The notes under the pieces were generated by a model. The model did no database searches. It was not told where the DNA came from and saw only the letters and a list, made by a program, of their open reading frames with translations. 64,000 nt of DNA from Candidatus Nanoarchaeia archaeon. Lineage in GTDB: Archaea; Nanobdellota; Nanobdellia; Pacearchaeales; GW2011-AR1. Position 1 is the stretch's first letter; every line of letters begins with the position of its first letter. The DNA lies in contig JBAQGX010000003.1 of NCBI GenBank assembly GCA_049288015.1, positions 55,662 to 119,661 of the forward strand. The letters run 5' to 3'. The position numbers were made by a program, and so were the translations under genes. This document shows, one piece after another, positions 1 to 64,000 of this stretch.

Positions 1-253
1 AAAGAGAATAGTTTGTAACATCTGTTTTTATCAGAATTGTTTTCCCTCCTGAGCCTGGAATATTAATTGTCTCATATCCTGATCCTGCCTCATTTGATTG
101 AGCAAAAATACCAGGGGCATTAACTCCCGAATATTTGTAACTATAGTTTTGTCCATTTAAAGAGAAGTACACGAAAGATATAGCTAATATTAGAGTAACT
201 CCTCCGAGTATAGAAAGGATAATTCCTGGGACATTTCTCTCTTTTTTTGCCAC
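1..253 (-). CDS. partial membrane-anchored secreted protein; candidate GTG start near 253, 3' end outside window
   Basis: The minus-strand frame stays open from about 307 to position 1. Translation reads VAKKERNVPGIILSILGGVTLILAISFVYFSLNGQNYSY, a basic N-terminus followed by one hydrophobic helix. The start codon is uncertain. Confidence 0.3.
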   Translation of the reverse strand, partial: MAKKERNVPGIILSILGGVTLILAISFVYFSLNGQNYSYKYSGVNAPGIFAQSNEAGSGYETINIPGSGGKTILIKTDVTNYSL

Positions 254-304
254 ACTTTTAAGGTAAGCAAACTTATTTAAAAAAGTATTTAATCTCAGTA
301 GAAT

Positions 305-380
305 GCGTCCGTAGCTCAGCCTGGATTAGAGCATCTCCGTCCTAAGGAGAGGGTCGTAGGTTCAAATCCTATCGGGCGCA
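305..380 (+). tRNA. tRNA-Arg (anticodon CCT)
   Basis: Cloverleaf folded by eye. The acceptor GCGTCCG pairs with CGGGCGC, the T-loop is TTCAAAT, and the anticodon loop GTCCTAA gives CCU. Confidence 0.8.
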
Positions 381-430
381 TAATTGTCATATAGTAATCT
401 TTAAAACTCTATTTTAATACATATTTTTAA

Positions 431-502
431 GCGTGGGTAGTATAGCGGCTAGTATATCTGCCTTCCAAGCAGATGGTCCGGGTTCGACCCCCGGCCTACG
501 CA
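431..502 (+). tRNA. tRNA-Gly (anticodon TCC)
   Basis: The acceptor GCGTGGG pairs with CCTACGC, the anticodon stem TCTGC pairs with GCAGA around loop CTTCCAA, and the T-loop is TTCGACC. Confidence 0.8.
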
Positions 503-510
503 CTTAAAAA

Positions 511-1428
511 ATGGAAGAACCAAAAGAAACAAAGAAGTTTGTCAGTTCGTTTAAAGACTTTTATAATAAAAGATACAAACTATTATTTGTACTTACAGCA
601 ATTCTAATACTTTCATCAATCGCTTTCATCTTTTTTTTCCACATCCAAAATCATGATTTTATCTATAAAGATATATCCTTGTCGGGAGGAACTTTAATTA
701 CAATTAATAGTAACAATCTTAGTGTTGCAAAATTGCAACAAGATCTTCCGAGCTATTTAGGAAATGTACAAGTCAATTCTATAAAAGATATTATTACTCA
801 AGAGCAGAAAGCAGTAACAATTCAGACATCGGAGAATGCAGATAATTCTAAACAGATACTGGATAATTATTTAGGATATAACTTAACAAGCCAGAATAGT
901 AGTTTTGAATTTACTAGTCCAACTTTGGGAGCAGGATTTTATCAGCAACTCTTGATTGCAATATTGGCCGCTTTTGTGTTCATGTCTATTGTTGTATTTA
1001 TTTTGTTTAGAACATTTGTCCCATCAGGAGCTGTTGTTTTATCTGCATTTGCCGATATTTTAATGACTCTTGTTGTGGTTGATCTTATCGGTATGAGATT
1101 ATCCTCTGCAGGGATCATAGCTTTCTTAATGCTGATTGGATATTCAGTAGATACGGATATACTACTTACAAATAGAGTACTAAAGAGAGATGTAGGTTCA
1201 ATAAATAGCAAAATTTTTGGAGCATTCAAAACAGGAATTACAATGTCAATTACCGCTTTGGCTTCCGTTCTTACAGCACTTATAATTACAGGCTCTTTCT
1301 CAAGCACACTTTCTCAAATATTTACAATTCTAGCAATTGGTCTTTGTTTTGATATATACAATACTTGGGTCACTAACGCTTCAATAATTAAATGGTACGC
1401 AACAAGAAAGAATGAAAATAAATCTTAA
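511..1428 (+). CDS. secF: protein-export membrane protein SecF
   Basis: 305 aa and polytopic. SecF-type motifs are present (LSGGTLITI, GYSVDTDILL). It overlaps the downstream secD gene. Confidence 0.8.
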   Translation: MEEPKETKKFVSSFKDFYNKRYKLLFVLTAILILSSIAFIFFFHIQNHDFIYKDISLSGGTLITINSNNLSVAKLQQDLPSYLGNVQVNSIKDIITQEQKAVTIQTSENADNSKQILDNYLGYNLTSQNSSFEFTSPTLGAGFYQQLLIAILAAFVFMSIVVFILFRTFVPSGAVVLSAFADILMTLVVVDLIGMRLSSAGIIAFLMLIGYSVDTDILLTNRVLKRDVGSINSKIFGAFKTGITMSITALASVLTALIITGSFSSTLSQIFTILAIGLCFDIYNTWVTNASIIKWYATRKNENKS

Positions 1429-2947
1429 ATTCACTTGGAAAATTTGGTTATTAATTATAATCCTTGTACTGTCTCTCCTATCTATATTTGCAACTCCTTA
1501 CTTATTCCAAAAAGGAGTTGTGATATCAAGTGTAACCACAAATTCAACCGCAGCTATTCAAGGATTTAATTCAAGTTCGGTGATAAATTCAATTAATGGC
1601 CAACCTGTTACAAACACAACAGATTATGCAAATATAATTCAGAATATATTTGTTTCAAATAACACAGTTAAAGTTACATTTAATACAAACCAAGGATCAA
1701 TAATTTATTATTCAAATTCTTCTCCAGATATCACCGTCTCAGATATTTCTCCAACAAGACTTCAAACTGGTTTGGATCTTTCTGGAGGAGCAAGTGCTCT
1801 AGTACAAGCCGCAAATCAATCTATGACTGCTTCTCAGGCAAGCGAAGTTGCACAAATGATTGATAATAGATTGAATGTTTATGGGTTGGAAGATATTAAA
1901 GTTTCACCTATAAGTGATTTGTCGGGAAATAATTATGTAAGTATTGAAATTGGAGGCAAAACTCCTGCAGATTTGGAAGATTTGATTTCTCAACAAGGAA
2001 AGTTTGAAGCTAAAATAGGTAATGTCACAGTTTTCCAGGGGGAAAAACAGGATATAGCAAACGTTGCAACATCTGGGCAACAGTCTGGGTTGCAACAATG
2101 CACTCAACAGTCAGATGGTTCTTATGTTTGCCAATTTAGTTTCGCGGTTTACTTAAGTCAGACAGCTGCACAGAGATTTGCAGATCTTACACAGAATCTC
2201 ACAATAAATCATACTTCCAGTGGAGATTATTTATCAAAAACTATTGATTTGTATCTTGATGGACAACTTCTTCAGGGAGGTAGTTTACAGATAAGTGCTG
2301 ACTTGCAAGGAAGAGTAACGACTCAAGTATCTATTCAAGGTTATGGTTCGGGAGTAACACAAACAGATGCGATTAATGATGCACAAGCTCAGATGAAAAA
2401 ACTTCAGACCGTATTACAAACAGGAAGTTTGCCATTCCAGTTAGAAATCGTTCAGCTAAATACAATCTCTCCATTATTAGGGAACTTTACTAACACAATA
2501 ATGTTGGCGGGTCTTGTTTCATTGCTTGCAGTATCTATAATTATATTCATAAGGTACAAGAAAGTTAGAATCCCTCTTGCTGTAATCTTCACCTGCCTAT
2601 CTGAAATAATAATTATCTTAGGTATTGCAGCATTCATAAGTTGGAATCTTGATCTTCCAAGTATTGCTGGAATTCTAGCCACAATTGGAACAGGTATTGA
2701 TAGTCAAATAATAATCCTTGATGAAGCTAAGACAAAAATATTAAATTTAAGACAGAGATTAAAGAGAGCATTCTCAATTATTTTAGGATCATATTTCACT
2801 GCATTTGTTTCTTTAATTCCTTTAGGTTGGGCTGCAGCTGGATTCTTTAAAGGATTTGCATTTACGACAATTATAGGTATTACTGTGGGTATTTTAATTA
2901 CAAGACCTGCCTTTGTGGATATTGTTAACAAGATTGAAAAAGAATAG
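1412..2947 (+). CDS. secD: protein-export membrane protein SecD
   Basis: 511 aa. It carries the GLDLSGG SecD periplasmic-domain motif and a C-terminal 6-TM SecDF-type bundle. Confidence 0.8.
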   Translation: MKINLKFTWKIWLLIIILVLSLLSIFATPYLFQKGVVISSVTTNSTAAIQGFNSSSVINSINGQPVTNTTDYANIIQNIFVSNNTVKVTFNTNQGSIIYYSNSSPDITVSDISPTRLQTGLDLSGGASALVQAANQSMTASQASEVAQMIDNRLNVYGLEDIKVSPISDLSGNNYVSIEIGGKTPADLEDLISQQGKFEAKIGNVTVFQGEKQDIANVATSGQQSGLQQCTQQSDGSYVCQFSFAVYLSQTAAQRFADLTQNLTINHTSSGDYLSKTIDLYLDGQLLQGGSLQISADLQGRVTTQVSIQGYGSGVTQTDAINDAQAQMKKLQTVLQTGSLPFQLEIVQLNTISPLLGNFTNTIMLAGLVSLLAVSIIIFIRYKKVRIPLAVIFTCLSEIIIILGIAAFISWNLDLPSIAGILATIGTGIDSQIIILDEAKTKILNLRQRLKRAFSIILGSYFTAFVSLIPLGWAAAGFFKGFAFTTIIGITVGILITRPAFVDIVNKIEKE

Positions 2948-2977
2948 AAATAAAAAATCAAAAATCTATTTTCAATC

Positions 2978-4357
2978 ATGAAATCTAGTATTAAAGAAAA
3001 TATTTCTTCCGGTGCAGGGGATATAAAAAAGTTATGGCATAGACTAAAGAATCGTGATTTTTCTGGAAATTCAGGACTTGCAATACAAAATAGTCTATAT
3101 CAGTTCCTTACAAATGTGTCCACAAAGTTAGGTGCACTAATATTTACTGTAATTTTAGCAAGAGTAATGATGCCTACTTTGTTTGGGGAGTACAGCCTTG
3201 CTCTTTCAGTGGTCTTAATTTTTGTTTCTTTTTCAGACTTAGGTATTGGAGATACGATGATCCGGTTTGTATCAAAAAAAATTGGAGAGAATAATCCCCA
3301 AAAGGCAAAAACTTACACTAAATATTTTATCAAAATAAAATTTGTATTTATATTTTCTATATCTCTACTTATTCTTATTTTAGCAAAAGTTATCTCAAAC
3401 ATTTATCCTAATGAACCTATATATTTGGCTCTTATGGCCGGATCTATCTATATTTTCTTTGTGGGATTTGTTGCATTTTTTATAAATGTTTTAAATGCGA
3501 ATAGTCATTTTAAACCAATATTTTATAGAGAAACAGTCTTTCAAGTTATAAGAATTATATTAATCCCCTTAATTACTATTTATCTTTTGAAAAATAATTT
3601 TAGTAGTGAACTGATTTTATTTTGGAATATTGCAATGTTAGCGGTAACATATTTTCTTTCAGGATTTACCTTTTTATCTTACAAAGAAGTAAATATATTT
3701 TCCATACTTAAACAGAAAGAGCAACTTTCTTCGCCTGAAAAGAAACAAGTAAATAAGTTCATTCTTCTTATGTCTGCTACTGTCTTTTCGGGTGTATTCT
3801 TTGGATATATTGATACCGTAATTCTTGGACTTTTTGTCCAGCCCCAATATATTGGATATTATAGAGCAGCATTTAATCTTATAGCTGCGATAGCCCCACT
3901 AATAACCCTCTACGTTGCAGTATATCCTATTTTTAACAAACTAAACAAAGAAGATCTTGAAATATTATTTAAGAGATCATTCAGGATAACTTTAATCTTA
4001 TCTGTACTAATTTCAATATTTCTATTTGCATTCGCAAATATTATAATTAGTCTTATTTATGGATCTGCATATTCAATGTCTGCCAATATACTCAGGATAT
4101 TTTCAATAGTATTAGTCACATTCCCAATAACTGGAATTTATTATGCTTATTTTGCTTCAATAGGAAAGCCAGAAATTAATACCAGGACGCTTGCTTGGTC
4201 TACAGTAATTAATATTGCCCTTAATATAATTTTGATTAGCTGGCTTGTAAGATATAGCCCTCTTTGGGCTGCATATGGAGCAGCAGCAGCAACGATTATA
4301 AGCAGATGGTTTTATACAATAGCATTAGCAGTTTATAAGAGAAAATTGAAGACCTGA
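2978..4357 (+). CDS. oligosaccharide/polysaccharide flippase (Wzx/MOP superfamily)
   Basis: 459 aa with about 12 predicted TM helices. It has the Wzx-like architecture and opens the glycan cluster. Confidence 0.65.
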   Translation: MKSSIKENISSGAGDIKKLWHRLKNRDFSGNSGLAIQNSLYQFLTNVSTKLGALIFTVILARVMMPTLFGEYSLALSVVLIFVSFSDLGIGDTMIRFVSKKIGENNPQKAKTYTKYFIKIKFVFIFSISLLILILAKVISNIYPNEPIYLALMAGSIYIFFVGFVAFFINVLNANSHFKPIFYRETVFQVIRIILIPLITIYLLKNNFSSELILFWNIAMLAVTYFLSGFTFLSYKEVNIFSILKQKEQLSSPEKKQVNKFILLMSATVFSGVFFGYIDTVILGLFVQPQYIGYYRAAFNLIAAIAPLITLYVAVYPIFNKLNKEDLEILFKRSFRITLILSVLISIFLFAFANIIISLIYGSAYSMSANILRIFSIVLVTFPITGIYYAYFASIGKPEINTRTLAWSTVINIALNIILISWLVRYSPLWAAYGAAAATIISRWFYTIALAVYKRKLKT

Positions 4358-4374
4358 AAAATTTTAATAATTTA

Positions 4375-5571
4375 TTAAACTTTTTTCAAACTTAGTAACT
4401 TATTATATTCTTTTATGCAAGTATCTGCGAGAAAACTATAATCATATTTTTCTGCCATTTTTTTGGAAACCTCCCCCATTTTTTTCATTTTTGATTTGCC
4501 GCTATTATATATTTTTAATAAAGCATCCCTTATTCCCAGAGGATTTTTGAATCCAACAACAAAACCATTTTTACCATTATCAACTAAATAGGGTTGAGCT
4601 GAACTAACAATAGGTAGCCCGCAGGCCATTGCCTCTTGTATTGTAATCATAAATTCTTCTGAGAGGGTTGCAGCAACAAAAAGATCTGATGAAAAGTAAT
4701 AATCATATAAGACTTTTTCTGGAACATTTTTCCTATGAAAAACATCTTTCTCCAATTCTAACCCTTCTTCTTTTACCCATTTATACATATCTTCTTCCAA
4801 GATCCCTCGACCAACCATCAAAAGTTTGGCATTTGGAATATCTTTCTTTAAAAGAGCAAATCCTTTTATGATATCATCGATTCCTTTATCTGGTGCTATC
4901 TGTCCGGTACTTAAAATCAATAAATCATCTTTCTTGATTCCGAGTTCCTTTCTTTTATCTTCATAACTCTTTTTCATATTTTGAATCTGATAAAAATTAA
5001 CTCCATTTGGTAAAAGAAAGATTTTATCTTCTGAAACTCCTAGCTTAGTTATTCTTGGAACTTGGAACTCTCCATCTGCAGCTATAGAATCTGATTTCTC
5101 CAAGACATACTGCCAAGGTTTTCTTAAAAACAACTTAATATATAATTTGCTTATGCCCTTTTGTCTCAAAGTTTCCTTCCCATACCATGCCTCCATACCC
5201 CATGTTTGATAGATTACTGGTTTCCTTTCTTTCTTATGTAAATACCACCAAGCAAACGATTCAGTACTATGTAATATATCAAAATTAGTTTTTTGGAGAT
5301 ATTTCATAAGATTATAACTAAATACAAATTTGTATGGTATGTTAGGAAATATCCTTCTAACCCCTGTATAAACAGGAGGCAGGAAAATATAACTAACACC
5401 ATTATACACGGTTTCTTTGAGTTTAGGATTGTCCTTAAGTTTGGTTGTAACAACAGTGACATTTATACCTTTTTTTACTAACTCTTCAGAAAGGTAGTGA
5501 ACATATTTTGATCCCCCATCAAATGCATTATGAAAATGGAAAGTTTCCATTCTTGGAAAGACTACCCTCAC
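4375..5571 (-). CDS. glycosyltransferase family 4 (GT-B, retaining)
   Basis: 398 aa. The C-terminal GT1/GT4 EX7E-type motif is present (ATLSEEFMITIQEAMACGLPIVSS). Confidence 0.8.
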   Translation of the reverse strand: MRVVFPRMETFHFHNAFDGGSKYVHYLSEELVKKGINVTVVTTKLKDNPKLKETVYNGVSYIFLPPVYTGVRRIFPNIPYKFVFSYNLMKYLQKTNFDILHSTESFAWWYLHKKERKPVIYQTWGMEAWYGKETLRQKGISKLYIKLFLRKPWQYVLEKSDSIAADGEFQVPRITKLGVSEDKIFLLPNGVNFYQIQNMKKSYEDKRKELGIKKDDLLILSTGQIAPDKGIDDIIKGFALLKKDIPNAKLLMVGRGILEEDMYKWVKEEGLELEKDVFHRKNVPEKVLYDYYFSSDLFVAATLSEEFMITIQEAMACGLPIVSSAQPYLVDNGKNGFVVGFKNPLGIRDALLKIYNSGKSKMKKMGEVSKKMAEKYDYSFLADTCIKEYNKLLSLKKV

Positions 5572-6104
5572 TTTACTACTTCTAATATAAAATGAACTTC
5601 ATTTGCAGGGAATAGATTTGCAAAAAAGGCCTCATAAATATTTGGAAATTTATTTGCAAAGAAATAAAGACCAAAAAAAGTATAGGTTCTGCAGAAAACA
5701 ATTTCTTTTTTAAAAAATTTAAATCTTATATCTCCATACTCATGAGATTGAATTTTGCCAATATGATTTTTTCCCTTAGGTTCGAATTCAACATAATCAA
5801 AACTGGTAAAGCTAAAAGGATGTAGATGAGTTAAATCCGAAGCAGCTGCACTTGAAGAATAATATGGAACCCTTATATCAATTCTTCCTCCTTTTTTCAC
5901 AACTCGATGCATTTCATTTATCAACGGGATTATATTCCAAACATGTTCTATAACATGATATGCTATTATCTCGTCTACTGAATCGTCCTTAAAGGGGAGC
6001 TTTTTTTCTAAATTAATAACCATATCTGGATTTACTGTGGACGAAATGTCACAATTCAAATATCCATCTAGCTTTACTTGACCACATCCCAAATTAAGCT
6101 TCAT
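5568..6104 (-). CDS. class I SAM-dependent methyltransferase
   Basis: 178 aa. Motif I LNLGCG is near the N-terminus and the size fits the Methyltransf_11 type. There is a 4-nt overlap with the neighbouring gene. Confidence 0.7.
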   Translation of the reverse strand: MKLNLGCGQVKLDGYLNCDISSTVNPDMVINLEKKLPFKDDSVDEIIAYHVIEHVWNIIPLINEMHRVVKKGGRIDIRVPYYSSSAAASDLTHLHPFSFTSFDYVEFEPKGKNHIGKIQSHEYGDIRFKFFKKEIVFCRTYTFFGLYFFANKFPNIYEAFFANLFPANEVHFILEVVK

Positions 6105-7180
6105 TTTACTAGTACTTCTTTTATAATTTTACAAATCTTCTCAATTTCTTCTTTTTTTAACTTAGAAGAAGAAGGTAAGTTGAGTCCTCTCTTTTCCAAT
6201 TCTTCTGCTACAGGAAAATGTTCTTTAGTAAAATAAGGGGGCATTTGATTCAAGGGTATAAAGAAAGGTCTCGTCTCTATCCCCTCTTTTTCCAATCTTT
6301 CAATAACCTCTTCTTTTTTATTAGTCAGGATTATATTCATCCAATACACATTTTTTCTGTCGTCTTTTTTCGGGATAAATCCCATACTTTTGATACCTTT
6401 TAACAATTGAACATATAAATCTGAATTTTCTTCCCTTATTTTTAAGAAAGACTTTATCTTTTCTAATTGTGCCAAACCTATTGCAGCTTCTATGTTAGTC
6501 ATTCTATAGTTGAATCCAATAACAGAATGCCAATATCTTCTTTCTTTACTCATTCCCTGATTCCTAAATAATTCCATTTTTTCTTTCAATTCTTCATTAT
6601 TTGTAACACACATTCCTCCCTCACCTGTCGTAATAACTTTATTACCAAAGAAACTAAAACATCCGATATCTCCAAAACTACCTACTTTTTTACCATTATA
6701 TTCAGCCCCATGAGCTTCTGCGCAATCTTCTATAACATAAAGATTATGCTTATTTGCAATTTCCATAATCTTTCCCATATCGCAAGGTATTCCATATAAA
6801 TGTACTGGAATTATTGCTTTTGTTTTTTTGGTGATTTTCTTTTCAATTTCATTAGGATCAATTGTCCAGGTATCTCTTTCAGAATCTACAAAAACAGGAG
6901 TAGCATTAACATATTTTACTGCATTTGCAGTTGCAATATAAGTAGACACTGGAACTATGACCTCGTCACCATCTTTTATACCTAATGCGAGTAAAGCAAG
7001 ATGTAATGCCGCAGTTCCATTACAGCAGCCAATTCCATATTTTACTTCGCAAAATTCCGCAAATTCTTTCTCAAATTTGTGAATATATTCTCCTTTGGAC
7101 GAGATCCAACTGCTTTTCACCGCGTCTATTACATATTCTAATTCTTCGTTTCCAAGCAGTGGTTCAGATACCGGAATCAT
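6101..7180 (-). CDS. DegT/DnrJ/EryC1/StrS-family PLP-dependent sugar aminotransferase
   Basis: 359 aa. The N-terminus MIPVSEPLLGNEELEYV..WIS.G is typical of nucleotide-sugar aminotransferases. Confidence 0.8.
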   Translation of the reverse strand: MIPVSEPLLGNEELEYVIDAVKSSWISSKGEYIHKFEKEFAEFCEVKYGIGCCNGTAALHLALLALGIKDGDEVIVPVSTYIATANAVKYVNATPVFVDSERDTWTIDPNEIEKKITKKTKAIIPVHLYGIPCDMGKIMEIANKHNLYVIEDCAEAHGAEYNGKKVGSFGDIGCFSFFGNKVITTGEGGMCVTNNEELKEKMELFRNQGMSKERRYWHSVIGFNYRMTNIEAAIGLAQLEKIKSFLKIREENSDLYVQLLKGIKSMGFIPKKDDRKNVYWMNIILTNKKEEVIERLEKEGIETRPFFIPLNQMPPYFTKEHFPVAEELEKRGLNLPSSSKLKKEEIEKICKIIKEVLVK

Positions 7181-7250
7181 CTTAATAAAAATCTCCCATA
7201 TTTTATGTCTATTTGAAATTATATATAAAGGTTTTTATTCCTTATGGATG

Positions 7251-7763
7251 TTAATTCTGATGTAAAAAATCTAAAATCTTTTTAACAGACTCTTCGACAT
7301 TTTCTTTTGTAGAATTAATCTCTACTTCCGGAGATTCTGGAGGTTCGTAAGGAACGTGTAATCCAATAAAGTTTTTAATTTCCCCAATTTCTGCTTTTGC
7401 ATATAATCCCTTAACATCTCTTTTCTTGCATTCCTCATATGAGCATTTTACATATATTTCAATAAAATTATCTCCTAAAACTCTCCGTGCCATTTCACGG
7501 GATTCTTTGAAAGGCGAGATTATTGGAACTAATATGTAATCCACTATACCCATAGAGTCTTTGCACAACTCAACTATTAATCTATTATTTTCTTTTATAT
7601 CTTCAGGGGTAAATCCTAAATGCTTGTGCAATCTTTCTCTAACATCATCACCATCAAAGATTTCATAGCTTTTGCCAAGATTATCAAATTTTTTTCTGAG
7701 AAGGTCTGTGATGGTACTTTTACCACTTCCAGATAATCCAGTAAACCATAGAACTTGAGTCAT
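7251..7763 (-). CDS. cysC: adenylylsulfate (APS) kinase
   Basis: 170 aa. It has the FTGLSGSGKST P-loop and APS-kinase length. It overlaps the upstream sat fusion by 4 nt. Confidence 0.85.
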   Translation of the reverse strand: MTQVLWFTGLSGSGKSTITDLLRKKFDNLGKSYEIFDGDDVRERLHKHLGFTPEDIKENNRLIVELCKDSMGIVDYILVPIISPFKESREMARRVLGDNFIEIYVKCSYEECKKRDVKGLYAKAEIGEIKNFIGLHVPYEPPESPEVEINSTKENVEESVKKILDFLHQN

Positions 7764-9970
7764 TCTACAAAAACTTTATCTCCCTTCTTTATACTTTCAA
7801 TGATTATATCAGATATTTCTGGTCTCATAAACCATTCTGGAGGTCTTATACCCTTATTTAGCATTTCTCTTGCCTGAGTTCCAGAAATATGCATCTTATT
7901 TTCTTCAGGATAGTCAATAAAATCGGGTTCATGTATGTACTTGTTGTCTAAATCAGAATAAAAAACAGTATCAAATTTTATTATTTCCATACCAAGTTCT
8001 TCTTTTGTAAATTTGTTAAAGATTTTGTGAGAAGCTTGCGGATCATAAAAATTTCCAACTCCTGTATGATCTCTTCCAACAATAAAGTGAGAACATCCGA
8101 AGTTCTTTCTTACTAGTGCTGTAAAGACTGCTTCTCTTGGTCCACCATATCTAGAATATGTTCCCAGAGTTCCAAAAACAACTTTTGATTTAGGATAAAT
8201 GTCTTTAATCATCTTCTCATAAGTTTTGATTATTATATCTGACTCAAAATCTCCAATTTTTTTCTTTCCTATAACCGGATGAACAAATAAACCATCACAA
8301 AGTCCTCTTTTTAGTCCTTCCAATTGTACAAATTCATGAGATCTATGTATAACATTTCTTGTATGAAATCCAACTACTTTGCTCCACCCTCTTTCCGAAA
8401 ATATTTTTCTTGTCTGTTTAGGTGTTAATTCATGACTGTTCTGGGAAATTCTTTTTTTTATTAAGCTAATTTTTCCACCCAAAAAAGTATTTCCTCCATC
8501 CAAAAACTTTTTTACTCCCGGATGATTTTCATCCAAAGTTCCGTAAACTTTTAAGGCGAGGTCACTTTTGTTCAAATTATATATCTCTTCTATATGAAGT
8601 ATGGCGTAGACTTCATTATCTTTAGATAACGATACATCTTCATTTTCTTCAAAGTTATTGGATATTTTTTCATCTATTTTTAATAAAATTGGTAAAGGCC
8701 AAATTGCATTGTTGGGTAATCGCATGTTATCTGCAACAGATTCTGCTTCATTCTTTTTCATAAAACCTTCAATAGGACTAAATGAACCCATTGCAATTTG
8801 TTCCACATCCATTAAAGTTTCTTCATCAATCTCAATTTTTTTATTTGGAATTATTCCATTATAATTTGGAAAGAATCTATTTACAAGTTTACCTCCATGA
8901 GGTTTTACCAATATTTCTGGAACTTTATCTGATTTTATATAGTTAGAATTAATTATCTTAGTAACTAAATCTTCTCCTTTTTGACTATTCAAAAAATTAA
9001 CTTGCTTCATCAGTACAGATAGCATATTAACTGTCTCAACAGGGTATTTTCCGACAGCAGTTTCTTTTGTTAATGCAATACCACTAACCCCATCTAAAAG
9101 TGTATTTATTATATCATTAACCTCTGCCTTATTTGGTTTTAATGCCATAGACATTTGTTCCAAGGTATTTGTTGCAACAAAAATTTCTTTTCCAAGATCT
9201 CTAACATTCTTTATTATTAACTTTTGAATAAAAGGAATCTTTTCAAGAGGAATTTGTGAACTTAAATCTCCTCGGTCAATAAGTATTCCATCAGAAACTT
9301 TTGCAATTTCAATAAAATTTTCTAGACCTTTTTTTGATTCTATCTTTGAGTATACTATTGCTTCTGGATATATCTTTCTAAATTTTGATACACTTTCAGG
9401 ATCTTCCATAAAAGATAGCGTGAAGTGGTTTATATTATGCTTTTTTGCAAGTTCAATAGCAGTGTGATCTTTTTTACTAAAAGGAGGTAAATTAAAGGTA
9501 GGACTATCCACTAAAACTGCTTTCTTTCCTCCTACTAGTCCGCCAATTATAACTTCGCACAATATATATCCTTCAACTATTTTTGAAGTATCAAAAACTC
9601 TAAGCAGAACCGAATTAAAATCTATAGAGATTAAATCCCCTACATCTAATTTTTTTATAATCCCGCTTGGATTTAAAAAAAGATTATTAGCATCGCATTT
9701 AATAGGATCTCCAAATAATTTAATCAAGTCCCCATCATTAAATCTAATCTCTTCGGTGTTGCCGGATCTTATTTGTGACCCTTCGGTATCTAGTATTATA
9801 GGTACTCCATAATCTATAATATCCCTTATTTTTTCATCAATTTCGTTTTCCTCAGTATGAGAGAGATTTATCCTAAAAAAATCAACTCCGCTATTTTTTA
9901 ACTTCCCAAGAGTTTCTGGATTATTAGATGAAGGACCTATAGTGCATATGATTTTTGTGCCATTTATCAT
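7760..9970 (-). CDS. sat: bifunctional fusion: N-terminal pyruvate-kinase-like barrel domain plus C-terminal sulfate adenylyltransferase (ATP sulfurylase)
   Basis: 736 aa. The N-terminal ~330 aa carry PK motifs (KIICTIGP, FRINLSHT, DTEGSQIR, KIESKKGLEN, DRGDLS, TKETAVGKYP). The C-terminal ~400 aa carry ATP-sulfurylase motifs (GFHTRNVIHRSHE, IVGRDHTGVG). Confidence 0.8.
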   Translation of the reverse strand: MINGTKIICTIGPSSNNPETLGKLKNSGVDFFRINLSHTEENEIDEKIRDIIDYGVPIILDTEGSQIRSGNTEEIRFNDGDLIKLFGDPIKCDANNLFLNPSGIIKKLDVGDLISIDFNSVLLRVFDTSKIVEGYILCEVIIGGLVGGKKAVLVDSPTFNLPPFSKKDHTAIELAKKHNINHFTLSFMEDPESVSKFRKIYPEAIVYSKIESKKGLENFIEIAKVSDGILIDRGDLSSQIPLEKIPFIQKLIIKNVRDLGKEIFVATNTLEQMSMALKPNKAEVNDIINTLLDGVSGIALTKETAVGKYPVETVNMLSVLMKQVNFLNSQKGEDLVTKIINSNYIKSDKVPEILVKPHGGKLVNRFFPNYNGIIPNKKIEIDEETLMDVEQIAMGSFSPIEGFMKKNEAESVADNMRLPNNAIWPLPILLKIDEKISNNFEENEDVSLSKDNEVYAILHIEEIYNLNKSDLALKVYGTLDENHPGVKKFLDGGNTFLGGKISLIKKRISQNSHELTPKQTRKIFSERGWSKVVGFHTRNVIHRSHEFVQLEGLKRGLCDGLFVHPVIGKKKIGDFESDIIIKTYEKMIKDIYPKSKVVFGTLGTYSRYGGPREAVFTALVRKNFGCSHFIVGRDHTGVGNFYDPQASHKIFNKFTKEELGMEIIKFDTVFYSDLDNKYIHEPDFIDYPEENKMHISGTQAREMLNKGIRPPEWFMRPEISDIIIESIKKGDKVFVE

Positions 9971-10049
9971 ATTCCTAAACTTGGTTATTTCCTTTTAAAG
10001 CTTATGAAATTTAGACATACTTTTAAGTAACTTTTAAAAATAAAATATC

Positions 10050-10835
10050 ATGGTAATTACAATGGATGATAATATACTTTGGATTCATTTGCATCCTCCT
10101 AGAACTGGAGGTAACACCATTGTTGAGACGATACTTAAACACTTTCCAAGAGAGGAAATATATATGACCTCTCTAGCAAGATATGGGATAGATACAGAGA
10201 AATTTGATAAGAATAAGGTCAGATTTATATTGGGACATGCTACTTATTACGGGATAGATAAATTGGTCCCTCAAAGAGTTCCAAGATATTTTGTCATTCT
10301 AAGGGATCCTGCAGAAAGGCTTGTTTCACACTATAATGCTAAGATGCAAGATGAAGAGAAGAAGATACCATTTGATAAGTGGTATAAAAATCAGATAAAA
10401 AACGAGATGGTTAATTTTCTAGACTTAAAATTTAGGGGAAGTGAATCTAGCAGAATGCGTGTTCCCAGGTTTATTTTGCCCTTAATAAAGAGGGTTAGCT
10501 ATAAAACAGTCTACTTTTTTCAAACAATTTTATTCAATTTGTTTAATCTCAATAAAAAGAACGATTTGAAAAAATTGGAGAATGCAAAAAAGTTGTTGGA
10601 TCTGTGTTGGTTTGTCGGAACTACTGAAGGGAGTAAAAAAGATTTTAAATTTATTTTTAATTCTATCGGGTTAAAAGATGTAAAATATAAAGATAATGGC
10701 GTAAGTAAAAAAGTTGTTAAAATAGATAATCAGCTTAGAGAAAGGATCTATAAAGATAATTCTTTAGATGTTGAATTATATAAATATGGATTAGAACTTA
10801 ATAAAAGACTAAGAGAAAAATATAAAATTAAATAA
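10050..10835 (+). CDS. PAPS-dependent sulfotransferase family protein
   Basis: 261 aa. The 5'-PSB-like motif is HLHPPRTGGNT. The 3'-PB-like motif is ILRDPAERLVSHY, of the RDPxxRxxS type. It is divergent from sat-cysC. Confidence 0.65.
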   Translation: MVITMDDNILWIHLHPPRTGGNTIVETILKHFPREEIYMTSLARYGIDTEKFDKNKVRFILGHATYYGIDKLVPQRVPRYFVILRDPAERLVSHYNAKMQDEEKKIPFDKWYKNQIKNEMVNFLDLKFRGSESSRMRVPRFILPLIKRVSYKTVYFFQTILFNLFNLNKKNDLKKLENAKKLLDLCWFVGTTEGSKKDFKFIFNSIGLKDVKYKDNGVSKKVVKIDNQLRERIYKDNSLDVELYKYGLELNKRLREKYKIK

Positions 10836-10857
10836 TAAAGTTATCTGTTTTCTTATT

Positions 10858-11910
10858 TTATTTATCTACAGAAGATATTCCTTTCTCTTTTAAAATTCTT
10901 AGATCATTTTGAACCATCATATTTACTAATTCTTTAAAGCTGGTTTTCGATTTCCATTTTAATTCTCTTTTAGCTTTAGAAGGATCCCCTAAAAGCAAAT
11001 CTACTTCTGCTGGTCTAAAAAATTTTTGATCTACTTTTACAACCACTCTTTCATGGTATTTTCCTACTTCATTAATTCCTTTTCCTTCCCAGATAATGGG
11101 CATGTCCACAATTTTGAATGCTTCTTCAACAAAATCTCTTACAGTATGATTTTCTCCCATAGATATAACATAATCTTCAGGCTTCTCTTGCTGAAGCATA
11201 AGCCACATTGCTTCCACGTAATCTCCTGCGAATCCCCAATCTCTTTTGGCGTCAAGATTACCAAGAGAAATAGGAAAATCTTGATATCCTAATTTTATCT
11301 TAGCTACGGAGTGCGAAATTTTTCTTGTGACAAATTGTTTACCTCTTATTGGTGATTCGTGATTAAACAAAATTCCACTACATGCAAATAACCCGTAACT
11401 TTCTCTATAATTTACTGTAATCCAATGACCGAATAATTTTGATACGCCATAAGGACTTCTTGGATAAAAAGGAGTCTTTTCTGTTTGCGGAACTTGCTGA
11501 ACTTTTCCAAACATTTCACTACTAGAGGCCTGATAAAATTTGATCTTGGGATTAATGAGCCTAATGGCTTCCAATATTCTTAGAACGCTCAATCCAGTAA
11601 TCTCTGCGGTAGATTCTGGTTGCGTCCAGGAAGAAGGAACAAAAGATTGTGAACCAAGATTATAAAACTCTGTAGGTTCAATTTCCTTCAATAACCTTAT
11701 TATAGAGCCTGTATCTGTTAAATCACCTTCAACTAAATGAATCTTATATTTTATCTCCCCTATTCTCTCGAATACATCTGTACTGGTACGTCTATGCATT
11801 CCAAATACTTCATATCCTTTTGAAAGTAAGAATTCAGCAAGATAGGTTCCGTCTTGTCCAGTAATGCCTGTAATTATAGCTTTTTTGTTTTGACCTTCAG
11901 ATTTATCCAT
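10858..11910 (-). CDS. gmd: GDP-mannose 4,6-dehydratase
   Basis: 350 aa. The N-terminus [28 protein letters not shown] matches the GMD hallmark, and the catalytic YxxxK is present. Confidence 0.9.
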
Positions 11911-12123
11911 TAGAAACCATATGAGAAATGATTTAAAAACTTTCTGAATTACAAACCTTTAATATAACTCTTCTAGAACTTAAATTCATCTGTAAAATTT
12001 ATCAACTAAGATTGTCATTGCAAGGTCTAAATTTTTTGAAACATACGGATGTAAATTTGATAGCTTATTTTCCTTTTTATTCAACATATTTGGGGTTACA
12101 ATAATTGGATTATTATCTAATTC

Positions 12124-12603
12124 TCAAAATTTCAATTCCCCTTCACCTTGTGCATAATAAATACCCATATAATCTCTAACTCCTTTCCCTCCTTTATTGA
12201 TATTCTTAGAAATTGTGGTCCATCCACAGTCCGCTCCTCCGAAATAAACAAAGTCCGAAAGATTTAGATTGGCTTCTCTTTTTGCATTAGCACTTAAAGC
12301 ATTTCTTAATCCAATAGTGCCTCTAGGTATACCTCCCCCTATTGGCCATAAAAGATCTTTTGCAGGATGACCCTTTCGGGTAATTAACAATATGCCTCTT
12401 TCATTTTTTTCATTTAAACATGCGATAAGACCATCAACACTTCCACGCACAAGGTAGGATCTTGCAGAATAATAATCTTTATCTGAGATTAATCCTGGAC
12501 TAAAACTGTTCTCGTCAAACGGAGACCCTTCATTTTCAATAAAAGTAATAGGCTCAAAGATTTTTGAGTATTTTCTTATTTCTGATGCAGTAATATTATC
12601 CAT
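12124..12603 (-). CDS. hypothetical protein (possible degenerate NUDIX-like fold)
   Basis: 159 aa. A ...LLWPIGGGIPRG... segment is only loosely Nudix-box-like. It sits next to gmd. Confidence 0.35.
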   Translation of the reverse strand: MDNITASEIRKYSKIFEPITFIENEGSPFDENSFSPGLISDKDYYSARSYLVRGSVDGLIACLNEKNERGILLITRKGHPAKDLLWPIGGGIPRGTIGLRNALSANAKREANLNLSDFVYFGGADCGWTTISKNINKGGKGVRDYMGIYYAQGEGELKF

Positions 12604-12680
12604 TCCTTACTCTATTTTAATTGCTTTAAAAGTTTTATTATGTGTTATTTAACAACCCTTATAAATTGATAATTTGATTA

Positions 12681-13781
12681 ATGTTTATGAAAATTGTAAT
12701 GATTTACCCAAGTTCGTTATCGGAAAAAGGAATTTCAAAATATTCTCAAGATTTAATTAGTAACATAAGAAAGCAAGATGTAGACATAGACGAAATTACA
12801 TTCACCCAAGGAAAGTCTTCTACTTTATTTAAACAAATACCTAAAATCTTAAAATACGACGTAATACACATTCAGCATGAGTATAATCTCCTAGGAGGTT
12901 ATGGAATACCTTACTTTGCATTATTTGGAATATTAGGTCTTTTTAAGAAAAAAAGAATTATAACAACAATGCATACAGTTCCATCTTTAAAAGGTGAATT
13001 TCAAAGTGGAAAAATCAAAACTTTTTTGAGAAAAGTTCTTTATAAATTACAAAATAGACTGATAAATGTTAATTCTAATAAAATAATAGTTCATTCGGAA
13101 GCGTTTAAAAGAATTTTATCAGAAGAGTATCATGTTTCAGAAGAAAAAATAAATGTTCTTACTCATGCAATAATTGAAGATATAAAAATCACAAATAAAA
13201 ATAAGGCGAAGAAAGACTTGAAATTAGAAGGTAATGTCTATTTACTTATTGGGACTATGATACGAGACCATGGGCATGATATAATCTTAAGGCAAGCTGA
13301 CAAAATTGGTAAAACTATTTTAGTTGCTACCAACCCCCTCGCGATTAACTACAGAAACGAGGAAAAAATAAAAGAATTTTTAAAACTAAATCAAGATATT
13401 GTTTCACAAAATCATTTTGAGAATTTTGTACGGTTTGATCTCGGACAAATTTCTTATGAAAAATGGTGGGAATATTTTTCCGCAGCAGATTTAATTTTGT
13501 TACCTTATAGAGGGGGAATAGGTAGTGGGATTTTTGCGGACGCAATGGCAGCACAAAAACCAGTAATTTCTAGTAATGTCCCTTATTTTAAAGAGATTGC
13601 AAAAGACTATGATTGTATAAAAATTGCAGATACAGATAATGATTTTGCTGAAATAATTAAAGAATCAATGAAACCAGAAAATTATAAAAAAATGATAAAA
13701 GGATGTGAAAAATTTTTGAAGGAAAATGGATTAACTCCTATTTCAAGAAAATATAAGGAAATTTATAAATCATTATTATGA
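12681..13781 (+). CDS. glycosyltransferase family 4
   Basis: 366 aa. The C-terminal GT4 motif region is present (LILLPYRGGIGSGIFADAMAAQKPVISSN). Confidence 0.75.
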   Translation: MFMKIVMIYPSSLSEKGISKYSQDLISNIRKQDVDIDEITFTQGKSSTLFKQIPKILKYDVIHIQHEYNLLGGYGIPYFALFGILGLFKKKRIITTMHTVPSLKGEFQSGKIKTFLRKVLYKLQNRLINVNSNKIIVHSEAFKRILSEEYHVSEEKINVLTHAIIEDIKITNKNKAKKDLKLEGNVYLLIGTMIRDHGHDIILRQADKIGKTILVATNPLAINYRNEEKIKEFLKLNQDIVSQNHFENFVRFDLGQISYEKWWEYFSAADLILLPYRGGIGSGIFADAMAAQKPVISSNVPYFKEIAKDYDCIKIADTDNDFAEIIKESMKPENYKKMIKGCEKFLKENGLTPISRKYKEIYKSLL

Positions 13782-14620
13782 AAATAGCAATAATAGGAGC
13801 AAATGGTTTTTTAGGTAAAAAGTTGAAAGAATACTTTTCTAAAAACAATGAGGTTATATCTGCAGGAATTAATGGAATAGGGGATATAATACCCTTAGAT
13901 GCCTCTGATAAGAAAGCTGTTGAAGATTTTATTTCTAAATACAATCCAGAAGTAGTCATAGATACTGTTGCCTTATCAAGTTCAGTGGCATGCGAAAAAG
14001 ATCCAAAGCTTTGTAAAAAACTAAATTATATTTCTGCAAAGAATATCGCAGATTCTTGTAAGAAAAATAATTCTGAAATGGTCTTTATTTCATCTTCGTA
14101 TGTTTTTGATGGTAATAAGGGAAGTTACAAAGAAGATGATCCAGTTTTACCTACAAATCAATATGCAATCACTAAGATTATGGCTGAAAAGGAAGTATCA
14201 AAATTATCTAGATTTTTGATCATAAGGGTTGAAATGATGTACGGACTAGATCAAAAAAAGATTAGATTTGGGACAGGGGGATTTAATAAAGAAATTATTG
14301 AAGTAGGATATCCAAAGCAAGTAAGAAACCCGCTTTTCGTTAATGATATTCCAAAGATAATAAATGAACTAATAAATAAAAGACAAAAGGGAATTTTCCA
14401 TTTAGCTGGCCCGGACAAGATTTCATTACTAGACTTTATAATGAAATTGTCTAAATTAGAAAAAGCAGAGAAAAAGGTTAAGATTGTAGATAGTTCTAAT
14501 TGGGCCATTAAATCTCCTAAAAATTCAACATTAGATACGTCTAAAATTAATTCCTTGGATATACACACTACTCCCCTAGATCTTTCATTAAGTGAAATAA
14601 AAAAAGAAATTATTAATTAG
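13778..14620 (+). CDS. RmlD-like NAD(P)H-dependent nucleotide-sugar 4-ketoreductase (SDR)
   Basis: 280 aa. It has the N-terminal glycine-rich loop MKIAIIGANGFLGK and a YAITK (YxxxK) catalytic motif. It overlaps the upstream GT gene. Confidence 0.65.
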   Translation: MKIAIIGANGFLGKKLKEYFSKNNEVISAGINGIGDIIPLDASDKKAVEDFISKYNPEVVIDTVALSSSVACEKDPKLCKKLNYISAKNIADSCKKNNSEMVFISSSYVFDGNKGSYKEDDPVLPTNQYAITKIMAEKEVSKLSRFLIIRVEMMYGLDQKKIRFGTGGFNKEIIEVGYPKQVRNPLFVNDIPKIINELINKRQKGIFHLAGPDKISLLDFIMKLSKLEKAEKKVKIVDSSNWAIKSPKNSTLDTSKINSLDIHTTPLDLSLSEIKKEIIN

Positions 14621-15881
14621 AGTTAATATCTATTACTCTCAATCTAGGGAAAGGTAATATAAATTTCCCTCCATTATTCAAGTATTCTTTCTCATCATCG
14701 CCAATGCCTTTGAATATATGCCAAATTAAAACTAATTGATAGTCAGGGTTGTATTTTTTTATATTATCTGGGGAAGTGATGGGAATTAATGAACCTACAG
14801 TTAATTTTCCCTCTTTATCTGGGTTTCTGTCAAAGATACAATCAATTAAGTCTGGGCCAAGATTAAAATATTGGAGAGTTGTATTTCCCCTAGTAGACGC
14901 TCCTAATCCACATATTATTTTACCGGACTTTTTCTCATTTTTTAAAAAAGTCAATAATTCTTCTTTTATAGAATCAATCCTAGATGCGAAATCTAAGTAA
15001 GGCTTTTTAGTGTTAAGTCCTATTATCTTTTCTTTTTCATTTATCTCCTTCAAGTAATCTTTGTCCGATTCTGAAGAATTAATTGTCTCATTGTCTTTAA
15101 ATTTAATATAAGTTCTTATGCTTCCTCCATTTACTTCATTTTGTTCTATCTTAAAAATTTCTAGGTTATATTTATCTAAGAGGTTTCTAAGAGATAAAAG
15201 TGAATAGTACTCTCTGTGCTCATGGCAGATATTATCTACTGCATTATTTTCAAGCATAGCAATTAAATAATTTTGCTGAATTATAAAAATCCCATTTTTA
15301 TCTAAAACTGAAACAATATCTTTTAAAAATTTATTTGGATTATCAAGATCATAAAACATTGAAATAGCAGTTATTATTTTTGCTTTGCTATTTTCAGATT
15401 TTGAAAAATCATCTGCATTAAAAAAATTATTTATTATTTTATATCCTTTGCTGCTTGCCTCTTTAGCTACATTTTTTGAAGGTTCAAATCCAATAATATT
15501 GATTCCTTTGCTTTTATCATAAGAATCTAACAGTGTTCCATCATTGCACCCTATATCTATAACAGTATCTCCCTTCCTTAATTGGACTATCTTCTGAGCT
15601 TTCTCAACTATATCCTTTAGATCCTCTCTAATCATTCTGTTTATTCCAGATTTATACCAATACTGGTCTCCCCACATAGAACTAGCAGGAGCATTGTGTT
15701 TTAATTGTAATAACTTGCAATTTTCACATAAAACTAATTCTAATGGAACGAGGGGGATATCTCTTTGTTCTTCCTCAGAGCTGACAAAATTTGTAACATA
15801 TTGATTACCTAAGGATATTATGGGAGTTAACTCTACAGAACCACACGATCTACATTCCTTTATTTCTAAAGTCTTTTCCAT
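14613..15881 (-). CDS. sugar C-methyltransferase-like protein (Zn-ribbon + SAM MTase + C-MT C-terminal domain)
   Basis: 422 aa. The N-terminus has CxxC...CxxC (CRSCGS...CENCKL), followed by the SAM motif VIDIGCNDG. The architecture resembles TylCIII/NovU-type sugar 3-C-methyltransferases. Confidence 0.55.
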   Translation of the reverse strand: MEKTLEIKECRSCGSVELTPIISLGNQYVTNFVSSEEEQRDIPLVPLELVLCENCKLLQLKHNAPASSMWGDQYWYKSGINRMIREDLKDIVEKAQKIVQLRKGDTVIDIGCNDGTLLDSYDKSKGINIIGFEPSKNVAKEASSKGYKIINNFFNADDFSKSENSKAKIITAISMFYDLDNPNKFLKDIVSVLDKNGIFIIQQNYLIAMLENNAVDNICHEHREYYSLLSLRNLLDKYNLEIFKIEQNEVNGGSIRTYIKFKDNETINSSESDKDYLKEINEKEKIIGLNTKKPYLDFASRIDSIKEELLTFLKNEKKSGKIICGLGASTRGNTTLQYFNLGPDLIDCIFDRNPDKEGKLTVGSLIPITSPDNIKKYNPDYQLVLIWHIFKGIGDDEKEYLNNGGKFILPFPRLRVIDINSN

Positions 15882-16020
15882 CTATTATTTGCTCGTAAAT
15901 TTAACTGCAAGCCAATTTTATTGGGAATTTTCCCTTTTTAATGATTTCTGTATGTCTATACTTTGAAGAATTGTTCTTCATAATCTTTTTAAATAATGGA
16001 CGCAACCTATCAACCAGAAG

Positions 16021-17133
16021 ATGAAACATCTAAAAGTATTTATCAATCCAGGGATCCACCCTCAGTTTAGAGAGATAATTGATTTTCCACCAGAAGATGT
16101 AGAATATGTTTATGATCCTATAGTTGGAGATCACAATAATGAATTAACTAGGAGAAAGAGAGAAGTTATTTCTTTTGTACAGAGATATCTCCAAGTTCCT
16201 AGGATGGCAAAAATAGAGAATGAGGATAAATTTGATCTTATCCATTCCACGAGAGGAATTCTAATAAGAAATAAGAAACCATGGGTTATTGACTTAGAAT
16301 CTGGTGCTGCCTTTTCCGGTTTGGAATGGACAACATTAAAGAAACCCAGAATGAGAAGACTGATAAGAAAATATCTTTCCTCTCCTTATTGTAAAAAAAT
16401 AATGCCCCAAAGCGAAGCGGCTAGGAAAACTCTGCTTGAAAATGTTGACTGTTTTGGTTTTGAAGATAAAATAGAGACAGTTTATTTGGCTTATCATACA
16501 ACTAAACTAGAAAGAAAAAAATCAGATAAAGTTAGATTATCTTTTATCGGAAGAGGATTCTTCGAAAAAGGAGGTAATGATGTGCAAGAGGCGTTTAAGA
16601 TATTAGATAAGAAATATCCTGGTAAGCTTCAATTAAAAGTCAAATGTAATGTTCCAGAAGACCACAAATTGGATATGAACAATGTGATTTATTTGCCAAA
16701 AATAGATGATCCTTTAGAATTTTATAAAGAAATATTTGGAGATTGCGATATTTATGTACAACCAACCACTGTGGATAGCTTTGGTGTTACTATATTAGAA
16801 GCAATGTCAACAGGACTACCCATAGTTTGTACAGATGATTTTACTCTGCCAGAATTAGTAGAAGACGGCCATAATGGGTTTTTGGTGAAAAGTCCTGTTC
16901 ATTGGTATCCTTATGGTATAAAAGGGGAATGGAAAGAATATACAAAAAAAGCAGAAGAGGAACATCCAGAGACTGTTCAAGAATTAGTTGAAAAAATTTC
17001 CCTGCTTATAGAAAATCCAAAATTAAGAGAAAAAATGGGAAAAAATAGTTTTGATATCGTTGAATCTGGGAAATTTTCGATAAAAGAAAGGAACAAAAAA
17101 TTAAGAAAAATTTATGATGAAGCTCTTAGGTAA
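16021..17133 (+). CDS. glycosyltransferase family 4
   Basis: 370 aa. The GT4 C-terminal motif is present (FGVTILEAMSTGLPIVCTDDFTLPELVEDGHNGFLV). Confidence 0.75.
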   Translation: MKHLKVFINPGIHPQFREIIDFPPEDVEYVYDPIVGDHNNELTRRKREVISFVQRYLQVPRMAKIENEDKFDLIHSTRGILIRNKKPWVIDLESGAAFSGLEWTTLKKPRMRRLIRKYLSSPYCKKIMPQSEAARKTLLENVDCFGFEDKIETVYLAYHTTKLERKKSDKVRLSFIGRGFFEKGGNDVQEAFKILDKKYPGKLQLKVKCNVPEDHKLDMNNVIYLPKIDDPLEFYKEIFGDCDIYVQPTTVDSFGVTILEAMSTGLPIVCTDDFTLPELVEDGHNGFLVKSPVHWYPYGIKGEWKEYTKKAEEEHPETVQELVEKISLLIENPKLREKMGKNSFDIVESGKFSIKERNKKLRKIYDEALR

Positions 17134-18050
17134 TTAATAAATTTTTTAATCCCTTCTTCGGGGCTCATTGGTTCTATTCCCAATATTTCCCTCATTAGCT
17201 TCGTATCTGCTTCAAGATTTTCAACATAATTGGCTTCCTTTGGAATAAAAATTGGTTCTAAATTAGTATTGAAATCATCTTTTATAGTTTTTAACAATTG
17301 TCTGAATGATTTAGATTTTCCAGTTCCAACATTGATTATACCTGTATACTCAACCTCTGCAGATCTTACAATCATTTTAACTACATCTTCTATATAAACA
17401 AAATCACGGGTTTGATTTCCATCCCCCCATATTTCTGGGGCCTTTCCATTCATATAATCTTTTATGAATAAGTAAAGTACACTTCCAAAATCTTTCTTTC
17501 TTTCTTCACCAGGCCCATATCCAGCAAAAATTCTTAGACCAACCGATTTCACAAAATCAGAATAAGAACTTGCAAGGCCTTCACAAGCCATTTTGCCTGC
17601 AGCATATAAATTTCGTGGTTTAATATAAATATTTTCTCTGTGAGGCATCTCATTTCCTGCATAATTGCTTCCGGAAGTAGGATATACCAATTTCTTTGTT
17701 TTGTTTTGTTTTGCAAATTCCAGTGCTTCATACAAACCAAAGATAGTTTCGCTTAAGCATTTTTCTGGAGTTTTTTTGAATAGTGTTATGGATGATGGTG
17801 CAGCAAAATGGAAAATATAGTCTATATCTTTTGGAACTTTAGCCCATGATTCATGTTTGGATACATCTCCCTCGATTATATTTATTTTTTTTAAAAAATC
17901 CAACTTGTCTTTAAATTTCTCATAATCTGTGTAAGAAAAATTATCAATTGAATAGACAATAGCTCCTCTCGAAAGTAACTCTTTTGTAATGTTTGATCCT
18001 ATAAATCCACTTGCTCCATTAACCAAAACTTTTTTGTCTTTCCAATCCAT
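17112..18050 (-). CDS. NAD-dependent nucleotide-sugar epimerase/dehydratase (extended SDR)
   Basis: 312 aa. It has the NGASGFIGSN Rossmann loop and a YAAGK catalytic motif. Its 3' end overlaps the convergent GT gene. Confidence 0.75.
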   Translation of the reverse strand: MDWKDKKVLVNGASGFIGSNITKELLSRGAIVYSIDNFSYTDYEKFKDKLDFLKKINIIEGDVSKHESWAKVPKDIDYIFHFAAPSSITLFKKTPEKCLSETIFGLYEALEFAKQNKTKKLVYPTSGSNYAGNEMPHRENIYIKPRNLYAAGKMACEGLASSYSDFVKSVGLRIFAGYGPGEERKKDFGSVLYLFIKDYMNGKAPEIWGDGNQTRDFVYIEDVVKMIVRSAEVEYTGIINVGTGKSKSFRQLLKTIKDDFNTNLEPIFIPKEANYVENLEADTKLMREILGIEPMSPEEGIKKFINYLRASS

Positions 18051-18099
18051 GGAATTTGGAAAGACTAGTTATTTTTAAGTCTTATGTATCTTAAACACA

Positions 18100-19206
18100 C
18101 TATTTTAATATTTCTAAAATTTTCTTGCTTACTCCACTTTCTCCGTATGGGTTTTTAAAATTTTTAATTTCAACTTTGTTATTTTCTATATCTTCAATAA
18201 TTTTCTTAGCATAGTCTATATCAAATTTTATGAGAAAATTTATTCCGCTTTCAATGCCTTCTTGTCTTTCAGTTCTTTCTCTAAGAATTAAGCAAGGTTT
18301 TCTAAATACTAAACTTTCTTCTTGAATGCTTCCCCCATCCGTAATTAAATACTTGCTATTGGCTAATAAGAAAATAAACTCAAAATAATCAATGAGTGGA
18401 GTAATTTTGATATTTTTCATCTCTTCGATTTCTTTCATCAAGCCATATTTCTCCAAATATTGTCTGGTATTATCATGAAGAGGCCATATTCCTTTTATTT
18501 TTACATTCTTTATGACTTCGACAATACTAATCATCCTTTTCTTATTTACTAAGTTCTCATGTCTATGAATATTTATAAGAACATAATCTTCATCAAGTTT
18601 TTTATACTTTTTTTTAGCTTTATTATATGTAATCTGTGCAGATTCTATAATGGTATTTCCAACATTTACTATTTGCCCTTTCTTTCTTTCTTTTATTAGA
18701 TTGTTTGCAGAAAAATCTGAAACTGCTAGTAGTATATCCGAGTTTCTATCACATATTTTTCGGGAAATTTCTTCGGGAAATGGTTCCCATATGCTACCAC
18801 TTCTTAATCCAGCTTCCAAGTGAACACTTTTCCAAGATTTATTATGATTTAATAATCTGCTGGAAGCTATTGAAGCTGCTGCAGTGCTCATAGTATCTCC
18901 ATGATAAATAACATAACTTGGCTTTAGTTCTCTTATTTTTCTCCTAATTCTAAAAATAGTTTTGATAAACCAAAATAAAGAGCTACTGTTAACTTTTGAC
19001 CAAAATTTTGTACTTTTTTCTGGTTCTATACTAAGAGTAAAATCTGGTCGTTTTATTCCAAATATACTACATGCTTCTCCGAGAGGATGCTGACCTGTAT
19101 GAATAAACCAATATTCTCTCTTCTGTTTTTGTAATTCGAGCATTAAAGGCATACATTTAATCAGTTCTGCTTTAGTGCCTAATATGAATGTTATTTTGTT
19201 TTCCAT
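18100..19206 (-). CDS. wecB: UDP-N-acetylglucosamine 2-epimerase (non-hydrolysing)
   Basis: The HLEAGLRSGS motif is present and the size fits WecB. I moved the start to MENKITFILGTK; the ORF track starts 12 codons earlier at 19242. Confidence 0.8.
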   Translation of the reverse strand: MENKITFILGTKAELIKCMPLMLELQKQKREYWFIHTGQHPLGEACSIFGIKRPDFTLSIEPEKSTKFWSKVNSSSLFWFIKTIFRIRRKIRELKPSYVIYHGDTMSTAAASIASSRLLNHNKSWKSVHLEAGLRSGSIWEPFPEEISRKICDRNSDILLAVSDFSANNLIKERKKGQIVNVGNTIIESAQITYNKAKKKYKKLDEDYVLINIHRHENLVNKKRMISIVEVIKNVKIKGIWPLHDNTRQYLEKYGLMKEIEEMKNIKITPLIDYFEFIFLLANSKYLITDGGSIQEESLVFRKPCLILRERTERQEGIESGINFLIKFDIDYAKKIIEDIENNKVEIKNFKNPYGESGVSKKILEILK

Positions 19207-19213
19207 ATTATTT

Positions 19214-20212
19214 TTATAAAAGATAAGTAAAAACCAGTACAATGATTATTATTAACAACTGGAAGCAATTTATCAAATTTACAACATCATTTTCATAAAC
19301 TTTATGGCTCGGCTTTATTTTTTTCAAAATTTTTATAGATAAATGTTCTAATCCATAAATTTTGTCATATGCAAGATCTAAACTTCCGTCGGGATTTGGC
19401 TTTCCGAAACTATATTTCTTTAGTTTTCCTCTTGCTTTCAAGATTGTTTCAATTATGTATGGTATAAAGAATAATATAGTAATAACTTCCAGATTTCCCA
19501 ATATAGCAATTGCAGCAATCATCATACCAATAGAGTAAGTCATCACATCTCCTGGAAAGACTTTTGCCGGATTTTTATTATAAATATAGAATGCAACTAG
19601 TGATGCTACCATTATCAAAGAAATCAGACTAAGCCAAGTATTTCCACTTAGATATGTTGCCAGCGCAAGTGCGGAAAGAATTAATATTCCTTGCCTTGCT
19701 TCAAGACTATTATAACCAGCCAAAAAATTATATGTTGTGGTTGCTCCGACAACTCCAATCGGAATTATTATTAGAGGATATAATATGCCTAAGCTGATTC
19801 CCATAACAACAGAGTTTCCTGCATTTATTACCATTAAAGGAATTGCGGAGAATAACACTAAAATTAATCTAGATCGAATGGACATCCCGCCCTTTTGCCA
19901 TCCAAATAAGTCATCAACTAAACCAATTCCAGCTACCAAGAAAAGTGAACTTATTATTGCAAATATCTGAATTGTATCTTCTGATGATTTAAAATAAAAT
20001 GTTTGTATTGCAATGTATAAAAAAATACCAATAAGTGTTGCAAGTACAGCAACAATTCCCCCCGAACCTGCAACATTTTTTTCTCTTTTTGGCTTGTTCA
20101 TATCTTCCCAAACCAAGCCGATTTCCTTTGCTTTTCTTATCCAGAAGGGCATAACAATTAAAGTAACAAAAAAACTTACTAAGACTGTCCCCAAAAGCCA
20201 AGGATTTACCAT
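19214..20212 (-). CDS. aglH: GT4-family (MraY/WecA/AglH-like) dolichyl-phosphate GlcNAc-1-phosphate transferase
   Basis: 332 aa with about 10 TM helices. The GLVDDLFG motif is characteristic of polyprenyl-phosphate HexNAc-1-P transferases. Confidence 0.75.
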   Translation of the reverse strand: MVNPWLLGTVLVSFFVTLIVMPFWIRKAKEIGLVWEDMNKPKREKNVAGSGGIVAVLATLIGIFLYIAIQTFYFKSSEDTIQIFAIISSLFLVAGIGLVDDLFGWQKGGMSIRSRLILVLFSAIPLMVINAGNSVVMGISLGILYPLIIIPIGVVGATTTYNFLAGYNSLEARQGILILSALALATYLSGNTWLSLISLIMVASLVAFYIYNKNPAKVFPGDVMTYSIGMMIAAIAILGNLEVITILFFIPYIIETILKARGKLKKYSFGKPNPDGSLDLAYDKIYGLEHLSIKILKKIKPSHKVYENDVVNLINCFQLLIIIIVLVFTYLL

Positions 20213-20277
20213 CGTGTCAGGAATATTTTTTCACTTTTAAGCTTTATGCAAGATATAATCAAATCTTTCAAATATTA

Positions 20278-21141
20278 TCAGCTGAAAAGAATTGGAGTTA
20301 AATATATTTCCATTAAACCTGCTATCACCAATAGTAATATTGATATAAATATCAATATTAAAGTATGTATTGCAATTTTCAAAAACATTTTACTTTTTAT
20401 TCCATGTCTTGCAACTCCAATTCCAAAGATTCCTCCAGCTAAAGCCGCAACAAAGTATGCCGCAATTTCGGGGAAACCATGAATCATATATCTAGCTAAT
20501 CCTAATGGAATCTCCACCCAACTATATTTAGTAAAGATTCCTATGCTTGCAGCTATAACACTTGCATTCCATGCAAGAATAAATATTGCTCCCGCACCGA
20601 ATAGAAGGGAGAATACAAGGGTAAAGACCATAACAAGAAGATTATTTTCCAACACAGAAAAAAATTCTGGTGTACTTGAAGAGCTTACTGCTCCTGTTGC
20701 TACCTGACCTCCAGATATGTACTGAGACATACAACCATTGACATCAGAGGGACTATTTATCGCACAATAAGTTCCAATTTGAGCATTAAGCAAATTACCA
20801 TCTTGAAGAACTATATACCAAAACGAAAAAGCTATTAGGAATCCAAAGAATAACCACATAAATGCATAAATTGCATTCTTATGAATTTTTAAGACTCCAA
20901 AGAATCCATCTACCTTTTCATCTTGTTTTTCTTCTCTTCTAATTATAAAATACATGAAAGGTAGAGAAAACATAACACAAAAAGTTACGACCATAACTCC
21001 AGAATATTTTGACAAAACTGGATCACTTGAAAAAAACCAATGAACTAAAAGTAATGATAAAGAGGCATATATTAAACCGATAAAAAACATTTCCCAAGGC
21101 TTTCTTTCAGCCTTTTTAGGATTTATAATAGATTCAAGCAT
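20278..21141 (-). CDS. SpoIIM/DUF95-family membrane protein
   Basis: 287 aa and polytopic. The conserved HGFPEIAAY (HGxxE) motif of the SpoIIM family is present. Confidence 0.5.
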   Translation of the reverse strand: MLESIINPKKAERKPWEMFFIGLIYASLSLLLVHWFFSSDPVLSKYSGVMVVTFCVMFSLPFMYFIIRREEKQDEKVDGFFGVLKIHKNAIYAFMWLFFGFLIAFSFWYIVLQDGNLLNAQIGTYCAINSPSDVNGCMSQYISGGQVATGAVSSSSTPEFFSVLENNLLVMVFTLVFSLLFGAGAIFILAWNASVIAASIGIFTKYSWVEIPLGLARYMIHGFPEIAAYFVAALAGGIFGIGVARHGIKSKMFLKIAIHTLILIFISILLLVIAGLMEIYLTPILFS

Positions 21142-21175
21142 ACATCTTGTAAAGAATTCTATTTTTTAAATATTC

Positions 21176-21577
21176 TTACAATTTTTCTTCTTTTTCATGC
21201 TTCTGATATTCTTGGATCATCGATAAAAATTCGTTATTTATTGAGTTTATATTACCGCTTAATTCTAATTCTACTTCCTTTAATCTCTTTATTTGTGATA
21301 TTATAAGTTCTTTAACTTCTGGAACGGTTCTATTCACAAAGTTATTGTCTCCAACATTAATAATTAAATCTTCGGAAATCAACTTGGATTTTATATAGAT
21401 CCCTTTCCCAATTTGTGCAAAAATTTCTTTATCTTTTGCCTGATTAATTTCATCTAGACCTAAATTGAGAGACTCAAGTTCTGAGATACCTCTTACTACC
21501 GATTGTAACTGTTGCTGGAGTTGATTTAATTGTTGCTCCATCATTCCTAATTTGAATACAGCTTCTTGGTCTTCCAT
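21176..21577 (-). CDS. pfdA: prefoldin alpha subunit
   Basis: 133 aa. Terminal coiled-coil heptads flank a central double beta-hairpin (GKGIYIKSKL...LIINVGDNNFV). Confidence 0.65.
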   Translation of the reverse strand: MEDQEAVFKLGMMEQQLNQLQQQLQSVVRGISELESLNLGLDEINQAKDKEIFAQIGKGIYIKSKLISEDLIINVGDNNFVNRTVPEVKELIISQIKRLKEVELELSGNINSINNEFLSMIQEYQKHEKEEKL

Positions 21578-21616
21578 GAAATTTAGAATTTGATCTATTT
21601 TTAAAACTTTTTAATT

Positions 21617-22015
21617 TTATACGACTTTGAGTATTTTTCTCAATATTATGCTAAAGACTAATCCTGATAGTATATACCACCAAATCCAACTTGGCAAAAT
21701 TTTTATAAATACACTATTCATCCATCCGGCTAACAGGACAAGAGGGATAAATGTTATAAGCATGGGCTTGAATGAATGTTTCATTAATTCCATTGAGCAG
21801 TCCATAACTTCTTTGTTAATTTTGTTCATCTCTTCAAGATTGCCTTTATTGTCTCTTAATTTTATTTGACATGCCTTTTGAATTTCTCTAAGCTCCTTCA
21901 TTCTTTTCTGGTCTGTGAAATACTTGGTAATTATAGTAGTAACCAATACTACTAAAAATGAGATTAATAGTATACTTTCTGTGGGATAAGAAACAACTAT
22001 ACTCGTTATATTCAT
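21617..22015 (-). CDS. DUF106 (archaeal YidC/Oxa1-like, EMC3/TMCO1 family) membrane protein
   Basis: 132 aa with a TM, basic coiled coil, TM, TM layout. The MELMKHSFKPML segment is typical of DUF106. It lies immediately downstream of secY. Confidence 0.55.
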   Translation of the reverse strand: MNITSIVVSYPTESILLISFLVVLVTTIITKYFTDQKRMKELREIQKACQIKLRDNKGNLEEMNKINKEVMDCSMELMKHSFKPMLITFIPLVLLAGWMNSVFIKILPSWIWWYILSGLVFSIILRKILKVV

Positions 22016-22050
22016 TTTATTGTAAATAAAAATTGGTATTTAAATTTAGT

Positions 22051-23487
22051 TTATTTGTTTACAAACTTGCCTAATGAAGGATTTATTACTTCTGGATGTT
22101 GCTGTGCAATGTTTTGGTAAAACTGGTTTGTAATCATAATTACAAGTAATATTGAAGTTCCTGAAACTAGAGCTCCCATCAAATCAGTTAGAGCTGCCAA
22201 TAATCCAATTGCTAGCCCTCCCATAACTGTTAGAGGCATAATATATCTGTCAAGAATTGTTTCGAGAACTCTTTCATCTTGTCTAAATCCAGCTACCTGA
22301 AGTCCTGATGAGGAGATTTTCTTAGCCACTGATTTTGCATCCATCTGAGAAGTTTTAACCCAGAATATTGCAAATATTGTTGAGAAAGTCATGAAAAATA
22401 ATATGTGTACAATTCCTTGCAAGATATATTCGGGAAGGAATCCTCCTCTTATTAACAAATCCAAAATATTAGTTGACCCAATCCAGAAAGATAAACCCGA
22501 GACTGCTTGGCCTTGGACAAATTGTCCCAAGAAAGTAAAGTGAGAAGCTAATTTAGCTAATCCACTACAGGATCCCCCCGATGAACAAACGGTTGCAGCA
22601 TTTTGGAAAATTCCTCCAAATAACTGAACATTTGCAACCAGAGCTGCAGTTAAAATTACTGGAATAACAGAAGCATAAAAGAATAACAATGGCTGCTTTA
22701 CAGTATATCCTCTTATTTTTCCGAAAGAGAGTGGAATTTCAACTTTTAGGCTCTGAGCCCAGACTACTAGCAAAAATATACCCATTGTTACCGCAATTGC
22801 GGCAAATGCGGAGACTAATTCCACATTTTGTCTGGTTATTATTGATTGAATTAAGACTAATATCTTTCCAGAACAAGGAATTGTCGAGAAATTAAGAAGG
22901 CAGTTTCTACCTTGTTGGTCTATGAACTGCAAAGAACTTGTAATAAGTCTCCATGAAACTCCAGCGGCTATGAATAAGCTTATTCCCTGTCCTATTCCCC
23001 ATTTTCCTATAAGTTCATCCATATAATAGATTGCAATTCCACCCAATATAAGTTGTAGAATTACAAGCCATGCTAATCCTGGAACAGCCTGAAGACCTTG
23101 CATTAATACATAAATTATGGCTTCAAATATTATGAAGAAGAAAGTCAATAACTTCTGAAGTCCTTGAAAGAATTTTCTCCCCTCTGCGGTCGTTGTATCA
23201 ATATTTAATATTCCCGATCCCGCAAGCAGTTGCAGAATAACAGAGGACATGACGATTGGACCAATTCCAAGAGAAATTATACTTCCAAAATTTGTTCCAA
23301 GAATTATTGCAAGATACTGAAATTGTGCCAGCGCATTTTTTGACAAACCAAATAGAGGGATATTAGATAATACAAAGAAAGAAAGCAATACTATAATGGT
23401 CCACTTAGCCTTTTCTCTAAAACTTAGTTTCTTTTCTTCTGGAGATTTAATCTCCGGAATAAATTTCAGAATCCCTCTAAAATCCAT
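22051..23487 (-). CDS. secY: preprotein translocase subunit SecY
   Basis: 478 aa with 10 TM helices. It occupies the conserved position after uL15. Confidence 0.9.
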   Translation of the reverse strand: MDFRGILKFIPEIKSPEEKKLSFREKAKWTIIVLLSFFVLSNIPLFGLSKNALAQFQYLAIILGTNFGSIISLGIGPIVMSSVILQLLAGSGILNIDTTTAEGRKFFQGLQKLLTFFFIIFEAIIYVLMQGLQAVPGLAWLVILQLILGGIAIYYMDELIGKWGIGQGISLFIAAGVSWRLITSSLQFIDQQGRNCLLNFSTIPCSGKILVLIQSIITRQNVELVSAFAAIAVTMGIFLLVVWAQSLKVEIPLSFGKIRGYTVKQPLLFFYASVIPVILTAALVANVQLFGGIFQNAATVCSSGGSCSGLAKLASHFTFLGQFVQGQAVSGLSFWIGSTNILDLLIRGGFLPEYILQGIVHILFFMTFSTIFAIFWVKTSQMDAKSVAKKISSSGLQVAGFRQDERVLETILDRYIMPLTVMGGLAIGLLAALTDLMGALVSGTSILLVIMITNQFYQNIAQQHPEVINPSLGKFVNK

Positions 23488-23489
23488 AT

Positions 23490-23966
23490 TTAAGCCTCTT
23501 TTTTGGATGTTTTTGTCCCTAGAATAATTTCGCCACCATTCCTTTTAATCTTTTCTTCGGCAGATTTCGATGCACTTTTTGCTTTTATGAAAAACTTATT
23601 TTTTGTTTCGCCTTCCCCAAGTATTTTATAAGACTTTAAATCAATCTCAAAACCCTTTTGGGTTTTCTTTGCAATTCCTTTACTAATATAATTCTCCAGA
23701 TTCATTTCAATATCTTGTATATTAACTCTATCTGATTTGTCTCTTTGAGTTTTTCTACTGGTTACTCCTTGTTTTCCAAAATAACTATTTCCATACAACT
23801 TTAATACCAATGTCTTTTTTTGATCTGCTCTTTTACCAGTTCCAGACATTCCTTTTCCACCTCTATGTCCTGAACCCTTTGCTTTCTTTCTGGCTCCTCT
23901 TCCATAGGTTCCCATTCTCTTTCCTCTGTATTTTCCTGTCTTTCTTTTTTTATGTGTCTTTATCAT
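23490..23966 (-). CDS. rpl15: ribosomal protein uL15
   Basis: The GKRMGTYGRG..GHRGGKG motif is present. Confidence 0.85.
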   Translation of the reverse strand: MIKTHKKRKTGKYRGKRMGTYGRGARKKAKGSGHRGGKGMSGTGKRADQKKTLVLKLYGNSYFGKQGVTSRKTQRDKSDRVNIQDIEMNLENYISKGIAKKTQKGFEIDLKSYKILGEGETKNKFFIKAKSASKSAEEKIKRNGGEIILGTKTSKKEA

Positions 23967-23967
23967 T

Positions 23968-24387
23968 TTACAACATCCTCTCTAAAAGTTCATTTATTTT
24001 ATCTTTGTGATTTCCTAGAACTCCTTTTGGGAAACTTTCTTTACTCTTTATTCCCCCTCTTGGAGGATGTAGCCTAAAAAATGGCTTTAAGTTCAATTCC
24101 TCGTATTTTTTACCTTTTTCAATATCCTTTGCAGCTTCTTTTGAGTTAATTTTTTTTGTCTTATCTACAGGTTGGCCTCTTTTTTCCAATAATTTTTCGA
24201 ACATTGAAGAGTTTATTTCTCCAAATGCAACGAAGTCTTTGACTTTCTTAATCATTCCTAACTGTTCTTCTTTTGGATTAGCAATTACAATGCAAGAATA
24301 TTTTTTCTTAAGTCTTAATCTATTTAGAGTCTCTTCTATTTCTCTTCTTACTCCAACTTCTCCTCTTATCCTTATTAGGCAAATCAT
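23968..24387 (-). CDS. rpl30: ribosomal protein uL30
   Basis: The N-terminus LIRIRGEVGVRREIEETL matches uL30, and the gene is in the operon position. Confidence 0.8.
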   Translation of the reverse strand: MICLIRIRGEVGVRREIEETLNRLRLKKKYSCIVIANPKEEQLGMIKKVKDFVAFGEINSSMFEKLLEKRGQPVDKTKKINSKEAAKDIEKGKKYEELNLKPFFRLHPPRGGIKSKESFPKGVLGNHKDKINELLERML

Positions 24388-25199
24388 TTTGTGTTAGTTT
24401 TCCTCAATGCATCAATACATGCTTTTACTAAATTGAATGTCGTTTTTCTTTTACCAAATGTCTGACTATACACATCCTTTACTCCAGCAAGTTGAAGAAC
24501 TTTTTTAAGTTCATCTGCAACAACAAGACCGGTACCTTGTGGTGCCGGAATTAAAGTAATTCTTACACTACCGGCCTTTCCAGTTATTTTGAAGGGGATT
24601 GAATGTAATTCATTACAAGAGCAATCAAAACTACCACATGATCTTCTTATCTTCATAAGATTTAATTTTGCTTTTCTTATTGCTTTATCTCTTGCAGGAA
24701 GAGTTTCTTTTGCTTTTCCATCTCCAATTCCCACGTGTCCGTTTTCATCCCCAACAACAGCAAAGGCTGAAAAGCTTGCAACATTACCTTCCATTGTCTT
24801 CTTTTGAGTCTGTTTCCAAGCTCTTCTTTTTCCTCCCCCAAATTTACCTTTTGATTGACCAATTGAAATTAAATCTGACTTTAAACTAATTAAGGAATCT
24901 ACTATTTTGTCCTCCAGAATTTTCTTATTATTATCAAGTATTTCATCAATATTTTTTACTTTTCCTTCCTTGACTTCTTTTCCTAACTTTGTTTTAGGAG
25001 ACCAAGATAAAAATACCTTTTCTGATTTTTCCTCTTTTTCTACATAACGCTTTCCTTCAAGTTCCTTTTCAATTTCTTTTTCCAAAACTTTTTCATCAGC
25101 ATTAACATCCTTTTCAATTATTTTTTCTGCGGCTTCTGCTACTGGAGCTTCATAATCATCTTTCTTGAATTTTTGCAATCTTCTTTCCTTTTCTGCCAT
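24384..25199 (-). CDS. rps5: ribosomal protein uS5 with K/E-rich N-terminal extension
   Basis: The GHVGIGDGKAKE core is present with the dsRBD and S5 C-terminal domains. An acidic/basic leader of about 55 aa precedes it. Confidence 0.85.
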   Translation of the reverse strand: MAEKERRLQKFKKDDYEAPVAEAAEKIIEKDVNADEKVLEKEIEKELEGKRYVEKEEKSEKVFLSWSPKTKLGKEVKEGKVKNIDEILDNNKKILEDKIVDSLISLKSDLISIGQSKGKFGGGKRRAWKQTQKKTMEGNVASFSAFAVVGDENGHVGIGDGKAKETLPARDKAIRKAKLNLMKIRRSCGSFDCSCNELHSIPFKITGKAGSVRITLIPAPQGTGLVVADELKKVLQLAGVKDVYSQTFGKRKTTFNLVKACIDALRKTNTK

Positions 25200-25696
25200 T
25201 ATTCTTTTTCTATATTAAGTTTAATTTTTTCATACATCTTTGAAAAGTCTTTCTTTAAACTTTTGCCTTTTATTCTATCTTCTTCAGGGAATAAATCTTT
25301 ACTGCCGTAACTTATTTTTAACCCAGAATCAACTAATCCCTTCAAAAAAGCGTATGGTTTAGTCTTTGCAGCAGAAGAAATCATTCCAATGTCAAATATT
25401 GGTAATTTCTTTTTTTCTTTGATTATCTTTTTTCCAATTAATAATCCAGTAAGATATGCTGCTGGAATTGACTTTAGACTTCCCTCAAATTCCTTGTCCC
25501 ATCCATATTTTTCTAAATTTTTTGAAGTCACTCCTATTTCGATGCTATCTTTAGCTTCCTTCGTTGTAACATATTGTGCAATTATATATCTGTTAGTTCT
25601 TCTGAACACAATTCTTGGTATCCCGCTTATAAGTAACTTTTTCCTTTTGGAATAATCTGTTATTCCTTTCTTTCTTCTATGGAATATATTTTTCAT
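25199..25696 (-). CDS. rpl18: ribosomal protein uL18
   Basis: The RIVFRRTNRYIIAQ motif is present. Confidence 0.8.
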   Translation of the reverse strand: MKNIFHRRKKGITDYSKRKKLLISGIPRIVFRRTNRYIIAQYVTTKEAKDSIEIGVTSKNLEKYGWDKEFEGSLKSIPAAYLTGLLIGKKIIKEKKKLPIFDIGMISSAAKTKPYAFLKGLVDSGLKISYGSKDLFPEEDRIKGKSLKKDFSKMYEKIKLNIEKE

Positions 25697-26100
25697 TTTT
25701 TCGAATCATTCAAGTATTCTTTTAATTGAGATTTACTTTTGAAATATCTATTTCTTATCTTTTTCCTTAAATCCAGAGCTTGTTCCTTTGTTATAAGACT
25801 TTTGTTTTTCAACAATAAGACGTGTTTCCTAAGTTTTCTGGTAATCGTCATATATTCTCTTTTTGTGTCTTTTGCGTTCTTCTTTATGTTTCCTGGACTT
25901 CTTTTTGTCTTATTCTTTGGTTTTGATCTTTTAGCTTTTATTTCTCTGAGAATTATTGCCCCATCCGCCCTTAAGTTCCTTATATCATTCTTTGTGATTG
26001 CCTCCTTTATCTCATCTAGTCGAGGTTCCACAAAAATTATTCTGTTTTTTCCAACGCCTAAAACTTTGGCTGCAAGAGCCTTTTTTTTATTGAGTTTCAT
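25693..26100 (-). CDS. rpl19e: ribosomal protein eL19
   Basis: The N-terminus MKLNKKKALAAKVLGVGKNRI matches eL19. Confidence 0.8.
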   Translation of the reverse strand: MKLNKKKALAAKVLGVGKNRIIFVEPRLDEIKEAITKNDIRNLRADGAIILREIKAKRSKPKNKTKRSPGNIKKNAKDTKREYMTITRKLRKHVLLLKNKSLITKEQALDLRKKIRNRYFKSKSQLKEYLNDSKK

Positions 26101-26465
26101 TTTTTATTATTTTTAAGAAATTTATTTACATTCAAGTTATGTATCAAAATATTGCCTTCTTTTGCTTTTTTTGCAATTTCCAGTCTTTTTTTCTTCCCGA
26201 TTTTTCCTATAATTGCCATTTCTTTATTTTTGATTTTTTGCAAATCTTTGAGGTTATTTACCATTATGACTTCCTTGTCATTTATTTTTCCCCTCAGTTC
26301 TTTTTCTTTCCTATAGCCTATGCTTACAACTGCAGGGTAACCTCCTCTTTTCTCTCTCATCTTATTATCTCTTCCTGTAGGTCTTCTCCAAACCTGTTTA
26401 CTCTTCCTTCTTAATCCTAATTTTGAATATCTACTCCACGTCCTTCTCAAAAATTTCTTTGTCAT
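26097..26465 (-). CDS. rpl32e: ribosomal protein eL32
   Basis: The segment WRRPTGRDNKMREKRGGYPAVVSIGYR matches eL32. Confidence 0.8.
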   Translation of the reverse strand: MTKKFLRRTWSRYSKLGLRRKSKQVWRRPTGRDNKMREKRGGYPAVVSIGYRKEKELRGKINDKEVIMVNNLKDLQKIKNKEMAIIGKIGKKKRLEIAKKAKEGNILIHNLNVNKFLKNNKK

Positions 26466-27004
26466 ATTTCTTTACCTGCCTTAGTTATCATGAAAATTCC
26501 GTCCTGGAAAACTCTTCTATCTCTCTTTCTTACTTTTGTTGCAGTTTCTATATTAGCAGCAGTTTGACCTGCTATTTCCCTATTTATTGAAGTAATTGTT
26601 ACCATTTCTTTGTCAATTTTAACATCTGCACCGTCTATAATCTTTGATTTTCTGTTTGATTTTTCTCCCAAGAAGTTTTTTATAATGATCTCATTGCCTT
26701 TTACTTCTGCAGTGATTGGAAAATGTGAGTAGCAAATCTTAAGTTTGTATTCAAACTTTTTTGAAACACCTTCAAGAATATTTTTTATGTGGGCTCTCAT
26801 TGTATTTATTGTCTTTTTTTCTTTCTTGGTAGCCTTTTTACAACCAATAATTAAAAGATTTCCGTCAAGTTTTATCTCGAGATCTCCCAAGTTCAATTTT
26901 TTATTATCTTCTCCTTCTGGACCTTTTACATTTATTATATTTCCATTTAATTTTATCTCAATACCTTCAGGAATTTCAATTGTCTGAAAAATTTCTCTTT
27001 TCAT
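26462..27004 (-). CDS. rpl6: ribosomal protein uL6
   Basis: It shows a two-domain uL6 pattern and sits in the operon position. Confidence 0.75.
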   Translation of the reverse strand: MKREIFQTIEIPEGIEIKLNGNIINVKGPEGEDNKKLNLGDLEIKLDGNLLIIGCKKATKKEKKTINTMRAHIKNILEGVSKKFEYKLKICYSHFPITAEVKGNEIIIKNFLGEKSNRKSKIIDGADVKIDKEMVTITSINREIAGQTAANIETATKVRKRDRRVFQDGIFMITKAGKEI

Positions 27005-27005
27005 T

Positions 27006-27386
27006 TTAGTAAAAATAAGCTATCAAAGAGCCCCCTACTCCTTTTTCTATTGCTTCTTCGTGTGTAACTAGCCCTTGGTTTGTAGAAATAATCATTGTTC
27101 CCAAGTTTCTTGCAGGCAAATATCTTCTTCTATATTTTTCAATTTGACTTTTATCAACACTAAATCTTGGTTTGATTGCTCTGCATTCAACAAAATCTCC
27201 AAACACAACTTCTACACTTCTTTCCTTTACATTTATTTTATATCTCTTTATGACTTCTTTTTGCTTCATTATCTTTAGAATTTCGATTAGTAAATCCGAG
27301 AACCTGTTTATTACAACACTTTCTCTTCCAGCTTTCTTAGCGTTTTTAATCATGTTCAATGCATCTGAAACTGTATCTTGTGCCAT
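27006..27386 (-). CDS. rps8: ribosomal protein uS8
   Basis: The C-terminus ...GGSLIAYFY matches uS8. I set the start at MAQDTVSDALNMIKNA; the ORF track starts 12 codons upstream at 27422 and would overlap S14. Confidence 0.8.
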   Translation of the reverse strand: MAQDTVSDALNMIKNAKKAGRESVVINRFSDLLIEILKIMKQKEVIKRYKINVKERSVEVVFGDFVECRAIKPRFSVDKSQIEKYRRRYLPARNLGTMIISTNQGLVTHEEAIEKGVGGSLIAYFY

Positions 27387-27387
27387 T

Positions 27388-27630
27388 TTATGAATATTTT
27401 CTGAAGCCGATTTCGACCGCAACCTCCCTAAAACATTGTCTACATAAATTTAATCCATATGAGTCTATATGTGCTCCAAATCTCCCGCATCTTTCGCATT
27501 TTCTGGAAGCTATTCCAGTCTTCCTTGCTTTTGGTTTATTATGCCTTATGAATTTCTCCATTACCGCTGGCTTTCCCTTGAGCTGTTTTAATTCTTTTTT
27601 CCAATCACTTGCTGTCATTTTATTATACAA
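27388..27630 (-). CDS. rps14: ribosomal protein uS14 (zinc-binding type Z)
   Basis: The zinc motif CERCGR...CRQCFRE is present. A shorter start, MEKF at 27561, is possible. Confidence 0.75.
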
Positions 27631-28117
27631 ATTTTGTTTGAAAATTGTCCTCCATAAATTTGATTATTTCTTCCTTGCTTATCCTTTGTTTTTTTGGAAG
27701 CCTGCTATTCTTTATTCTTCTTAATTGAATTCTTTTACCTGCTCTCTTAAATGTTATTGTAACATCAAATCCGGTAATTCCTATATCTCTTTGGAATTCC
27801 ATCCCTGGAATTTCTATATATTCTTTTAGTCCAAAAGAGAAAGTGTTTTCGCTAATTTGCTTTTTTCTTATCTTATTATCTATAGCAACAAGAACTCTTT
27901 TAAGTAAAGGTTCAAAATCTCTTCTTATTGTTATAATCGCACCAACATTTAATTTTGGTCTTACACTTAAAGAAGGAATTCTTTTATTTGTCTTCATTTT
28001 TGCTGCTTTTCTTCCTGTAAGTATCTCAAGTAATTTGGCACTTTTTTCTAATTTATCTTCAGTTCCACCTACACCAAATACAATTTTTTCAATTTTTATT
28101 GATCTCATGTCAGTCAT
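27623..28117 (-). CDS. rpl5: ribosomal protein uL5
   Basis: The N-terminus [29 protein letters not shown] matches uL5. Confidence 0.85.
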
Positions 28118-28776
28118 TTTAGCACCATAAGTTGTTTAATTAAAATATTAATTATTTCTCCATTTCTTTCCAATTGAACAGAGTCGTTTCCGTGAATCTC
28201 TTTAATTATTCCCATTTCTCCCATGTGTTTTCCTGCAAAAACAATAGCCTTTGCTTCTTTTTGCAGTGTGATACATTCTTCTATTTTCTTATCCTTCAAA
28301 TTCAATAATAGAGAATCATTTACCTTGCACTTCATATTAGAGATGAAATTTCTTCCATCACTAAGATTCAACTGTGTCTTATTTCCTTTCAAAGATTTTT
28401 TGTTTATGATCTTTGCTATTTTGTAAATAGATTCCTTAGAGTTTATTTCATTCAAGATGAACTTCTTACTTTTTCCTATTCCAATCTGGTAATACTTCTC
28501 TGGAAAATTACTTCCCTTTGCAGGGATTATTGTTATAACATCAAACAATAGAGCATTTTCCCTATCATCAAATACAATTCTGTTATTTAACAAAACCTGC
28601 TTTGCATTCAATGCTTTTTTTGCTTCTCTTCTATTCTGTGCCAATTTCAGCATATCTCTGATTATTATTAATATTGGAACTCCTTTTTCTATGCTATATC
28701 TTGGTCTAACCAAGAGAGCGGTTCCTTTCCTTTCTATTGGCCAATTTTTTGGGCTTGCTTCCCTTTTTAAGTGCAT
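28114..28776 (-). CDS. rps4e: ribosomal protein eS4
   Basis: An N-terminal HLKRE...P motif and a KOW-like region are present. It is in the operon position. Confidence 0.8.
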   Translation of the reverse strand: MHLKREASPKNWPIERKGTALLVRPRYSIEKGVPILIIIRDMLKLAQNRREAKKALNAKQVLLNNRIVFDDRENALLFDVITIIPAKGSNFPEKYYQIGIGKSKKFILNEINSKESIYKIAKIINKKSLKGNKTQLNLSDGRNFISNMKCKVNDSLLLNLKDKKIEECITLQKEAKAIVFAGKHMGEMGIIKEIHGNDSVQLERNGEIINILIKQLMVLK

Positions 28777-28777
28777 T

Positions 28778-29161
28778 TTATTTTTTCTCCGTTAGTCTCT
28801 TTAATCTTTTTTTGTCTTCTAGATTTAATTCAACTAATTGTAAATTTGAGGGCTCCATTTTTAAATTTGCTTTTGAGCCATCTTTCTTTTTAATTTGAAT
28901 TCCATCAATAATTACCTTTGAAACTTTTATCATTACTTGTGTTATTTTACCTTCCTTTCCTTTGAACTTTCCTCTCATTACTTTAATTTTATCTCCTTTC
29001 CTCAGAGTAAGACTTCTTTTTTTGTATTTTTTTCTTAAATCTTCTGATAAATTTGAGCTCACAGATTTAGCTTTTAAATGCAATGGCGCATTTGCTAAGT
29101 ACTTTCTCTGCTTTCTAGGCTTTTTGCTTCCTTTCCAATCTTTGTTAAATTTTTGTTTCAT
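28778..29161 (-). CDS. rpl24: ribosomal protein uL24
   Basis: The KOW motif RKGDKIKVMRGKFKGKEGKI is present. Confidence 0.8.
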   Translation of the reverse strand: MKQKFNKDWKGSKKPRKQRKYLANAPLHLKAKSVSSNLSEDLRKKYKKRSLTLRKGDKIKVMRGKFKGKEGKITQVMIKVSKVIIDGIQIKKKDGSKANLKMEPSNLQLVELNLEDKKRLKRLTEKK

Positions 29162-29162
29162 T

Positions 29163-29564
29163 TTAGTATACTACCGACGCAATTTTAGCAACTTGAGGCC
29201 ATCTTTCCATGACTTCTCTTGCAACTGGTCCTTTTATTTGTGTTCCTTTAGGGTTTCCTTTTTCATCCTTGAGAAGAGCAACTGCATTATCTTCAAATGC
29301 AATTCTCTCACCATTAAATCTTCTGTAAGATTTTTTCTGTCTTATTACGATAGCATCAAATACTTTCCCTCTCATATCAGGGATACCTTTTCTTACACTA
29401 ACTTTTACCCAATCTGCAATTTTGGCAGTAGCTTGTCTTCCTTTTTTCGCCTTCCATCTCTTTACAGATACAATTCTTACAACTCTTGCTCCACTATTAT
29501 CTGCTGCAATTACCTTAGCTCCAAGATTAAGCCCTCTTGTTCCTCTTGCCCCTATTGCTTTCAT
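29163..29564 (-). CDS. rpl14: ribosomal protein uL14
   Basis: The segment LNLGAKVIAADNSGARVVRIVSV matches uL14. Confidence 0.85.
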   Translation of the reverse strand: MKAIGARGTRGLNLGAKVIAADNSGARVVRIVSVKRWKAKKGRQATAKIADWVKVSVRKGIPDMRGKVFDAIVIRQKKSYRRFNGERIAFEDNAVALLKDEKGNPKGTQIKGPVAREVMERWPQVAKIASVVY

Positions 29565-29917
29565 AATTTTTCTCCTCCTTTGACTTTATCTGTGACTACA
29601 AAATGTATGATCTTGCTTAGAGGTCTGCATTCCACTATTTTCACATAATCTCCAACATTAATGTTTTTTTCAATACATACGGGGAGTCTTGCATGAATTT
29701 TCGTTTTAAGTTTGATGTATCTCTCATACTTTCTGATATACTCGGTTCTATCAAACTCGATTGTAATTCTTTTCTGGAACTTTTTTATAACTTTTCCATT
29801 AAATGTTCTTCCTCTAAGTTTAAGAGACCCGTGAAATGGGCAATCAATATCATTACAGCTAGTGCTAACTATTTCAGGAGTTTTCTTTCTTTCAATTTCT
29901 TTGTTTTTCTTTTCCAT
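29561..29917 (-). CDS. rps17: ribosomal protein uS17
   Basis: The OB-fold core GKVIKKFQKRITIEFDRTEYIRKYERY matches uS17. Confidence 0.8.
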   Translation of the reverse strand: MEKKNKEIERKKTPEIVSTSCNDIDCPFHGSLKLRGRTFNGKVIKKFQKRITIEFDRTEYIRKYERYIKLKTKIHARLPVCIEKNINVGDYVKIVECRPLSKIIHFVVTDKVKGGEKL

Positions 29918-29934
29918 TTTATTTTTTCGTTTGT

Positions 29935-30222
29935 TTATTCAATGTTAAAGCCCATCTCTTCCAAGATTGGCTTTATCTTCTTCATGTGATCTCCTTGAAG
30001 TTCTATTGTGCTTCCTTCAAAGGTTCCTCCACAAGCAAGCTCGTTTTTGAGATCCTTTGCGATCTTTCTAACGTCGACTCCCTTGTCAAAGCCGGAGATC
30101 AATGTGACGACCTTTCCGTACCTTTTCTTGTCAGTCTTCACTTGTATTCTCTGACTCGCTTTACCAATGTGTTCACAAACGCATGCCTCTAAGGGCAACC
30201 CGCATTTTGGACATATATTCAT
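29935..30222 (-). CDS. sui1: translation initiation factor aSUI1 (eIF1 family) with N-terminal Zn-ribbon
   Basis: The N-terminus has CPKCG..CVC. The SUI1 core is TLISGFD..LKNELACGGT..IELQGDH. Confidence 0.7.
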   Translation of the reverse strand: MNICPKCGLPLEACVCEHIGKASQRIQVKTDKKRYGKVVTLISGFDKGVDVRKIAKDLKNELACGGTFEGSTIELQGDHMKKIKPILEEMGFNIE

Positions 30223-30223
30223 T

Positions 30224-30391
30224 TTATTTGTTGAGTGTGAGTATCTGAGCTATTGTCTTTTTAATGTTTTTTATCTTAGACGTTCCCTGCTTTGAAACAT
30301 TGATCTTTGATTTTATTAGCTCAAGTTTTAATTCTTTGATTCTTTTTTCCTTTTCTTCCTTATTCAAATTGATATGTTCTTTTGTCTTCAT
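30224..30391 (-). CDS. rpl29: ribosomal protein uL29 (missed by ORF track, under 60 aa)
   Basis: A manual minus-strand translation gives MKTKEHINLNKEEKEKRIKELKLELIKSKINVSKQGTSKIKNIKKTIAQILTLNK, which matches uL29. Its start forms an ATGA overlap with the S3 stop. Confidence 0.7.
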   Translation of the reverse strand: MKTKEHINLNKEEKEKRIKELKLELIKSKINVSKQGTSKIKNIKKTIAQILTLNK

Positions 30392-31062
30392 TTTTTATTC
30401 TTCTTTGATTTAGTTATTTTTGGAACGTCCCTAGCTTGTATTGAATTTGATTTTAACTTTGTAATTAATTCATCATTGATTATTATCTTATCTTTCAGTT
30501 CTGCAGTTGGTGAGAGGATTGCAACTTTTATCCCAACAGTCCCTGGTTTTGTTTCTGCTCTAGCTTGAGCCCTGTCAACTACTTTTGCACCTTCTCCAAT
30601 CTTTTTCAAATAACCTTGGGCAAATCTCCAAGATTTTGCTCTTGCTCCTGGTAGTTTTCCACTTAATCTTATTTCGGATCCTAGAGCCTTTGCATCAATT
30701 ATTTTCTGAAGTGTTCTATATGCAATTACTTTGAACCTTAAAGGACCGAATTTTTCTATTCCCAAAGCGATTTCATCTGCAGTAATCTGAGCATCAAATT
30801 CTGGATTTCTTATTTCATCTATTTCTACATGGGGATTTTCAAGTTTGAATCTAATTTTCAATGTCCTTGTTAATTCTTCTATTCTCTCCCCACTTCTTCC
30901 AATTATTAATCCTGCTTTGTGGGTTGAGATAATTATCTTTTCTCCAACAGGAGTATATTCTATCTTAACTCTGCTAATTTTTCCTCTTCCAAGTGAACTT
31001 TTTATGAATTCTTTCATTGCGAATTCCTCTTTCTTGAACTTTACAACATTTTTTTCTTCCAT
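30388..31062 (-). CDS. rps3: ribosomal protein uS3
   Basis: A KH domain (IGRSGERIEELT) is followed by the uS3 C-terminal domain. Confidence 0.85.
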   Translation of the reverse strand: MEEKNVVKFKKEEFAMKEFIKSSLGRGKISRVKIEYTPVGEKIIISTHKAGLIIGRSGERIEELTRTLKIRFKLENPHVEIDEIRNPEFDAQITADEIALGIEKFGPLRFKVIAYRTLQKIIDAKALGSEIRLSGKLPGARAKSWRFAQGYLKKIGEGAKVVDRAQARAETKPGTVGIKVAILSPTAELKDKIIINDELITKLKSNSIQARDVPKITKSKKNKK

Positions 31063-31063
31063 T

Positions 31064-31576
31064 TTATTTTTTCTTATTCTTTGTTTGTTTATTTTTTACA
31101 ATTATCTTAATATGTGTCCTTTTTCTTCTAATTTTGCCGAATTGACCAAAAGGTCTTTGACCAATGTTGGAAATTGCTTCAACAATTACTGGATTTTCCA
31201 ATCCATTTACGTTTGAATTTGCAGATAATGTTTTTAACAATTTTATAAAATGTTCAGAGGCATTTTTTGGAAATCTTCCAGACATAATTTTACCCTTTCT
31301 ATGTGGAATTTCTCCTCTCATTGGGACAGCTTTCTTCTTTAAGATAACTTCTTCTAAATCGCTAATTGCTTGGTTTATTGTTTTATTCTTAATAAATCTA
31401 CAAACTGCCCCACTTGTTTTTGTTGATAAATGGGAATTATATGAACTAACAAAAGCTTCTGTTTTTGGTTTCTTTGTTTCTTTTTTGGCTTCCTTCTTTT
31501 CCTCATTCTTTTTGGGAGCCTCAGCTAATTCTTTGTTGTCTTTTTTCTCTTCCATTTTTATTTCTTTATTTTCCAT
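31064..31576 (-). CDS. rpl22: ribosomal protein uL22 with K/E-rich N-terminal extension
   Basis: A uL22 core follows an approximately 40-aa charged leader. Confidence 0.75.
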   Translation of the reverse strand: MENKEIKMEEKKDNKELAEAPKKNEEKKEAKKETKKPKTEAFVSSYNSHLSTKTSGAVCRFIKNKTINQAISDLEEVILKKKAVPMRGEIPHRKGKIMSGRFPKNASEHFIKLLKTLSANSNVNGLENPVIVEAISNIGQRPFGQFGKIRRKRTHIKIIVKNKQTKNKKK

Positions 31577-31578
31577 TT

Positions 31579-31974
31579 TTATTTCTTAGATTTGAATTTA
31601 CTTCCTTTAGTTGCACCAACACCTGCGCTTCCATGCTTTATTCTCTGTCTTGTTAATGCGAATTCTCCTAGTCTATGTCCAAGCATATTTCCAGTAATTT
31701 CAATTGGCTCGAAAGTTTTACCTGTGTGAATGTGAATCTTCATTCCGACCATTTTGGGAACTACAACCAAGTCTCTACTGTGGGTCTTTATGAGTTTATT
31801 CTTAGAGATTTTTTTATTTGCTCTTGCTATAAACTTTTCAATCTCGTTAAACTGCCTCAAAGTAGCTCTTCTTCCTCTTGACTTAAGGTATTTTGCAAAC
31901 TCTCTTACATCTAGCAAATTTAACTCTTCAAGAGTTTTTCCTCTAAATGTAAAATCTTTTTTCTTTACTTCCAT
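31579..31974 (-). CDS. rps19: ribosomal protein uS19
   Basis: The segment GMKIHIHTGKTFEPIEITGNMLGHRLGEFALTRQ matches uS19. Confidence 0.85.
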   Translation of the reverse strand: MEVKKKDFTFRGKTLEELNLLDVREFAKYLKSRGRRATLRQFNEIEKFIARANKKISKNKLIKTHSRDLVVVPKMVGMKIHIHTGKTFEPIEITGNMLGHRLGEFALTRQRIKHGSAGVGATKGSKFKSKK

Positions 31975-31975
31975 T

Positions 31976-32680
31976 TTATCTCTTGTATCCCGTTCTCCTT
32001 GGTCTTAATAGACCTACTTTTCTTCCTGGAGGAGCATTTCTCTTCGCGATCTTGCTCTTCGGATTTTTACCTCTTCCAGAACCAAAGTAGTGGTCTACTG
32101 CATTTACTTTCAAGGCAGATGTTCTTGGCCAAACTCTTCCGCCTTTTGATCTTTTAATATAATGTTGTTTTCCTGCTTTCACTATTGGCTTGTCGAATCT
32201 TCCAGTCCCAGCAATAACCCCCACAATAGCCCTGCAATTTTTATTGAATGCCTTCTCTTTCTTTGAAGGCATTAAAACATAAATGTTATCTCCGATAATT
32301 TTGCTTACCGTTCCAGAGGATCCGGCTGTCTTTATGAATACTCCTCCATCTCCTGGGCGAGATTCTATATTATAAACCTGTGTTTTTAGAGGGATATCTT
32401 TAAGGAGAAGTATATCTCCATATTTATCTTTCTCGGATTTTTCAAATCTAATATTTTGTCCTTCAACCATTCCTTTGAATGCAGAAATGTAAAAAGTTCC
32501 ATCTTTATATTTTATTTTTGCTAAAGGTGCACTATGAGCGAGAGAGTTCATCAATTTTAATACCATTCCTTCTCCTTCCAACTTACTTGGATATGCTAAC
32601 TTGTATTTGAATGACTGCTTCTTTACTCTATACCTAAGACTTCCATGCCCTCTTGCCTGTTGAATAATTCTCTTTCCCAT
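31976..32680 (-). CDS. rpl2: ribosomal protein uL2
   Basis: The C-terminal GGRVWPR and GKNPKSK-type basic tail matches uL2. Confidence 0.85.
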   Translation of the reverse strand: MGKRIIQQARGHGSLRYRVKKQSFKYKLAYPSKLEGEGMVLKLMNSLAHSAPLAKIKYKDGTFYISAFKGMVEGQNIRFEKSEKDKYGDILLLKDIPLKTQVYNIESRPGDGGVFIKTAGSSGTVSKIIGDNIYVLMPSKKEKAFNKNCRAIVGVIAGTGRFDKPIVKAGKQHYIKRSKGGRVWPRTSALKVNAVDHYFGSGRGKNPKSKIAKRNAPPGRKVGLLRPRRTGYKR

Positions 32681-33039
32681 TATATCATTCCTAGTTTCGT
32701 TGCAACATCTATCGCAGGATTCTTTGAGTTTAATTTAACGTAAGCATACTTTTTGCTGTTTCTATTTAGAACTCTTATTTTGTCGACTTTCACATCAAAT
32801 AATCCTTCAATTTCCTTCTTTATTTGCTTCTTCGAAGCATTCATCCCGAATTTGAATGTTAGAACATTTTGTGATTCGATTAACATAACCGCTTTCTCAG
32901 TAATTACTGCTTTTGTATCCAAAATATCCTCATATCCTATTTTTTCTTTATTCTGAGTTGTTTTACTTTTCTTACTGACTGGTTTAACTAGTTCTCTCTT
33001 TATTTTCCCTTTAAGTTTTGCTTTTTCTTTATTTTCCAT
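32680..33039 (-). CDS. rpl23: ribosomal protein uL23 with N-terminal extension
   Basis: A uL23 core (KAVITEKAV...TFKF) follows a charged leader. Confidence 0.7.
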   Translation of the reverse strand: MENKEKAKLKGKIKRELVKPVSKKSKTTQNKEKIGYEDILDTKAVITEKAVMLIESQNVLTFKFGMNASKKQIKKEIEGLFDVKVDKIRVLNRNSKKYAYVKLNSKNPAIDVATKLGMI

Positions 33040-33832
33040 TTACCCTTTCTTCTAATTCTTTAATTGCCTTCTCAGTATAAAGTGTTAATCTTCCTAATCC
33101 ACCATTGCATAAATCAGTAATATTCAATTCTTTAGCGTTCTTTATTTCAAAACTGTTTGAATTTAACTTCTCAGAATTTCCAGTTACAATTAATAATCCC
33201 GCAGATTTTTTGTATTTTCTTCCTCTTAATTTTCCTTTTCCGCTTCTTATTCTCTTTTTCTGCAATCCAATTTCAAATAATGTTTCTCCAAGAATATTTT
33301 TCAAACTTGAAATTAAATCTTTTGTTTTTTTGAAGTTTAATTCAGAAACGATTAAAGGGAAATGATTTTCTATTTTTTTATCTTCAAGAGTTCTATATTT
33401 CTTTTTTAATTCTTCTACTTTTGCAGTGGAACTCAATGCAGAAATAAATGCAGTTTTCATTTCTTTCTTATTTATCTTTGGAAGTTCAATCATTGATAGT
33501 ACTTTTGGAGGATGTGCTCTCATACCACCTCTTGCAAATGGCACTTCTGCAGCTTCCCAATTAAACTGTTCTCCTCTTCTCGAAAATATCTTTCTTGGGA
33601 CCCTAGACATTCCTTTTCCATAACCGCTTCTCCATACATGTCTTCTATGGACCATTTTTCCTTTTGCTGCATGCTGCTGTCCTGCAACAGGTGAGGGTTC
33701 ATAAGGTTGTCTTTTCTTTTTTGCTTCTAATATTTTTGAAATTAAGTCATCTCTTATTCTTGCAGAGAAGAAATTGGGCAAATCAATTTCTTTTATTTTC
33801 TTTCCATCATTACCAAGCACCTGTGCTTTCAT
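33029..33832 (-). CDS. rpl4: ribosomal protein uL4
   Basis: The size, basic composition and position between L3 and L23 fit uL4. Confidence 0.75.
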   Translation of the reverse strand: MKAQVLGNDGKKIKEIDLPNFFSARIRDDLISKILEAKKKRQPYEPSPVAGQQHAAKGKMVHRRHVWRSGYGKGMSRVPRKIFSRRGEQFNWEAAEVPFARGGMRAHPPKVLSMIELPKINKKEMKTAFISALSSTAKVEELKKKYRTLEDKKIENHFPLIVSELNFKKTKDLISSLKNILGETLFEIGLQKKRIRSGKGKLRGRKYKKSAGLLIVTGNSEKLNSNSFEIKNAKELNITDLCNGGLGRLTLYTEKAIKELEERVNGK

Positions 33833-33833
33833 T

Positions 33834-34781
33834 TTATCTTAACTCCAAAAGCTGGAAATCTTTCTTAGCTTGTTTTTTAGTTTCTCTGAATGAAGGTGTG
33901 ATTAATAGTTGTCTTTTAGCAGGTCCAGGAACAGATCCTCTAACTAAAATATAATCTGAAGTTACATCACCGAAATTTTTTATATTCTTAAGATTTGGAT
34001 TCTTTTCCACACTTCCAATATCAACTATCTTATTGTTGTATATTACTCTTGTAAACATTCCAAGCTGCCCTGCCATAGGGGTTCTATAAGTAACTCTTGC
34101 AGGATGCCATGGACCAAGACTTCCGGGTCTTCTTTGTCCTTTTTCAGATTTATGGGACTTTAATGTAATTCCAAATCTCTTTACTGGACCCTGCAAACCC
34201 TTTCCCTTTGTTAGCCCTCTTACATCAATCAATTTTCCTCTTTCAAAGATTTCGGTAGCAGAAATTTCTTTGTTGAGATTTGTCTTTATGAAATTTATCT
34301 TATCCTCGAGGCTTCCGACAAGTGAAACTTCACTTAAATCAGGTGTTTTCTTTATTCCTGTGGGTCTTACAAGTGAATAAATTATAACTCTAACATCATC
34401 ATAATCTTTAACATTCTCAATAGATTCGTGTTCTTTCTTTGGAAGTCTTAATTTTCTTTTAAGATCCTTATCTAAGTTTTTTGAGAGTATTTCTTTCATA
34501 ACTTTCCCATTTTTATAGAATCTTACAGATAATATCTTATTTTTTGGGCATTCTAAAATAGTCAAAGGAACAACTATCTTTTTTCCTTTAGTCATAGAAT
34601 CAGGGGTATTATCAAGAGCAAAACCAGAAGACATGCCTGCCTTGTAAACAATGAACCCTTTCAAGCCTTTGGTAGAATCCTTTTTTATTGCACTCCAGTT
34701 TACACTAGGTAAAAACTTACTGGCCCTTTTTCTTGGCCAAATCTGCAAACTTCCGCTCCTTGGCGTTCTTGGTGGTGGCAT
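33834..34781 (-). CDS. rpl3: ribosomal protein uL3
   Basis: It is the first gene of the archaeal L3-L4-L23-L2 cluster, and G..K..VRGSVPGP-type segments are present. Confidence 0.8.
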   Translation of the reverse strand: MPPPRTPRSGSLQIWPRKRASKFLPSVNWSAIKKDSTKGLKGFIVYKAGMSSGFALDNTPDSMTKGKKIVVPLTILECPKNKILSVRFYKNGKVMKEILSKNLDKDLKRKLRLPKKEHESIENVKDYDDVRVIIYSLVRPTGIKKTPDLSEVSLVGSLEDKINFIKTNLNKEISATEIFERGKLIDVRGLTKGKGLQGPVKRFGITLKSHKSEKGQRRPGSLGPWHPARVTYRTPMAGQLGMFTRVIYNNKIVDIGSVEKNPNLKNIKNFGDVTSDYILVRGSVPGPAKRQLLITPSFRETKKQAKKDFQLLELR

Positions 34782-34867
34782 TTATCAATATGTTAGCGAA
34801 GAACATTTTAACTTACCCTGGAATATATTCTATGAGAAATCATCCTTTTTAAAGGTTTTTGATTAAT

Positions 34868-35197
34868 TTAGATTCCCTTGAAGAAATTTACTATCCTTTC
34901 CCATAATAACTCTGGAGTCAAATTAAATTGATTTGGAAATAAACATTTGAAAGTTCCATCTCCGTCTGGATCAGGGCCGCATACTGTTCCATTTGAGCAT
35001 ATGAGGGGAGAATAATCATATCCTGTTCCGTTTGCAGCACAATGAACTACTGCACTTTTATTAGAATTGCAACTCAGAGTATATCGAATACAACTTATAC
35101 CCTCTTCTTTTGGTTCAGTAGCTTTGAGAATTAAGAAAATTGAAAAAACAACAATGAAAATTCCAATCATTAAATAGAATAAATTCTTCTTTTTCAT
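34868..35197 (-). CDS. small Cys-rich membrane-anchored/secreted protein
   Basis: 109 aa. An N-terminal hydrophobic anchor is followed by an approximately 75-aa domain with 8 Cys and N-x-T sequons. Confidence 0.4.
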   Translation of the reverse strand: MKKKNLFYLMIGIFIVVFSIFLILKATEPKEEGISCIRYTLSCNSNKSAVVHCAANGTGYDYSPLICSNGTVCGPDPDGDGTFKCLFPNQFNLTPELLWERIVNFFKGI

Positions 35198-35229
35198 GAG
35201 ATTAATAGTTACTTGTTACCAATAAATAT

Positions 35230-35937
35230 TTATGCCTCAAATTCTATCTCTTTCTTTATCTTTTCTCCATCAATTTCAGCTTCTCTAATTATCTTTCCCT
35301 TTCTCTTTGATTCCTCCCTAACTAACAGGAAGTCGCTTGATTTTTTCAAGTTTTCAGGTACTTCAATACTATCAATTACAAATGTATGTGATATATCAGC
35401 TCTTTTGAAATCAGATTTCTCAAATACGAAACCTCTTCCTATTTTTTCATCTGTTGTAACAATTTTACAAAAATCGCCCTTAGGTTTTTCATCATCTTTA
35501 CTCTTTGGTTTTCCTGACTTTGGTGCTTTTGGTTTTACTTTTAATTCAGTATCTTCAATTTTGAAACTTAGTCCAAAAAATGCTTTTGGAAACTCATCAA
35601 TTAATTTTATTATTTCATTTCCGGTCATTTCCTTATTAATTATATAACTCTTGACCCCCTGAAATTGTTTTTTACTATTAAAATCAAGTTTTCCAGTTAA
35701 ATCAAATGTTGAGATAACAGCTCCAGTAAAAACTGTCTTCTTATCTCCCAATTTTTGAGCTACTTCTCTTACAAGTTCATTTGCAAACTCTGCACTTGTT
35801 GTGATAGAGTATTTATTCCCTGATTTTTTTGCATTGATCAAAGCTCGGTTTCCAAAAGTTCCTCTGCTAAATTTTTGAAATTGCAAGTGAACTAAGTTAT
35901 CTGTTTCCTTCAAAAAAATCTTTTCTATGAAATTCAT
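35230..35937 (-). CDS. hypothetical protein
   Basis: 235 aa, soluble and Lys-rich. It shows ordinary codon periodicity but I recognise no motif. Confidence 0.45.
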   Translation of the reverse strand: MNFIEKIFLKETDNLVHLQFQKFSRGTFGNRALINAKKSGNKYSITTSAEFANELVREVAQKLGDKKTVFTGAVISTFDLTGKLDFNSKKQFQGVKSYIINKEMTGNEIIKLIDEFPKAFFGLSFKIEDTELKVKPKAPKSGKPKSKDDEKPKGDFCKIVTTDEKIGRGFVFEKSDFKRADISHTFVIDSIEVPENLKKSSDFLLVREESKRKGKIIREAEIDGEKIKKEIEFEA

Positions 35938-36017
35938 AGAGACTATTGTTTAATTTGTCTTTTAAATTTTACCTAAAAACCTTTATAAATTTAGAACAGC
36001 TTTATAACGGAAGAAAG

Positions 36018-37034
36018 ATGGAAGATAATAAGATAGTTATACTTGTTGTGTTAGCAGTGTTAGCAGTCTTATCTTTTTTTATATTGCAACCAGTATTGAT
36101 GTCTATAATATTTGGATTTGTTCTAGTTTTTATTTGTGCTCCCCTCTATAATTTAATTCATAAGAAAATTAAATCAAAAAATTTGTCAGCCTCAATAATA
36201 ACTCTTCTGTTGTTAATTGTGATAGTAGTCCCTCTAATTTTTTTAATTCCTGCAGTGGTCAATGAGGTAATTAAAATATACACCTTTGCTGAGAATATAG
36301 ATTTTGTAACTCCCATTGAAAAATTACTTCCAACAATGTCTCAGTCAGGAGCCTTATCTGCCGAAGTTGATTCAATTTTACATTCTTTTATAACTAAGCT
36401 CACAACAGGAATGATTGACTCTGTTTCTAACTTTTTGGTTGACTTGCCAATAATTTTATTACAACTTACGGTAGTATTATTCACTTTCTTTTTTGTTATG
36501 AGAGACAAAGAAGAGATTATATTATACTTAAAGTCTATTCTTCCATTCTCAAAAGAAGTTCAAGAGAAGTTGCTTAAAGCAACAGGAGATGTTACTGTAT
36601 CAGTTTTATATGGACAAATCGTGGTTGGTTTGATTACAGGCGCAATAGCAGGAGTAGGATTCTTCTTGTTTGGGATTCCAAATGCCCTATTTTTTATGAT
36701 ACTTGTTATAATCGCAGGAGTCTTACCTGTTATAGGTGCACCAATTATTTGGGTTCCAATGGTTATTTACCTGCTTGTAACTGGAAACACTGTTGCTACT
36801 CTCGGTGTTACTATATTTGGAATTGCATCCATAATTGTTGAAAATTTACTTAGACCTTTATTAATCTCAAAAAGATTAATGATAAATTCCTTGCTTGCCT
36901 TGCTTGGGACAATTGGAGGACTACTGCTATTTGGAGTTTTGGGGCTTCTTCTTGGACCACTTATAATTGCTTATTTTGCAATATTTTTGGAAATCTATAG
37001 GAACAAAAAGTTCTCAGGATTAATTGTAAGGTAG
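36018..37034 (+). CDS. AI-2E family (PerM/UPF0118) transporter
   Basis: It has about 8 TM helices in the AI-2E pattern. The start was chosen at MEDNKIV; the ORF-track start at 35946 lies 24 codons upstream. Confidence 0.6.
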   Translation: MEDNKIVILVVLAVLAVLSFFILQPVLMSIIFGFVLVFICAPLYNLIHKKIKSKNLSASIITLLLLIVIVVPLIFLIPAVVNEVIKIYTFAENIDFVTPIEKLLPTMSQSGALSAEVDSILHSFITKLTTGMIDSVSNFLVDLPIILLQLTVVLFTFFFVMRDKEEIILYLKSILPFSKEVQEKLLKATGDVTVSVLYGQIVVGLITGAIAGVGFFLFGIPNALFFMILVIIAGVLPVIGAPIIWVPMVIYLLVTGNTVATLGVTIFGIASIIVENLLRPLLISKRLMINSLLALLGTIGGLLLFGVLGLLLGPLIIAYFAIFLEIYRNKKFSGLIVR

Positions 37035-37106
37035 GAATAATAATAGTGGATTATATAAGATTAAATCTTACTTAAATTTTTAAACTTTTATTGTCTTGTA
37101 AACAGC

Positions 37107-37388
37107 ATGGGAGAAGGATATAGAAGAAGTTTTATAGACCACTTAAAGAGAACTTTATCTAAAGGATATAAAGAGGATTCTCTCAGGTGGGCTCTGATAA
37201 ATCAGGGATATGCAGATGTTATTATTAATAAGGCAATGGAGCAAGCAAAAAAAGAACTTGCAGAAGAGGAAAAAGAAAGACTGGAGAAAGAAAAGCCAAA
37301 GATAACTTACAAGATATATGATGAGAATAATAGGCCTGTAAAGTTAAGCAAAAGACCTTTCTGGAGAAGAATTTTAAGATTAAAATAA
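37107..37388 (+). CDS. hypothetical small basic protein
   Basis: 93 aa with a K/E/R-rich coiled region. I could not assign it to a family. Confidence 0.35.
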   Translation: MGEGYRRSFIDHLKRTLSKGYKEDSLRWALINQGYADVIINKAMEQAKKELAEEEKERLEKEKPKITYKIYDENNRPVKLSKRPFWRRILRLK

Positions 37389-37429
37389 TTCCAAAACTTT
37401 TTTAACGGGACTTTATTTTAAGAAGTATT

Positions 37430-37510
37430 GCCGACATGCGGAGAATGGTATTCCACCTGGTTTGAGCCCAGGACCTTTATGGTATCCAGGTTCGATTCCT
37501 GGTGTCGGCG
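37430..37510 (+). tRNA. tRNA-Ser (anticodon TGA)
   Basis: The acceptor GCCGACA pairs with TGTCGGC, the anticodon loop TTTGAGC gives UGA, and there is a long variable arm and a TTCGATT T-loop. Confidence 0.75.
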
Positions 37511-37558
37511 TCCTTTTATTTAAACAATTCAAAGATAGACTTCCCTAGTAATATCATT

Positions 37559-39490
37559 TCATTCAAATTCTCTTAGTACTCTAATATCTGGACTAAGTAG
37601 AAAAATATGGTCCTCCTTGTATCTTAGACCTCTATAGACTTTTTGTAATAGTTCTCTCTTTGATTTATCTCTGTAAAATTCCCAGTATTGATTTGGGTTT
37701 GTCAATTTTAATATTTTCCAAAATGGTTCATCCGGACTAGGATTTGGATATTTCGTGAAAACTATGCTATTACATTGTTCACCCGGAAAATCAACTCCTC
37801 TTGCGCATTTTGTAGTAAATAAAATATTAATAGCCCCTTCCTTAAATTTTTCAATTATAATTCCTTCTTTGTCTTCCTTCTGCTTCTCTTTTAGTTCATC
37901 TCTACTGATTAAAGAATCTAATTTTAGATGTTCAATTTCATAATCATTTGGTAAATCATAAAATGCGCTGACATGAACTAATATTGGTTTCTTTGCAATT
38001 TTTACGCATTTATTCAGCGCCTCAAGGTAATTTTCTCTTGTATATCTTTTAGTCATAAAATTTTCATATTTACAATCAAATTCTAAACCTGTTCTCGTAA
38101 CATCAATTGTTCCGGGTTGTTTTGTCTCAGCATCAACAATCTTAAAATTTTCAAGACCAAAAATATCTTTTAGAATAGTTTCAGAGTGCAAAGTTCCAGA
38201 CATTAATACTAGGACTTTATTTTTGTTAATCATCTCGTGAAATTTTTTGGATAGATTTGTAGTCACAATAGTTGCAATAAGGTTATTTTCTTTTCTTGAA
38301 AAAATTATATATGATTCATCAAAGAAATCTTCAAACATTTTAACCGTTTCCTTAATTTCAAATAAATAACTTTCTTCATCTATTTCTTCGGAAAATTCTT
38401 TTGAATCATTAATAACTTTGAACAGATCATATATCCCTGTTTTTTTTAAAGGAATCACATTTCTTGATAAAACTGAATCATTGGCTTCTTTGTTCATTTT
38501 TATATAACTAATAATTTTATTTAATTCCTCAACAATTTCATGGTGATTCTCTTTCATTCCAAGAAATTGCGCTAGAGAATTTTGCATTCTGTCTAAGTTT
38601 ATATGCCTCTCATTTGTAAAGCTATCCAGAAACTCATCACATTCGTCTATAATTTCTACTTCAGTCAAAGGCTTCCTGCTAAGTGCAGATTCTAGTTTGT
38701 ATTTTAAAGAATTAAATACTATTATATCTGAATCAATATAAGAATTGAATTGTTCATAAAATCCACATCCAGGCTTTCTTTGATATATAATAAATGTCGT
38801 ATTATTTAATCCCATATAACTTCTTTTGTTGGTATAATCTAAATTTTTTAAATCATAAACATCCGGAAGAACGGGGCTCCAATAAGGACATACACTTGCT
38901 AATGGAAGTCTCTTAACATCTTGAATATTAATAATATTTGAAGTATTGATATGCTTGTTCTGTTTAAGATATTCTATTATTTTCTTGAAATTCTTTTCTT
39001 TTATCTCGATCTTGCAAGGAATTTCCCAATTATCTGCGGACCTATCTCTTTTTTTCCTCTCTTCAATTTCTTCTTTTTTAAATTCAAAAATATCATTTAA
39101 TTTTGAATTAATCTCTCTTCTTATCTTGGGGATTGCAGATTCATTTGTTCTTATAAAAGCACATTCATGGTTATTCCTTCCAGTTATAACACTTATCTTT
39201 AATTTATCTTCATTATTTTCTTTAAGGATATATTTTTTATTTTCATAATCCTTTTTGTATTGATTTTGAAGACTCTTTCCTGGAACGATAATTGAAGTTT
39301 TACCCAAATGTCTTGCAATATTCAATGCTATTGCACTCTTTCCAGTACCACACATACCTCTTATAAAAATTACTTTTGTACCCTTTTTTACCAATTCAAT
39401 AACTTCATTTACAACTTCTTCTTGGTTTTTCCCATTTGAAAATTTTAAGGGTTCTAGAAATTTTGAATCTTCATATAAACTCCATGACAT
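37559..39490 (-). CDS. Rad3/XPD/DinG-family SF2 DNA helicase
   Basis: 643 aa. It has a Walker A motif (GMCGTGKSA), a DECD box (IIDECDEF) and a C-terminal Helicase_C_2-like region. Four Cys in the N-terminal domain are compatible with an FeS cluster. Confidence 0.65.
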   Translation of the reverse strand: MSWSLYEDSKFLEPLKFSNGKNQEEVVNEVIELVKKGTKVIFIRGMCGTGKSAIALNIARHLGKTSIIVPGKSLQNQYKKDYENKKYILKENNEDKLKISVITGRNNHECAFIRTNESAIPKIRREINSKLNDIFEFKKEEIEERKKRDRSADNWEIPCKIEIKEKNFKKIIEYLKQNKHINTSNIINIQDVKRLPLASVCPYWSPVLPDVYDLKNLDYTNKRSYMGLNNTTFIIYQRKPGCGFYEQFNSYIDSDIIVFNSLKYKLESALSRKPLTEVEIIDECDEFLDSFTNERHINLDRMQNSLAQFLGMKENHHEIVEELNKIISYIKMNKEANDSVLSRNVIPLKKTGIYDLFKVINDSKEFSEEIDEESYLFEIKETVKMFEDFFDESYIIFSRKENNLIATIVTTNLSKKFHEMINKNKVLVLMSGTLHSETILKDIFGLENFKIVDAETKQPGTIDVTRTGLEFDCKYENFMTKRYTRENYLEALNKCVKIAKKPILVHVSAFYDLPNDYEIEHLKLDSLISRDELKEKQKEDKEGIIIEKFKEGAINILFTTKCARGVDFPGEQCNSIVFTKYPNPSPDEPFWKILKLTNPNQYWEFYRDKSKRELLQKVYRGLRYKEDHIFLLSPDIRVLREFE

Positions 39491-39535
39491 AGTTTATTAA
39501 AAATTATAAAAGGGTTATAATCTTTTGGATTCCAA

Positions 39536-39608
39536 AGCCTCAGGAGGGTCTTGAACCCCCGACCTCTGCTTTACGAAAGCAGCACTCTACCAGCTGAGCT
39601 ACTGAGGC
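39536..39608 (-). tRNA. tRNA-Thr (anticodon CGT)
   Basis: Folding the reverse complement gives an acceptor GCCTCAG paired with CTGAGGC, an anticodon loop TTCGTAA and a T-loop TTCAAGA. Confidence 0.8.
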
Positions 39609-39703
39609 AGATATATACTATCTACAGATAGCTGGTGTTTAAAATTTTTTAGAAAAAGTTCTAACTAGGAAATAAGGCCTGTCTTTTAGAATATTAAAAA
39701 AAT

Positions 39704-39997
39704 TTAACCGAATAATGCAGACAGACCCTCTGCTGCGCTTTCATGTTTCTCTTCCTTTGGCTCTTCTTTCTTTTCTTTTGCACCGTGTTCAGCACCGCTT
39801 GGTGCAGGTGTACTTGCAACTAAGCTTGCGCTCTCAAGTTCTTTGTCAATGTTTATGCCTTTAAGGCTTGCAACCAAAGACTTAACTTGTGATTCGTCAA
39901 CATGTGCTCCTGTTGATTCAACAACCTTTTTTACATGTTCTTCGCTTACTTCTTTGCCAAGTTTGTGCAATAAAAGAGCCGCATATAAATACTCCAT
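39704..39997 (-). CDS. rpl12: ribosomal stalk protein P1 (aP1/L12e)
   Basis: It starts with the classic MEYLYAALLLH and has an acidic Ala/Glu-rich tail ending ...LSALFG. Confidence 0.85.
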   Translation of the reverse strand: MEYLYAALLLHKLGKEVSEEHVKKVVESTGAHVDESQVKSLVASLKGINIDKELESASLVASTPAPSGAEHGAKEKKEEPKEEKHESAAEGLSALFG

Positions 39998-40806
39998 TAT
40001 TGTGTTTCTCCAGATTTAATTTCGGGAATATTTTCTTCTTTAATTAATCTTCTTATTGCAGATTCGTATGCAAATGCTTTGTTCATCAAAAATTTGATTG
40101 TATCTTTTGATGAATATCCTATAGAAACTGCAAATGCCAACGCTTTTCCAAACTTTTCTTTCAATTCAACTAAAGTTTCTTCTATACTTATTTTAATTTC
40201 TAAATATAATTTTTTATTCGCTATATCGAATGCAGCTAAAGGAGTAAATCCGACTTTGAAGGGCTTTATTCCTAATTTGGTCATTACTTCAGCTGCACCT
40301 TTAGAAATTTTTTCTCCTTTCTTTGCAATAATCTTTGCTTCCTTAATGCTTATCTTACCCTTATCTATCATTATTGCTATCCCTACTGCTCCAAGCTCGC
40401 TTATTGCGGGGCCCGGAACCAAATCGGTTGGACCTGCGGGAACTTCAATGTCCTCTTCAGCTACTTGCCCAGATTTTGCCCTTATAGAACTTCTATTTTG
40501 GATTAATTCTAGTGAAAGATCAAAGGGATCTAAATTTGAAAATATTACTGCTATACTATCATCAACTTTTTCACTCAACTTCTTTAGTTCCTCTTCATTT
40601 GAACTATTGAGGACTCTGATTGTCAAATTCTTTTTTGGGACTTTTATAATTGCTTTTCCTCTGAGCTTTTTTGAAATTTCCTGAAACTGAGAAGCAGGAA
40701 TATTCTTTATGGAAGCTATTAGCAAAGTTTTGTTTTCTTTCATTAATTCAGAAAGTTCTTTTACTGACTGAATTTTCTTTTTAGATACATGGGCTTGAGT
40801 TTTCAT
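39997..40806 (-). CDS. rpl10: ribosomal stalk protein P0 (uL10)
   Basis: The uL10 N-domain is present and the gene lies between L1 and P1. It is a short 269-aa version. Confidence 0.75.
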   Translation of the reverse strand: MKTQAHVSKKKIQSVKELSELMKENKTLLIASIKNIPASQFQEISKKLRGKAIIKVPKKNLTIRVLNSSNEEELKKLSEKVDDSIAVIFSNLDPFDLSLELIQNRSSIRAKSGQVAEEDIEVPAGPTDLVPGPAISELGAVGIAIMIDKGKISIKEAKIIAKKGEKISKGAAEVMTKLGIKPFKVGFTPLAAFDIANKKLYLEIKISIEETLVELKEKFGKALAFAVSIGYSSKDTIKFLMNKAFAYESAIRRLIKEENIPEIKSGETQ

Positions 40807-41462
40807 TTTAAGTATATTTTCTGAGGTTTAGTCATAGTGAATTTTATTTCCACATTCTTTATGTTATCATTGCTCTTAGGCAGGGCTTTCAATAAAGAAT
40901 TATAGATGGACATTATATTCTCTACAAGTTCCTCATCCTTCATGTTTTGTTTTCCGATTGCCAATTTTATGCTTGGTTCCTTGGATTTTATTCTTACAAT
41001 ATGATCTATTTTTTCTTTAAGTTCTTCAATTGATTTGTCTTCAGCACTTTGGACGATTCCCAATTGTGGCGAAGGCATTTTTCCTGAAGGTCCCAAAACT
41101 CTTCCAAAAACAGTAGCAACTTTTGGCATTAATATTGCCTGAGAGATAAAAAAATCATAGCTGCTTTCTAACTTTTTTAGTTCCTTTTTATCAGAATATT
41201 TTTTAAAATCAGCTTCAGTTACTGTGTCTAAATCTTTATGTTTTGAAGTTAAAAAAGCGCAAATTTTTTTGCTTTTTATCTTGTGTGGAAGTTGGACAAA
41301 CAAGTTTACAGAATCTTTTTTTACATCGAATTTTTGCAAATTTATAACTAGGTCCAATGTTTGGTTGAATTTTCTTTGTTCTTTCTTTCTTAGTTCTGTA
41401 AGGGCTTTTTTAAGCTCCTGTTCCATTTCAATCATGTCTTGAATACCTCCTACATAATGCAC
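40803..41462 (-). CDS. rpl1: ribosomal protein uL1
   Basis: 219 aa with a uL1 pattern (..VQLPHKIK..GKMPSP..). It overlaps P0. Confidence 0.75.
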   Translation of the reverse strand: MHYVGGIQDMIEMEQELKKALTELRKKEQRKFNQTLDLVINLQKFDVKKDSVNLFVQLPHKIKSKKICAFLTSKHKDLDTVTEADFKKYSDKKELKKLESSYDFFISQAILMPKVATVFGRVLGPSGKMPSPQLGIVQSAEDKSIEELKEKIDHIVRIKSKEPSIKLAIGKQNMKDEELVENIMSIYNSLLKALPKSNDNIKNVEIKFTMTKPQKIYLK

Positions 41463-41595
41463 TAAATGCTCAGAAAATGTCTTGAGCCTTAATGATGTAG
41501 TATATGGTAAAAATCTCAGATAAAATGTATTTATAAATCTAATCTTTAATAGTAACTACAACAATTCTTATAAATCATTTCGGTTATTTTGTTAA

Positions 41596-41946
41596 ATGGA
41601 ATTAGTTGCATTGCTTTCATCAGGGGAAGGAACATGGGCGCAAGTTTCAGGTCTGATCAAGTATGGGGAATGGGATAAAATAATAATTTTAGGAGATGAT
41701 CTTGCAAAGAAATTTACAATAGAAAAGGAATTTGAATTTATTAAAATTGATTTAAACAAAAAAATAATCGATTTGAGAGATGAGCTATTGCAAAAATTAA
41801 AAGGAAAAATTGATGGAACCGAAGTTGCACTATCTATTGCTAGCGGAGATGGAAAGCAGCACATGGCTTTGATATCTGCATTAATTAACTTTCCTGTAGG
41901 AATAAGGTTTGCTGCCCTAACAAAAGAAGGGGTTATCGATTTGTAA
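41596..41946 (+). CDS. hypothetical protein
   Basis: 116 aa. The + frame has ordinary composition, whereas the overlapping minus ORF is an S/F/I-rich mirror. The family is unknown. Confidence 0.4.
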   Translation: MELVALLSSGEGTWAQVSGLIKYGEWDKIIILGDDLAKKFTIEKEFEFIKIDLNKKIIDLRDELLQKLKGKIDGTEVALSIASGDGKQHMALISALINFPVGIRFAALTKEGVIDL

Positions 41947-41948
41947 TC

Positions 41949-43382
41949 TTACTTAATATAAAAAATCCAAAACAGCATAACTACTAATAATAAAAGTAAG
42001 AAGAAATAGGTTACAATTTGGAAGACTCTTTTTGCAACTTTTTCTTTCTTTGTCATTGCTAAAATTGTAAGATAAAAGAATCTACCTCCATCAAATATCC
42101 CTACCGGAAGCATATTGATAAGGGCAACACTTATGCTTATCATAATAAGCCACCATAGTAAATCATAGATAAATATTCCACTATCCCCCATAAGAGATGC
42201 ATAATATACATGGTTCCTATCAAATGAGGATAACGTTGAATAAAACTGATTCAAAATCCCTTGATTTTGGGTCTGTAAGAACCCAATTCCAAGCCAAGAC
42301 AAACTTTTATTATTAGGATCTTGTCCAAGAGTAATTGTCTTATTTTCTGCAGAATTGTTTTGGTTTAAGACTGTAACAATAATACTAGTATCTGGGGAAT
42401 ATTGGTGTATCACACTAGCCAATTGAATTACATTTGTTATTTTTTCACCATTAATACTTAGAATCGTACTATCTAGATTTGCTCTTATAGCGGGAGCATC
42501 ATAGTACACGATTAATGAGCCTTCGGATCCATTTTGTTGTTCCAGAAAATTCTTCGTTAAAAGATAATTTCCTAAATTAGTCTGAACTTCATTTAAGCTA
42601 CTATTTCCATTTATCAAACTAAGCACACTAGAGTACGAAGGATCGTTTACGGTTATATTGTTAATTGCGGTTACAGAAGAAATATTTATCTGAGTGTAGG
42701 GATAAGTATCAAAAACAACTCCTGAAGGAGCGAACGCAACTGCAAAAAATCCCAAGAGTATTACAAAAAAGAATATTGCTGTCAAAGTATTTACAAAAGT
42801 TCCGGCCGAAAGTACTGCTAACTGATCAAATTTCTTTTTCTTCCCCATCTCTTTTTCATCTAATTCTACAAATGCGGCTAAGAATATTGGAAAGAAGAAA
42901 GGAAAGAATCCAAATCCGGTACTTTTTATCTTAACTTTTTTTCTTGTAGCAAAAATACCATGTGCAAACTCGTGGGTTATTGCAATAACTGCAATTATAA
43001 TTATCCAATATGTAAAATAAAAAGGAGGTAAGAAACTTAATTTGAAGATTTGAGGTAGATAAGGGATAAGAGGCATTATAGGTGGAATTTTAACTGCTTT
43101 AACGAAAGCTCCCTGCGTTGTATAAATCCAAACTACTTTTCCTATAAGATATAGGACACTTACCATTAGAATATAACCGAGACCAACTGAGATATAACTT
43201 AAAACTTTTAGTGTCTTCTGATACTTTTCCCCAATCCTATGAATTAACTTAACCCCCCAATTTGTTTTATAAAGTAGCAATAAACCCTCTCTCTTAACAT
43301 TTTTTCTCTTTCTATATAAAAAAATTCCTAATAAAATTACAAATAATCCTAAAAAAGTCAAATCGTATACTAAAAAACTCAT
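41949..43382 (-). CDS. site-2 protease family (M50) zinc metalloprotease with PDZ-like region
   Basis: 477 aa. The HExxH motif sits in a TM helix (ITHEFAHGI), and a C-terminal LPVGIFDGG (LDG) motif is present. Confidence 0.75.
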   Translation of the reverse strand: MSFLVYDLTFLGLFVILLGIFLYRKRKNVKREGLLLLYKTNWGVKLIHRIGEKYQKTLKVLSYISVGLGYILMVSVLYLIGKVVWIYTTQGAFVKAVKIPPIMPLIPYLPQIFKLSFLPPFYFTYWIIIIAVIAITHEFAHGIFATRKKVKIKSTGFGFFPFFFPIFLAAFVELDEKEMGKKKKFDQLAVLSAGTFVNTLTAIFFFVILLGFFAVAFAPSGVVFDTYPYTQINISSVTAINNITVNDPSYSSVLSLINGNSSLNEVQTNLGNYLLTKNFLEQQNGSEGSLIVYYDAPAIRANLDSTILSINGEKITNVIQLASVIHQYSPDTSIIVTVLNQNNSAENKTITLGQDPNNKSLSWLGIGFLQTQNQGILNQFYSTLSSFDRNHVYYASLMGDSGIFIYDLLWWLIMISISVALINMLPVGIFDGGRFFYLTILAMTKKEKVAKRVFQIVTYFFLLLLLVVMLFWIFYIK

Positions 43383-43387
43383 TGGTT

Positions 43388-43549
43388 TTATTTCCTCTTA
43401 AGAGGTCTGAATGCTCTTTTTTTGCATTTCCTGCACTTTACCTCTCCCTTCAAAATCTTTTGAGGGTCTGCTCTCATCTTGCTCTTGCAGTTTTTACAAA
43501 CAAAAACATTCTTGAATTCCCTGTTCATCGCTTCTGCTATTTTTGCCAT
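43388..43549 (-). CDS. rpl40e: ribosomal protein eL40 (missed by ORF track)
   Basis: A manual translation gives MAKIAEAMNREFKNVFVCKNCKSKMRADPQKILKGEVKCRKCKKRAFRPLKRK. It has the C4 zinc ribbon and basic tail of eL40. Confidence 0.65.
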   Translation of the reverse strand: MAKIAEAMNREFKNVFVCKNCKSKMRADPQKILKGEVKCRKCKKRAFRPLKRK

Positions 43550-43555
43550 ATTTCA

Positions 43556-43948
43556 TTAAACCTTTCTCTTGATTATTTTTTCGCCTTCAATATCCCAATA
43601 TTCTACATTAGAATTAACTTCAAGTTGAGATTTTATCTCATCAGGGCATTCAATCTCTATTGTTTCAAAATTATCCAGATCCATCACACTAACTTTATTT
43701 CCTATTGACAATACTTGACCTTTTCTTTTATCTATCATAGGAACTTCAAATCTATCCGTTCCAGGAACAACAAAAACCTTTTTTTTCTCGCTAAGGATTC
43801 CAACAGCTTCAATTCTGCACTTGTGAGCCCCATGCTTTCCAGTCTTACTCACATCCATACTTTTAACAGTATAAGGATCTCCATCGAGAATAATATTTGT
43901 ACCCACCTTTGCTTCTGTAGCATTAATTATTTTGGAAACCATAAACAA
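43556..43948 (-). CDS. eif5a: translation initiation factor 5A (aIF5A)
   Basis: The hypusine-loop motif SKTGKHGAHK is present, followed by a C-terminal OB domain. Confidence 0.85.
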   Translation of the reverse strand: MFMVSKIINATEAKVGTNIILDGDPYTVKSMDVSKTGKHGAHKCRIEAVGILSEKKKVFVVPGTDRFEVPMIDKRKGQVLSIGNKVSVMDLDNFETIEIECPDEIKSQLEVNSNVEYWDIEGEKIIKRKV

Positions 43949-44066
43949 TCCAGAAAAAATACGTTTATAAACGTTTTTGATAAATTTTTATAATTTTATT
44001 AATTACAGTAGTTCTAATTATGTATAGTAACCAAAACCTTAAAAATCCCTTCATTTATCTCCTTTT

Positions 44067-44738
44067 ATGACATTGCAAAAAAAAGATTTCATTGAAGTTG
44101 AATTTACAGCAAAAGTAAAAGGAGGAGAAACTTTTGATTCAAACATAAAAGAAGATTTGGAAAAACTTCATGAAGGTCATGACCATTCAATAGAAGCAGA
44201 ACCATTTATCTTCTGTTTAGGTGAAGGAATGTTTCTAAAAGGAGTTGAAGATTTTCTCATTGGAAAAGAAATAGGGAATTATGAAGTGGAACTTCCTCCA
44301 GAGAAGGCGTTTGGAAAAAGAAATCCACAGTTAGTACAGAGAATTCCCCTTAAGGTATTCAAGGAACAAAAACTTAATCCTATTCCTGGTTTTGCATTTA
44401 ATTTTGATGGTAGGATTGGCAGAGTTCTAGCATCCTCTGGGGGAAGGGTAATTGTTGATTTTAACAATCCTATTGCCGGAAAAGATGTTATATACAAAAT
44501 TAAAATTTTGAGAAAAGTAGACAATCTAAATGAAAAGTCAAGGGCCCTTATTAAATTCCTTTTCAGAGAGGATGTTAAATTTGAAATAAAAGATAAAAAA
44601 ATTATTATTGAAGTTGAAAAACCTTTAGTTGAATTTGTAAAATTGTTTAAGGACAAATTCAAGGAAATGCTTGATTTGGAGCTGGAAGTTAATGAAACTA
44701 CAAGAAAAGAGGAAAAATCATCAGAAATAAGCAAATAA
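44067..44738 (+). CDS. FKBP-type peptidyl-prolyl cis-trans isomerase (long archaeal SlyD-like type)
   Basis: An FKBP core (FIFCLGEGMFLKGVEDFLIGKEIG) carries an IF insert, and a VDFNNPIAGKD motif is present. Confidence 0.75.
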   Translation: MTLQKKDFIEVEFTAKVKGGETFDSNIKEDLEKLHEGHDHSIEAEPFIFCLGEGMFLKGVEDFLIGKEIGNYEVELPPEKAFGKRNPQLVQRIPLKVFKEQKLNPIPGFAFNFDGRIGRVLASSGGRVIVDFNNPIAGKDVIYKIKILRKVDNLNEKSRALIKFLFREDVKFEIKDKKIIIEVEKPLVEFVKLFKDKFKEMLDLELEVNETTRKEEKSSEISK

Positions 44739-44780
44739 TAGAACAATAATTCTTATAAATAGAACCGACTTATTTATGGC

Positions 44781-45863
44781 ATGGATGATATTTACGAAAG
44801 TTCTTCTAATGTAAAGGAAATAGATAAGGAACTTGAAGAGTTACTTAAGGCCCAAACAGCGAAAATAAAAGTTATTGGTGTAGGTGGTGGAGGTAATAAT
44901 TCTCTTAATAGAATGAAAGAAATTGGAATTAGGGGAGGAGAACTTATAGCAGTAAATACGGACGCTCAGGATTTATTATATACAAATGCAGATCAAAAGA
45001 TCCTTATTGGTAAGGAGCTTACTCAAGGTCTTGGAGCGGGGAGTAATCCAAGGATAGGAGAAGAATCTGCAAAGGAGTCTGAATCTGAGATAAAAAAGAA
45101 AATTGCGGGAAGTGATATGGTTTTCATAACTTGTGGTATGGGGGGAGGAACAGGAACAGGGGCTGCTCCAGTTATTGCTTCGCTTGCAAAAAAACAGGGA
45201 GCATTAACAATAGGTGTTGTTACTTTACCATTTACTATTGAAGGAAAGAAAAGAATTGAGAATGCAATGGAGGGGTTAGAGAAGATGCAATCTGTTGTTG
45301 ATACTCTGATAATAATTCCGAATGATAAACTTTTAGAATTGGCTCCGGACTTGCCACTTCATACAGCTTTTAAAATTGCGGACGAGATACTTACAAATGC
45401 GGTGAAGGGTGTAACAGAACTTGTAACAACAACAGGATTGGTAAATCTTGATTTTGCAGATATAAAAGCAGTAATGGTTGATGGAGGGGTTTCTCTTATC
45501 GGAATGGGAGAATCAGACTCTGCGGGAAGAAGGGCTGTTGAATCTGTTGAAAAAGCAATTAATAACCCTTTATTAGATGTTGATATTTCTGATGCAACAG
45601 GAGCCTTAGTAAACATTATTGGCGGACCAAATATGAGCCTTGATGAATGTAAAACAATAATTGCAACAGTTGGGGAAAAATTAAGTCCTGATGCAAAATT
45701 AATTTGGGGAGCTCAGATATCTGAAGATATGGATAAATCTATTAGAGTTTTGCTTATTGTTACAGGGGTTAAGAGTTCTCAAATTGTGGGTCATGAAGGT
45801 GCAGATGAAGCTGCAAGACATAAAGAAATCGAAGATGAATTGGGAATTGAATTCATTGAGTAA
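44781..45863 (+). CDS. ftsZ: cell division GTPase FtsZ
   Basis: The motif IKVIGVGGGGNN is present, and the tubulin signature is GGGTGTGAAPVIA. Confidence 0.9.
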   Translation: MDDIYESSSNVKEIDKELEELLKAQTAKIKVIGVGGGGNNSLNRMKEIGIRGGELIAVNTDAQDLLYTNADQKILIGKELTQGLGAGSNPRIGEESAKESESEIKKKIAGSDMVFITCGMGGGTGTGAAPVIASLAKKQGALTIGVVTLPFTIEGKKRIENAMEGLEKMQSVVDTLIIIPNDKLLELAPDLPLHTAFKIADEILTNAVKGVTELVTTTGLVNLDFADIKAVMVDGGVSLIGMGESDSAGRRAVESVEKAINNPLLDVDISDATGALVNIIGGPNMSLDECKTIIATVGEKLSPDAKLIWGAQISEDMDKSIRVLLIVTGVKSSQIVGHEGADEAARHKEIEDELGIEFIE

Positions 45864-45914
45864 AACTTGTTTATTTTCCAACAAACTTAAAAACCAATAA
45901 TTAGTCTCTTTATT

Positions 45915-46097
45915 ATGGCAATAAAAGATCTTCCTATAAGTGCTAAGTCATTTTTTATAAAATGTAAACGTGTTTGGCAAGTATTGACTAAACCAACAAA
46001 AGAGGAATTTAAGGCAACTGCGAAAATATCTGCAATTAGTATTATCGCTCTCGGAATTATTGGATTTATTATTTCTTTGATTGTAACGTCGATATGA
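45915..46097 (+). CDS. secE: protein translocase subunit SecE/Sec61-gamma
   Basis: 60 aa with a single C-terminal TM helix. It sits in the conserved ftsZ-secE-spt5-L11 position. Confidence 0.65.
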   Translation: MAIKDLPISAKSFFIKCKRVWQVLTKPTKEEFKATAKISAISIIALGIIGFIISLIVTSI

Positions 46098-46141
46098 CCT
46101 AGTTTACTAGAAAAATATATAAGGATTTCTTATTTAGCAAG

Positions 46142-46396
46142 ATGGTTGATACAATGGTAAATGAGGTAGATAGTTTGGCAAGATTGAAGAAAGAGAGAGA
46201 ATACGAGGATGATTTAGTTTATGACCTAATTAATGTCTTCCTTTTATCACTAAAAGAGATTTCTGATTTAAAACATGAAGAAGAAACTATAGTTAGAGAT
46301 AGATTGACAAAAATTGCATCGGATTCAAAGCGCCATAGTCATTTATTTGAAACTTTAATAGAAATGGTCATAAAAAATGGAGATAATAACTACTAG
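46142..46396 (+). CDS. hypothetical small helical protein
   Basis: 84 aa, predicted all-helical. It overlaps the next ORF by 20 nt in another frame. Confidence 0.35.
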   Translation: MVDTMVNEVDSLARLKKEREYEDDLVYDLINVFLLSLKEISDLKHEEETIVRDRLTKIASDSKRHSHLFETLIEMVIKNGDNNY

Positions 46397-46583
46397 GTCC
46401 CAACTTATAGAAAAATTAAGGGATGTAAAGACTGTTGAAATCATAGCTAGAGAGAATTACAAAGAGGATGCAATAACATTCAAAAATCCTCAAATAGTTA
46501 AGACTGTCTCCCAAATTAAGCTTGATGAAGACAAACATATTGACATGTTAACTGAAATTATTGAATTACTAGAGAAAAATTAA
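46377..46583 (+). CDS. hypothetical small helical protein (weak ferritin-like E...Y / ExxH pattern)
   Basis: 68 aa. EIIARENY and DEDKH motifs are present, but a ferritin-like assignment is speculative. Confidence 0.35.
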   Translation: MEIITTRSQLIEKLRDVKTVEIIARENYKEDAITFKNPQIVKTVSQIKLDEDKHIDMLTEIIELLEKN

Positions 46584-46671
46584 GCTTGCAATTAGACCAA
46601 ATATTTTATAAACCTAGATTTTTAACTTAATACATCTTTCTAAGATGTTATATCTTAGATGGAGCTAGAAA

Positions 46672-47139
46672 ATGATATTTGTAATAAAAGTAACAACTAA
46701 TAAAGAAGAAAGTGCTGTAGATTTAATAGCTGATAGAATTGGAAAAAAGAATCTTAATGTATATTCTGTTTTAAAGCCTCATGGATTAAGGGGATATATT
46801 CTTCTAGAAGCTGAAGATAGAGAAAGTGCAGAAGAAGCTGTTTTCAATCTTCCTTATGTTAAAGGAATTATAGGAAAAACTTTGACATATGAAGAAATAA
46901 AGAATATGATTGAAACCTCAACTGCTCCTGTTTCAATTAAGGAAGGAGATATAGTTGAAATAATTTCAGAACCTTTCAAAAAGGAAAAAGCGAAAGTTTT
47001 AAGAGTTGATGAACAGAAGGGAGATGTTGTCGTAAGTTTGCTTGGAGCTCTTGTTCAGCTCCCAGTAACAATTAAAATTGATAATGTTAGAGCAATAAGC
47101 AGGGAAGAAAGGGAGGAAGCAGAACAAAATGCAGATTAA
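46672..47139 (+). CDS. spt5: transcription elongation factor Spt5 (NusG)
   Basis: An NGN domain is followed by a KOW domain (GDIVEIISEPFKKEKAKV). It lies upstream of L11. Confidence 0.75.
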   Translation: MIFVIKVTTNKEESAVDLIADRIGKKNLNVYSVLKPHGLRGYILLEAEDRESAEEAVFNLPYVKGIIGKTLTYEEIKNMIETSTAPVSIKEGDIVEIISEPFKKEKAKVLRVDEQKGDVVVSLLGALVQLPVTIKIDNVRAISREEREEAEQNAD

Positions 47140-47809
47140 ACTTTTAGTAGACGCAGGGGGAATGAAGCCAGGTCCGGCCCTTAGCCAGAAGCTTGGTCCA
47201 ACAGGGGTAAATGTAAATCAAGTAATACAAAAAGTTAACGATGCAACCAAGAAATTTGCAGGAATAAAAGTACCTGTTGAATTAGATATAGATGTTCAGA
47301 CAAAAAACATAGAAGTAGTAGTATTTTCGCCTCCTACATCAGGATTATTGAAAAAGGAAGTTGGAATTGAGAAAGGTTCGGGAATGACTTCAAAAGTAAA
47401 GGTAGGGAATATTTCAATAGAGCAAGTAATTTCGGTTGCAAAAACAAAATATCCTAACTTGTTAGCAAAAAACATGAAAGCAGCAGTCAAAGAAGTTGTT
47501 GGCACATGTGTCAGTCTTGGAATATTAATTGAAAATAAATCTCCTGTTGAAGTTGAGAAAGAGATTGATGAGAAGAAATATGACAAAGAGATTTCTGAAG
47601 AAAGGACAGAGACTTCGGAATCAAAAAAATCGAAATTAGAGAAATTCTTTGCAGAACTAAAAGCAGCTCAAGAGAAATTGAAGAAGCAGGAAGAAGCTGC
47701 AACAGCTGCCGCAACAGCTGCCTCTGCAGCAGCAGCTACTGCTACTCCAGCAAAGACTCCAACAGTAGCAGCTAAGCCTACGGCGGTAAAAACGCCTGCT
47801 AAAAAGTAA
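47129..47809 (+). CDS. rpl11: ribosomal protein uL11 with A/T/P/K-rich C-terminal tail
   Basis: The uL11 N-domain MKPGPALSQKLGPTGVN is present. A 65-aa low-complexity tail follows (...AATAAATAASAAAATATPAKTPTVAAKPTAVKTPAKK). Confidence 0.8.
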   Translation: MQIKLLVDAGGMKPGPALSQKLGPTGVNVNQVIQKVNDATKKFAGIKVPVELDIDVQTKNIEVVVFSPPTSGLLKKEVGIEKGSGMTSKVKVGNISIEQVISVAKTKYPNLLAKNMKAAVKEVVGTCVSLGILIENKSPVEVEKEIDEKKYDKEISEERTETSESKKSKLEKFFAELKAAQEKLKKQEEAATAAATAASAAAATATPAKTPTVAAKPTAVKTPAKK

Positions 47810-47845
47810 AGCCTTTTAAATTTCTCAAATCATTATCATTATCAT

Positions 47846-47918
47846 GGGGCTGTGGGGTAGCCTGGTAGCCTTTCAGGTTTGGGACCTGACGACCCCGGTT
47901 CAAATCCGGGCAGCCCCA
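47846..47918 (+). tRNA. tRNA-Pro (anticodon TGG)
   Basis: The acceptor GGGGCTG pairs with CAGCCCC, the anticodon stem TCAGG pairs with CCTGA around loop TTTGGGA, and the T-arm is CCCGG TTCAAAT CCGGG. Confidence 0.75.
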
Positions 47919-47960
47919 TTTTATAAGAAGTTTTAAAAACCAAATTTATGCTATAATAAA

Positions 47961-48182
47961 ATGAGTACAAAGACAAAAAAAGTAAAGGCTGCAGGGAGAT
48001 TTGGCGCAAGATATGGAAAGAGAGTTAGATCTAAACTTGCAAGTGTAGAATCAAAGCAAAGAGTAAAACAAAAATGTCCTTATTGCAATAAACTTGGAGT
48101 TAAAAGAGTTTCCAAGGGAATTTGGAAATGTCCAAAATGTGAGAAGAAATTTGCGTCAGATGTTTTTTACCTTTCAAGTTAA
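47961..48182 (+). CDS. rpl37ae: ribosomal protein eL43 (L37Ae)
   Basis: It has GRFGARYG and the CPYC...CPKC zinc ribbon. Confidence 0.85.
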   Translation: MSTKTKKVKAAGRFGARYGKRVRSKLASVESKQRVKQKCPYCNKLGVKRVSKGIWKCPKCEKKFASDVFYLSS

Positions 48183-48212
48183 GCTTATAAATTCAAAATA
48201 ATCAATTATAAT

Positions 48213-48350
48213 ATGTCAACATACAAATGTTTCAAATGTGGAAAAGTTGTAAAGAATACAGAATTAGATAAGAGATTTGTTTGCTCGAAATGTGGAAGCA
48301 AGATTTTTTACAAGCCTAGAACAGTTATAAAAAAAATAAAGGCAATATAA
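48213..48350 (+). CDS. rpoP: DNA-directed RNA polymerase subunit P (Rpo12/RpoP) (missed by ORF track)
   Basis: A manual translation gives MSTYKCFKCGKVVKNTELDKRFVCSKCGSKIFYKPRTVIKKIKAI. It has the CxxC...CxxC ribbon and sits in the conserved position after L37ae. Confidence 0.6.
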   Translation: MSTYKCFKCGKVVKNTELDKRFVCSKCGSKIFYKPRTVIKKIKAI

Positions 48351-48356
48351 TTCTAA

Positions 48357-48674
48357 ATGGAAAATAAAAATGAAGAAATTCAAGAGATGCAGATATTAGA
48401 TCAGAATTTGCAAAATATTCTTTTACAAAGACAGGCTTTTGAGATGGAATTATCTGAGACGAGAGAAGCTTCAAAAGAGATAGACAAATCAAATGAAGTT
48501 TTCAAATTGATTGGGGAGTTGATGATAAAAAAAGATAAAGAGAAAGTAAAAGAGGAACTTTTAACCAAGGAAAAGATATTATCAATGAGAATAAAGTCAA
48601 TTGAAAAACAAGAAGAGTCTCTAAGCAAAAGATTAGATGAATTAAGGGATAAATTTTCAAATCTTGCAAAATAG
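48357..48674 (+). CDS. pfdB: prefoldin beta subunit
   Basis: 105 aa with a coiled-coil, beta-hairpin (VFKLIGELMIKKDKE), coiled-coil layout. Confidence 0.7.
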   Translation: MENKNEEIQEMQILDQNLQNILLQRQAFEMELSETREASKEIDKSNEVFKLIGELMIKKDKEKVKEELLTKEKILSMRIKSIEKQEESLSKRLDELRDKFSNLAK

Positions 48675-48713
48675 TTGCGAAATCTTTATAAACATCAGCC
48701 TTTTCAAAATACT

Positions 48714-49127
48714 ATGGTGTTCGATAAATTGAGGAAAAATCTTTCAAGAGGATCTGCAGGTTCTGATGAGGATTATCTTGAGATAGATTTGAACCAAGGA
48801 ACGAAAGGAGATCATAAAGTAATGGTCAAGCTCTTTGTATTGAAACATTATGATGATGTCAATAAAATTCTTGCATCTTTGAGAGACGGTTATACTATTG
48901 CAATCATTGAAACTAAGATTTTAAGACAAAAAGATCCTATCGAATTGAAGAGGGCTATTTCGAAGATAAAGAAAACGACAGACGCCCTTGAGGGAAGTAT
49001 TGTTGGATTCAGAGAGAATATAGTAATTGCCACACCTTCTTTTGCCAGAGTAGACCGTGAAGCAGAAGTTGTTGTTGATGATAAGAAAATGTCCAACAAG
49101 TTTGATCAAGATCTTTCTTCCATGTAA
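48714..49127 (+). CDS. sepF: cell division protein SepF homologue
   Basis: A SepF/DUF552-like core is present (VMVKLFVLKHYDDVNKILASLRDGYTIAIIE...ALEGSIVGFRENIVIATPSFARV). It follows an N-terminal amphipathic segment. The ATG was chosen at 48714; the ORF track begins at TTG 48675. Confidence 0.55.
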   Translation: MVFDKLRKNLSRGSAGSDEDYLEIDLNQGTKGDHKVMVKLFVLKHYDDVNKILASLRDGYTIAIIETKILRQKDPIELKRAISKIKKTTDALEGSIVGFRENIVIATPSFARVDREAEVVVDDKKMSNKFDQDLSSM

Positions 49128-49229
49128 ATTTTCTAAATAGTTTACTTAGAGAGCTGTAATTTGCGCATTGTTATATACTACTGAACTATAGAAATCTTTT
49201 TAAGACAAGTAACTCCTCTATAATTACGA

Positions 49230-50972
49230 ATGAAATACAAATATTTTAGTATTTTGGCATTAAGTTTAGTCTCGTTTATACTACTAGTCTCTTCAGCAAG
49301 CGCTTTAACAGTATCTACAAATTCACTTTCAGCATTTACAAATCCTGGAGTTTCACAGAACTTATCCGTGTATAATTCACAGCAAGATGTAAATTTTAAT
49401 ACAAATTTTAGTATTGCAAGCCATTTGACTGATTCAAACGGCAATAATTATGACTTTTTAATAAATCCTACAGGCTCTGTTAATAATGTTTCTTCATCCG
49501 GACAAGCAAGTTATAATATAAGTTTAAATCCAAGTATTAGTAGTGGCAGTTTCGTATATGGTAATACATATTCTGAAACCGCACAATTTAATGCAATCAA
49601 CTCTTCGAATTCTTCTATACAGAGCAGCATACCCGTAAATTTAACTTATGTAAAATCTTTTTGCCAGAGTGGGGATTTGAATGATTCAAATATTCAAATG
49701 AATGTTTATGTAACAAATACCGGAAGCGGAACGTCTTCTAGTTCTACAAATTGGAATCCTCTTGATACAATTCAGGTTCAGGTTCAACTTTATAATTATA
49801 ATTCTAACTTCAATTTGAACAATGTAGTATTCAACATCGGTTTATTTCAACAAGGTACAAATAATAACATAATAAATGAAATGAATTGGCAAAGTGGAGG
49901 TAGTAATTCTGTACAAATTGGGGGAATAAGTAGCAATTCAAATGGTCAGTATACATTTACATTTAAGGTTGATCCATCAATATTGTCTAATAATAACGGG
50001 CAGACTAGTTATATTTTAATGGTAGAAGCATACGGAAACCAATTTTGCGTAGATCACTCTACTAGTTTAAGCAGTTATGGGGGATCAATATATTATACAA
50101 ATATTGGCATACAATCCCCAGACTATAACCAAGCTGTTGTTGTTGATATAGGTTCATTACCTCTATCGACGCAAGTATCATGTGGACAACAAGTTACTCT
50201 TACACCAAATATCTATAACTTGGGCTATAACGAAAATTCTTATTCCAAAGGTCAGGTTTTTGTAACAATGTCAATCCCTCAGTTAGGGATTAATGAGAAT
50301 CAAACATTATACGGAGACTTAAATTCGGGAAGCAGTGTACAAGCACCTTTTACATTTGATGTCCCCATAAATGCAGGCCAAACTACATACAATGTATATT
50401 TCAGGACATATTACGGATATAATAGTCAGTATAGTGAACCCTACTTCGGAGATTATCAATATGTTTCTCAGAATACATTTAATACGTTACTAAGTGTTCA
50501 AGGAAATTGTGTTTACGCAACTGCAGCTACAACGCAAATTACTGCACAACTTGAGTCTGGAGGTAAGGCGGGTAGTCCATTAGTTATAAAATCAACAATA
50601 ACTAACACAGGAAACACAACGGTAAGTTATAATTTTGGATTGGAAGAGTATTCATCTTGGGCCTCAGTCTCGGACATCTCTCCTCTTAATATAACTCTTA
50701 CCCCGGGTCAATCACAGGATATTACCGCAAATCTTAGTGTGAATAGTGATGCGAGTGGTGACAAATCATTCTATCTTGATGCTTACTCAAATGGATATCT
50801 AATAACAAAACAGCCTCTTTCAATCTCAATAACTCCTCAATTCAGTTTAGCATCAATAACGGGTGGTGCTATCTCAGGAGATAATTGGTATTTATGGGGA
50901 ATAGGGCTGCTTAATGTTATTCTTATACTATCAATAATTATTATTCTGGTAAAAGTAGGAAAAAAGAAATAG
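49230..50972 (+). CDS. secreted N/S/T-rich surface protein with C-terminal TM anchor and KKK tail
   Basis: 580 aa. A signal peptide (LVSSASA) opens the protein, dozens of N-x-S/T sequons follow, and the C-terminus is ...WYLWGIGLLNVILILSIIIILVKVGKKK. Confidence 0.6.
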   Translation: MKYKYFSILALSLVSFILLVSSASALTVSTNSLSAFTNPGVSQNLSVYNSQQDVNFNTNFSIASHLTDSNGNNYDFLINPTGSVNNVSSSGQASYNISLNPSISSGSFVYGNTYSETAQFNAINSSNSSIQSSIPVNLTYVKSFCQSGDLNDSNIQMNVYVTNTGSGTSSSSTNWNPLDTIQVQVQLYNYNSNFNLNNVVFNIGLFQQGTNNNIINEMNWQSGGSNSVQIGGISSNSNGQYTFTFKVDPSILSNNNGQTSYILMVEAYGNQFCVDHSTSLSSYGGSIYYTNIGIQSPDYNQAVVVDIGSLPLSTQVSCGQQVTLTPNIYNLGYNENSYSKGQVFVTMSIPQLGINENQTLYGDLNSGSSVQAPFTFDVPINAGQTTYNVYFRTYYGYNSQYSEPYFGDYQYVSQNTFNTLLSVQGNCVYATAATTQITAQLESGGKAGSPLVIKSTITNTGNTTVSYNFGLEEYSSWASVSDISPLNITLTPGQSQDITANLSVNSDASGDKSFYLDAYSNGYLITKQPLSISITPQFSLASITGGAISGDNWYLWGIGLLNVILILSIIIILVKVGKKK

Positions 50973-50974
50973 TT

Positions 50975-51595
50975 TTATTTTGATATTTTATCATAAATCT
51001 TTTTAGAAAATTTGTATTTATCTTCTAACTTCAGAAACATAAATCCTATAGAATAACCAATCAAAGCTCCAATTAAAATATCGCTAAAATAATGTAGTCC
51101 CAAATATAATCTAGATAAAGCAACTAATCCAGCAAAAATTATCCAAATATATTTGAATTTAGGATAAAACTTTGACACAAAGGGGATAGTACAGAATATA
51201 AAAGCAGAATCAAAAGAAGGAAAAGAAAAATCCCATGTATGATAAATTATATTGTTTGTAATTCCTGGCAACAATGAAACCATGTTTGTGACAAAAGGTC
51301 TCTGCCTTTGGACTATAACTTTTAGCACAACACTTACCACAGCAGTAACTCCGATACTAAACCATAAAGGTAATATTGCTTTCCTCTTTTTTATACTCCA
51401 AATTAGTAATAAAGTCAAAAATATGACAATAAATATTTCACTATTTAGAAAATTTATTACTAGAAATAATTGATTTAGATAGTAACTCCTAAGAGATGAG
51501 ATAAATTTGATAATTGTATTATCAAAGAAAAGACTTAATACTATTGCGACAGCAATTATCAATAAAACAACAACAAGCCTTTTTTTGTTATACAC
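50975..51595 (-). CDS. PAP2-family lipid phosphate phosphatase (candidate polyprenyl/dolichyl-PP phosphatase)
   Basis: The PAP2 motifs are present: KVIVQRQRP, SFPSFDS and SRLYLGLHYFSD. Confidence 0.7.
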   Translation of the reverse strand: MYNKKRLVVVLLIIAVAIVLSLFFDNTIIKFISSLRSYYLNQLFLVINFLNSEIFIVIFLTLLLIWSIKKRKAILPLWFSIGVTAVVSVVLKVIVQRQRPFVTNMVSLLPGITNNIIYHTWDFSFPSFDSAFIFCTIPFVSKFYPKFKYIWIIFAGLVALSRLYLGLHYFSDILIGALIGYSIGFMFLKLEDKYKFSKKIYDKISK

Positions 51596-51645
51596 TTCTT
51601 CAGTAGAAAAAAACTATTTAAATAGATTTCTCTAGACTAAAACAA

Positions 51646-52182
51646 ATGAAAAAGAGAAAATTAAAATTTAATTTATATGATTTTATTATTAGATATTCTT
51701 TCTTGGTATTAGTTGCAATTCCAAATCTTTGGATTTTTTATACAATATTTACTCCTCTAACTATTTATCCCGTCTACTTAATAACAAAGATTTTTTTTAA
51801 TGTATCTTTATCAAGTAATGTAATCCTGATTAACGGGCACATTCCAATAGATATGATAAATGCATGTATTGCAGGTTCTGCTTATTACCTTCTGCTAGTT
51901 CTTAATATATCAATACCAAAAATTGAGACAAAGGAAAGAGTAAAAATGATTTTATTTTCATTTCTTCTTTTTCTAATTGTTAATATTATAAGAATAGTTA
52001 TACTTATCCTAATCTATATGTCATCAAATTCTTCATTTAATCTTATCCATCAATTATTTTGGTATGGATTAAGTACACTATTTGTATTATTGATCTGGTT
52101 TTTAGAAATTAAAATTTTTAAAGTTAAAGACATCCCAGTATATTCGGATATAAAATCTTTAATAAAATTTATTAAAAAATGA
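51646..52182 (+). CDS. small polytopic membrane protein, candidate exosortase/archaeosortase-family protein
   Basis: 178 aa with about 6 TM helices. A Cys sits in a TM helix (MINACIAGSAYY) and an Arg in a later TM helix (IIRIVIL), resembling archaeosortase catalytic Cys/Arg residues. The assignment rests on pattern recognition only. Confidence 0.35.
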   Translation: MKKRKLKFNLYDFIIRYSFLVLVAIPNLWIFYTIFTPLTIYPVYLITKIFFNVSLSSNVILINGHIPIDMINACIAGSAYYLLLVLNISIPKIETKERVKMILFSFLLFLIVNIIRIVILILIYMSSNSSFNLIHQLFWYGLSTLFVLLIWFLEIKIFKVKDIPVYSDIKSLIKFIKK

Positions 52183-52814
52183 TCGCTATTATTTCAAATA
52201 TTGTATCTTTTATCTTAGGGATAATTGAGAATTGGGGGTATGTAGGAATTTTTGTAGGGATGACTATAGAGAGTTCTTTTTTCCCTCTGCCAAGTGAACT
52301 AATGTTAATCCCTGCAGGGGCTTTGATTTCTCAAGGTAAAATGGAGTTTATTTTAGTTTTCATCTTTGCAATATTTGGCAGTCTTTTTGGAGCTTTAATA
52401 AATTACTTTTTATCTCTATCTCTTGGGAGAAAGGCAATTGAACATTTTGTTTCTAAATATGGAAAAGTATTTTTTATAAGCAGAGAAGAACTAGATGGAA
52501 TAGATCACTATTTTTACAAACACGGAGATATTACCACATTTGTAGGTAGACTTTTGCCAGGGGTAAGACATCTTATCTCAATCCCAGCAGGATTTTCAAA
52601 GATGAATTTGTATAAATTTAGCTTGTTTACTTTAATTGGTGCTGGCTTTTGGAGTTTGATCTTGATCTATGCGGGATGGCTTGCAGATAGAAATGTATCT
52701 TGGATTGCACAACACCTTACATTATTGACAGCAGTTATCATATTAATATGTGCTTTAATAATTTCAAGTTATATCATATTTATGAAGAGAAGAAAAAATA
52801 GAAAAATTAAATGA
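52179..52814 (+). CDS. DedA/TVP38 (SNARE-associated) family membrane protein
   Basis: The DedA motif region is present (GYVGIFVGMTIESSFFPLPSELMLIPAG...GRLLPGVRHLISIPAG). It overlaps the upstream gene by 4 nt. Confidence 0.75.
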   Translation: MIAIISNIVSFILGIIENWGYVGIFVGMTIESSFFPLPSELMLIPAGALISQGKMEFILVFIFAIFGSLFGALINYFLSLSLGRKAIEHFVSKYGKVFFISREELDGIDHYFYKHGDITTFVGRLLPGVRHLISIPAGFSKMNLYKFSLFTLIGAGFWSLILIYAGWLADRNVSWIAQHLTLLTAVIILICALIISSYIIFMKRRKNRKIK

Positions 52815-53549
52815 TTAAGAAACATTAAAAGCCTGATTCAGAGTTGAGAAAGTTTCAGTCATATATCTTTCGGTTGCTGCCAGAATTTGACAATTGTTTA
52901 CATTAATATTATAACATCCAGGAGCTATTTCTTGAATATTTGTCTCATTTGAAGGCACTATATTTAAGTATACATACCTTATCTGAGGATCACAAGTCAT
53001 ATTAGAACTCTTCGTTACATTTATCCCCAAAGCATTTTGATATAAATTAACAAGGTTTGCAACTCCAAGTATACCATCACCATTACAATTAAGCTCACTT
53101 AAATTACTGCTTGAATTTATTACTAAATTTTGTCTTACATACAGACTTCCATTGAAAGGGACTTCTTTATCCAACATTCTTGGATCATAATTAAGATAGA
53201 TATTATATTCTGCATTAGATCCGTTAGACAAAGTCATAGGTATCTTTGTATCATAAAGAGTTTGCCCCTGCTCAATTGTAGTATCCACAATATATCTCAC
53301 CCCATCAACAGTAAAACTTTTTGAAGTATTTGATAGCAAAAGAATGAAGATGAATACTCCAACGAGTAATCCTATTATTACCAAAGTTATTAGAAGTATC
53401 TTACTTTCAGAAGCAATCTGTTTTTGACTAGGATGTTCCTTTTTATCTTCAACTTCTTCTGCTTTTTCGATATTATCTTCTATACTTTCTTCAATAGCTT
53501 CAATTTCTTTTTCTTTCTTATTACTCTTTGTTTTCTTGTTGGTTTTCAT
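52815..53549 (-). CDS. type-II (N-terminally anchored) surface protein, Asn/Cys-rich ectodomain
   Basis: 244 aa. A charged K/E N-terminus is followed by a single TM (LLITLVIIGLLVGVFIFILL) and an ectodomain with sequons and paired Cys. Confidence 0.5.
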   Translation of the reverse strand: MKTNKKTKSNKKEKEIEAIEESIEDNIEKAEEVEDKKEHPSQKQIASESKILLITLVIIGLLVGVFIFILLLSNTSKSFTVDGVRYIVDTTIEQGQTLYDTKIPMTLSNGSNAEYNIYLNYDPRMLDKEVPFNGSLYVRQNLVINSSSNLSELNCNGDGILGVANLVNLYQNALGINVTKSSNMTCDPQIRYVYLNIVPSNETNIQEIAPGCYNINVNNCQILAATERYMTETFSTLNQAFNVS

Positions 53550-54145
53550 TGTCTAATTCCAAATATTTTAAATAAAACATTGTCAACAGTCTTTATTAAA
53601 TCTTGTCCTTGTCCGTAAATATAAATACAGTTTTGTACTTGCATCACGCTCTGCTGTCCGCTGTTAATTATTATAAAATTGTTACTACAGTTTATATTCT
53701 GAGCAATTGTTTGGTTACACTGCATCCCGGCAGGGCAGGCATCTATTATTGAAGTGTTAAAAGAATATAGGTTTGATCTGACCTCAGACTCTGCATTCGA
53801 ATCGTCAGAATAAATATACAAAATTTTATTCGAAAAATCACCTAAGGTTTTTGTTATATTTGTTAAGTCCTGAGAGGAGATCTGTGAAGGATTGTAAGTA
53901 AAAACTAAGGTATTACCATTGTAATTTGAATACCAAAAACCGTTTTGGTTTAAAAAATTGATTCCGTTATAACTTATAGATTGTGTCGAATTAATGTTTG
54001 ATACATTATTATTTCCGGTAAGGTAATTCTGAAATGCATAGCCTAGGACACTTATTAGCATGACTCCTATTAGAATTATGCTTATTAAAAACTGATTTCT
54101 CTTCTTTTTTTTATCTTTTTCATACTTTGAAATAATCTTTCGCAT
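53546..54145 (-). CDS. type-II (N-terminally anchored) surface protein, Asn/Gln-rich ectodomain
   Basis: 199 aa. A basic N-terminus is followed by a single TM and an ectodomain with Cys pairs. It overlaps the downstream gene by 4 nt. Confidence 0.5.
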   Translation of the reverse strand: MRKIISKYEKDKKKKRNQFLISIILIGVMLISVLGYAFQNYLTGNNNVSNINSTQSISYNGINFLNQNGFWYSNYNGNTLVFTYNPSQISSQDLTNITKTLGDFSNKILYIYSDDSNAESEVRSNLYSFNTSIIDACPAGMQCNQTIAQNINCSNNFIIINSGQQSVMQVQNCIYIYGQGQDLIKTVDNVLFKIFGIRQ

Positions 54146-54230
54146 AACACTATCTAATATTTTTTATTTATAATATTATTGGTTTAGGCATATTCTTGCA
54201 CGCTAATTATCGACGGCACTAGCCAACCCT

Positions 54231-54276
54231 CAAAAAAAAAAGAAAAAGAAAAAAATAAAATTAAAATTTTTCAGTC
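54231..54276 (-). terminator. oligo-T transcription terminator of the S-layer-like gene
   Basis: Immediately 3' of the TAA stop, the minus strand reads TTTTTATTTTTTTCTTTTTCTTTTTTTTTT. This is the archaeal T-tract termination signal. Confidence 0.6.
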
Positions 54277-57102
54277 TTAGTGACTTGCTACCTGCAATTG
54301 AGCACTTGTTGAAGTTGTTCCAATGTACTTGTTACCCATAGTCATATCTGGCTTCTGAGTAGTCAAGTAAGTTGCAGCATTTTGTGTATCTGGGGCATCG
54401 TATCCGGCAACTAGCAATGCGACATATTGTGGCGCATTTAATACAGAGTTGTTGTATGTTTGAATCAAGAATTGTCCTGATCCTACACCGGTTGCTTGTG
54501 TCCAAGCACTTCCACAGTAAGCTCCTCCTACTAATGTAGCAGCAGCTGAATTAATACAGCTACCTCCAACAACAATTAAGTTGTCGTTCATTACAGAGGA
54601 AACTTGTGAATCTTTTACAAGTACTTGTCCTAACTGCAAAGCTCCTGATGTTGATGAAGAACCTGATGTAACACTTGAACCTAGACTACCAATGTACAAC
54701 TGCTCATATACCTGGTTTAGAGGATATGTAATTGTTGCAAATGGCGATGACGAACTGTCTGCGTTCTTTGTTACCTGAGTTCCCCAATAATCAACCCATA
54801 CATTCTGGTTTGAATCACTATACAAAGTTGTGGTATAATTTGTGGTAGATGTTGAGTAAACATTGCTTACTCCTAATGTACCTCCACTTGTACTTGCAAT
54901 ACCTGCAAGGGTAGTTACAAATGTATTATAGTTAGAGTTTACATCTCTACCTTCGATTAAGTTCACAGCGGTTGTATTTACTATAGTTGATGCAGTTCCA
55001 GGCTCTATTAAGTAAACATCTGTTCTATTAGTAGAGTTTGAAGGATCAGCCATAAATTCATATGTTAAGTTTGAAGCTTTGCTGCTTCCAACAGTAACAA
55101 ACACTGTTTGATTTGCAGACGCAAATGCATTACTATTGTTAGCTGAAATCCACAAATAGGCACTTCCATCAACAGTACCTGTACCACCAGTAATACTTAC
55201 TGTATAATTGGTAAGGTTCATGGCTGCAGCTCCACTAACTGTAATAGGTGTGAAAGTTACAGCTGTAACTCCTCCCCCATATGGAAGGTCTAATGTAGTT
55301 ACATTGTTTAAATTTCCATCAATATTACTTAACGTGAGGTTAAGTGGTTCATATAACTGTATTTGTCCATGATTCTGCGTAGAAATTGCAGGATATAACA
55401 AATAAGCACCTGATGAAGGAACTCCAGAATCACCTGTATATCTTATCTCTGCCCATGATGAATTTTCGAAATAAGCGGTATACGTCTTTCCATCTAATGT
55501 GAAAGTTGTATACGTTGTTCCGTTAGTTGCACCACTTAAACTAGTAATACCTTGTCCTTTAAGATTATAGGACTGTCCTGTTACTAGGTCGTAAAGCTGT
55601 ATGTAATCGCTTGTATAGTTTGTATCTGAGCTTGAAGCGTGAACAACGTTATAGACAGACTGCAACTGAATCATATGTCCTTCTAGTTGTCCAGAAGATC
55701 CAGTTCCTGTTATTACAATAGGACTCAATCCACCATTAACCGAAAGGTTAGCCATTTCATATGGATAAATTGGAGAAATGTAAGTTGCTCCTCCATATGT
55801 CAGGTTAACAGAACTGAATCTGTTGGTATCGTTGTATGCAAATGGCACACTAGCGTTGTAACCCATAAGATCAGTAAATCCTAATGTTGCAACTTGTCCG
55901 CTTGGAGTTATTGTAATAGTATCCCTTTGTGTGGTACCATTCAATGGATTACTTAATCCAGCATTAGTTATTTGGAAACTTCCGAATACAGGGTCTGTAA
56001 ACTTTTGACCTGCAAGTAAAGTGGCATTTGTAGATATCGGTGCCTCAACCTGAACAGTTATTCCTGTTAAAGCGCTCAATGTACCTGTAAAGTATACCAA
56101 TGTCCCTTGTATTGCAGTATTTGAAGTTCCAACCTGTACCGCAGATCCACTTGTCATAGTAATTTGGTTTGCTCCCAATAAAATTGTAGCTGAACCAGTT
56201 GCTGTTCCCGAACTTGGGAATACGCTTGTTGTTGCAACATTTACTCCATTAATTAATTGGGGTGTTCCTATACTTAACGTTCCAGCAACACCATCAACTG
56301 TTAATTGTACCTGAGTACTACTAACTGCATTTAATGCAATTGTATGACTTACTCCGCTTATACTTACAGTTGTACTATTTCCCTGAGCCAAATTTACGGT
56401 TTGTGCAGAAGAGTATAGTAATAAACTACTTGATCCAGCGGCCATAGTACCTACAACATATTGGTTTCCAAATAGTGTTATAGGAATTCCCTGACTGCTA
56501 GAAGCTGTAAAGTTTATAGGCTGGCTGAATGCTATCGTTGCATTATACAAATAGTTCGAGAAATTGTTTACACCTATGCTAAGTCCCACGGATGGGTTGT
56601 AAGCACTTGTTGGCATTTTAGAAAACTCAACTTTTCCTGAGTTATCTGCACTACCTGATGAAGTTGTACTGATTGTACCAGGCCCAAGAGTTATAGTCTG
56701 GGTGGTCGTTGCAGCGACATTACCTCCGAAGGTAGTAGTTCCAAGAAGTGTTGGAAAATCTGAACTTGTATAAGCTGTTTTAGCAGTAGTCAATGTAGTG
56801 TTTAGCCATATCTTATTGGATCCTCCCTGATCTAAAGCTTCAACTGCTCCGTTTGTTGTTGTAACTACTCCGCCAGATGTTCCAGTTAGATATGATTGCA
56901 AGTTGGTTTGTATATTTCCTGCTTGTACCACATCTAAAGGAGAAACTCCAGCACCAGTACCATAAACAATAGCAACGTTACTTGCTGCTCCGTTCTGCAC
57001 GAAAGGTGCGGGGAAAGGAGTTGCTGCAGCGAAAGCTGTAGTCATACCGGCCAATAAAACACTTGCTCCGATTGCTGCGATTTTTTTAAAGTTAAATCTC
57101 AT
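54277..57102 (-). CDS. S-layer-like major surface glycoprotein
   Basis: 941 aa with a signal peptide (LLAGMTTAFAAA). Composition is T/S/G/A/N-rich beta-type with many N-x-T/S sequons. The GC content is locally elevated and the codon-biased frame is clean. A strong SD and a terminator flank the gene. Confidence 0.65.
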   Translation of the reverse strand: MRFNFKKIAAIGASVLLAGMTTAFAAATPFPAPFVQNGAASNVAIVYGTGAGVSPLDVVQAGNIQTNLQSYLTGTSGGVVTTTNGAVEALDQGGSNKIWLNTTLTTAKTAYTSSDFPTLLGTTTFGGNVAATTTQTITLGPGTISTTSSGSADNSGKVEFSKMPTSAYNPSVGLSIGVNNFSNYLYNATIAFSQPINFTASSSQGIPITLFGNQYVVGTMAAGSSSLLLYSSAQTVNLAQGNSTTVSISGVSHTIALNAVSSTQVQLTVDGVAGTLSIGTPQLINGVNVATTSVFPSSGTATGSATILLGANQITMTSGSAVQVGTSNTAIQGTLVYFTGTLSALTGITVQVEAPISTNATLLAGQKFTDPVFGSFQITNAGLSNPLNGTTQRDTITITPSGQVATLGFTDLMGYNASVPFAYNDTNRFSSVNLTYGGATYISPIYPYEMANLSVNGGLSPIVITGTGSSGQLEGHMIQLQSVYNVVHASSSDTNYTSDYIQLYDLVTGQSYNLKGQGITSLSGATNGTTYTTFTLDGKTYTAYFENSSWAEIRYTGDSGVPSSGAYLLYPAISTQNHGQIQLYEPLNLTLSNIDGNLNNVTTLDLPYGGGVTAVTFTPITVSGAAAMNLTNYTVSITGGTGTVDGSAYLWISANNSNAFASANQTVFVTVGSSKASNLTYEFMADPSNSTNRTDVYLIEPGTASTIVNTTAVNLIEGRDVNSNYNTFVTTLAGIASTSGGTLGVSNVYSTSTTNYTTTLYSDSNQNVWVDYWGTQVTKNADSSSSPFATITYPLNQVYEQLYIGSLGSSVTSGSSSTSGALQLGQVLVKDSQVSSVMNDNLIVVGGSCINSAAATLVGGAYCGSAWTQATGVGSGQFLIQTYNNSVLNAPQYVALLVAGYDAPDTQNAATYLTTQKPDMTMGNKYIGTTSTSAQLQVASH

Positions 57103-57114
57103 TTAATTTTTAAA

Positions 57115-57120
57115 CCTCCT
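57115..57120 (-). promoter_or_regulatory. Shine-Dalgarno (GGAGGT) for the S-layer-like gene
   Basis: On the minus strand the sequence reads AAAGGAGGTTTAAAAATTAAATG, placing the SD about 12 nt upstream of the start codon. Confidence 0.5.
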
Positions 57121-57521
57121 TTCAATAATATAATATGTTGCTGAAAGCAACTCCATCCAATTCAAAAGTTGTGGGGTATAACTATTTAATTGGGTGAGCA
57201 TAAATGCATTATCTTTGTTTCTTACCATTTTTTTCTTGTGTATCCCCCACGAAGAACACCTATAAGGGTGTATCATATGATTACCAATTTTCCTTTAAAA
57301 ATCTTCCTATACCTCCTTTTCCGAATACATTAAATAGTCTCATTTTGGAGGTTTTATTTATAAATATTTTGACACTATTATATTATTAATACAATAATAT
57401 ACTTTCTTTATCTTCGGAGAATCATTTTATAGCAAGGTTTTTATATATATAATAACAAAATAACATATAAACATAAAGTATATATCTTCATTATCTAGAT
57501 TATCAAATAGTATATATAAAA

Positions 57522-57881
57522 ATGGCAAAAGAAAAGTCAAAAATTAAAGAGATTTTCCTGACTTATAATAAAGGAGCCTTTTCTTTATTTAAGAAGCCAG
57601 GATACTCAAGAAAAGATTATAATTTCGAGGATTTATCCCAATTAAGGCATCTACTAAGCAATGAAAAAGCAAGGATCTTAGAGGTAATAAAGTCCCAGAA
57701 TCCTTCATCAATATATGAACTTGCAAAGAAACTAGGAAGAAATTTTAAAGCAGTAAATGATGATGTTAAGCTACTTAAGAAGTTTGGATTCATAGACTTA
57801 AAAGAAGAATTAACCAAAAAAAGAAAAAGGTTTAGACCTATAATTGTAGTGGATACATTAGATATACATTTTACATTGTAG
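57522..57881 (+). CDS. winged-helix (ArsR/MarR-like HTH) transcriptional regulator
   Basis: 119 aa. An HTH-like segment (KARILEVIKSQNPSSIYELAKKLGRNFKAVNDDVKLLKKFGFI) is present. The gene is convergent with the pilin genes. Confidence 0.5.
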   Translation: MAKEKSKIKEIFLTYNKGAFSLFKKPGYSRKDYNFEDLSQLRHLLSNEKARILEVIKSQNPSSIYELAKKLGRNFKAVNDDVKLLKKFGFIDLKEELTKKRKRFRPIIVVDTLDIHFTL

Positions 57882-57884
57882 TGC

Positions 57885-58379
57885 CTAAGAATAGGCACTG
57901 AATATAATACGCACAGAAGTTCCTCCCTTTGAAAGAGGCTGCGAGTTTCCTTGCGAATTGCTAGTTATATTACCTTCTTTTACCGAAAAGATTTCTCCTG
58001 TACTTGAACTAATATTCATAATATACCCCTTTATTGAGCTTCCCTGCCCTACAATCCAAGTTTGATTTAAAATTCCCCTTAGAGTTGAATTTAGTATTTG
58101 ACAACTATTTATAGAAGGGTTATTTGTCCGATCTAAACAATTAGTTCCTGAACCGCACATAAAGATTAGATCTCTTACCGAAATATATCCATAATAATTT
58201 TGACATTGTGTGCTTGTTTGTAGAGTTGAAGTTACAAAACTCTCGGCCTCATAGCTTTGGACAGTTTGATTTCCGGAACTATTCAGAAAAAATCCTAAAA
58301 ACACAAGCAAAATTATAGATACGATTATTATAATCAGTGCAAATCCAATCATTTCTTCCTGAGCTCTTTTATTTTTCAT
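57885..58379 (-). CDS. prepilin-like protein with class III signal peptide
   Basis: The start was chosen at MKNKRAQEEMIGFALIIIIVSIIL, forming an ATGA overlap with the upstream stop. The ORF track starts at 58418. Confidence 0.55.
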   Translation of the reverse strand: MKNKRAQEEMIGFALIIIIVSIILLVFLGFFLNSSGNQTVQSYEAESFVTSTLQTSTQCQNYYGYISVRDLIFMCGSGTNCLDRTNNPSINSCQILNSTLRGILNQTWIVGQGSSIKGYIMNISSSTGEIFSVKEGNITSNSQGNSQPLSKGGTSVRIIFSAYS

Positions 58380-58897
58380 GTTCCTTGGTATGTTACAATT
58401 ATTTTTGCAAGATTGCATTCTATAGATCCATTAATTGAATATCCACATAAAGAAACAATGTTTGAAGTTCCTGTTCCGTTGTTTGTTGGTATTAATGTTA
58501 TTTTATTACAATTTGGAAAATTTGAGATAGTACACTCGACATTATCTGTTTGCGGATATACGGTTCTTATTTGAATACCTTGAACTCCCCAGAAAGTTCC
58601 GTTGCCATATATTTTCAAATTATTCTCCAAACTTATAACTTTGTCCACATCAATGCACGAGCTCATTCCAGTTCCAAAATAGTTACTAAAACTATCCCCA
58701 CATGAAAACTCGGGAGAATCTGAAATCTTTGAAACTAAAAGTTGAGCATTATCTTGCTGTAAGACTGATGCTTTTTGTTTTAGCCCATTTACTGAAGTAA
58801 CCAGGACAAACATTCCCGCCAGGACAAAGAATAATGTTACCGCAATAAGCATAAAAGTCATCTGTTGGATTTTCAATTGACCTTTTTTTGTTTTCAT
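58376..58897 (-). CDS. prepilin-like protein with class III signal peptide
   Basis: The start was chosen at MKTKKGQLKIQQMTFMLIAVTLFFVL. The ORF-track start at 58933 would overlap the upstream gene by 35 nt. Confidence 0.55.
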   Translation of the reverse strand: MKTKKGQLKIQQMTFMLIAVTLFFVLAGMFVLVTSVNGLKQKASVLQQDNAQLLVSKISDSPEFSCGDSFSNYFGTGMSSCIDVDKVISLENNLKIYGNGTFWGVQGIQIRTVYPQTDNVECTISNFPNCNKITLIPTNNGTGTSNIVSLCGYSINGSIECNLAKIIVTYQGT

Positions 58898-58898
58898 T

Positions 58899-59825
58899 TT
58901 ACCAAAGTTTGCATGTTGAAGCATCATTTTCATTTTGAAGTTGACTTGTAAGAGGTATTAGGTTGATCATGTCTTGAGAATTTTGGAATGAGTTTAACAT
59001 CGAGTTTAATTGCATAAGATCTGGATTAGGAGTACATGACTGGATTGCATTAGATTTTTCAATATACAATGAGGAGAGCTCTGCATCTCTTTCCATTAAT
59101 CTTTTTAATTGACATTCATAAATACTGCTATCTGAGAAAATAGCGCCATACATTAAGGCGTCACCATAAAAGTTTAATGTGCTCCCATTTTTTGTTACCT
59201 CTTCTCTAGTGTAATCAACATTGATATCGCAATTGCTTCCAGAGAAGCAAACTTTTATGCTATTCTGGGGACAGTTTGTTGTATCATTGGTTAATCTGAT
59301 ATTGCCTTCGTTAAGATTTGACAATTCTTCCTGTATACTCTGAGGAGAATTAACAAAACAATAATCTACAGAAGATGAGGTCATATATATTAAATCAGAA
59401 ACTTCAAAAGGAAAACTAAATGGCTTTGAAAAAAGATAAAATTGTCTTCCGTCAGAAACATTATCCGAAAAAATGTATTTATCTCCAAATGTTACTCCGT
59501 TAGTTTGAGGAGACCATTTCCCTAAGCTTAACTGTGATAAGCTAAGTATTTGCAATCCAAAAGTCCCACTAAAATTTTCACATTGATTGTATATTCTTGT
59601 TTCCACTGGCAAACTTATTGAAGTAATCTGTCCTGATTGGAAACTTGTTTGAAGAGGATTAAGAAGGGCCGCAATTTCACTTCCTGCCTCAGCAGTAGTT
59701 GAAGATTGTCCAATATTCATTATTCTTGTTACCGTAAAAATTGCAATTGCAAGAATAATAGCACCTGCAATAATTCCAAACAGCCAGGCAAATGAAATTT
59801 CTAAAAATCCTCTTTTATTCTTCAT
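58899..59825 (-). CDS. prepilin-like protein with class III signal peptide (larger, 308 aa)
   Basis: It starts MKNKRGFLEISFAWLFGIIAGAIILAIAIF, with a KRG cleavage-site context and a hydrophobic N-terminal helix. Confidence 0.6.
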   Translation of the reverse strand: MKNKRGFLEISFAWLFGIIAGAIILAIAIFTVTRIMNIGQSSTTAEAGSEIAALLNPLQTSFQSGQITSISLPVETRIYNQCENFSGTFGLQILSLSQLSLGKWSPQTNGVTFGDKYIFSDNVSDGRQFYLFSKPFSFPFEVSDLIYMTSSSVDYCFVNSPQSIQEELSNLNEGNIRLTNDTTNCPQNSIKVCFSGSNCDINVDYTREEVTKNGSTLNFYGDALMYGAIFSDSSIYECQLKRLMERDAELSSLYIEKSNAIQSCTPNPDLMQLNSMLNSFQNSQDMINLIPLTSQLQNENDASTCKLW

Positions 59826-59828
59826 TTT

Positions 59829-60260
59829 CTAATGTACTGTTACTAATGTGTCTCCAAAATTTTTCTGAAGAATTAGATTCACATTGCCATTCACTACAGG
59901 GAAGCATGAATTACTACTTGAAGTTATTGCGCTTATATTAAGATTTTCTATGTTTCCTCCGGGAGCACTATATCCGTTAGCACCATTGAGAACAACATCG
60001 TCTCCATTCGTATTAACAAAACAAACTTCTTTTATTGAACTAGGAAGACTGTAAGATTTTGTTTGGCTTGACTGATCAGAATTCCATACTACGTTGACAT
60101 CTTTCTGAAGATTGTCCGAGAATTGGCTTATTTTTACGCTATCTTGCAAACCCAAGAACTTTTGTATCACAAAAAAAGCAAATCCTATAAAGACAATTAT
60201 GAGCACTATGGAGAAAATCATACCAAACGAAAGCTGGATCTGCCCCCTTTTGTTTCTCAT
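59829..60260 (-). CDS. prepilin-like protein with class III signal peptide
   Basis: It starts MRNKRGQIQLSFGMIFSIVLIIVF, resembling euryarchaeal type IV pilins of the RGQ-ISLEF type. Confidence 0.6.
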   Translation of the reverse strand: MRNKRGQIQLSFGMIFSIVLIIVFIGFAFFVIQKFLGLQDSVKISQFSDNLQKDVNVVWNSDQSSQTKSYSLPSSIKEVCFVNTNGDDVVLNGANGYSAPGGNIENLNISAITSSSNSCFPVVNGNVNLILQKNFGDTLVTVH

Positions 60261-60292
60261 TCAATAAATAAATTAAATAAGCTTATAAATTT

Positions 60293-62740
60293 TTAGAAAT
60301 TAATTGAAGAAGGATTTAATATAATACTACATGCATTCTGAGGCTGATTTCCAAATTGGTCTTCACACTTTATATAATAAGTCTGATCAGAAACCCATCC
60401 AGTGCTATGAGTTATATTGTCAAGAGTTGTCAATGGAATTCCTTGACTGAATGGATATGTACAATCGACAATATCATAAACACAGTTCCCTGCTCTATCT
60501 GTTTCTATATTTAATGTGTTTGTTCCTGAGTCATGATAAGCTCTTACAACATTTGGAGGAGTCGTAATTGACTGTACATTAAAGTTTATACTAGAATAAT
60601 CCGCGTCTCCTGCAAAGTCGACACACTTTAAATAGTAAGTATAATTGCCAGGAGTAAGCCATAAATCCTGTGTGCTCTGATAAGAAGTAGTATTTGAGAA
60701 CTGCATATAGGTACTCTCATCAGGATTAGTGCTATAATAACATGTGGAACTTCCGGAATTATATCCTCCTGAAGTCTGAAGGTTCAGTGTAACATCAATA
60801 TTTGTCGTTGATCCTGTAATCGTTGTCTGATTAGGGCTTGCGGAAGTAATAGACAACTGACTGCTTGATCCTGATAAGACAAAAGGATAAGACTGCTGAT
60901 TTATATTGCCATTAGTGTCGTTACATCTGAAGTAGAAATTACTTGTAGCTCCATTAACTATTCCAGTAAGATTTGCAATACAAGAGAATAATCCTAATGG
61001 AGTTGGAGCAGCACGACAGGACATATTGTTTGGCATACTTTGATAGCTTTGGTCTGTGTGACTCCATCTACATCCGGTAACTTGCTTATTTATGAAAACA
61101 GAAACATCGGTTGAAAATGTTCCAAAGGATATTGGAGTTCCTGTTGCAGGCGATGTAGATACAATACTTGGGGGAGTTACATCTGGAGTCTGATCTGCAT
61201 TGAATTGTATAACATATGCTCCTGTATCAGAAGCATTGTTTACATTGTTACATCTTATGTAATAATCTGTCTGCCCACTTTGTTGTACACTTAAACTAGT
61301 TCCAGTTTGATTCTTGAAAACGGGAATTTCAAAGGTGTGATTATATGTTCCATCAGGATTCCTTATACCCCATGTACCTTCATTTCCATTTATTCCGCCG
61401 TCCGTTCCAATCAAGAAACCTGTTGCAGTCATGTTAGCATAAGAATTTCCCCTTATAGGACTAACCATACACTGGGCTGCTTGATCAGTCTGTATCCCAA
61501 GAGATAGTATAGTATAAGGAGATATGTTTGGAGTTATCAAAACTCCCGTATCTCCAGGATATGAAGGAGCAGGCATAGGCTTGTAGTTAAGGGTATTTCC
61601 ATTAGATAAAGATAATACATTTCCCAAGAAAGTTATAACAGGTTGTGGTGCATTTTGATTTGTTGCAATACAAATTGGTTGCCCATTTTGTCCTGCATTT
61701 ATTAGTTCACATGCTGTTCCTAAACTTGCACATTCATATGCTGTACAAGTTAGTCCATTCTTTCCACATTTGCTGCAATCACTTCCACCATAAGGTGCTT
61801 GCCAAGGAACACATTGAATGACAACAGCATCATCTTTTGTATCTTGTGAAAATATTAAATAAGCTGCGACTACAATTATAGCTGTTGTTCCTCCCACTAT
61901 CCATCCTAAAGGTCCAGCAGCAACTGTACCTATTCCTGCAGGGAATATTTCTGCAGCAAGAACTCCAGTGAATGTTCCTGCAGTAAAGGCTAATTGCGCC
62001 CCTGTAAGAATAGAATCCCATGTGCTTCCCGGAGCTGCATTAACCCAAAGCTTGATGAGTGAAATTACTCCCAAAACTGCTACCGCTGCACCGGCTGCCA
62101 CACCAATTGCTATGGTGAGTGCCCAAACTCCTCCCCAAAGAGTTTGCCCAGTAAATAAAGTTGTTAGTGGTGCTGCTGCAGTTGCTGTTCCTGCAGGTAA
62201 TCCTGATGCAGACCCAGAGAGATAGGCACTAGCGGGCAATCCATTTGTTGTTGCTGGGGGTACATAGGGGGTTGTAGCTGCTGCAGGTAATCCCGTTGTT
62301 TCACTTCCAGACAATGATGTGGCTCCTGGTGATGATACAGGTGTACGGGCCGGAGCTCCTCCCGGGAGATATCTAGATCCAGATGAAGCAAGGGATCCCA
62401 CCTGCGATATTTCAGATAATACACTAGATATCTGTGTGGATAATCCTGCTGTAGATGAAGGAGGAGGGCTTGATGGTGCTGCACTAGGAGGAGTCGTTGC
62501 TGCAGGAGGTGAAGGTAAAGTATTTTCTGTAGTAGTACAATATCCAGTACCAGCACTAACTATATAGCAAAATTCACCCGTTGAACATCCTGAACTATCG
62601 TGACAAGCATTGCCTACGACAGCAGAAACTACACCAACTTCGCTTCCGATAGCATAAGAAACTGAAACAATTCCAATTAGTAATATTAAAATCTGGCTCA
62701 AGGCCATTCCCACCGATTTCTTATAAAATATTTTTTTCAT
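60293..62740 (-). CDS. large polytopic Cys-rich surface protein with mucin-like P/S/T/A linker
   Basis: 815 aa. The layout is an N-terminal anchor, a small Cys knot, an approximately 150-aa P/S/T/A low-complexity linker, 3 TM helices and a roughly 500-aa Cys/Asn-rich C-terminal ectodomain. Confidence 0.55.
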   Translation of the reverse strand: MKKIFYKKSVGMALSQILILLIGIVSVSYAIGSEVGVVSAVVGNACHDSSGCSTGEFCYIVSAGTGYCTTTENTLPSPPAATTPPSAAPSSPPPSSTAGLSTQISSVLSEISQVGSLASSGSRYLPGGAPARTPVSSPGATSLSGSETTGLPAAATTPYVPPATTNGLPASAYLSGSASGLPAGTATAAAPLTTLFTGQTLWGGVWALTIAIGVAAGAAVAVLGVISLIKLWVNAAPGSTWDSILTGAQLAFTAGTFTGVLAAEIFPAGIGTVAAGPLGWIVGGTTAIIVVAAYLIFSQDTKDDAVVIQCVPWQAPYGGSDCSKCGKNGLTCTAYECASLGTACELINAGQNGQPICIATNQNAPQPVITFLGNVLSLSNGNTLNYKPMPAPSYPGDTGVLITPNISPYTILSLGIQTDQAAQCMVSPIRGNSYANMTATGFLIGTDGGINGNEGTWGIRNPDGTYNHTFEIPVFKNQTGTSLSVQQSGQTDYYIRCNNVNNASDTGAYVIQFNADQTPDVTPPSIVSTSPATGTPISFGTFSTDVSVFINKQVTGCRWSHTDQSYQSMPNNMSCRAAPTPLGLFSCIANLTGIVNGATSNFYFRCNDTNGNINQQSYPFVLSGSSSQLSITSASPNQTTITGSTTNIDVTLNLQTSGGYNSGSSTCYYSTNPDESTYMQFSNTTSYQSTQDLWLTPGNYTYYLKCVDFAGDADYSSINFNVQSITTPPNVVRAYHDSGTNTLNIETDRAGNCVYDIVDCTYPFSQGIPLTTLDNITHSTGWVSDQTYYIKCEDQFGNQPQNACSIILNPSSINF

Positions 62741-64000
62741 TTAGCCATAAGAGGGTTTCCCCAAAAGTATTTTGAATAAATCATTCATTCCATTTGTTCC
62801 ACTAGTCCCAATATAATTCACGCTTACACCGCAATCTCCGATAGAAGAACAGATATTAGATACACTTGATGCCCATGGTTGTGATAAACTCTCACCATTA
62901 TCTAAACAAACAACATCATTTGCAGGTGAAATAGCCCAAGGAGCGTTGAATATGCTTGCTCCTTTACTTCTCGTATAATTCTCGTAACAAACCATACTCC
63001 CCATAAAACACAAATCCTTTGCACTTGGGCCTTGTATATTCAAATTGCCTGAAGAGCTTAGTAGTCCATTTACAGAAATATCAAATCCAGGAGTATACTT
63101 CGGAACACATGAAGCTCCAGGTCTTGGATCTAGTGCTCTTGATGTATCATCTTGTCTTGGAACTAAGATATCATTTACACTGTCATAAACATAAGGTAAT
63201 CCCGTTGAATTATCTTTTAAGATGCTATACCCAATAATCCATTGACAATCTCTTGTAGTATTATCCAAACAAGACTTACTGCTGTTTTGATAATAACAAT
63301 CTTGCCATCTGTTCAAAGTAAGATAAGAACTGAAGTACCCATTTGAAGTTTCATTTTGGACACATACTTTCTGTCTGGCATCATATGTTTCTGTTGTGAT
63401 TTCTCCATTCTGACATATGAATAAAGTATCAACATTTCCAGGTAAATCTAAAGATTTGTTAAAAGTCACTGTATCAGGAAGGGTGTAACTTACAGAACCA
63501 GTACCAAAACCATTATTCCCGCTTCCGCTTTGTCCTGGCGTCGAAGATGAACTTGAACCAGGATCTCCTCCGAACACAAGATTCCCGTTAGACTCTGTTC
63601 CACACCAACTTTCTCCATTAACGGGATATTGAAGAATTTGATTTGACTGTCTTTGAGTTCCGTAAGTTTGAACAAATTGTGGGACAAAGGTCCCGCTCTT
63701 GCAATTTAAATCTCTGCATATGTAATCTCCAATTGCAGGCTTACTACTATCTATTGTTGGATCATATTTCATGCATGTGCTTCCAGCAAGATAATTACAA
63801 TTACCATTACTTGCAGATTCTACATCTCCAGCATTATCGCTATCTGGAGCTGATGCTACTAAATAATCCCAATAACTTTCATTAGTATACTGCTTCTGAT
63901 CATATATGTTAGCAGTGTTTCCGCAGCTATCGATATAGAATATCTGATCTGAGGCAGATGAACAAGTCGTTTCTTGCGTCTTTACACAATTTGTTCCTAG
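62741..64000 (-). CDS. Cys-rich secreted protein, 5'-partial (N-terminus outside window)
   Basis: The frame is open to the window edge; the ORF-track M at 63772 is internal. It has more than 25 Cys, sequons and a G/S-rich linker. Its stop abuts the start of the 815-aa gene. Confidence 0.5.
   Translation of the reverse strand, partial: LGTNCVKTQETTCSSASDQIFYIDSCGNTANIYDQKQYTNESYWDYLVASAPDSDNAGDVESASNGNCNYLAGSTCMKYDPTIDSSKPAIGDYICRDLNCKSGTFVPQFVQTYGTQRQSNQILQYPVNGESWCGTESNGNLVFGGDPGSSSSSTPGQSGSGNNGFGTGSVSYTLPDTVTFNKSLDLPGNVDTLFICQNGEITTETYDARQKVCVQNETSNGYFSSYLTLNRWQDCYYQNSSKSCLDNTTRDCQWIIGYSILKDNSTGLPYVYDSVNDILVPRQDDTSRALDPRPGASCVPKYTPGFDISVNGLLSSSGNLNIQGPSAKDLCFMGSMVCYENYTRSKGASIFNAPWAISPANDVVCLDNGESLSQPWASSVSNICSSIGDCGVSVNYIGTSGTNGMNDLFKILLGKPSYG

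Follow-up and report, generated by a model that had tools for sequence, protein, structure and literature searches.

Introduction

Archaeal agl clusters are the closest described counterparts of the locus analysed here. Examples are the AglH pathway of Methanococcus voltae/maripaludis and the aglB-anchored cluster for the sulfated tetrasaccharide of Halobacterium salinarum. In these systems a transferase of the Alg7/AglH family starts the glycan on a lipid phosphate, and soluble glycosyltransferases at the cytoplasmic face and a flippase take part, with nucleotide-sugar genes clustered with the glycosyltransferase genes, and their lipid-linked glycans are methylated and sulfated. Other known systems resemble parts of the locus. 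In Sinorhizobium, NodP/NodQ and NodH form a PAPS module for Nod-factor sulfation, in which NodP/Q is of the heterodimeric, GTPase-coupled CysDN type and is driven by GTP hydrolysis. A proposed route to virenose in Coxiella LPS combines GDP-mannose 4,6-dehydratase (GMD) with a TylC3-like C-methyltransferase and an epimerase/reductase, giving a GDP-mannose-derived C-methyl 6-deoxyhexose. Bifunctional PAPS synthases (metazoan PAPSS1/2; the Aquifex Sat-APS kinase, PDB 2gks; fungal Sat with an APS-kinase-like domain) fuse consecutive steps of sulfate activation. In addition, PMC11641403 and PMC11766843 indicate that bacterial sulfated capsular polysaccharide loci can contain sulfotransferases together with PAPS genes. 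Among archaeal N-glycan sulfotransferases, only VNG1056C and VNG1057C have been identified by experiment; they are described as proteins with an alkaline-phosphatase domain, in a paper that does not mention PAPS (PMC11980604).

Here, we describe positions 2978-20212 of a 64-kb stretch of archaeal DNA (the window). This segment, from a DPANN archaeon of Nanoarchaeia/Pacearchaeota type, is a cell-surface glycan locus typical of its lineage, rather than an acquired island. It is a genuine but fairly ordinary surface-glycan cluster whose sole unusual element is a pyruvate kinase-ATP sulfurylase fusion.

Results

Gene content and setting of the locus

Genes were called by Pfam and NCBIfam profile searches, with NCBIfam scores set against the family cutoffs. 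The locus is filled by 16 ORFs, from the start of a flippase gene (2978) to the end of an AglH-like gene (20212). In between are three GT4-type glycosyltransferases, a DegT aminotransferase, GMD, two SDRs, two methyltransferases and WecB, as well as a complete sulfation module of ATP sulfurylase, APS kinase and PAPS-type sulfotransferase. SecF and SecD (511-2947) flank the flippase side; from 20278 onward, the other flank consists of a SpoIIM-like gene, prefoldin, SecY and the ribosomal-protein operon. Both the surface-glycan content and the placement between secDF and the ribosomal operon had been proposed in a sequence-only reading of this DNA, and the ORF map and profile matches bear them out. 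The same reading suggested several transcription units, which is supported by eight strand blocks and by TATA-like boxes that precede many of the start codons by about 28 nt. Elsewhere, the window encodes sequon-rich secreted proteins, a PAP2 phosphatase and a DedA protein.

The sequence-only reading also took the segment for an island and suggested a composition comparison as a test for horizontal acquisition. Glycan loci are commonly mobile, and one block of three genes is missing from collinear clusters in the related genomes L006 and L008 (see below). Furthermore, the fusion gene itself is scattered over very distant phyla, which implies ancient transfers. However, locus GC (0.29-0.33) and GC3 (0.19-0.27) are indistinguishable from those of the flanking SecDF and ribosomal genes, and inspection of the locus borders showed no integrase, no repeats and no junction next to a tRNA gene. 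The cluster and its adjacency to secDF are also common to Pacearchaeota-type relatives at 50-83% protein identity. The L006 and L008 clusters are collinear with the locus at 40-70% amino-acid identity, in the order WecB-SDR-GT4c-CMT-GT4b-GMD-RmlD-ST-PKSat-APSK-flippase, and L001, L009 and L078 likewise have the arrangement PKSat-APSK-(flippase)-SecD-SecF. An acquired genomic island is thus very unlikely.

Predicted initiation, extension and flipping of the glycan

Only two proteins of the locus are polytopic. One is a 459-aa Wzx/AglR-like lipid-linked oligosaccharide flippase of the MOP superfamily (2978-4357, plus strand), with multiple hydrophobic segments and matches to PF01943 (7e-20), PF13440, MatE and MurJ. 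Its orthologues adjoin APS kinase and SecD in L006, L008, L009 and L078 (40-48% identity). The other is a polyprenyl-phosphate HexNAc-1-phosphate transferase of the DPAGT1/Alg7/AglH type (19214-20212, minus strand; PF00953 1.1e-25). Its closest PDB relative is human DPAGT1 (5e-12, versus 7e-4 for MraY), and its DD, LAGYNSLE (LAGxNxLE) and PGD motifs align. These matches support the prediction that the glycan is initiated by a GlcNAc-1-P transferase of eukaryote/archaeal type, in agreement with the AglH-like Dol-P GlcNAc-1-P transferase named by the earlier reading.

Three GT4-type enzymes pass profile search, one fewer than the four previously claimed. GT4a (4375-5571, minus strand; PF00534 3e-28, PF13439 1e-17) belongs to the three-gene insertion relative to related loci, namely the GT4a-methyltransferase-DegT block missing from L006 and L008. 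GT4b (12681-13781, plus strand) has a weak profile match (PF00534 4e-09, PF13439 1.5e-08), with orthologues in L006 and L008 at 54-63% identity, and GT4c (16021-17133, plus strand; PF00534 1e-22) has orthologues there at 68-69% identity. The earlier reading was to be given up if most glycosyltransferase calls failed or if the island proved exopolysaccharide-specific, with a Wzy polymerase and no link to Dol-P. Three calls pass, and Wzy and a chain-length regulator are absent from the locus, so neither objection applies. Its prediction of lipid-linked glycan assembly likewise agrees with the initiating transferase, soluble GT-B enzymes, Wzx/AglR-like flippase, tailoring enzymes and sulfation module found together here.

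To what is the glycan finally attached? AglB/STT3 is absent from the 64-kb window, in which the eight ORFs longer than 450 aa show neither an STT3 match nor a WWDYG-like motif, so N-linkage can only be presumed. After flipping, the product might instead become a lipoglycan or glycolipid, be used for O-glycosylation or form a capsule-like polysaccharide, without transfer by AglB to asparagine. Besides the absence of AglB, this is consistent with the related locus L002, which holds PMT/ArnT-like GT-C enzymes and CDP-alcohol phosphatidyltransferases, and with the sulfated capsular loci of bacteria mentioned above. Against it, profile searches and a check of polytopic proteins revealed neither Wzy nor Wzz/PCP, OPX or an ABC exporter in the locus, the glycan would be started by a DPAGT1/AglH-type enzyme as are N-glycan precursors, and sequon-rich secreted proteins are encoded nearby. 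AglB has also been reported in DPANN (Nikolayev et al. 2020, as cited in PMC8993221). We therefore regard a non-N-linked product as unlikely and transfer to asparagine as the preferred reading.

Sugar precursor and modification genes

Two tailoring genes belong to the three-gene insertion. They encode a small class-I SAM methyltransferase of 178 aa with an N-terminal LNLGCG motif (5568-6104, minus strand; PF08241 4.8e-10) and a PLP-dependent sugar 4-aminotransferase of the DegT/LegC/PseC type (6101-7180, minus strand; PF01041 6.5e-133), which scores 381.5 bits against TIGR04181 (LegC family), under the cutoff of 420. GMD (10858-11910, minus strand) reaches 475.1 bits against TIGR01472 (cutoff 415). 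Beside it lies a divergent Nudix-fold gene, GDP-mannose mannosyl hydrolase-like (11986-12603, minus strand), interrupted at 12124-12126 by a TGA in the reading frame; its ORF was called at 159 aa (12124-12603), and 45 conserved codons continue in frame past the TGA. The RmlD-like NDP-4-keto-6-deoxyhexose reductase (13778-14620, plus strand; PF04321 1.4e-41) scores 126.6 bits against TIGR01214, below the cutoff of 224. The Zn-ribbon NDP-hexose C-methyltransferase (14613-15881, minus strand) has TylC3-type architecture (PF08421 3e-14, PF13489 2e-19, PF08484 9e-45) and orthologues in L006 and L008 at 60-63% identity.

An extended SDR (17112-18050, minus strand; PF01370 3e-42) had been called UDP-Glc-4-epimerase-like. 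Its best NCBIfam partial matches, ADP-heptose 6-epimerase (145 bits) and GalE (85 bits), are both sub-cutoff, and it is better described as a generic extended SDR, a putative NDP-sugar epimerase or reductase. The non-hydrolysing UDP-GlcNAc 2-epimerase WecB (18100-19242, minus strand) passes TIGR00236 with 213.2 bits (cutoff 210.15). Any detailed list of the sugars in the glycan is conjecture, and the 6-deoxyhexose derived from GDP-mannose may itself be the amino sugar. No genes for GDP-mannose synthesis, PAP phosphatase or sulfate transporter were found in the locus, which tells against the pathway proposed below.

A sulfate-activation protein with a pyruvate kinase barrel

The fusion protein (7760-9970, minus strand) has 736 aa and combines a pyruvate kinase (PK) A/B barrel (residues 4-325; PF00224 8e-63), a PUA-like domain (355-505; PF14306 1e-42) and an ATP sulfurylase (514-725; PF01747 8e-74). 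The sulfurylase part reaches 419.8 bits against NF003166 (cutoff 387) and matches bifunctional PAPS synthases at 1e-57 to 1e-62. The stop codon of the fusion gene and the start codon of a CysC-type APS kinase (7251-7763, minus strand; TIGR00455 185.6 bits, cutoff 138.7) overlap by 4 nt. On the other side, a 79-bp divergent promoter region (9971-10049), with a TATA-like box about 28-29 nt 5' of each start codon, separates the fusion gene from that of a soluble PAPS-type carbohydrate sulfotransferase (10050-10835, plus strand; 261 aa, PF03567 1.7e-10). The sulfotransferase lacks TM segments, and has a 5'-PSB-like PPRTGGNT at residues 16-23 and, at 85-95, a 3'-PB RDPAERLVSHY that aligns with heparan-sulfate 2-O-sulfotransferase. 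This divergent pairing is kept in L006, L007, L008 and L078. Explicit APS kinase and ATP sulfurylase, the PK-barrel fusion and the 159-aa ORF at 12124-12603 were left out of the sequence-only reading.

The fusion lacks the PK C-domain, which is the tetramerisation/allosteric domain of canonical PKs. Its catalytic residues (R33, N35, S37, D61, T62, R68, K150, K209, E211, D235, T267 and E303) correspond in the alignment to R72...E363 of rabbit PK, and 119 homologues with identities as low as 44% show little or no variation at these positions. Across these homologues the two halves are equally conserved (mean identity 0.64 for PK, 0.63 for sulfurylase). Family-specific changes, which may affect activity, include Q for rabbit E117, T for S361, and AVLVDS in place of the GVNLPG motif after K206. 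A single-chain AF2 model is confident (pLDDT 90, pTM 0.84). No description of the PK-sulfurylase architecture was found in the searchable literature, including a systematic survey of archaeal fusion proteins that lists, for Sat, only a Sat-histidine phosphatase fusion (PMC11237513).

The best reading of these sequences is that the fusion and the APS kinase would act as a PEP-driven PAPS synthase feeding glycan sulfation. Alternatively, the PK domain could serve the cell as its pyruvate kinase of glycolysis, or be a scaffold that lacks catalytic activity, without functional coupling to sulfate activation. Its catalytic residues are those of ordinary PKs, DPANN surveys count PK as a glycolytic gene (PMC8091004), and one metaproteome included a Pacearchaeota "pyruvate kinase" (PMC11537232). 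Nevertheless, the fusion is kept across DPANN, CPR and at least 8 other bacterial groups, some with contigs of 5-10 Mb; the PK C-domain is always missing, and among the matches listed, 20 of 120 homologues (~17%) also have an APS kinase fused at the C-terminus. The genes around it are those of sulfotransferases and glycan synthesis, not of glycolysis. In 35 diverse genomes, sulfotransferase families rank at the top of its 140 nearest neighbours (19 and 18 matches); next come APS kinase, GT1/GT4, methyltransferases, GT2 and CysQ-like Inositol_P. In addition, K00873 is patchy in Pacearchaeota MAGs (PMC11537232 supplement), unlike a core glycolytic gene. A glycolytic or scaffold role is therefore rather doubtful.

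Sulfur assimilation or dissimilation is an extremely improbable role for the sulfurylase and APS kinase, although surveys place DPANN sat under sulfur cycling (PMC12153355, PMC8091004). APS/PAPS reductase and sulfite reductase were not found in the window, PAPS reductase and sulfite reductase are not among the top 25 neighbour families of the fusion in the 35 genomes, and the divergent pairing with a PAPS-type sulfotransferase is conserved. DPANN surveys that assign sat to sulfur cycling and PK to glycolysis may be counting this fusion gene.

Discussion

Taken as a whole, it is reasonably probable that this is a lineage-typical lipid-linked glycan locus with a local PEP-coupled PAPS supply for sulfation. 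In the proposed pathway, the DPAGT1/AglH-type transferase would load HexNAc-1-P, probably GlcNAc-1-P, onto polyprenyl (dolichyl) phosphate at the cytoplasmic face. Isoprenoid lipid synthesis is often missing in DPANN, which counts against the proposal as regards the source of the carrier. The three GT4-type transferases would extend the chain with sugars made in situ. WecB would provide UDP-ManNAc, and GMD would form GDP-4-keto-6-deoxymannose, which may then be C-methylated and reduced by the Zn-ribbon C-methyltransferase, RmlD-like reductase and SDR, and/or transaminated by DegT. The growing glycan would be sulfated by the soluble PAPS-dependent sulfotransferase, flipped outward by the MOP flippase without polymerisation, and transferred to surface proteins, most likely via an AglB encoded elsewhere.

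The translationally coupled pair of fusion protein and APS kinase would supply PAPS locally. Its PK part may use PEP to recycle the ADP of APS kinase to ATP where sulfate is activated, pulling the unfavourable sulfurylase/kinase sequence forward and relieving ADP inhibition. Overall, the pair would carry out sulfate + ATP + PEP -> PAPS + PPi + pyruvate. PK would regenerate the ADP of the kinase step only, so the benefit would be kinetic or local.

How does this locus compare with known systems? It shares with agl clusters every feature named in the Introduction, methylation and sulfation of its glycan being predicted from genes alone, but it has no AglB in or near it. Characterised glycans are not known from any Pacearchaeota-type organism. 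Unlike VNG1056C and VNG1057C, the sulfotransferase of the locus carries classical PAPS motifs and is accompanied by dedicated genes for PAPS synthesis. As in the Nod and sulfated capsular loci, sulfurylase, APS kinase and sulfotransferase lie inside a glycan locus, and PAPS would serve sulfation instead of assimilation. Unlike NodP/Q, the sulfurylase is of the homo-oligomeric Sat type, and its fusion to a kinase domain that would use PEP implies that the reaction is driven in another way. The conserved core of GMD, Zn-ribbon C-methyltransferase, RmlD-like reductase and SDR, with a Gmm-like Nudix gene beside GMD, resembles the virenose route. The fusion joins consecutive steps as bifunctional PAPS synthases do, none of which has a pyruvate kinase domain. 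With canonical pyruvate kinase (EC 2.7.1.40) it shares the A/B-domain barrel and all PEP, ADP, Mg2+, K+ and proton-transfer residues, but it lacks the C-terminal domain, falls below the TIGR01064 cutoff (247.5 versus 306.4 bits), carries E117Q and altered B-domain motifs, and is found in the context of glycan sulfation, not glycolysis.

Gene content of the locus

The window has a GC content of about 31% and an archaeal gene set (prefoldin, SecY and the ribosomal-protein operon), and the surface-glycan locus at 2978-20212 comprises 16 ORFs in eight strand blocks on the ORF map. A protein encoded in the locus matches one from a 'Candidatus Nanoarchaeia archaeon' MAG at 100% identity, which, together with the relatives of the largest ORF (below), makes the organism a DPANN archaeon. 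A sequence-only reading had assigned functions to these genes, and Pfam and NCBIfam profile searches bear out nearly every call. The MOP/Wzx-type flippase, a small SAM methyltransferase, a DegT aminotransferase, an RmlD-like reductase and a Zn-ribbon C-methyltransferase are all recovered, and GMD and WecB both exceed their NCBIfam equivalog cutoffs. Among the four GT4 transferases proposed, three are found as GT4-type GT-B enzymes (GT4a, 4375-5571, minus strand; GT4b, 12681-13781, plus; GT4c, 16021-17133, plus), one of them weak, and the fourth is not supported. Similarly, the putative UDP-Glc 4-epimerase-like protein holds as an extended SDR of generic type, but not in its epimerase specificity. 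Three genes stand behind the predicted sulfate decoration: those of APS kinase and ATP sulfurylase, which each score above cutoff, and that of a PF03567 sulfotransferase. The reading was broadly right on the kind of locus, but it specified the sugars in too much detail. As a glycan locus, this one is a new but routine example of a well-known type.

The conserved core of GMD, C-methyltransferase, RmlD-like reductase, SDR and a Nudix-like protein suggests a C-methyl-branched 6-deoxyhexose that would be derived from GDP-mannose. Instead or additionally, DegT could convert this pathway's 4-keto intermediate into a 4-amino-4,6-dideoxyhexose. WecB is listed with a TTG start at 19242, which places its first 29 nt (19214-19242) inside the end of the AglH-like gene; the true start of WecB is probably further downstream, because profile matches begin at residues 16-36. 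Rfam and tRNA scans of the window return tRNAs only, none of them inside the locus.

A pyruvate kinase-ATP sulfurylase fusion

Profile searches, alignments and neighbouring genes establish the domain identities, conservation and genomic context of the largest ORF of the locus (7760-9970, minus strand; 736 aa), whose best relatives come from Pacearchaeota, Woesearchaeota and Nanoarchaeota MAGs. Its residues 4-314 match PF00224 of pyruvate kinase (PK) end to end (8e-63), and are followed by a PUA-like domain and then by the catalytic domain of ATP sulfurylase (Sat). The PK C-terminal domain is absent, with no match to PF02887, and the score on TIGR01064 is 247.5 bits, below the cutoff of 306.4, over model positions 3-336 of 476 only. 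In alignment with rabbit muscle PK, the active-site residues R72, N74, S76, D112, T113 and R119 are all kept (R33, N35, S37, D61, T62 and R68 of the fusion), as are K206, K269, E271, D295, T327 and E363 (K150, K209, E211, D235, T267 and E303). This set covers the catalytic Lys, the Mg2+ ligands, the K+ site and the Thr proton donor, and across 119 fusion homologues, with identities as low as 44%, its positions vary little or not at all. Family-specific changes in the PK half include E117Q and S361T (rabbit numbering).

The sulfurylase half exceeds the cutoffs of both NF003166 and TIGR00339 and matches the ATP sulfurylase structure 8a8d at 1e-90, and its motifs HTRNVIHRSH, GPREA and VGRDH show little or no variation among 120 sequences. 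The two halves are equally conserved (mean identity 0.64 for PK and 0.63 for sulfurylase), and the AlphaFold model is confident throughout (pLDDT 90, pTM 0.84). In addition, APS kinase is also fused in 20 of the 120 homologues listed; in the window, the start codon of a separate APS kinase gene overlaps the stop codon of the fusion. The fusion was not mentioned in the sequence-only reading, and its database entries go under the name of one half or the other, 'sulfate adenylyltransferase' or 'pyruvate kinase'.

The remaining parts of a sulfation pathway lie alongside. APS kinase scores 185.6 bits on TIGR00455 against a cutoff of 138.7, and the sulfotransferase 41.9 bits on PF03567 against a cutoff of 22. 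The latter carries PAPS-binding motifs, the 5'-PSB PPRTGGNT at residues 16-23 and the 3'-PB RDPAERLVSHY at 85-95, which aligns with heparan-sulfate 2-O-sulfotransferase. A PAP phosphatase (CysQ) is not found in the locus or in the window ORFs scanned.

Distribution and neighbourhood of the fusion

A scan with one genome per species finds 577 stretches that encode a relative of the fusion. The best 80 of these 577 all cover essentially the whole 736 aa, so the architecture occurs in at least 80 species-level genomes. The sources of these best 80 include Pacearchaeota, Woesearchaeota and Nanoarchaeia among archaea, and many CPR/Patescibacteria lineages, Omnitrophota, Chloroflexota, Planctomycetota, Acidobacteriota, Elusimicrobia and Proteobacteria among bacteria.

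What, then, does the fusion keep company with? The two nearest genes on each side at 35 taxonomically diverse loci (140 proteins) were searched against Pfam. Sulfotransferases stand out, with 19 matches to Sulfotransfer_1 and 18 to Sulfotransfer_3, followed by APS kinase (10), GT1/GT4 (10), methyltransferases (about 10), GT2 (7) and CysQ-like Inositol_P (5); PAPS reductase and sulfite reductase are not in the top 25 Pfam families of these 140 neighbours. From this neighbourhood, the fusion belongs to a module that makes PAPS for sulfation, not to sulfur assimilation or dissimilation. Over a wider range, of 83 fusion loci, 46 have APS kinase within 10 kb on either side, 25 have DegT and 17 have GMD. 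Furthermore, the module travels with very different glycan gene sets. For example, in L002, the locus of a 70%-identical relative (ena k141_463552, 1-22205), the fusion lies within a larger glycan cluster with GT2 and GT4 genes, a PMT/ArnT-like GT-C protein, a CDP-alcohol phosphatidyltransferase, a TylF-type O-methyltransferase and a faint Sulfotransfer_3 match.

Predicted lipid linkage and protein attachment

The initiating transferase, called AglH-like from sequence alone, is a PF00953 phosphosugar transferase (1.1e-25) whose closest solved relative is human DPAGT1 (5e-12, against 7e-4 for MraY), and alignment shows that it shares the DD, LAGxNxLE and GD motifs with eukaryotic and archaeal GlcNAc-1-P transferases. 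It is therefore of the AglH/Alg7 type, predicted to charge dolichyl phosphate. An archaeal MraY or pseudomurein enzyme was considered and rejected, as the corresponding NCBIfam score is 39 bits against a cutoff of 450.

As expected of an agl-type locus, three PF00534 GT-B proteins without TM segments accompany one MOP flippase, and the only polytopic proteins are the flippase and the AglH-like protein. Profile searches and TM inspection find no Wzy polymerase and no Wzy_C/O-antigen ligase match in the locus, the 16 locus ORFs have no Pfam or NCBIfam match to Wzz/PCP or OPX, and profile searches find no exporter in the locus. Since polymerase, chain-length regulator and exporter are missing and the initiator is DPAGT1-like, the alternative of a Wzy-dependent exopolysaccharide locus with no link to dolichyl phosphate is not what was found, and the product is probably lipid-linked, unpolymerised and agl-like.

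Attachment to protein is a further step. Pfam searches of window ORFs above 450 aa give no STT3 match, the large ORFs contain no WWDYG-like motif, and ten further window ORFs encode ribosomal proteins, FKBP, PAP2 and DedA, with no AglB, CysQ, CysH or sulfate transporter. As AglB is missing from the 64-kb window, we infer an N-glycan rather than observe one. Indirect backing for N-linkage comes from a report of AglB in DPANN (Nikolayev et al. 2020, as cited in PMC8993221), from sequon-rich secreted proteins and from the nearby PAP2 and DedA genes. Sequon density per 100 aa is 2-2.8 in secreted window ORFs but 0.2-0.6 in cytoplasmic proteins, and it is highest in a 941-aa ORF (54277-57102, minus strand) with a signal peptide, 26 N-X-S/T sites (2.8 per 100 aa) and 26% Ser+Thr.

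This ORF is one of the large secreted proteins with no Pfam family above gathering cutoff (49230-50972, plus strand; 54277-57102, minus; 60293-62740, minus), which are candidate S-layer or surface glycoproteins and candidate acceptors of the glycan; a 580-aa member combines a signal peptide with a C-terminal TM anchor and a KKK tail. GC3 of these genes is unchanged, so their higher GC (0.39-0.40) stems from amino-acid composition. Between two putative surface-protein genes sit those of a PAP2-superfamily phosphatase (50975-51595, minus strand; 4e-19) and a DedA/VTT-domain protein (52179-52814, plus strand; 1.4e-20). PAP2 and DedA families dephosphorylate and re-flip polyprenyl-(di)phosphate carriers, and these two proteins may serve the glycan pathway by recycling its lipid carrier.

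An interrupted Nudix-like gene beside GMD

The Nudix-like gene (11986-12603, minus strand) was called as a 159-aa ORF (12124-12603) that ends at an in-frame TGA at codon 160 (12124-12126). By itself, this ORF has no Pfam or NCBIfam match (E = 0.28 on PF00293) and two word-index homologues only. An exhaustive profile search recovers a family of about 105 representatives, typically 175-200 aa long, in which 26 of the 45 members tested match PF00293 (NUDIX; best 1.7e-11). The model of a full-length homologue (pLDDT 91.5) has as top Foldseek matches 2i8t and 1rya, E. coli GDP-mannose mannosyl hydrolase (Gmm; 2e-7), with many other Nudix folds scoring nearly as well. A predicted Nudix fold, with Gmm most similar, fits the position of the gene beside GMD. 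In alignments, the canonical Nudix box GX5EX7REUXEEXGU is degenerate in the window protein, with just one Glu of REUXEE retained.

Beyond the TGA, 45 in-frame codons can be aligned to the C-terminal end of homologues that are intact (P0122; L008:7297-7890). Assembly error does not account for the stop, as four different sequencing runs or assemblies have each yielded a contig with exactly the same 693 nt, and global UGA recoding is ruled out by the TGA codons that terminate 15 of 49 ordinary window ORFs. Possible explanations of the interruption are truncation of the gene, a nonsense mutation of recent date, and read-through.

Promoters, synteny and origin

A TATA-like box (YTTTTAAR or CTTAAAA) lies about 27-29 nt upstream of the ATG at eight window genes: the PK-Sat fusion (start at 9970), the sulfotransferase (10050), GMD (11910), the Nudix-like gene (12603), the SDR (18050), the AglH-like gene (20212), a SpoIIM-like gene (21141) and prefoldin (21577). 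This spacing suggests leaderless transcripts and many transcription units, with internal promoters in same-strand runs.

The term 'island', used in the sequence-only reading, is wrong in an evolutionary sense. GC3 of every locus gene is 0.19-0.27, matching SecDF and the ribosomal genes, and neither GC, GC skew nor per-gene GC3 differs from the flanks, so composition gives no sign of horizontal acquisition. Both the cluster and its adjacency to secDF are common to relatives. In two Pacearchaeota-type MAG contigs (L006 and L008), nearly the whole cluster is collinear at 40-70% protein identity, in the order WecB-SDR-GT4c-C-methyltransferase-GT4b-GMD-RmlD-sulfotransferase-fusion-APS kinase-flippase. 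Three other loci (L001, L009 and L078) keep the order fusion-APS kinase-(flippase)-SecD-SecF; therefore, the secDF-adjacent position is ancestral in the clade. The main difference of the window from its relatives is a GT4a-methyltransferase-DegT block inserted between flippase and APS kinase, which is the modular variation expected of glycan loci.

Discussion

The distinctive part of the locus is its PK-sulfurylase(-APS kinase) fusion, which represents a new form of PAPS synthesis. Why should a glycolytic domain be joined to a sulfate-activating one? The most economical mechanism is coupling through PEP: the PK domain, whose activity is predicted from its conserved residues, would use PEP to regenerate ATP from the ADP that the APS-kinase step produces, so that the sulfurylase/kinase site would stay rich in ATP and poor in ADP. 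In sum, this would give sulfate + ATP + PEP -> PAPS + PPi + pyruvate. Such coupling would mirror the PK/PEP regeneration used in vitro in APS-kinase assays. We give slightly less than an even chance to the broader proposal that PK-Sat(-APS kinase) fusions form an undescribed class of PEP-driven PAPS synthases, conserved across DPANN, CPR and several other phyla and feeding surface-glycan sulfotransferases. The literature searched, whose coverage is incomplete and hence no proof of novelty, contains no description of the fusion, and in a systematic survey of archaeal fusion proteins the only Sat fusion is Sat-histidine phosphatase. This widespread and apparently uncharacterised architecture would link the glycolytic intermediate PEP directly to sulfate activation, a link relevant to biocatalytic PAPS regeneration.

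Genome surveys may misread the fusion. Those of DPANN take sat as evidence of sulfur metabolism or of a potential for sulfur cycling, and PK as glycolytic energy conservation (PMC8091004, PMC12153355); in PMC8091004, the terms are sulfur catabolism for sat and glycolytic ATP conservation for PYK. The Pacearchaeota MAG DPANNHV_H1.bin.39 encodes the fusion (JAAOYK010000067.1, 3905-6097) beside DegT-, GMD- and SDR-like genes; its isolate name suggests that it comes from the DPANN-HV survey (PMC8091004), where one gene may have been scored under both the sulfur and the glycolysis headings. One of the few Pacearchaeota proteins detected in a vent-chimney metaproteome is a 'pyruvate kinase', possibly the fusion (PMC11537232). 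If the proposal is true, many 'sat' and 'pyruvate kinase' calls in DPANN and CPR, assigned to sulfur cycling and glycolysis, would be this one surface-decoration gene. The locus also leads to the prediction that scarce high-energy phosphate in the ultra-small cells of DPANN and CPR goes into surface glycans that are sulfated and methylated. Such spending would mark their cell surface, where they meet their hosts, as a priority.

Haloarchaea have long been known to make sulfated N-glycans. Only two sulfotransferases of archaeal N-glycans have been identified, VNG1056C and VNG1057C of Hbt. salinarum; they are described as alkaline-phosphatase-domain proteins in a paper that leaves PAPS unmentioned (PMC11980604). 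Neither sulfotransferases nor PAPS come up in a 2024 review of N-glycosylation in archaea. Against this background, a glycan locus of an archaeon that uses the classical PAPS route represents a different solution and, if the proposal is true, would be the first PAPS-dependent route of glycan sulfation in Archaea, distinct from the sulfatase-fold enzymes of Halobacterium.

Follow-up and report, generated by a model that had tools for sequence, protein, structure and literature searches.

A putative sulfation module with a pyruvate kinase-ATP sulfurylase fusion in a surface-glycan island of a DPANN archaeon

In rhizobia, NodP/NodQ together with NodH sulfate the Nod factor, and similar bacterial clusters pair PAPS genes with a sulfotransferase. 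The locus described here lies in a 64-kb stretch of DNA from a Candidatus Nanoarchaeia archaeon (hereafter the window) and shares with NodPQ/NodH a dedicated sulfate-activating copy beside a predicted PAPS-dependent carbohydrate sulfotransferase, within a glycoconjugate cluster and apart from assimilation. NodPQ is of the GTPase-coupled CysD/CysN type, whereas the ATP sulfurylase (ATPS) of the window is of the homo-oligomeric Sat type, is fused to a pyruvate kinase (PK) domain and belongs to a DPANN host. Metazoan PAPSS1/2, in which APS kinase (APSK) precedes ATPS, and Sat-CysC of Aquifex (PDB 2gks) also couple the two activities physically or translationally for PAPS delivery to sulfotransferases. 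In contrast to these bifunctional PAPS synthases, the window encodes its APS kinase in an ORF of its own, which overlaps that of the ATPS by 4 nt. To our knowledge, none of the known forms of bifunctional PAPS synthase carries a PK domain.

ATPS with a product-removing partner occurs naturally as a fusion with pyrophosphatase in diatoms and oomycetes (PMC2275785, PMC4220642). The APSK-ATPS-pyrophosphatase isoform of diatoms, haptophytes and Phytophthora was assigned to sulfation and not to assimilation, and it shares with the window protein an auxiliary enzyme thought to pull the unfavourable activation (PMC2275785, PMC4220642). There, however, PPi is removed, whereas ADP removal and ATP formation from PEP are proposed here, and the lineages and domain order differ. 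The same two surveys of ATPS fusions list none with PK.

Among archaea, the ATPS/APSK pair of M. thermolithotrophicus (PMC10322725) is likewise a PAPS-forming pair, and its ATPS is the closest solved one to that of the window (39-40% identity, TMt 0.92), but that system, which includes a DHH-type PAP phosphatase, feeds PAPS reductase and sulfite reductase in assimilation and has no PK domain. Sulfated glycans are well known in haloarchaea, and Agl30 and Agl31 of Halobacterium salinarum have been shown experimentally to be N-glycan sulfotransferases (PMC11980604). They act on a surface-protein glycan, and they share with the predicted window sulfotransferase that they are archaeal sugar sulfation enzymes within a glycosylation cluster, one of them soluble and cytoplasmic. 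By the structural comparison in that paper, however, at least the soluble Agl31 (VNG1057C) resembles sulfatases with an alkaline-phosphatase fold, and PAPS is mentioned nowhere in it (PMC11980604), whereas the window enzyme has a predicted P-loop PAPS-binding fold rather than a sulfatase-like one and is encoded beside PAPS genes, which sets it apart from Agl30/31 as described there. Novelty lies here in the lineage and in the type of enzyme, since archaeal glycan sulfation as such is known. We propose, with a probability of roughly two in three, that the locus is a dedicated sulfation module with a PEP-recharged PAPS supply in a surface-glycan island of this DPANN (Nanoarchaeia/Pacearchaeota-like) archaeon. 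The DPANN assignment follows from the NCBI label 'Candidatus Nanoarchaeia archaeon' of proteins that match those of the window at 100% identity.

The sulfation locus and its surroundings

The core of the locus consists of the following features, with the domains of the fusion protein given from its N-terminus.

7251..7763, minus strand: APS kinase (CysC-type), 170 aa (PF01583, E 5e-48; TIGR00455, 185.6 against a cutoff of 138.7)
7760..9970, minus strand: PK barrel, PUA-like and ATP sulfurylase fusion, 736 aa (Pfam PK, PUA_2, ATP-sulfurylase)
9029..9961, minus strand: PK A+B (barrel and cap) domain, residues 4-314 (PF00224, E 8e-63)
8456..8908, minus strand: PUA-like N-terminal domain of ATP sulfurylase, residues 355-505 (PF14306, E 1.2e-42)
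7796..8431, minus strand: ATP sulfurylase catalytic domain, residues 514-725 (PF01747, E 7.6e-74)
9971..10049, no strand: AT-rich intergenic region of 79 bp between the divergent fusion and sulfotransferase genes (read directly from the sequence)
10050..10835, plus strand: predicted PAPS-dependent, cytoplasmic sulfotransferase, Sulfotransfer_2, 261 aa (PF03567)

The ORFs lie exactly where a sequence-only reading had placed them, and the 4-nt overlap that it had noted reads ATGA at 7760-7763, where the ATG start of the APS kinase gene meets the TGA stop of the upstream fusion gene; the earlier identification of APS kinase was upheld by the profile search. The 79-bp region presumably holds both promoters of the divergent genes. 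Gene callers place the start of the sulfotransferase at Met5 (10062), which gives 257 aa.

The module is flanked by genes that were annotated with Pfam on the window and with precomputed Pfam results of an identical contig, mapped back to window coordinates.

2978..7180, no strand: left glycan island, whole (Pfam)
2978-4357, plus strand: Wzx-like flippase (Pfam)
4375-5571, minus strand: GT4 glycosyltransferase (Pfam)
5568-6104, minus strand: methyltransferase (Pfam)
6101-7180, minus strand: DegT aminotransferase (Pfam)
10858..20212, no strand: right glycan island, whole (Pfam)
10858-11910, minus strand: GDP-mannose 4,6-dehydratase (Pfam)
12124-12603, minus strand: unknown 159-aa ORF
12681-13781, plus strand: GT4 glycosyltransferase (Pfam)
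13778-14620, plus strand: epimerase/reductase (Pfam)
14613-15881, minus strand: C-methyltransferase (Pfam)
16021-17133, plus strand: GT1 glycosyltransferase (Pfam)
17112-18050, minus strand: epimerase (Pfam)
18100-19242, minus strand: UDP-GlcNAc 2-epimerase (Pfam)
19214-20212, minus strand: Glycos_transf_4, GlcNAc-1-P-transferase-like (Pfam)

This annotation, with three GT1/GT4 glycosyltransferases, bears out the earlier placement of the module in a run of flippase, glycosyltransferase and nucleotide-sugar genes. The minus-strand GT4, methyltransferase and DegT genes of the left island overlap one another by 4 nt and are contiguous and co-directional with the PAPS genes.

The divergent protein had been taken for a sulfotransferase, and PF03567 (Sulfotransfer_2) matched its residues 80-246 with 41.9 bits, above the gathering threshold of 22 (E 1.7e-10); NCBI names an identical protein 'sulfotransferase family 2 domain-containing protein'. 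Both PAPS motifs that the sequence-only reading had pointed out are present and conserved in 36 homologs. The 5'-PSB P-loop (PKxGxT-like) is PRTGGNT at residues 17-23, after the first beta strand, with R at position 18 in 30 homologs and K in the other 6, and the 3'-PB motif is RDPAERLVS at residues 85-93, with S93 found in 35/36. G21, H63, R85 and P87 are invariant, and at least 90% of the homologs have G20 and T23. H63 aligns with the HGH/His142 region of heparan sulfate (HS) 2-O-sulfotransferase (2-O-ST) and is the predicted catalytic His. The AF2 model has a pLDDT of 89.6, and in a Foldseek search of this model against the PDB the top 30 or more matches were all sulfotransferases, the best being 4ndz (E 3e-7, TMq 0.58). 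The solved structures nearest to the predicted fold are the carbohydrate enzymes HS 2-O-ST and then HS 6-O-ST (PDB 4ndz, 3f5f, 5t03, 5t05), which share the Sulfotransfer_2 fold, the 'GH..Y' catalytic His and the RDPxERLVSxY 3'-phosphate motif and are the best matches in both structure and sequence, at 16-18% identity and a TM of about 0.5-0.6. These animal enzymes are Golgi membrane-anchored and luminal, whereas the window enzyme is small and soluble, with neither a signal peptide nor a TM segment at its N-terminus, and has R instead of K in the 5'-PSB loop. By its motifs and its model, the protein is a P-loop, PAPS-type sulfotransferase with a predicted cytoplasmic location.

The pyruvate kinase-ATP sulfurylase fusion

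The gene at 7760..9970 had been read as an ATP sulfurylase. This holds for its PUA_2 and ATP-sulfurylase domains, but the whole is a 736-aa fusion whose N-terminal PK barrel had been missed. The AF2 model of the fusion has a pLDDT of 92.7 and a pTM of 0.88, and over 120 homologs (48-83% identity) have the same architecture; in the PDB, the PK and ATPS halves are not covered together by any chain. The ATPS part scores above the cutoffs of NF003166 (419.8 against 387) and TIGR00339 (355.1 against 322.95), and in the PDB it is matched best by 8a8d (M. thermolithotrophicus ATPS, E 1e-90) and by 1v47, with a Foldseek TMt of 0.92 to 8a8g and 1v47. Its catalytic domain contains motifs of the HxxH and GRDHxG types (FHTRNVIHRSHE / RNVIHRSHE and GRDHTGVG), and the usual Q of the ATPS 'QTRN' is replaced by an invariant H536. 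The APS kinase, a separate ORF, carries the Walker A/P-loop GLSGSGKST. NF004040 (bifunctional Sat/APSK) gave 272.7 against a cutoff of 669.

The active site of the PK domain is intact. Across 61 sequences, which include homologs with as little as 48% identity, ten positions never vary, namely the counterparts of R72, N74, S76, D112, T113, R119, K269, E271, D295 and E363 (rabbit numbering), and at least 90% of the sequences have the counterparts of K206 and T327; the set covers catalytic, Mg2+, K+-site and nucleotide-contacting residues. The domain superposes on PKM2 with an rmsd of about 2.5 Å over about 340 columns. The C-terminal regulatory/tetramerisation domain of PK (PF02887) is absent from the window protein and from all 120 homologs, and the full-length PK equivalog TIGR01064 scored 247.5, below its cutoff of 306.4; the domain is therefore a PK-like catalytic module and not a canonical PK. 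Because the cap-domain motif KGVNLPG has diverged to KKAVLVDS and the position of rabbit Glu117, which sets K+ dependence, is an invariant Gln, its substrate or cation use could differ from that of classical PK.

These departures from canonical PK would also suit a domain with no catalytic role in PAPS synthesis, such as a fused glycolytic PK, a scaffold or oligomerisation module or a kinase for another substrate. The JGI label of the protein is plain 'pyruvate kinase', and fungal ATPS with its non-catalytic APS-kinase-like domain (PMC2275785) offers a precedent for fused domains without activity. Strict conservation of all catalytic PK residues speaks against a pure scaffold, however, and a glycolytic PK is at odds with the neighbours of the fusion, which are sulfotransferase and glycan genes and not glycolysis genes, and with its occurrence in bacteria of large genome size (contigs of 8.8 Mb, 4 Mb and 3.8 Mb) that are expected to own a glycolytic PK. 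Nor does PK appear to stand in for APS kinase, since it persists in relatives in which APS kinase is fused as well. We consider a PK domain without a catalytic part in PAPS synthesis unlikely.

In the proposed sulfation module, the ATPS part of the 736-aa protein would convert sulfate and ATP to APS, and the translationally coupled APS kinase would convert APS and ATP to PAPS and ADP. The fused, unregulated PK domain would then turn ADP and PEP into ATP on the spot, thereby removing the ADP that holds APS kinase in a dead-end ADP-APS complex, and the ATP so made would feed both the ATPS and the APS kinase steps, for a net reaction of sulfate + ATP + PEP -> PAPS + PPi + pyruvate. ADP and APS combine on APS kinase into a dead-end complex, which is why PAPS accumulated in vitro only with ATP regeneration by PK/PEP (PMC9885120). 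We infer the catalytic role of PK and the direction of flux, and in the PK-ATPS fusions at large PK activity and its coupling are likewise putative.

Neighbours of the fusion across genomes

DPANN, CPR and numerous phyla of bacteria contain carriers of the PK-ATPS fusion. In about one sixth of relatives (11/69 full-length ORFs, and about 20/120 homologs in a separate set) APS kinase is fused too, which places both PAPS-making activities on a single PK-ATPS-APSK polypeptide of 903-940 aa and, by Rosetta-stone reasoning, argues for joint action of the three activities. Sulfotransferase genes are associated with the fusion across genomes and adjoin it in most of them. Of 42 well-flanked fusion loci, with at least 5 kb on each side, 28 have a sulfotransferase within 1 kb, 31 have one within 5 kb and 33 within 10 kb; precomputed Pfam contexts show one near the fusion in 6/6 independent contigs, and all eight short sulfotransferase calls that were rechecked by Pfam, from eight different phyla, were confirmed. 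An adjacent sulfotransferase with no APS kinase within 10 kb was seen in 15 of the 42 (for example L004 and L089), so the three-enzyme logic is not always visible locally. CysQ-type PAP phosphatases adjoin the fusion in 4-5 loci.

Alternatively, PAPS could be converted to sulfite and then sulfide for cysteine, as in E. coli or M. thermolithotrophicus, with the sulfotransferase being incidental. In favour of this, the closest match of the ATPS part is the assimilatory enzyme of M. thermolithotrophicus (8a8d), 'sat' of DPANN/CPR is counted among the sulfur-cycle genes in metagenome papers (PMC8091004, PMC12153355), and a CysH-like homolog adjoins the fusion at one locus (L043). That locus, however, is 1 of 81, whereas a sulfotransferase lies within 10 kb of the fusion in 51/81, and the sulfurylase relatives are almost never beside cysH or cysI. 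In the same set, assimilation genes accompany a plain ATPS at a single locus (L085, with CysH and CysI beside it), and there the PK domain is missing. In the window, the genes stand in a glycan operon context, and a six-frame search of the 64 kb with E. coli CysH, I, J, D, N, K, M, Q, Z, A, W and U gave no match at E<=1; the lack of assimilatory sulfite and cysteine genes that had been noted nearby extends across the window, with cysH, sir and cysK absent from all 64 kb, and neither a reductase nor a PAP phosphatase is present in it. An assimilatory use is very improbable. Window content, sulfotransferase type and comparative genomics all support the earlier proposal that the purpose of the PAPS is sulfation rather than sulfur assimilation.

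No description of the PK-ATPS fusion was found in the literature searched, and this widespread arrangement is apparently undescribed. We hold at even odds the broader claim that the PK-PUA-ATPS fusion, whether or not APS kinase is fused too, forms a widespread class of PAPS synthase that has gone unrecognised, is driven and recharged by PEP, and marks dedicated sulfation across DPANN, CPR and over a dozen further phyla. In that case, many annotations of 'sat' and 'pyruvate kinase' in MAGs with small genomes would denote surface-glycan sulfation instead of sulfur cycling or glycolysis, and the envelopes of ultrasmall episymbionts would bear sulfated glycans.

Possible acceptors

The divergent soluble sulfotransferase would use PAPS to sulfate a hydroxyl of a sugar, and we infer that the acceptor is probably a lipid- or nucleotide-linked glycan precursor on the cytoplasmic side, modified prior to flipping and attachment to surface proteins. 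The same PAPS module might instead serve the head group of a membrane lipid or glycolipid, a polysaccharide resembling a capsule, a nucleotide sugar or some small metabolite. CDP-alcohol phosphatidyltransferase genes adjoin the fusion and sulfotransferase in three loci (L004, L011 and L090), the wide variation of sulfotransferase families beside the fusion (Sulfotransfer_1, _2 and _3) implies many acceptors, and an oligosaccharyltransferase (AglB) gene was not seen in the window. The window sulfotransferase, however, is flanked by flippase, glycosyltransferase and nucleotide-sugar genes and not by lipid-synthesis genes, its nearest structures are polysaccharide sulfotransferases, and PMT-family protein glycosyltransferases are found in related islands, so that such an acceptor seems doubtful. 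For sulfation of a glycan bound for surface proteins, the 54-64 kb region of the window encodes plausible targets, as had been suggested: a secreted S/T-rich protein of 941 aa that carries 26 N-X-S/T sequons, and four small proteins whose N-termini resemble those of pilins.

Sulfate activation and transfer genes in a glycan island

Direct reading of the open reading frames placed the three genes for sulfate activation and transfer where the sequence-only reading had put them:

7251-7763, minus strand, APS kinase (PF01583, TIGR00455)
7760-9970, minus strand, fusion protein of 736 aa (PF00224, PF14306 and PF01747)
10050-10835, plus strand, sulfotransferase of 261 aa (257 aa from Met5; Pfam Sulfotransfer_2)

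The 170-aa APS kinase was recognized by PF01583 (E 5e-48) and by TIGR00455 (185.6 bits, cutoff 138.7), and its 4-nt overlap with the sulfurylase gene was found again as ATGA, made up of the APS kinase ATG and the upstream stop. The overlapping gene had been read as an ATP sulfurylase (ATPS). The domains of a Sat-type sulfurylase are indeed present (NF003166, 419.8 against a cutoff of 387), and the solved structure nearest to this part is M. thermolithotrophicus 8a8d (E 1e-90), but a pyruvate kinase (PK) barrel-plus-cap at the N-terminus had been overlooked. The protein is thus composed of three parts:

Residues 4-314, PK barrel-plus-cap domain (PF00224, E 8e-63)
Residues 355-505, PUA-like domain (PF14306, E 1e-42)
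Residues 514-725, Sat-type ATP sulfurylase catalytic domain (PF01747, E 8e-74)

Pfam profiles and alignment showed that the PK C-terminal regulatory domain is absent from the window fusion. In the sulfurylase motif, an invariant His536 stands where QTRN usually has Gln.

The divergent gene, separated from the fusion gene by 79 AT-rich bases, encodes a sulfotransferase as claimed, passing the Pfam Sulfotransfer_2 threshold with 41.9 against 22 bits. Both PAPS motifs quoted for it are conserved in an alignment of 36 homologs with 43-80% identity, nearly all of which are metagenomic and the few named of which are Pacearchaeota, Nanoarchaeia or 'archaeon'. In the 5'-phosphosulfate loop PRTGGNT, 30 homologs have Arg and 6 have Lys at position 18, G21 never varies, and G20 and T23 occur in 90% or more; His63 does not vary either, nor do R85 and P87 of the 3'-phosphate motif RDPAERLVS, with S93 found in 35/36. 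The sole significant sequence match in the PDB was heparan sulfate 2-O-sulfotransferase, and the alignment spans exactly 'GH..Y ... RDPxERLVSxY', including the catalytic histidine of that enzyme. The AlphaFold2 model (pLDDT 89.6) had heparan sulfate 2-O- and 6-O-sulfotransferases as its top structural matches (E 3e-7 to 3e-6, TM at most 0.58), followed by sulfotransferases only. Neither a signal peptide nor a membrane segment is present in the window sulfotransferase, which is therefore expected to be cytoplasmic, where PAPS is located. Judged from these sequences, the three enzymes leading from sulfate through APS and PAPS to a sulfo-ester are the products of neighboring genes, and all of them appear catalytically intact.

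The surface-glycan island reported around the three genes is contiguous and spans about 3-20 kb in both precomputed and fresh Pfam annotation. It contains a Wzx-like flippase, three GT1/GT4 glycosyltransferases, a GlcNAc-1-P-transferase-like Glycos_transf_4 protein, a GDP-mannose 4,6-dehydratase, a DegT aminotransferase, two further epimerase/reductases, a UDP-GlcNAc 2-epimerase, one O- or N-methyltransferase and one sugar C-methyltransferase. On the minus strand, the fusion, APS kinase, DegT, methyltransferase and GT4 genes follow each other head to tail, with 4-nt overlaps among the last three. A TATA-like element lies in the 70-bp gap before DegT, so there may be separate promoters. The absence of assimilatory genes nearby also held: a six-frame search of the 64-kb window with E. 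coli CysH, CysI, CysJ, CysD, CysN, CysK, CysM, CysQ, CysZ, CysA, CysW and CysU gave zero matches even at E<=1. Genes outside the island are archaeal housekeeping genes, including SecDF, SecY, a ribosomal protein operon, L1/L10/L11, Spt5 and FtsZ. One island gene and the features at 54-64 kb were recorded separately:

12124-12603, minus strand, 159-aa open reading frame with no Pfam or NCBIfam match, its position kept on the identical contigs L001-L003
54277-57102, minus strand, secreted Ser/Thr-rich 941-aa protein
54277-57102, 57885-60260 and 60293-63772, minus strand, higher-GC stretch (GC 0.35-0.41 vs 0.31 elsewhere)

The 941-aa protein has a signal peptide; Ser and Thr make up 26% of it, and it contains 26 N-X-S/T sequons where 18.5 would be expected. 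The same stretch encodes 815-aa and 343-aa proteins, and Pfam gave no match for these three large proteins; four small proteins have pilin-like N-termini of the 'KRG|F/Q' type (class-III signal peptides). The higher-GC stretch likely encodes surface structures, and the 941-aa protein and the four small ones are reasonable glycoprotein candidates whose sole tie to the sulfotransferase is the shared genome.

The PK-ATPS fusion family

A search of 5.8 billion proteins returned 798 matches to the fusion, the best 120 of which align over their full length with 48-83% identity and all consist of PK, PUA_2 and ATP-sulfurylase domains; about 20 of these 120 also carry a C-terminal APS kinase. Scanning one genome per GTDB species revealed at least 596 relatives, and the PK part was present in 77 of the best 80. 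An assembly or frameshift artefact was ruled out because over 120 independent clusters, and 69 single open reading frames, share the same 720-770-aa architecture. Archaeal hosts are DPANN (Woese-, Pace- and Nanoarchaeia), and bacterial hosts comprise CPR lineages (Parcubacteria, Saccharibacteria and others) as well as Chloroflexota, Gemmatimonadota, Elusimicrobia, Omnitrophota, Bdellovibrionota, Planctomycetes, Verrucomicrobia, Actinobacteria and Alphaproteobacteria. The fusion also occurs in the cultured Mesorhizobium amorphae (loci L064 and L076, with no sulfotransferase found within 10 kb) and Salsipaludibacter albus (L067); cultured, genetically accessible carriers would permit direct experiments.

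Two alignments, one of 17 sequences and one of 61, were used to judge the conservation of PK residues, with rabbit-muscle PK numbering. The equivalents of R72, N74, S76, D112, T113, R119, K269, E271, D295 and E363 are invariant, and 90% or more of the 61 sequences keep those of K206 and T327. Compared with canonical PK, the family has lost the C-domain and its cap motif has diverged from KGVNLPG to KKAVLVDS. Gln66, with Glu63 nearby, lies at the position of rabbit Glu117, the determinant of K+ dependence in classical PK enzymes, and this Gln is invariant throughout the family. The AF2 model of the whole fusion reached a pLDDT of 92.7 and a pTM of 0.88; sequence and structure searches of the PDB found no solved chain covering both halves, and NCBIfam has no curated model for the fusion.

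Genomic company of the fusion

To characterize the genes accompanying the fusion, open reading frames were called in 84 non-redundant loci, and neighbors within 6 kb were clustered without prior labels before recurrent clusters were identified by Pfam. The commonest neighbors were APS kinase, several sulfotransferase families and glycan genes, the latter including nucleotidyltransferases, epimerases, GT1/GT2, flippase, DegT, NeuB and CMP-sugar synthetases. Since the iterated sulfotransferase HMMs drifted into TPR proteins in loci L044 and L047, where both calls checked gave only TPR families in Pfam and were left out, we kept calls of 170-450 aa, excluded those below 170 aa or above 450 aa, and quote the conservative counts. 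Forty-two loci have an intact fusion flanked on each side by 5 kb or more of sequence, and among them a sulfotransferase lay at these distances from the fusion:

Within 1 kb, 28/42 loci
Within 5 kb, 31/42 loci
Within 10 kb, 33/42 loci

The two genes are frequently co-stranded with a gap below 100 bp. Re-checking eight short calls from eight phyla in Pfam confirmed 8/8, and independent precomputed Pfam annotation placed a sulfotransferase near the fusion in 6/6 contexts (window/L001, L004, L005, L006, L089 and L090). In 21/42 loci APS kinase was part of the fusion, overlapped it or lay within 1 kb; counting up to 10 kb gave 23/42. Four loci have a CysQ-type PAP phosphatase next to the fusion (E 1e-28 to 1e-33), and there was one further weak match. 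CysH adjoins a single fusion locus (L043), whereas L085, one of the three loci in which ATPS stands alone without PK, has CysH and CysI alongside, a small internal contrast rather than a statistical comparison. Across genomes, the PK module, covalently attached to ATPS and itself catalytically intact by its residues, tracks sulfotransferases, not reductases.

In 15 well-flanked loci, including two DPANN genomes (147-kb and 857-kb contigs), a sulfotransferase lies beside the fusion and APS kinase is absent within 10 kb. Loci with this arrangement are:

L004, L014, L006, L082, L024, L028, L032, L045
L034, L036, L083, L061, L066, L063, L067, L089

Either the kinase is encoded elsewhere in these genomes or the system works differently. 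Among the best 120 of 7990 APS kinase homologs, many shared the length of their longest contig with an entry on the fusion list, and none did so for the 867-kb and 857-kb DPANN contigs.

No classical sulfotransferase lies near the fusion in the DPANN loci L020 and L078. In L020 a Sulfatase-family protein (PF00884, E 2e-44) abuts the fusion, and in L078 two Phosphodiest/alkaline-phosphatase-superfamily proteins do so, with an AAA_33 P-loop kinase in the usual place of APS kinase:

L020, 8745-9986, plus strand
L078, 8541-9989, plus strand; 13701-15236, minus strand; 12235-12834, plus strand

By analogy, these neighbors are reminiscent of the sulfatase-like Agl30/31 of Halobacterium. In seven bacterial loci (cluster 17; L083 12416-13507, L076 12808-14247 and five others), a Na_H_Exchanger-family membrane protein directly follows the fusion, and in L006 it is followed by a TauE-family permease; both are possible sulfate or anion carriers.

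Novelty and proposed working of the module

Dedicated PAPS genes beside a carbohydrate sulfotransferase are known from rhizobial nodPQ/nodH, and metazoan PAPS synthases and sulfated exopolysaccharide clusters are further examples of this type of arrangement. Haloarchaea are a classical source of sulfated glycans; the window sulfotransferase is of the classical PAPS type, whereas haloarchaeal Agl30/31 are sulfatase-like enzymes of another type. The NCBI pipeline already names all three window proteins correctly. Among papers containing both 'sulfotransferase' and 'DPANN', none concerned a DPANN sulfotransferase as judged by title and abstract. To that extent, PAPS genes with a sulfotransferase are a familiar arrangement in a lineage for which no report was found. 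The PK-ATPS fusion goes further: two surveys of ATPS fusions list only APS kinase, pyrophosphatase and APS reductase as partners (PMC2275785, PMC4220642), and full-text literature on PK together with ATP sulfurylase or sulfate adenylyltransferase yielded PK as a coupling enzyme only and no description of a fusion.

We propose that the fused PK domain would use PEP to rephosphorylate the ADP that APS kinase gives off. Such recycling is attractive because the ATP sulfurylase equilibrium is very unfavorable and depends on product removal (PMC4220642), because APS kinase is trapped as a dead-end enzyme-ADP-APS complex (PMC9885120), and because product-removing ATPS-pyrophosphatase fusions exist in nature, with isoforms assigned to sulfation (PMC2275785, PMC4220642). 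A published cascade made hardly any PAPS without added PK/PEP regeneration (PMC9885120). The triple PK-ATPS-APSK proteins fit this logic. The PK domain could instead substitute for APS kinase by using PEP, an idea we rejected as the main one because the PK part is retained without change where APS kinase itself belongs to the fusion. Along with ADP recycling, we infer from the Halobacterium analogy and the island content that the acceptor would be a glycan precursor at the cytoplasmic face, sulfated before flipping; in Halobacterium, sulfation takes place on the dolichol-phosphate-bound glycan (PMC11980604). No genes in the 64-kb window account for PEP supply, PPi removal, PAP removal or sulfate uptake.

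This proposal gives a testable function to a domain fusion of hundreds of genomes, in which the PEP-powered ATP recycling that biochemists supply artificially for in vitro PAPS would be built into its synthesis, and a compact PK-ATPS(-APSK) enzyme could serve biocatalytic PAPS production. It also predicts that DPANN surface glycans are sulfated by a classical PAPS-type sulfotransferase, and negatively charged envelopes could affect the attachment of episymbionts to hosts. NCBI names the fusion 'sulfate adenylyltransferase' and JGI names many members 'pyruvate kinase'; because of these names, automated metabolic reconstruction may overstate how complete glycolysis is, or how much sulfur cycling takes place, in DPANN/CPR MAGs. 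Metagenomic papers have taken DPANN/CPR 'sat' as a sulfur-cycle marker (PMC8091004, PMC12153355), and the 'sat' and 'pyruvate kinase' calls that published surveys score as sulfur-cycle or glycolysis genes need re-reading in such MAGs.

In a related DPANN genome (L090, 2433-9155), the sulfotransferase, fusion and APS kinase trio adjoins a phosphonate pathway consisting of a PEP mutase-cytidylyltransferase fusion, a TPP decarboxylase and an Fe-alcohol dehydrogenase. Such a neighborhood suggests glycans or lipids with both phosphonate and sulfate groups, and the pathway shows PEP to be a metabolite in such organisms.

What the first reader, a model, noticed from the sequence alone, without database searches (positions are those of the whole stretch)
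7760..9970. Unusual fusion: pyruvate-kinase-like barrel domain N-terminal to ATP sulfurylase
The first ~330 aa carry essentially every PK A/B-domain signature (KIICTIGP, FRINLSHT, DTEGSQIR, KIESKKGLEN, DRGDLS, TKETAVGKYP) but lack the PK C-terminal domain. The last ~400 aa form a canonical sulfate adenylyltransferase (HTRNVIHRSHE, GRDHTGVG). I know of Sat fused to APS kinase or to GTPase, but not to PK. A PEP-driven domain could regenerate ATP from the ADP released by the adjacent APS kinase and pull the unfavourable sulfurylase reaction. Alternatively it is a repurposed PEP-dependent phosphotransferase.
Basis: seen in the sequence. Interest (0 to 1): 0.7.

Follow-up and report, generated by a model that had tools for sequence, protein, structure and literature searches.

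The report
Pyruvate-kinase module fused to ATP sulfurylase
A DPANN-type archaeon encodes one protein joining a pyruvate-kinase-like domain without its regulatory domain to the sulfate-activating enzyme ATP sulfurylase; the design recurs in hundreds of uncultured microbes, I found no paper on it, and it most likely uses phosphoenolpyruvate to keep ATP high and ADP low while making the sulfate donor for sugar-chain sulfation.

Summary
Window 7760..9970(-) is one uninterrupted 736-aa ORF. It holds a full PK A/B barrel (residues 4-314) with no PK C-domain, then a PUA-like domain (355-505) and an ATP-sulfurylase catalytic domain (514-725). Its stop overlaps the APS-kinase start (ATGA), and a sulfotransferase is transcribed divergently, all inside a glycan-synthesis cluster.

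It is not an assembly artefact. At least 120 protein clusters and at least 535 loci in species-representative genomes from more than 15 phyla encode the same PK-like clade. The clade occurs as PK-Sat, PK-Sat-CysC, PK-CysC or stand-alone.

All PK catalytic, metal and PEP/nucleotide-contact residues checked are invariant. The clade also carries a fixed non-canonical hinge/K+-site signature (E114/Q117) and other changes near the active site. The fused Sat has His in place of the sulfate-contacting Gln (FHTRN).

Best explanation (inferred, not shown): a constitutively active PEP:ADP phosphotransferase that regenerates ATP and removes ADP for PAPS synthesis. This would be a natural version of the PK/PEP trick needed for PAPS synthesis in vitro.

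I found no paper describing it. Verdict: a new variant of a known kind, of moderate to high interest.

The parts
7760..9970 (-). Whole PK-Sat fusion gene (736 aa)
   Evidence: Single ORF. Three Pfam domains. AF2 model has mean pLDDT 93.5 and pTM 0.89.
8981..9970 (-). PK-like A/B domain (residues 1-330): TIM barrel plus lid, no C-domain
   Evidence: PF00224 at residues 4-314, 212.9 bits. Aligns with rabbit, human and S. aureus PK over the whole A/B region. Residues R33, N35, S37, D61, T62, R68, K150, K209, E211, D235, T267 and E303 equal rabbit R72, N74, S76, D112, T113, R119, K206, K269, E271, D295, T327 and E363, and are invariant or nearly so in the family.
9476..9766 (-). PK B (lid) domain, residues about 69-165, flanked by the hinge loop D61-T62-E63-G64-S65-Q66-I67-R68
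   Evidence: Beta-rich segment in the AF2 model. Hinge signature is T113/E114/Q117/S120 rather than the canonical T/K/E/T or L/Q/K/L.
8909..8986 (-). Poorly conserved linker (residues about 329-354) between the PK A-domain and the PUA-like domain
   Evidence: Low conservation in the family alignment. Lies between the Pfam domain boundaries.
8456..8908 (-). PUA-like N-terminal domain of ATP sulfurylase (residues 355-505)
   Evidence: PF14306, 145.7 bits.
7796..8431 (-). ATP-sulfurylase catalytic domain (residues 514-725), with FHTRN, HRSH and GRDHTGVG motifs
   Evidence: PF01747, 248.1 bits. NF003166 scores 419.8 against a cut-off of 387. E = 1.7e-91 to the M. thermolithotrophicus ATPS 8a8d. 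Structural TM 0.92 to 8a8g.
7251..7763 (-). APS kinase (CysC) gene, probably translationally coupled (ATGA overlap with the PK-Sat stop)
   Evidence: PF01583 at 163.4 bits and TIGR00455 at 185.6 bits against a cut-off of 138.7. Junction sequence read.
9971..10049 (.). 79-bp AT-rich divergent intergenic region between PK-Sat and the sulfotransferase; presumed to hold the promoters of both genes
   Evidence: Sequence read. Promoter function is inferred from position only and was not tested.
10050..10835 (+). Sulfotransferase, the presumed consumer of the PAPS
   Evidence: PF03567 Sulfotransfer_2, 41.9 bits against a cut-off of 22.
2978..18050 (.). Surrounding glycan-biosynthesis cluster: flippase, GT4/GT1 glycosyltransferases, methyltransferases, DegT aminotransferase, GDP-mannose 4,6-dehydratase, RmlD-like reductase, epimerase
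   Evidence: Pfam scans.

Best explanation
The gene encodes a two-enzyme protein that, with the translationally coupled APS kinase downstream, forms a PEP-driven PAPS-synthesis module for the neighbouring sulfotransferase and glycan cluster. The C-terminal half is a working ATP sulfurylase (ATP + sulfate -> APS + PPi). The N-terminal half is a working pyruvate kinase stripped of its allosteric and tetramerisation C-domain, so it is probably constitutively active. It would transfer phosphate from PEP to the ADP released by APS kinase (APS + ATP -> PAPS + ADP). That returns ATP, the substrate of both steps. [quoted passage not shown] The net reaction would be sulfate + ATP + PEP -> PAPS + PPi + pyruvate, adding the large negative free energy of PEP cleavage to an otherwise unfavourable activation. 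Shown here: the architecture, the conservation of catalytic residues, the genomic linkage and the breadth of distribution. Inferred: that both domains are active, that ADP is the acceptor, and that the coupling matters kinetically.
For: 1. The full PK A/B domain is present with every checked catalytic, Mg2+, K+ and PEP/nucleotide-contact residue, and these are invariant across 119 aligned homologs, across 150 representatives at 50% identity and across 80 genomes from more than 15 phyla.
2. The Sat half scores above the curated Sat cut-offs and superposes on an active archaeal ATPS at TM 0.92.
3. The same PK clade is fused to Sat-CysC (9 of 80 loci; about 19 of the 120 listed hits) and, without Sat, directly to CysC in P0146 and P0198. 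That ties it to the ADP-producing step.
4. CysC is fused or lies within 6 kb in 35 of 66 PK-Sat loci. In the window the two genes overlap as ATGA.
5. Sulfotransferases and glycan genes flank the module in the window and in L001, L005, L008, L012, L014, L020, L021, L023 and L072.
6. There is biochemical precedent. In vitro PAPS synthesis by PAPSS1 yields almost no PAPS unless PK/PEP removes ADP, because of the E-ADP-APS dead-end complex (PMC9885120; PMC3734648). ADP also binds ATP sulfurylase in nearly the same pose as APS.
7. Fusing a 'pulling' enzyme to Sat has a known analogue in Sat-pyrophosphatase fusions (PMC2275785).
8. In rabbit PK, K114Q keeps full kcat, so the hinge substitutions need not abolish catalysis.
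Against: No activity was measured. PK is fused mainly to Sat, which does not itself release ADP. In 31 of 66 PK-Sat loci there is no CysC within 6 kb. In four of four Woesearchaeota loci a stand-alone clade PK sits beside a sulfotransferase with no Sat or CysC nearby, which simple ATP recycling does not obviously explain. Ten Thermoplasmata stand-alone copies have the same signature; the two whose neighbourhoods I annotated show no sulfation genes. The clade has fixed substitutions near the PK active site (K114E, E117Q, A292D, G297S, Q328N, S361T/A, G362K/A) and at the sulfate-contacting Gln of Sat (Q->H). These could signal altered specificity.
Confidence: 0.6

Rival explanations
1. Repurposed PK-like transferase. 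The domain still uses PEP and Mg2+, but its physiological acceptor or chemistry differs from ADP -> ATP. It might recycle the GDP/UDP released by the cluster's glycosyltransferases. It might act on a sulfonucleotide-related species such as PAP or APS. At the extreme, it might catalyse sulfuryl rather than phosphoryl transfer.
For: Clade-fixed substitutions ring the active site: E114, Q117, D292, S297, N328, T/A361 and K/A362. This is a third hinge/K+-site signature that matches neither described PK class. The fused Sat has a co-occurring Q->H change at the sulfate-binding residue. Stand-alone copies are kept next to sulfotransferases and glycosyltransferases without Sat or CysC. From memory and not verified here: canonical PK accepts several NDPs and catalyses slow sulfuryl transfer from sulfoenolpyruvate.
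Against: All residues that bind the PEP phosphate and carboxylate, both metals and the nucleotide phosphates (R72, K269, E271, D295, T327, R119, K206, N74, H77) are unchanged. Fusion partners are always adenine-nucleotide enzymes (Sat, CysC), never glycosyltransferases or sugar-nucleotide enzymes. The substituted positions lie in the hinge and second shell, and K114Q is benign in rabbit PK.
Confidence: 0.17
2. Ordinary housekeeping pyruvate kinase that happens to be fused. The domain is simply the cell's glycolytic PK, possibly its only one in reduced DPANN/CPR genomes, and the fusion has no specific kinetic role in sulfation.
For: Catalytic residues are intact. No second PK lies in the 64-kb window. 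Thermoplasmata carry stand-alone copies, and the two loci annotated have unrelated neighbours. Many hosts are small-genome DPANN or CPR organisms.
Against: The clade forms a distinct long branch apart from canonical PKs. It also occurs in bacteria with contigs of 4-14 Mb, including Chloroflexota, Acidobacteriota and Rhodospirillales. Those are expected to have a canonical PK, although I could not check. A fusion partner, where present, is always from the PAPS pathway. The gene lies in accessory glycan clusters, and the mixed phyla in the tree suggest lateral transfer. That pattern is atypical for a core glycolytic gene.
Confidence: 0.12
3. Non-catalytic regulatory or scaffold domain. The PK-like half binds PEP, ADP or ATP as an energy sensor, or drives oligomerisation. 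Precedents are the APS-kinase-like allosteric domain of fungal ATP sulfurylase and the degenerate Sat-like domain on some APS kinases.
For: Sat and CysC family enzymes have repeatedly recruited inactive paralogous domains (PMC3779200). Degenerate Sat-like-CysC genes sit next to PK-Sat in Chloroflexota. pTM 0.89 suggests a fixed inter-domain arrangement.
Against: Catalytic Lys, Thr and Glu and both metal ligands are invariant down to about 36-40% identity, across two domains of life and in stand-alone proteins. That is the pattern of an enzyme under selection for catalysis. The truly degenerate Sat-like domains, by contrast, have lost their motifs.
Confidence: 0.09
4. Assembly or annotation artefact: two adjacent genes joined by a frameshift, a chimeric contig or a missed stop.
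For: None found. One relative (L017) shows a split Sat, consistent with a local frameshift in that assembly only.
Against: The ORF is uninterrupted. The same fusion appears in at least 120 clusters from independent assemblies and sources, in 66 of 80 species-representative loci, and as a confident single-chain model.
Confidence: 0.01

Closest known systems
Bifunctional PAPS synthases and Sat-APS kinase fusions (human PAPSS1/2; Aquifex aeolicus Sat-CysC, PDB 2gks)
   Same: Sulfate-activation enzymes joined on one polypeptide. Relatives of this gene carry CysC at the C-terminus (PK-Sat-CysC), and here CysC is probably translationally coupled. The Sat fold matches.
   Different: None of the described forms carries a pyruvate-kinase domain. 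The extra module acts on ADP/ATP rather than on a sulfur intermediate.
ATP sulfurylase-inorganic pyrophosphatase fusions of stramenopiles and haptophytes (PMC2275785)
   Same: The same design logic: an enzyme that removes a by-product is fused to Sat to pull an unfavourable equilibrium.
   Different: That partner removes PPi from the Sat step. This one would remove ADP from the kinase step and regenerate ATP, at the expense of PEP. The lineages also differ (eukaryotes versus archaea and bacteria).
CysD-CysN GTPase-coupled ATP sulfurylase
   Same: Sulfate activation is energetically boosted by cleavage of a second high-energy phosphate compound (established knowledge).
   Different: The sulfurylase fold is unrelated (CysD), and the coupling is conformational through a GTPase rather than through nucleotide regeneration. 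No homology to the PK domain.
Canonical pyruvate kinase (EC 2.7.1.40)
   Same: Same A/B-domain fold and the same catalytic, metal and substrate-contact residues.
   Different: It lacks the C-domain. It falls below all NCBIfam PK cut-offs. Its hinge signature T/S113-E114-Q117-S/T120 matches neither the K+-dependent nor the K+-independent class. It has DRGDLS for ARGDLG, ATN for ATQ and (T/A)(K/A)E for SGE. It forms a separate long branch.
Engineered PAPS-synthesis cascades with PK/PEP ATP regeneration (PMC9885120)
   Same: The same enzyme set (Sat + APS kinase + PK) and the same rationale: remove ADP to avoid the E-ADP-APS dead end and recycle ATP.
   Different: Those are mixtures of separate commercial enzymes in vitro. 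Here the combination is genetically hard-wired and widespread in nature.

Membership tests
Pyruvate kinase (PF00224 + PF02887; TIGR01064) | A/B barrel domain matching PF00224 over its full length | tested here: met
   212.9 bits, profile positions 3-328 of 328. E = 7e-48 to solved PKs.
Pyruvate kinase (PF00224 + PF02887; TIGR01064) | Catalytic and ligand residues R72, N74, S76, D112, T113, R119, K206, K269, E271, D295, T327, E363 (rabbit numbering) | tested here: met
   All present in the query and invariant or nearly so in 119 homologs, 150 representatives and 80 genomes.
Pyruvate kinase (PF00224 + PF02887; TIGR01064) | C-terminal alpha/beta (allosteric and tetramer-interface) domain | tested here: not met
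   No PF02887 hit. PK model alignments end at about position 336 of 476, and a PUA_2 domain follows.
Pyruvate kinase (PF00224 + PF02887; TIGR01064) | Score above the curated equivalog cut-off | tested here: not met
   TIGR01064 scores 247.5 against 306.4. All other NCBIfam PK models are also below their cut-offs.
Pyruvate kinase (PF00224 + PF02887; TIGR01064) | Hinge/K+-site signature of a described class: T113/K114/E117/T120 or L113/Q114/K117/(L,I,V)120 | tested here: not met
   T62/E63/Q66/S69 in the query. E114 is in 117 of 119 and Q117 in 118 of 119 homologs. Classes are as defined in PMC8835810.
Pyruvate kinase (PF00224 + PF02887; TIGR01064) | PEP + ADP -> pyruvate + ATP activity | not testable with these tools
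   Needs an enzyme assay.
Homo-oligomeric ATP sulfurylase (Sat; TIGR00339 / NF003166) | Score above curated cut-offs, with PUA-like plus catalytic domains | tested here: met
   NF003166 scores 419.8 against 387 and TIGR00339 scores 355.1 against 322.95. PF14306 and PF01747 both hit. TM 0.92 to 8a8g.
Homo-oligomeric ATP sulfurylase (Sat; TIGR00339 / NF003166) | HxxH and GRDHxG nucleotide and ribose motifs | tested here: met
   H542-R-S-H545 and G632-RDHTGVG are invariant in family alignment A1.
Homo-oligomeric ATP sulfurylase (Sat; TIGR00339 / NF003166) | Gln of the Q-T-R-N loop that hydrogen-bonds the sulfate of APS | tested here: not met
   His536 in the query. FH[TS]RN occurs in 165 of 166 PK-fused Sat domains, against FQTRN in 8a8d and 1v47. 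The role of this Gln is from PMC3779200. R and N of the loop are kept. The effect on activity is unknown.
Bifunctional PAPS synthase (Sat + APS kinase on one chain) | APS kinase domain on the same polypeptide | tested here: not met
   In the window CysC is a separate gene that overlaps by 4 bp. It is met in relatives, the PK-Sat-CysC proteins of about 905-950 aa.
APS kinase (CysC; TIGR00455), for the downstream gene 7251..7763 | Score above the curated cut-off | tested here: met
   185.6 bits against 138.7. The sequence begins MTQVLWFTGLSGSGKST, which contains a GxxGxGKS/T stretch.

The most novel reading that the evidence does not exclude
The PK-like clade is not a plain ADP recycler. It would be a re-specialised PEP-dependent enzyme that co-evolved with a His-variant sulfurylase and takes a direct part in sulfonucleotide metabolism. 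For example, it might act on PAP, APS or another nucleotide by-product of sulfotransfer, or transfer a sulfuryl group. That would explain why stand-alone copies are kept next to sulfotransferases without Sat or CysC, and why seven positions near the active site are fixed differently from all described PKs.
Probability: 0.12. Interest if true: 0.85.

Novelty: new variant of a known kind. Interest (0 to 1): 0.62.

Why it matters
If the best explanation holds, nature has hard-wired the same ATP-regeneration trick that biochemists must add to make PAPS efficiently.

- It would be a previously undescribed way of energising sulfate activation, alongside PPi hydrolysis and CysN GTP hydrolysis. It is spread across more than 15 archaeal and bacterial phyla, especially the small-genome DPANN and CPR lineages that are thought to be energy-limited.
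- It defines a third, C-domain-less class of pyruvate kinase with its own hinge/K+-site signature.
- It offers compact PK-Sat(-CysC) enzymes for biocatalytic PAPS production.
- It points to widespread glycan sulfation in uncultured microbes.
- It also carries a practical warning. Sources label the protein either 'pyruvate kinase' or 'sulfate adenylyltransferase'. Homology-based metabolic reconstructions could therefore credit these organisms with a glycolytic PK or with sulfur-energy metabolism they may not have.

Tried and rejected
- **Frameshift or chimera:** rejected, because the fusion recurs in independent assemblies.
- **N-domain is a different TIM-barrel family:** rejected, because PK is the only family it matched in Pfam-A at E <= 0.01 and the match covers the full profile.
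- **Second, canonical PK in the window:** none found. A 64-kb window cannot settle the question for the whole genome.
- **Literature:** five searches combining pyruvate kinase with ATP sulfurylase or sulfate adenylyltransferase, plus fusion, DPANN, domain architecture and similar terms, found no description of the fusion. The library lacks most subscription-journal papers, so this is not proof of absence.
- **AFDB fold search** for named full-length matches: the library was unavailable.
- **Distance between the PK and Sat active sites:** could not be measured, because model coordinates are not exposed.
- **All clade members are sulfation-linked:** rejected. The two annotated Thermoplasmata stand-alone loci have no sulfation genes nearby.
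- **PK domain replaces APS kinase** (PEP-dependent 3'-phosphorylation of APS): considered unlikely, because CysC is so often fused or adjacent.
- **Second Sat genes next to PK-Sat in Chloroflexota:** checked. They are degenerate Sat-like scaffolds on CysC, not a redundant sulfurylase.
- **Not done:** I ran no further search on whether unfused Sats also carry FHTRN, because the best-hit list would be dominated by fused proteins.
Full report
**1.

Pfam places a pyruvate-kinase barrel domain at residues 4-314. That match covers positions 3-328 of the 328-position profile at 212.9 bits. A PUA-like domain follows at 355-505 and an ATP-sulfurylase catalytic domain at 514-725.

NCBIfam puts the C-terminal half above the curated sulfate adenylyltransferase cut-offs (NF003166 419.8 against 387; TIGR00339 355.1 against 322.95). 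Every PK model falls below its cut-off, because alignments stop near position 336 of about 476. So the PK C-domain is absent.

An AlphaFold2 model built on 86 homologs is confident throughout, with mean pLDDT 93.5 and pTM 0.89. In the PDB the Sat part superposes on the Methanothermococcus thermolithotrophicus enzyme at TM 0.92, and the PK part superposes on PK A/B domains. No solved chain spans both.

**2. Surroundings**

The next gene downstream, 7251..7763(-), is an APS kinase (TIGR00455 185.6 against 138.7). Its ATG overlaps the PK-Sat stop as ATGA, which suggests translational coupling. Across a 79-bp AT-rich spacer lies a divergently transcribed sulfotransferase at 10050..10835.

The surrounding region from about 3 to 18 kb encodes a flippase, GT4/GT1 glycosyltransferases, a DegT-type aminotransferase, GDP-mannose 4,6-dehydratase, an RmlD-like reductase, an epimerase and methyltransferases. 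This is a glycan-synthesis cluster that includes sulfation.

The window itself is about 31% GC. It carries an operon-like run of small basic ORFs next to a 478-aa membrane ORF at 22-35 kb, which I read as an archaeal ribosomal-protein/SecY cluster without scanning it. The nearest relatives of the gene are Pacearchaeota, Woesearchaeota and Nanoarchaeota MAGs. The host is therefore most likely a DPANN archaeon.

**3. It is not an artefact, and it is widespread**

A search of about 5.8 billion proteins returned at least 120 clusters with the same PK + PUA_2 + ATP-sulfurylase content at 48-84% identity. About 19 of them also carry APS kinase at the C-terminus, at 893-950 aa when full length. Sources name them 'sulfate adenylyltransferase' or 'pyruvate kinase'.

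An exhaustive HMMER search with the PK domain alone shows the composition of the top 150 representatives at 50% identity:
- 79 PK-Sat (plus 2 more in which the Sat match is split in two)
- 3 PK-Sat-CysC
- 2 PK-CysC without Sat (P0146, P0198)
- 62 with no Sat or CysC match, including many complete proteins of about 330-360 aa and some fragments

The best 80 come from DPANN lineages, Thermoplasmata, Methanosarcinales, Patescibacteria/CPR, Omnitrophota, Planctomycetota, Chloroflexota, Alpha-, Gamma- and Deltaproteobacteria, Acidobacteriota, Gemmatimonadota, Acidimicrobiia and Bdellovibrionota. All of them are MAGs or single-cell assemblies.

Among those 80 loci, 57 are PK-Sat, 9 are PK-Sat-CysC and 14 are stand-alone. 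A separate CysC lies within 6 kb in 26 of the 57 PK-Sat loci.

**4. State of the active sites**

I mapped the query onto rabbit-muscle PK through the HMMER alignment. The correspondences are R72=R33, N74=N35, S76=S37, D112=D61, T113=T62, R119=R68, K206=K150, K269=K209, E271=E211, D295=D235, T327=T267 and E363=E303. All are invariant or nearly so in 119 aligned homologs, in the 150 representatives and in the 80 genomes. This pattern indicates selection for catalysis.

The clade also has fixed differences from canonical PK:
- K114->E and E117->Q
- ARGDLG -> DRGDLS
- ATQ -> ATN
- SGE -> TKE in the DPANN-type subclade, or AAE/SAE in the broader clade

Canonical PKs with K/E, A..G, Q and SG appear only from about rank 130 of the hit list. 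A rough neighbour-joining tree without bootstrap support puts the clade on a long branch apart from them.

The literature defines residues 113-120 as the A/B hinge loop and K+-site signature. K+-dependent PKs are T113/K114/E117/T120 and K+-independent ones are L113/Q114/K117/(L,I,V)120. K114Q keeps full kcat in the rabbit enzyme (PMC8835810). K115 of human PKM pairs with E118 at the hinge and modulates lid closure (PMC12685146). The clade's T/S-E-Q-S/T combination is therefore a third, undescribed signature. It more plausibly changes cation activation or lid dynamics than abolishes chemistry.

In the Sat half, HxxH and GRDHxG are intact. However, the Gln that hydrogen-bonds the sulfate oxygens of APS (Gln199 in A. 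vinosum; PMC3779200) is His. FH[TS]RN occurs in 165 of 166 PK-fused Sat domains, against FQTRN in the two solved unfused archaeal and bacterial enzymes I aligned. I could not determine whether unfused Sats elsewhere share this His.

**5. Context in relatives**

Fused genes sit in glycan clusters with sulfotransferases (L001, L008, L012, L014), often directly followed by CysC (L003/L004 and many loci). The PK-CysC fusion P0146 is likewise in a sulfotransferase and glycosyltransferase cluster. A stand-alone copy, P0127, neighbours an APS-kinase fusion gene.

In Chloroflexota, PK-Sat sits next to a Sat-like-CysC gene whose Sat-like domain has lost the RN, HxxH and GRDH motifs. So PK-Sat supplies the only functional sulfurylase there.

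Two observations complicate the picture. First, in all four Woesearchaeota loci with a stand-alone clade PK (L020, L021, L023, L072), a sulfotransferase lies one or two genes away among glycosyltransferases, but no Sat or CysC occurs within 6 kb. L023 also reproduces the gene order of the PK-Sat locus L001 without the Sat half. Second, ten Thermoplasmata stand-alone copies share the exact signature; the two whose neighbourhoods I annotated have no sulfation neighbours.

In the tree, the stand-alone and PK-CysC forms are nested among PK-Sat forms, and phyla are intermixed. This suggests that PK-Sat is the older state, with later fission, rearrangement and lateral transfer. That reading is tentative.

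**6. Most likely mechanism**

The parsimonious reading is that the N-terminal half is an active, unregulated pyruvate kinase dedicated to the adenine-nucleotide economy of PAPS synthesis. PAPS synthesis consumes two ATP and releases PPi and ADP. APS kinases are trapped by an enzyme-ADP-APS dead-end complex, and APS binds the ADP-loaded enzyme about 20-100 times more tightly than the apoenzyme (PMC3734648). ADP also binds ATP sulfurylase in nearly the same pose as APS.

In a published cascade, PAPSS1 made almost no PAPS and accumulated ADP unless PK/PEP was present (PMC9885120). A PK domain tethered to Sat, and in many lineages to CysC, would do the same in vivo. It would convert ADP back to the shared substrate ATP at the site of use, and it would add the large free-energy drop of PEP cleavage (established thermodynamics, not computed here) to an unfavourable activation.

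The Sat-pyrophosphatase fusions of stramenopiles and haptophytes are a documented analogue of fusing a 'pulling' enzyme to Sat (PMC2275785). Loss of the C-domain fits a module that should run whenever ADP appears, rather than respond to glycolytic effectors. That last point is inference.

Shown: the architecture, residue conservation, linkage and distribution. Inferred: activity, ADP as the acceptor, and kinetic benefit. I put this explanation at about 0.6.

**7. Rivals**

- **Repurposed PEP-dependent transferase (about 0.17).** The clade-fixed substitutions in both halves and the sulfotransferase-adjacent stand-alone copies keep this alive. The acceptor might be other NDPs from glycosyltransferases, PAP or APS-related species, or the chemistry might even be sulfuryl transfer.
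- **Housekeeping PK that merely happens to be fused (about 0.12).** This is disfavoured by the distinct clade, the accessory-cluster location, the exclusively PAPS-pathway fusion partners and its presence on 4-14-Mb bacterial contigs. I could not check whole genomes for a canonical PK.
- **Non-catalytic sensor or scaffold (about 0.09).** This is disfavoured by invariant catalytic residues. The Sat-like domains that really are degenerate have lost theirs.
- **Artefact (about 0.01).** Excluded.

**8. Comparison with the known, and novelty**

It works like a PAPS synthase with a built-in ATP-regeneration unit. It is a bona fide member of the Sat family, with one altered sulfate-contact residue. 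It is a PK homolog that fails three PK membership criteria: the C-domain, the curated score cut-offs and the hinge signature.

Five full-text searches found no paper describing a PK-Sat or PK-CysC fusion, although the proteins are abundant in databases under generic names. DPANN metabolic reconstructions score PYK and Sat independently by homology (PMC8091004), so this gene could be double-counted.

I rate it a new variant of a known kind. The parts and the logic are familiar. The combination, its breadth and the distinct PK subclass appear undescribed. Interest is about 0.6: a specialist would find it a neat and testable surprise with biocatalytic value. The score would be higher if the PK-like domain turns out to have altered chemistry.

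Noticed in passing
L043:10057-11769, L061:2819-4516, L083:1898-3517: In Chloroflexota a Sat-like-CysC gene sits next to PK-Sat. Its Sat-like domain has lost the RN loop, HxxH and GRDH motifs, so it looks like an inactive scaffold on an APS kinase.
   Followed up: partly
L020, L021, L023, L072 (stand-alone PK-like genes at about 6.0-7.0 kb, or 3.9-4.9 kb in L023): Woesearchaeota stand-alone clade PK genes always have a sulfotransferase one or two genes away but no Sat or CysC within 6 kb. L023 mirrors the gene order of PK-Sat locus L001 minus the Sat half.
   Followed up: partly
L035, L040, L049, L051, L054, L055, L064, L066, L077, L079: A monophyletic Thermoplasmata subclade of stand-alone short PK-like proteins (about 345-365 aa) has the identical active-site signature. 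The two loci annotated (L049, L064) have no sulfation genes nearby; their neighbours include an integrase, a PAS histidine kinase and an oxidoreductase.
   Followed up: partly
L007:3325-4206 (-): A 293-aa protein combining a CTP_transf_like (nucleotidyltransferase) domain with APS kinase lies next to a stand-alone PK-like gene. It may be a minimal alternative sulfate-activating enzyme.
   Followed up: no
window:12124-12603 (-): A 159-aa ORF inside the glycan cluster has no Pfam match.
   Followed up: no
L009 (contig DATJPO010000062.1, 3.7 kb): The closest genome-collection relative (80% identity) is labelled Omnitrophota but groups with DPANN sequences in the tree. The short contig is probably misbinned.
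   Followed up: partly
L046:8231-9562, L074:8185-9642, L080:11009-12367, L038:2385-3308: The APS-kinase matches lie in ORFs two to three times longer than a normal CysC, which implies further uncharacterised CysC fusions downstream of PK-Sat.
   Followed up: no
window:37429-37513 (+): ARAGORN calls a tRNA-Ser(TGA) here, but Rfam's tRNA model did not report it at the gathering threshold.
   Followed up: no
window:54000-64000: GC rises from about 0.31 to 0.37-0.41. The region holds large ORFs (54277-57102, 941 aa; 60293-62740, 815 aa) and several small ORFs with hydrophobic N-termini, possibly surface or pilin-like proteins.
   Followed up: no
L008:12539-13276: In an 8.8-Mb bacterial contig, PK-Sat is flanked by a sulfotransferase and a TauE-family anion transporter, with no CysC within 10 kb.
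   Followed up: no
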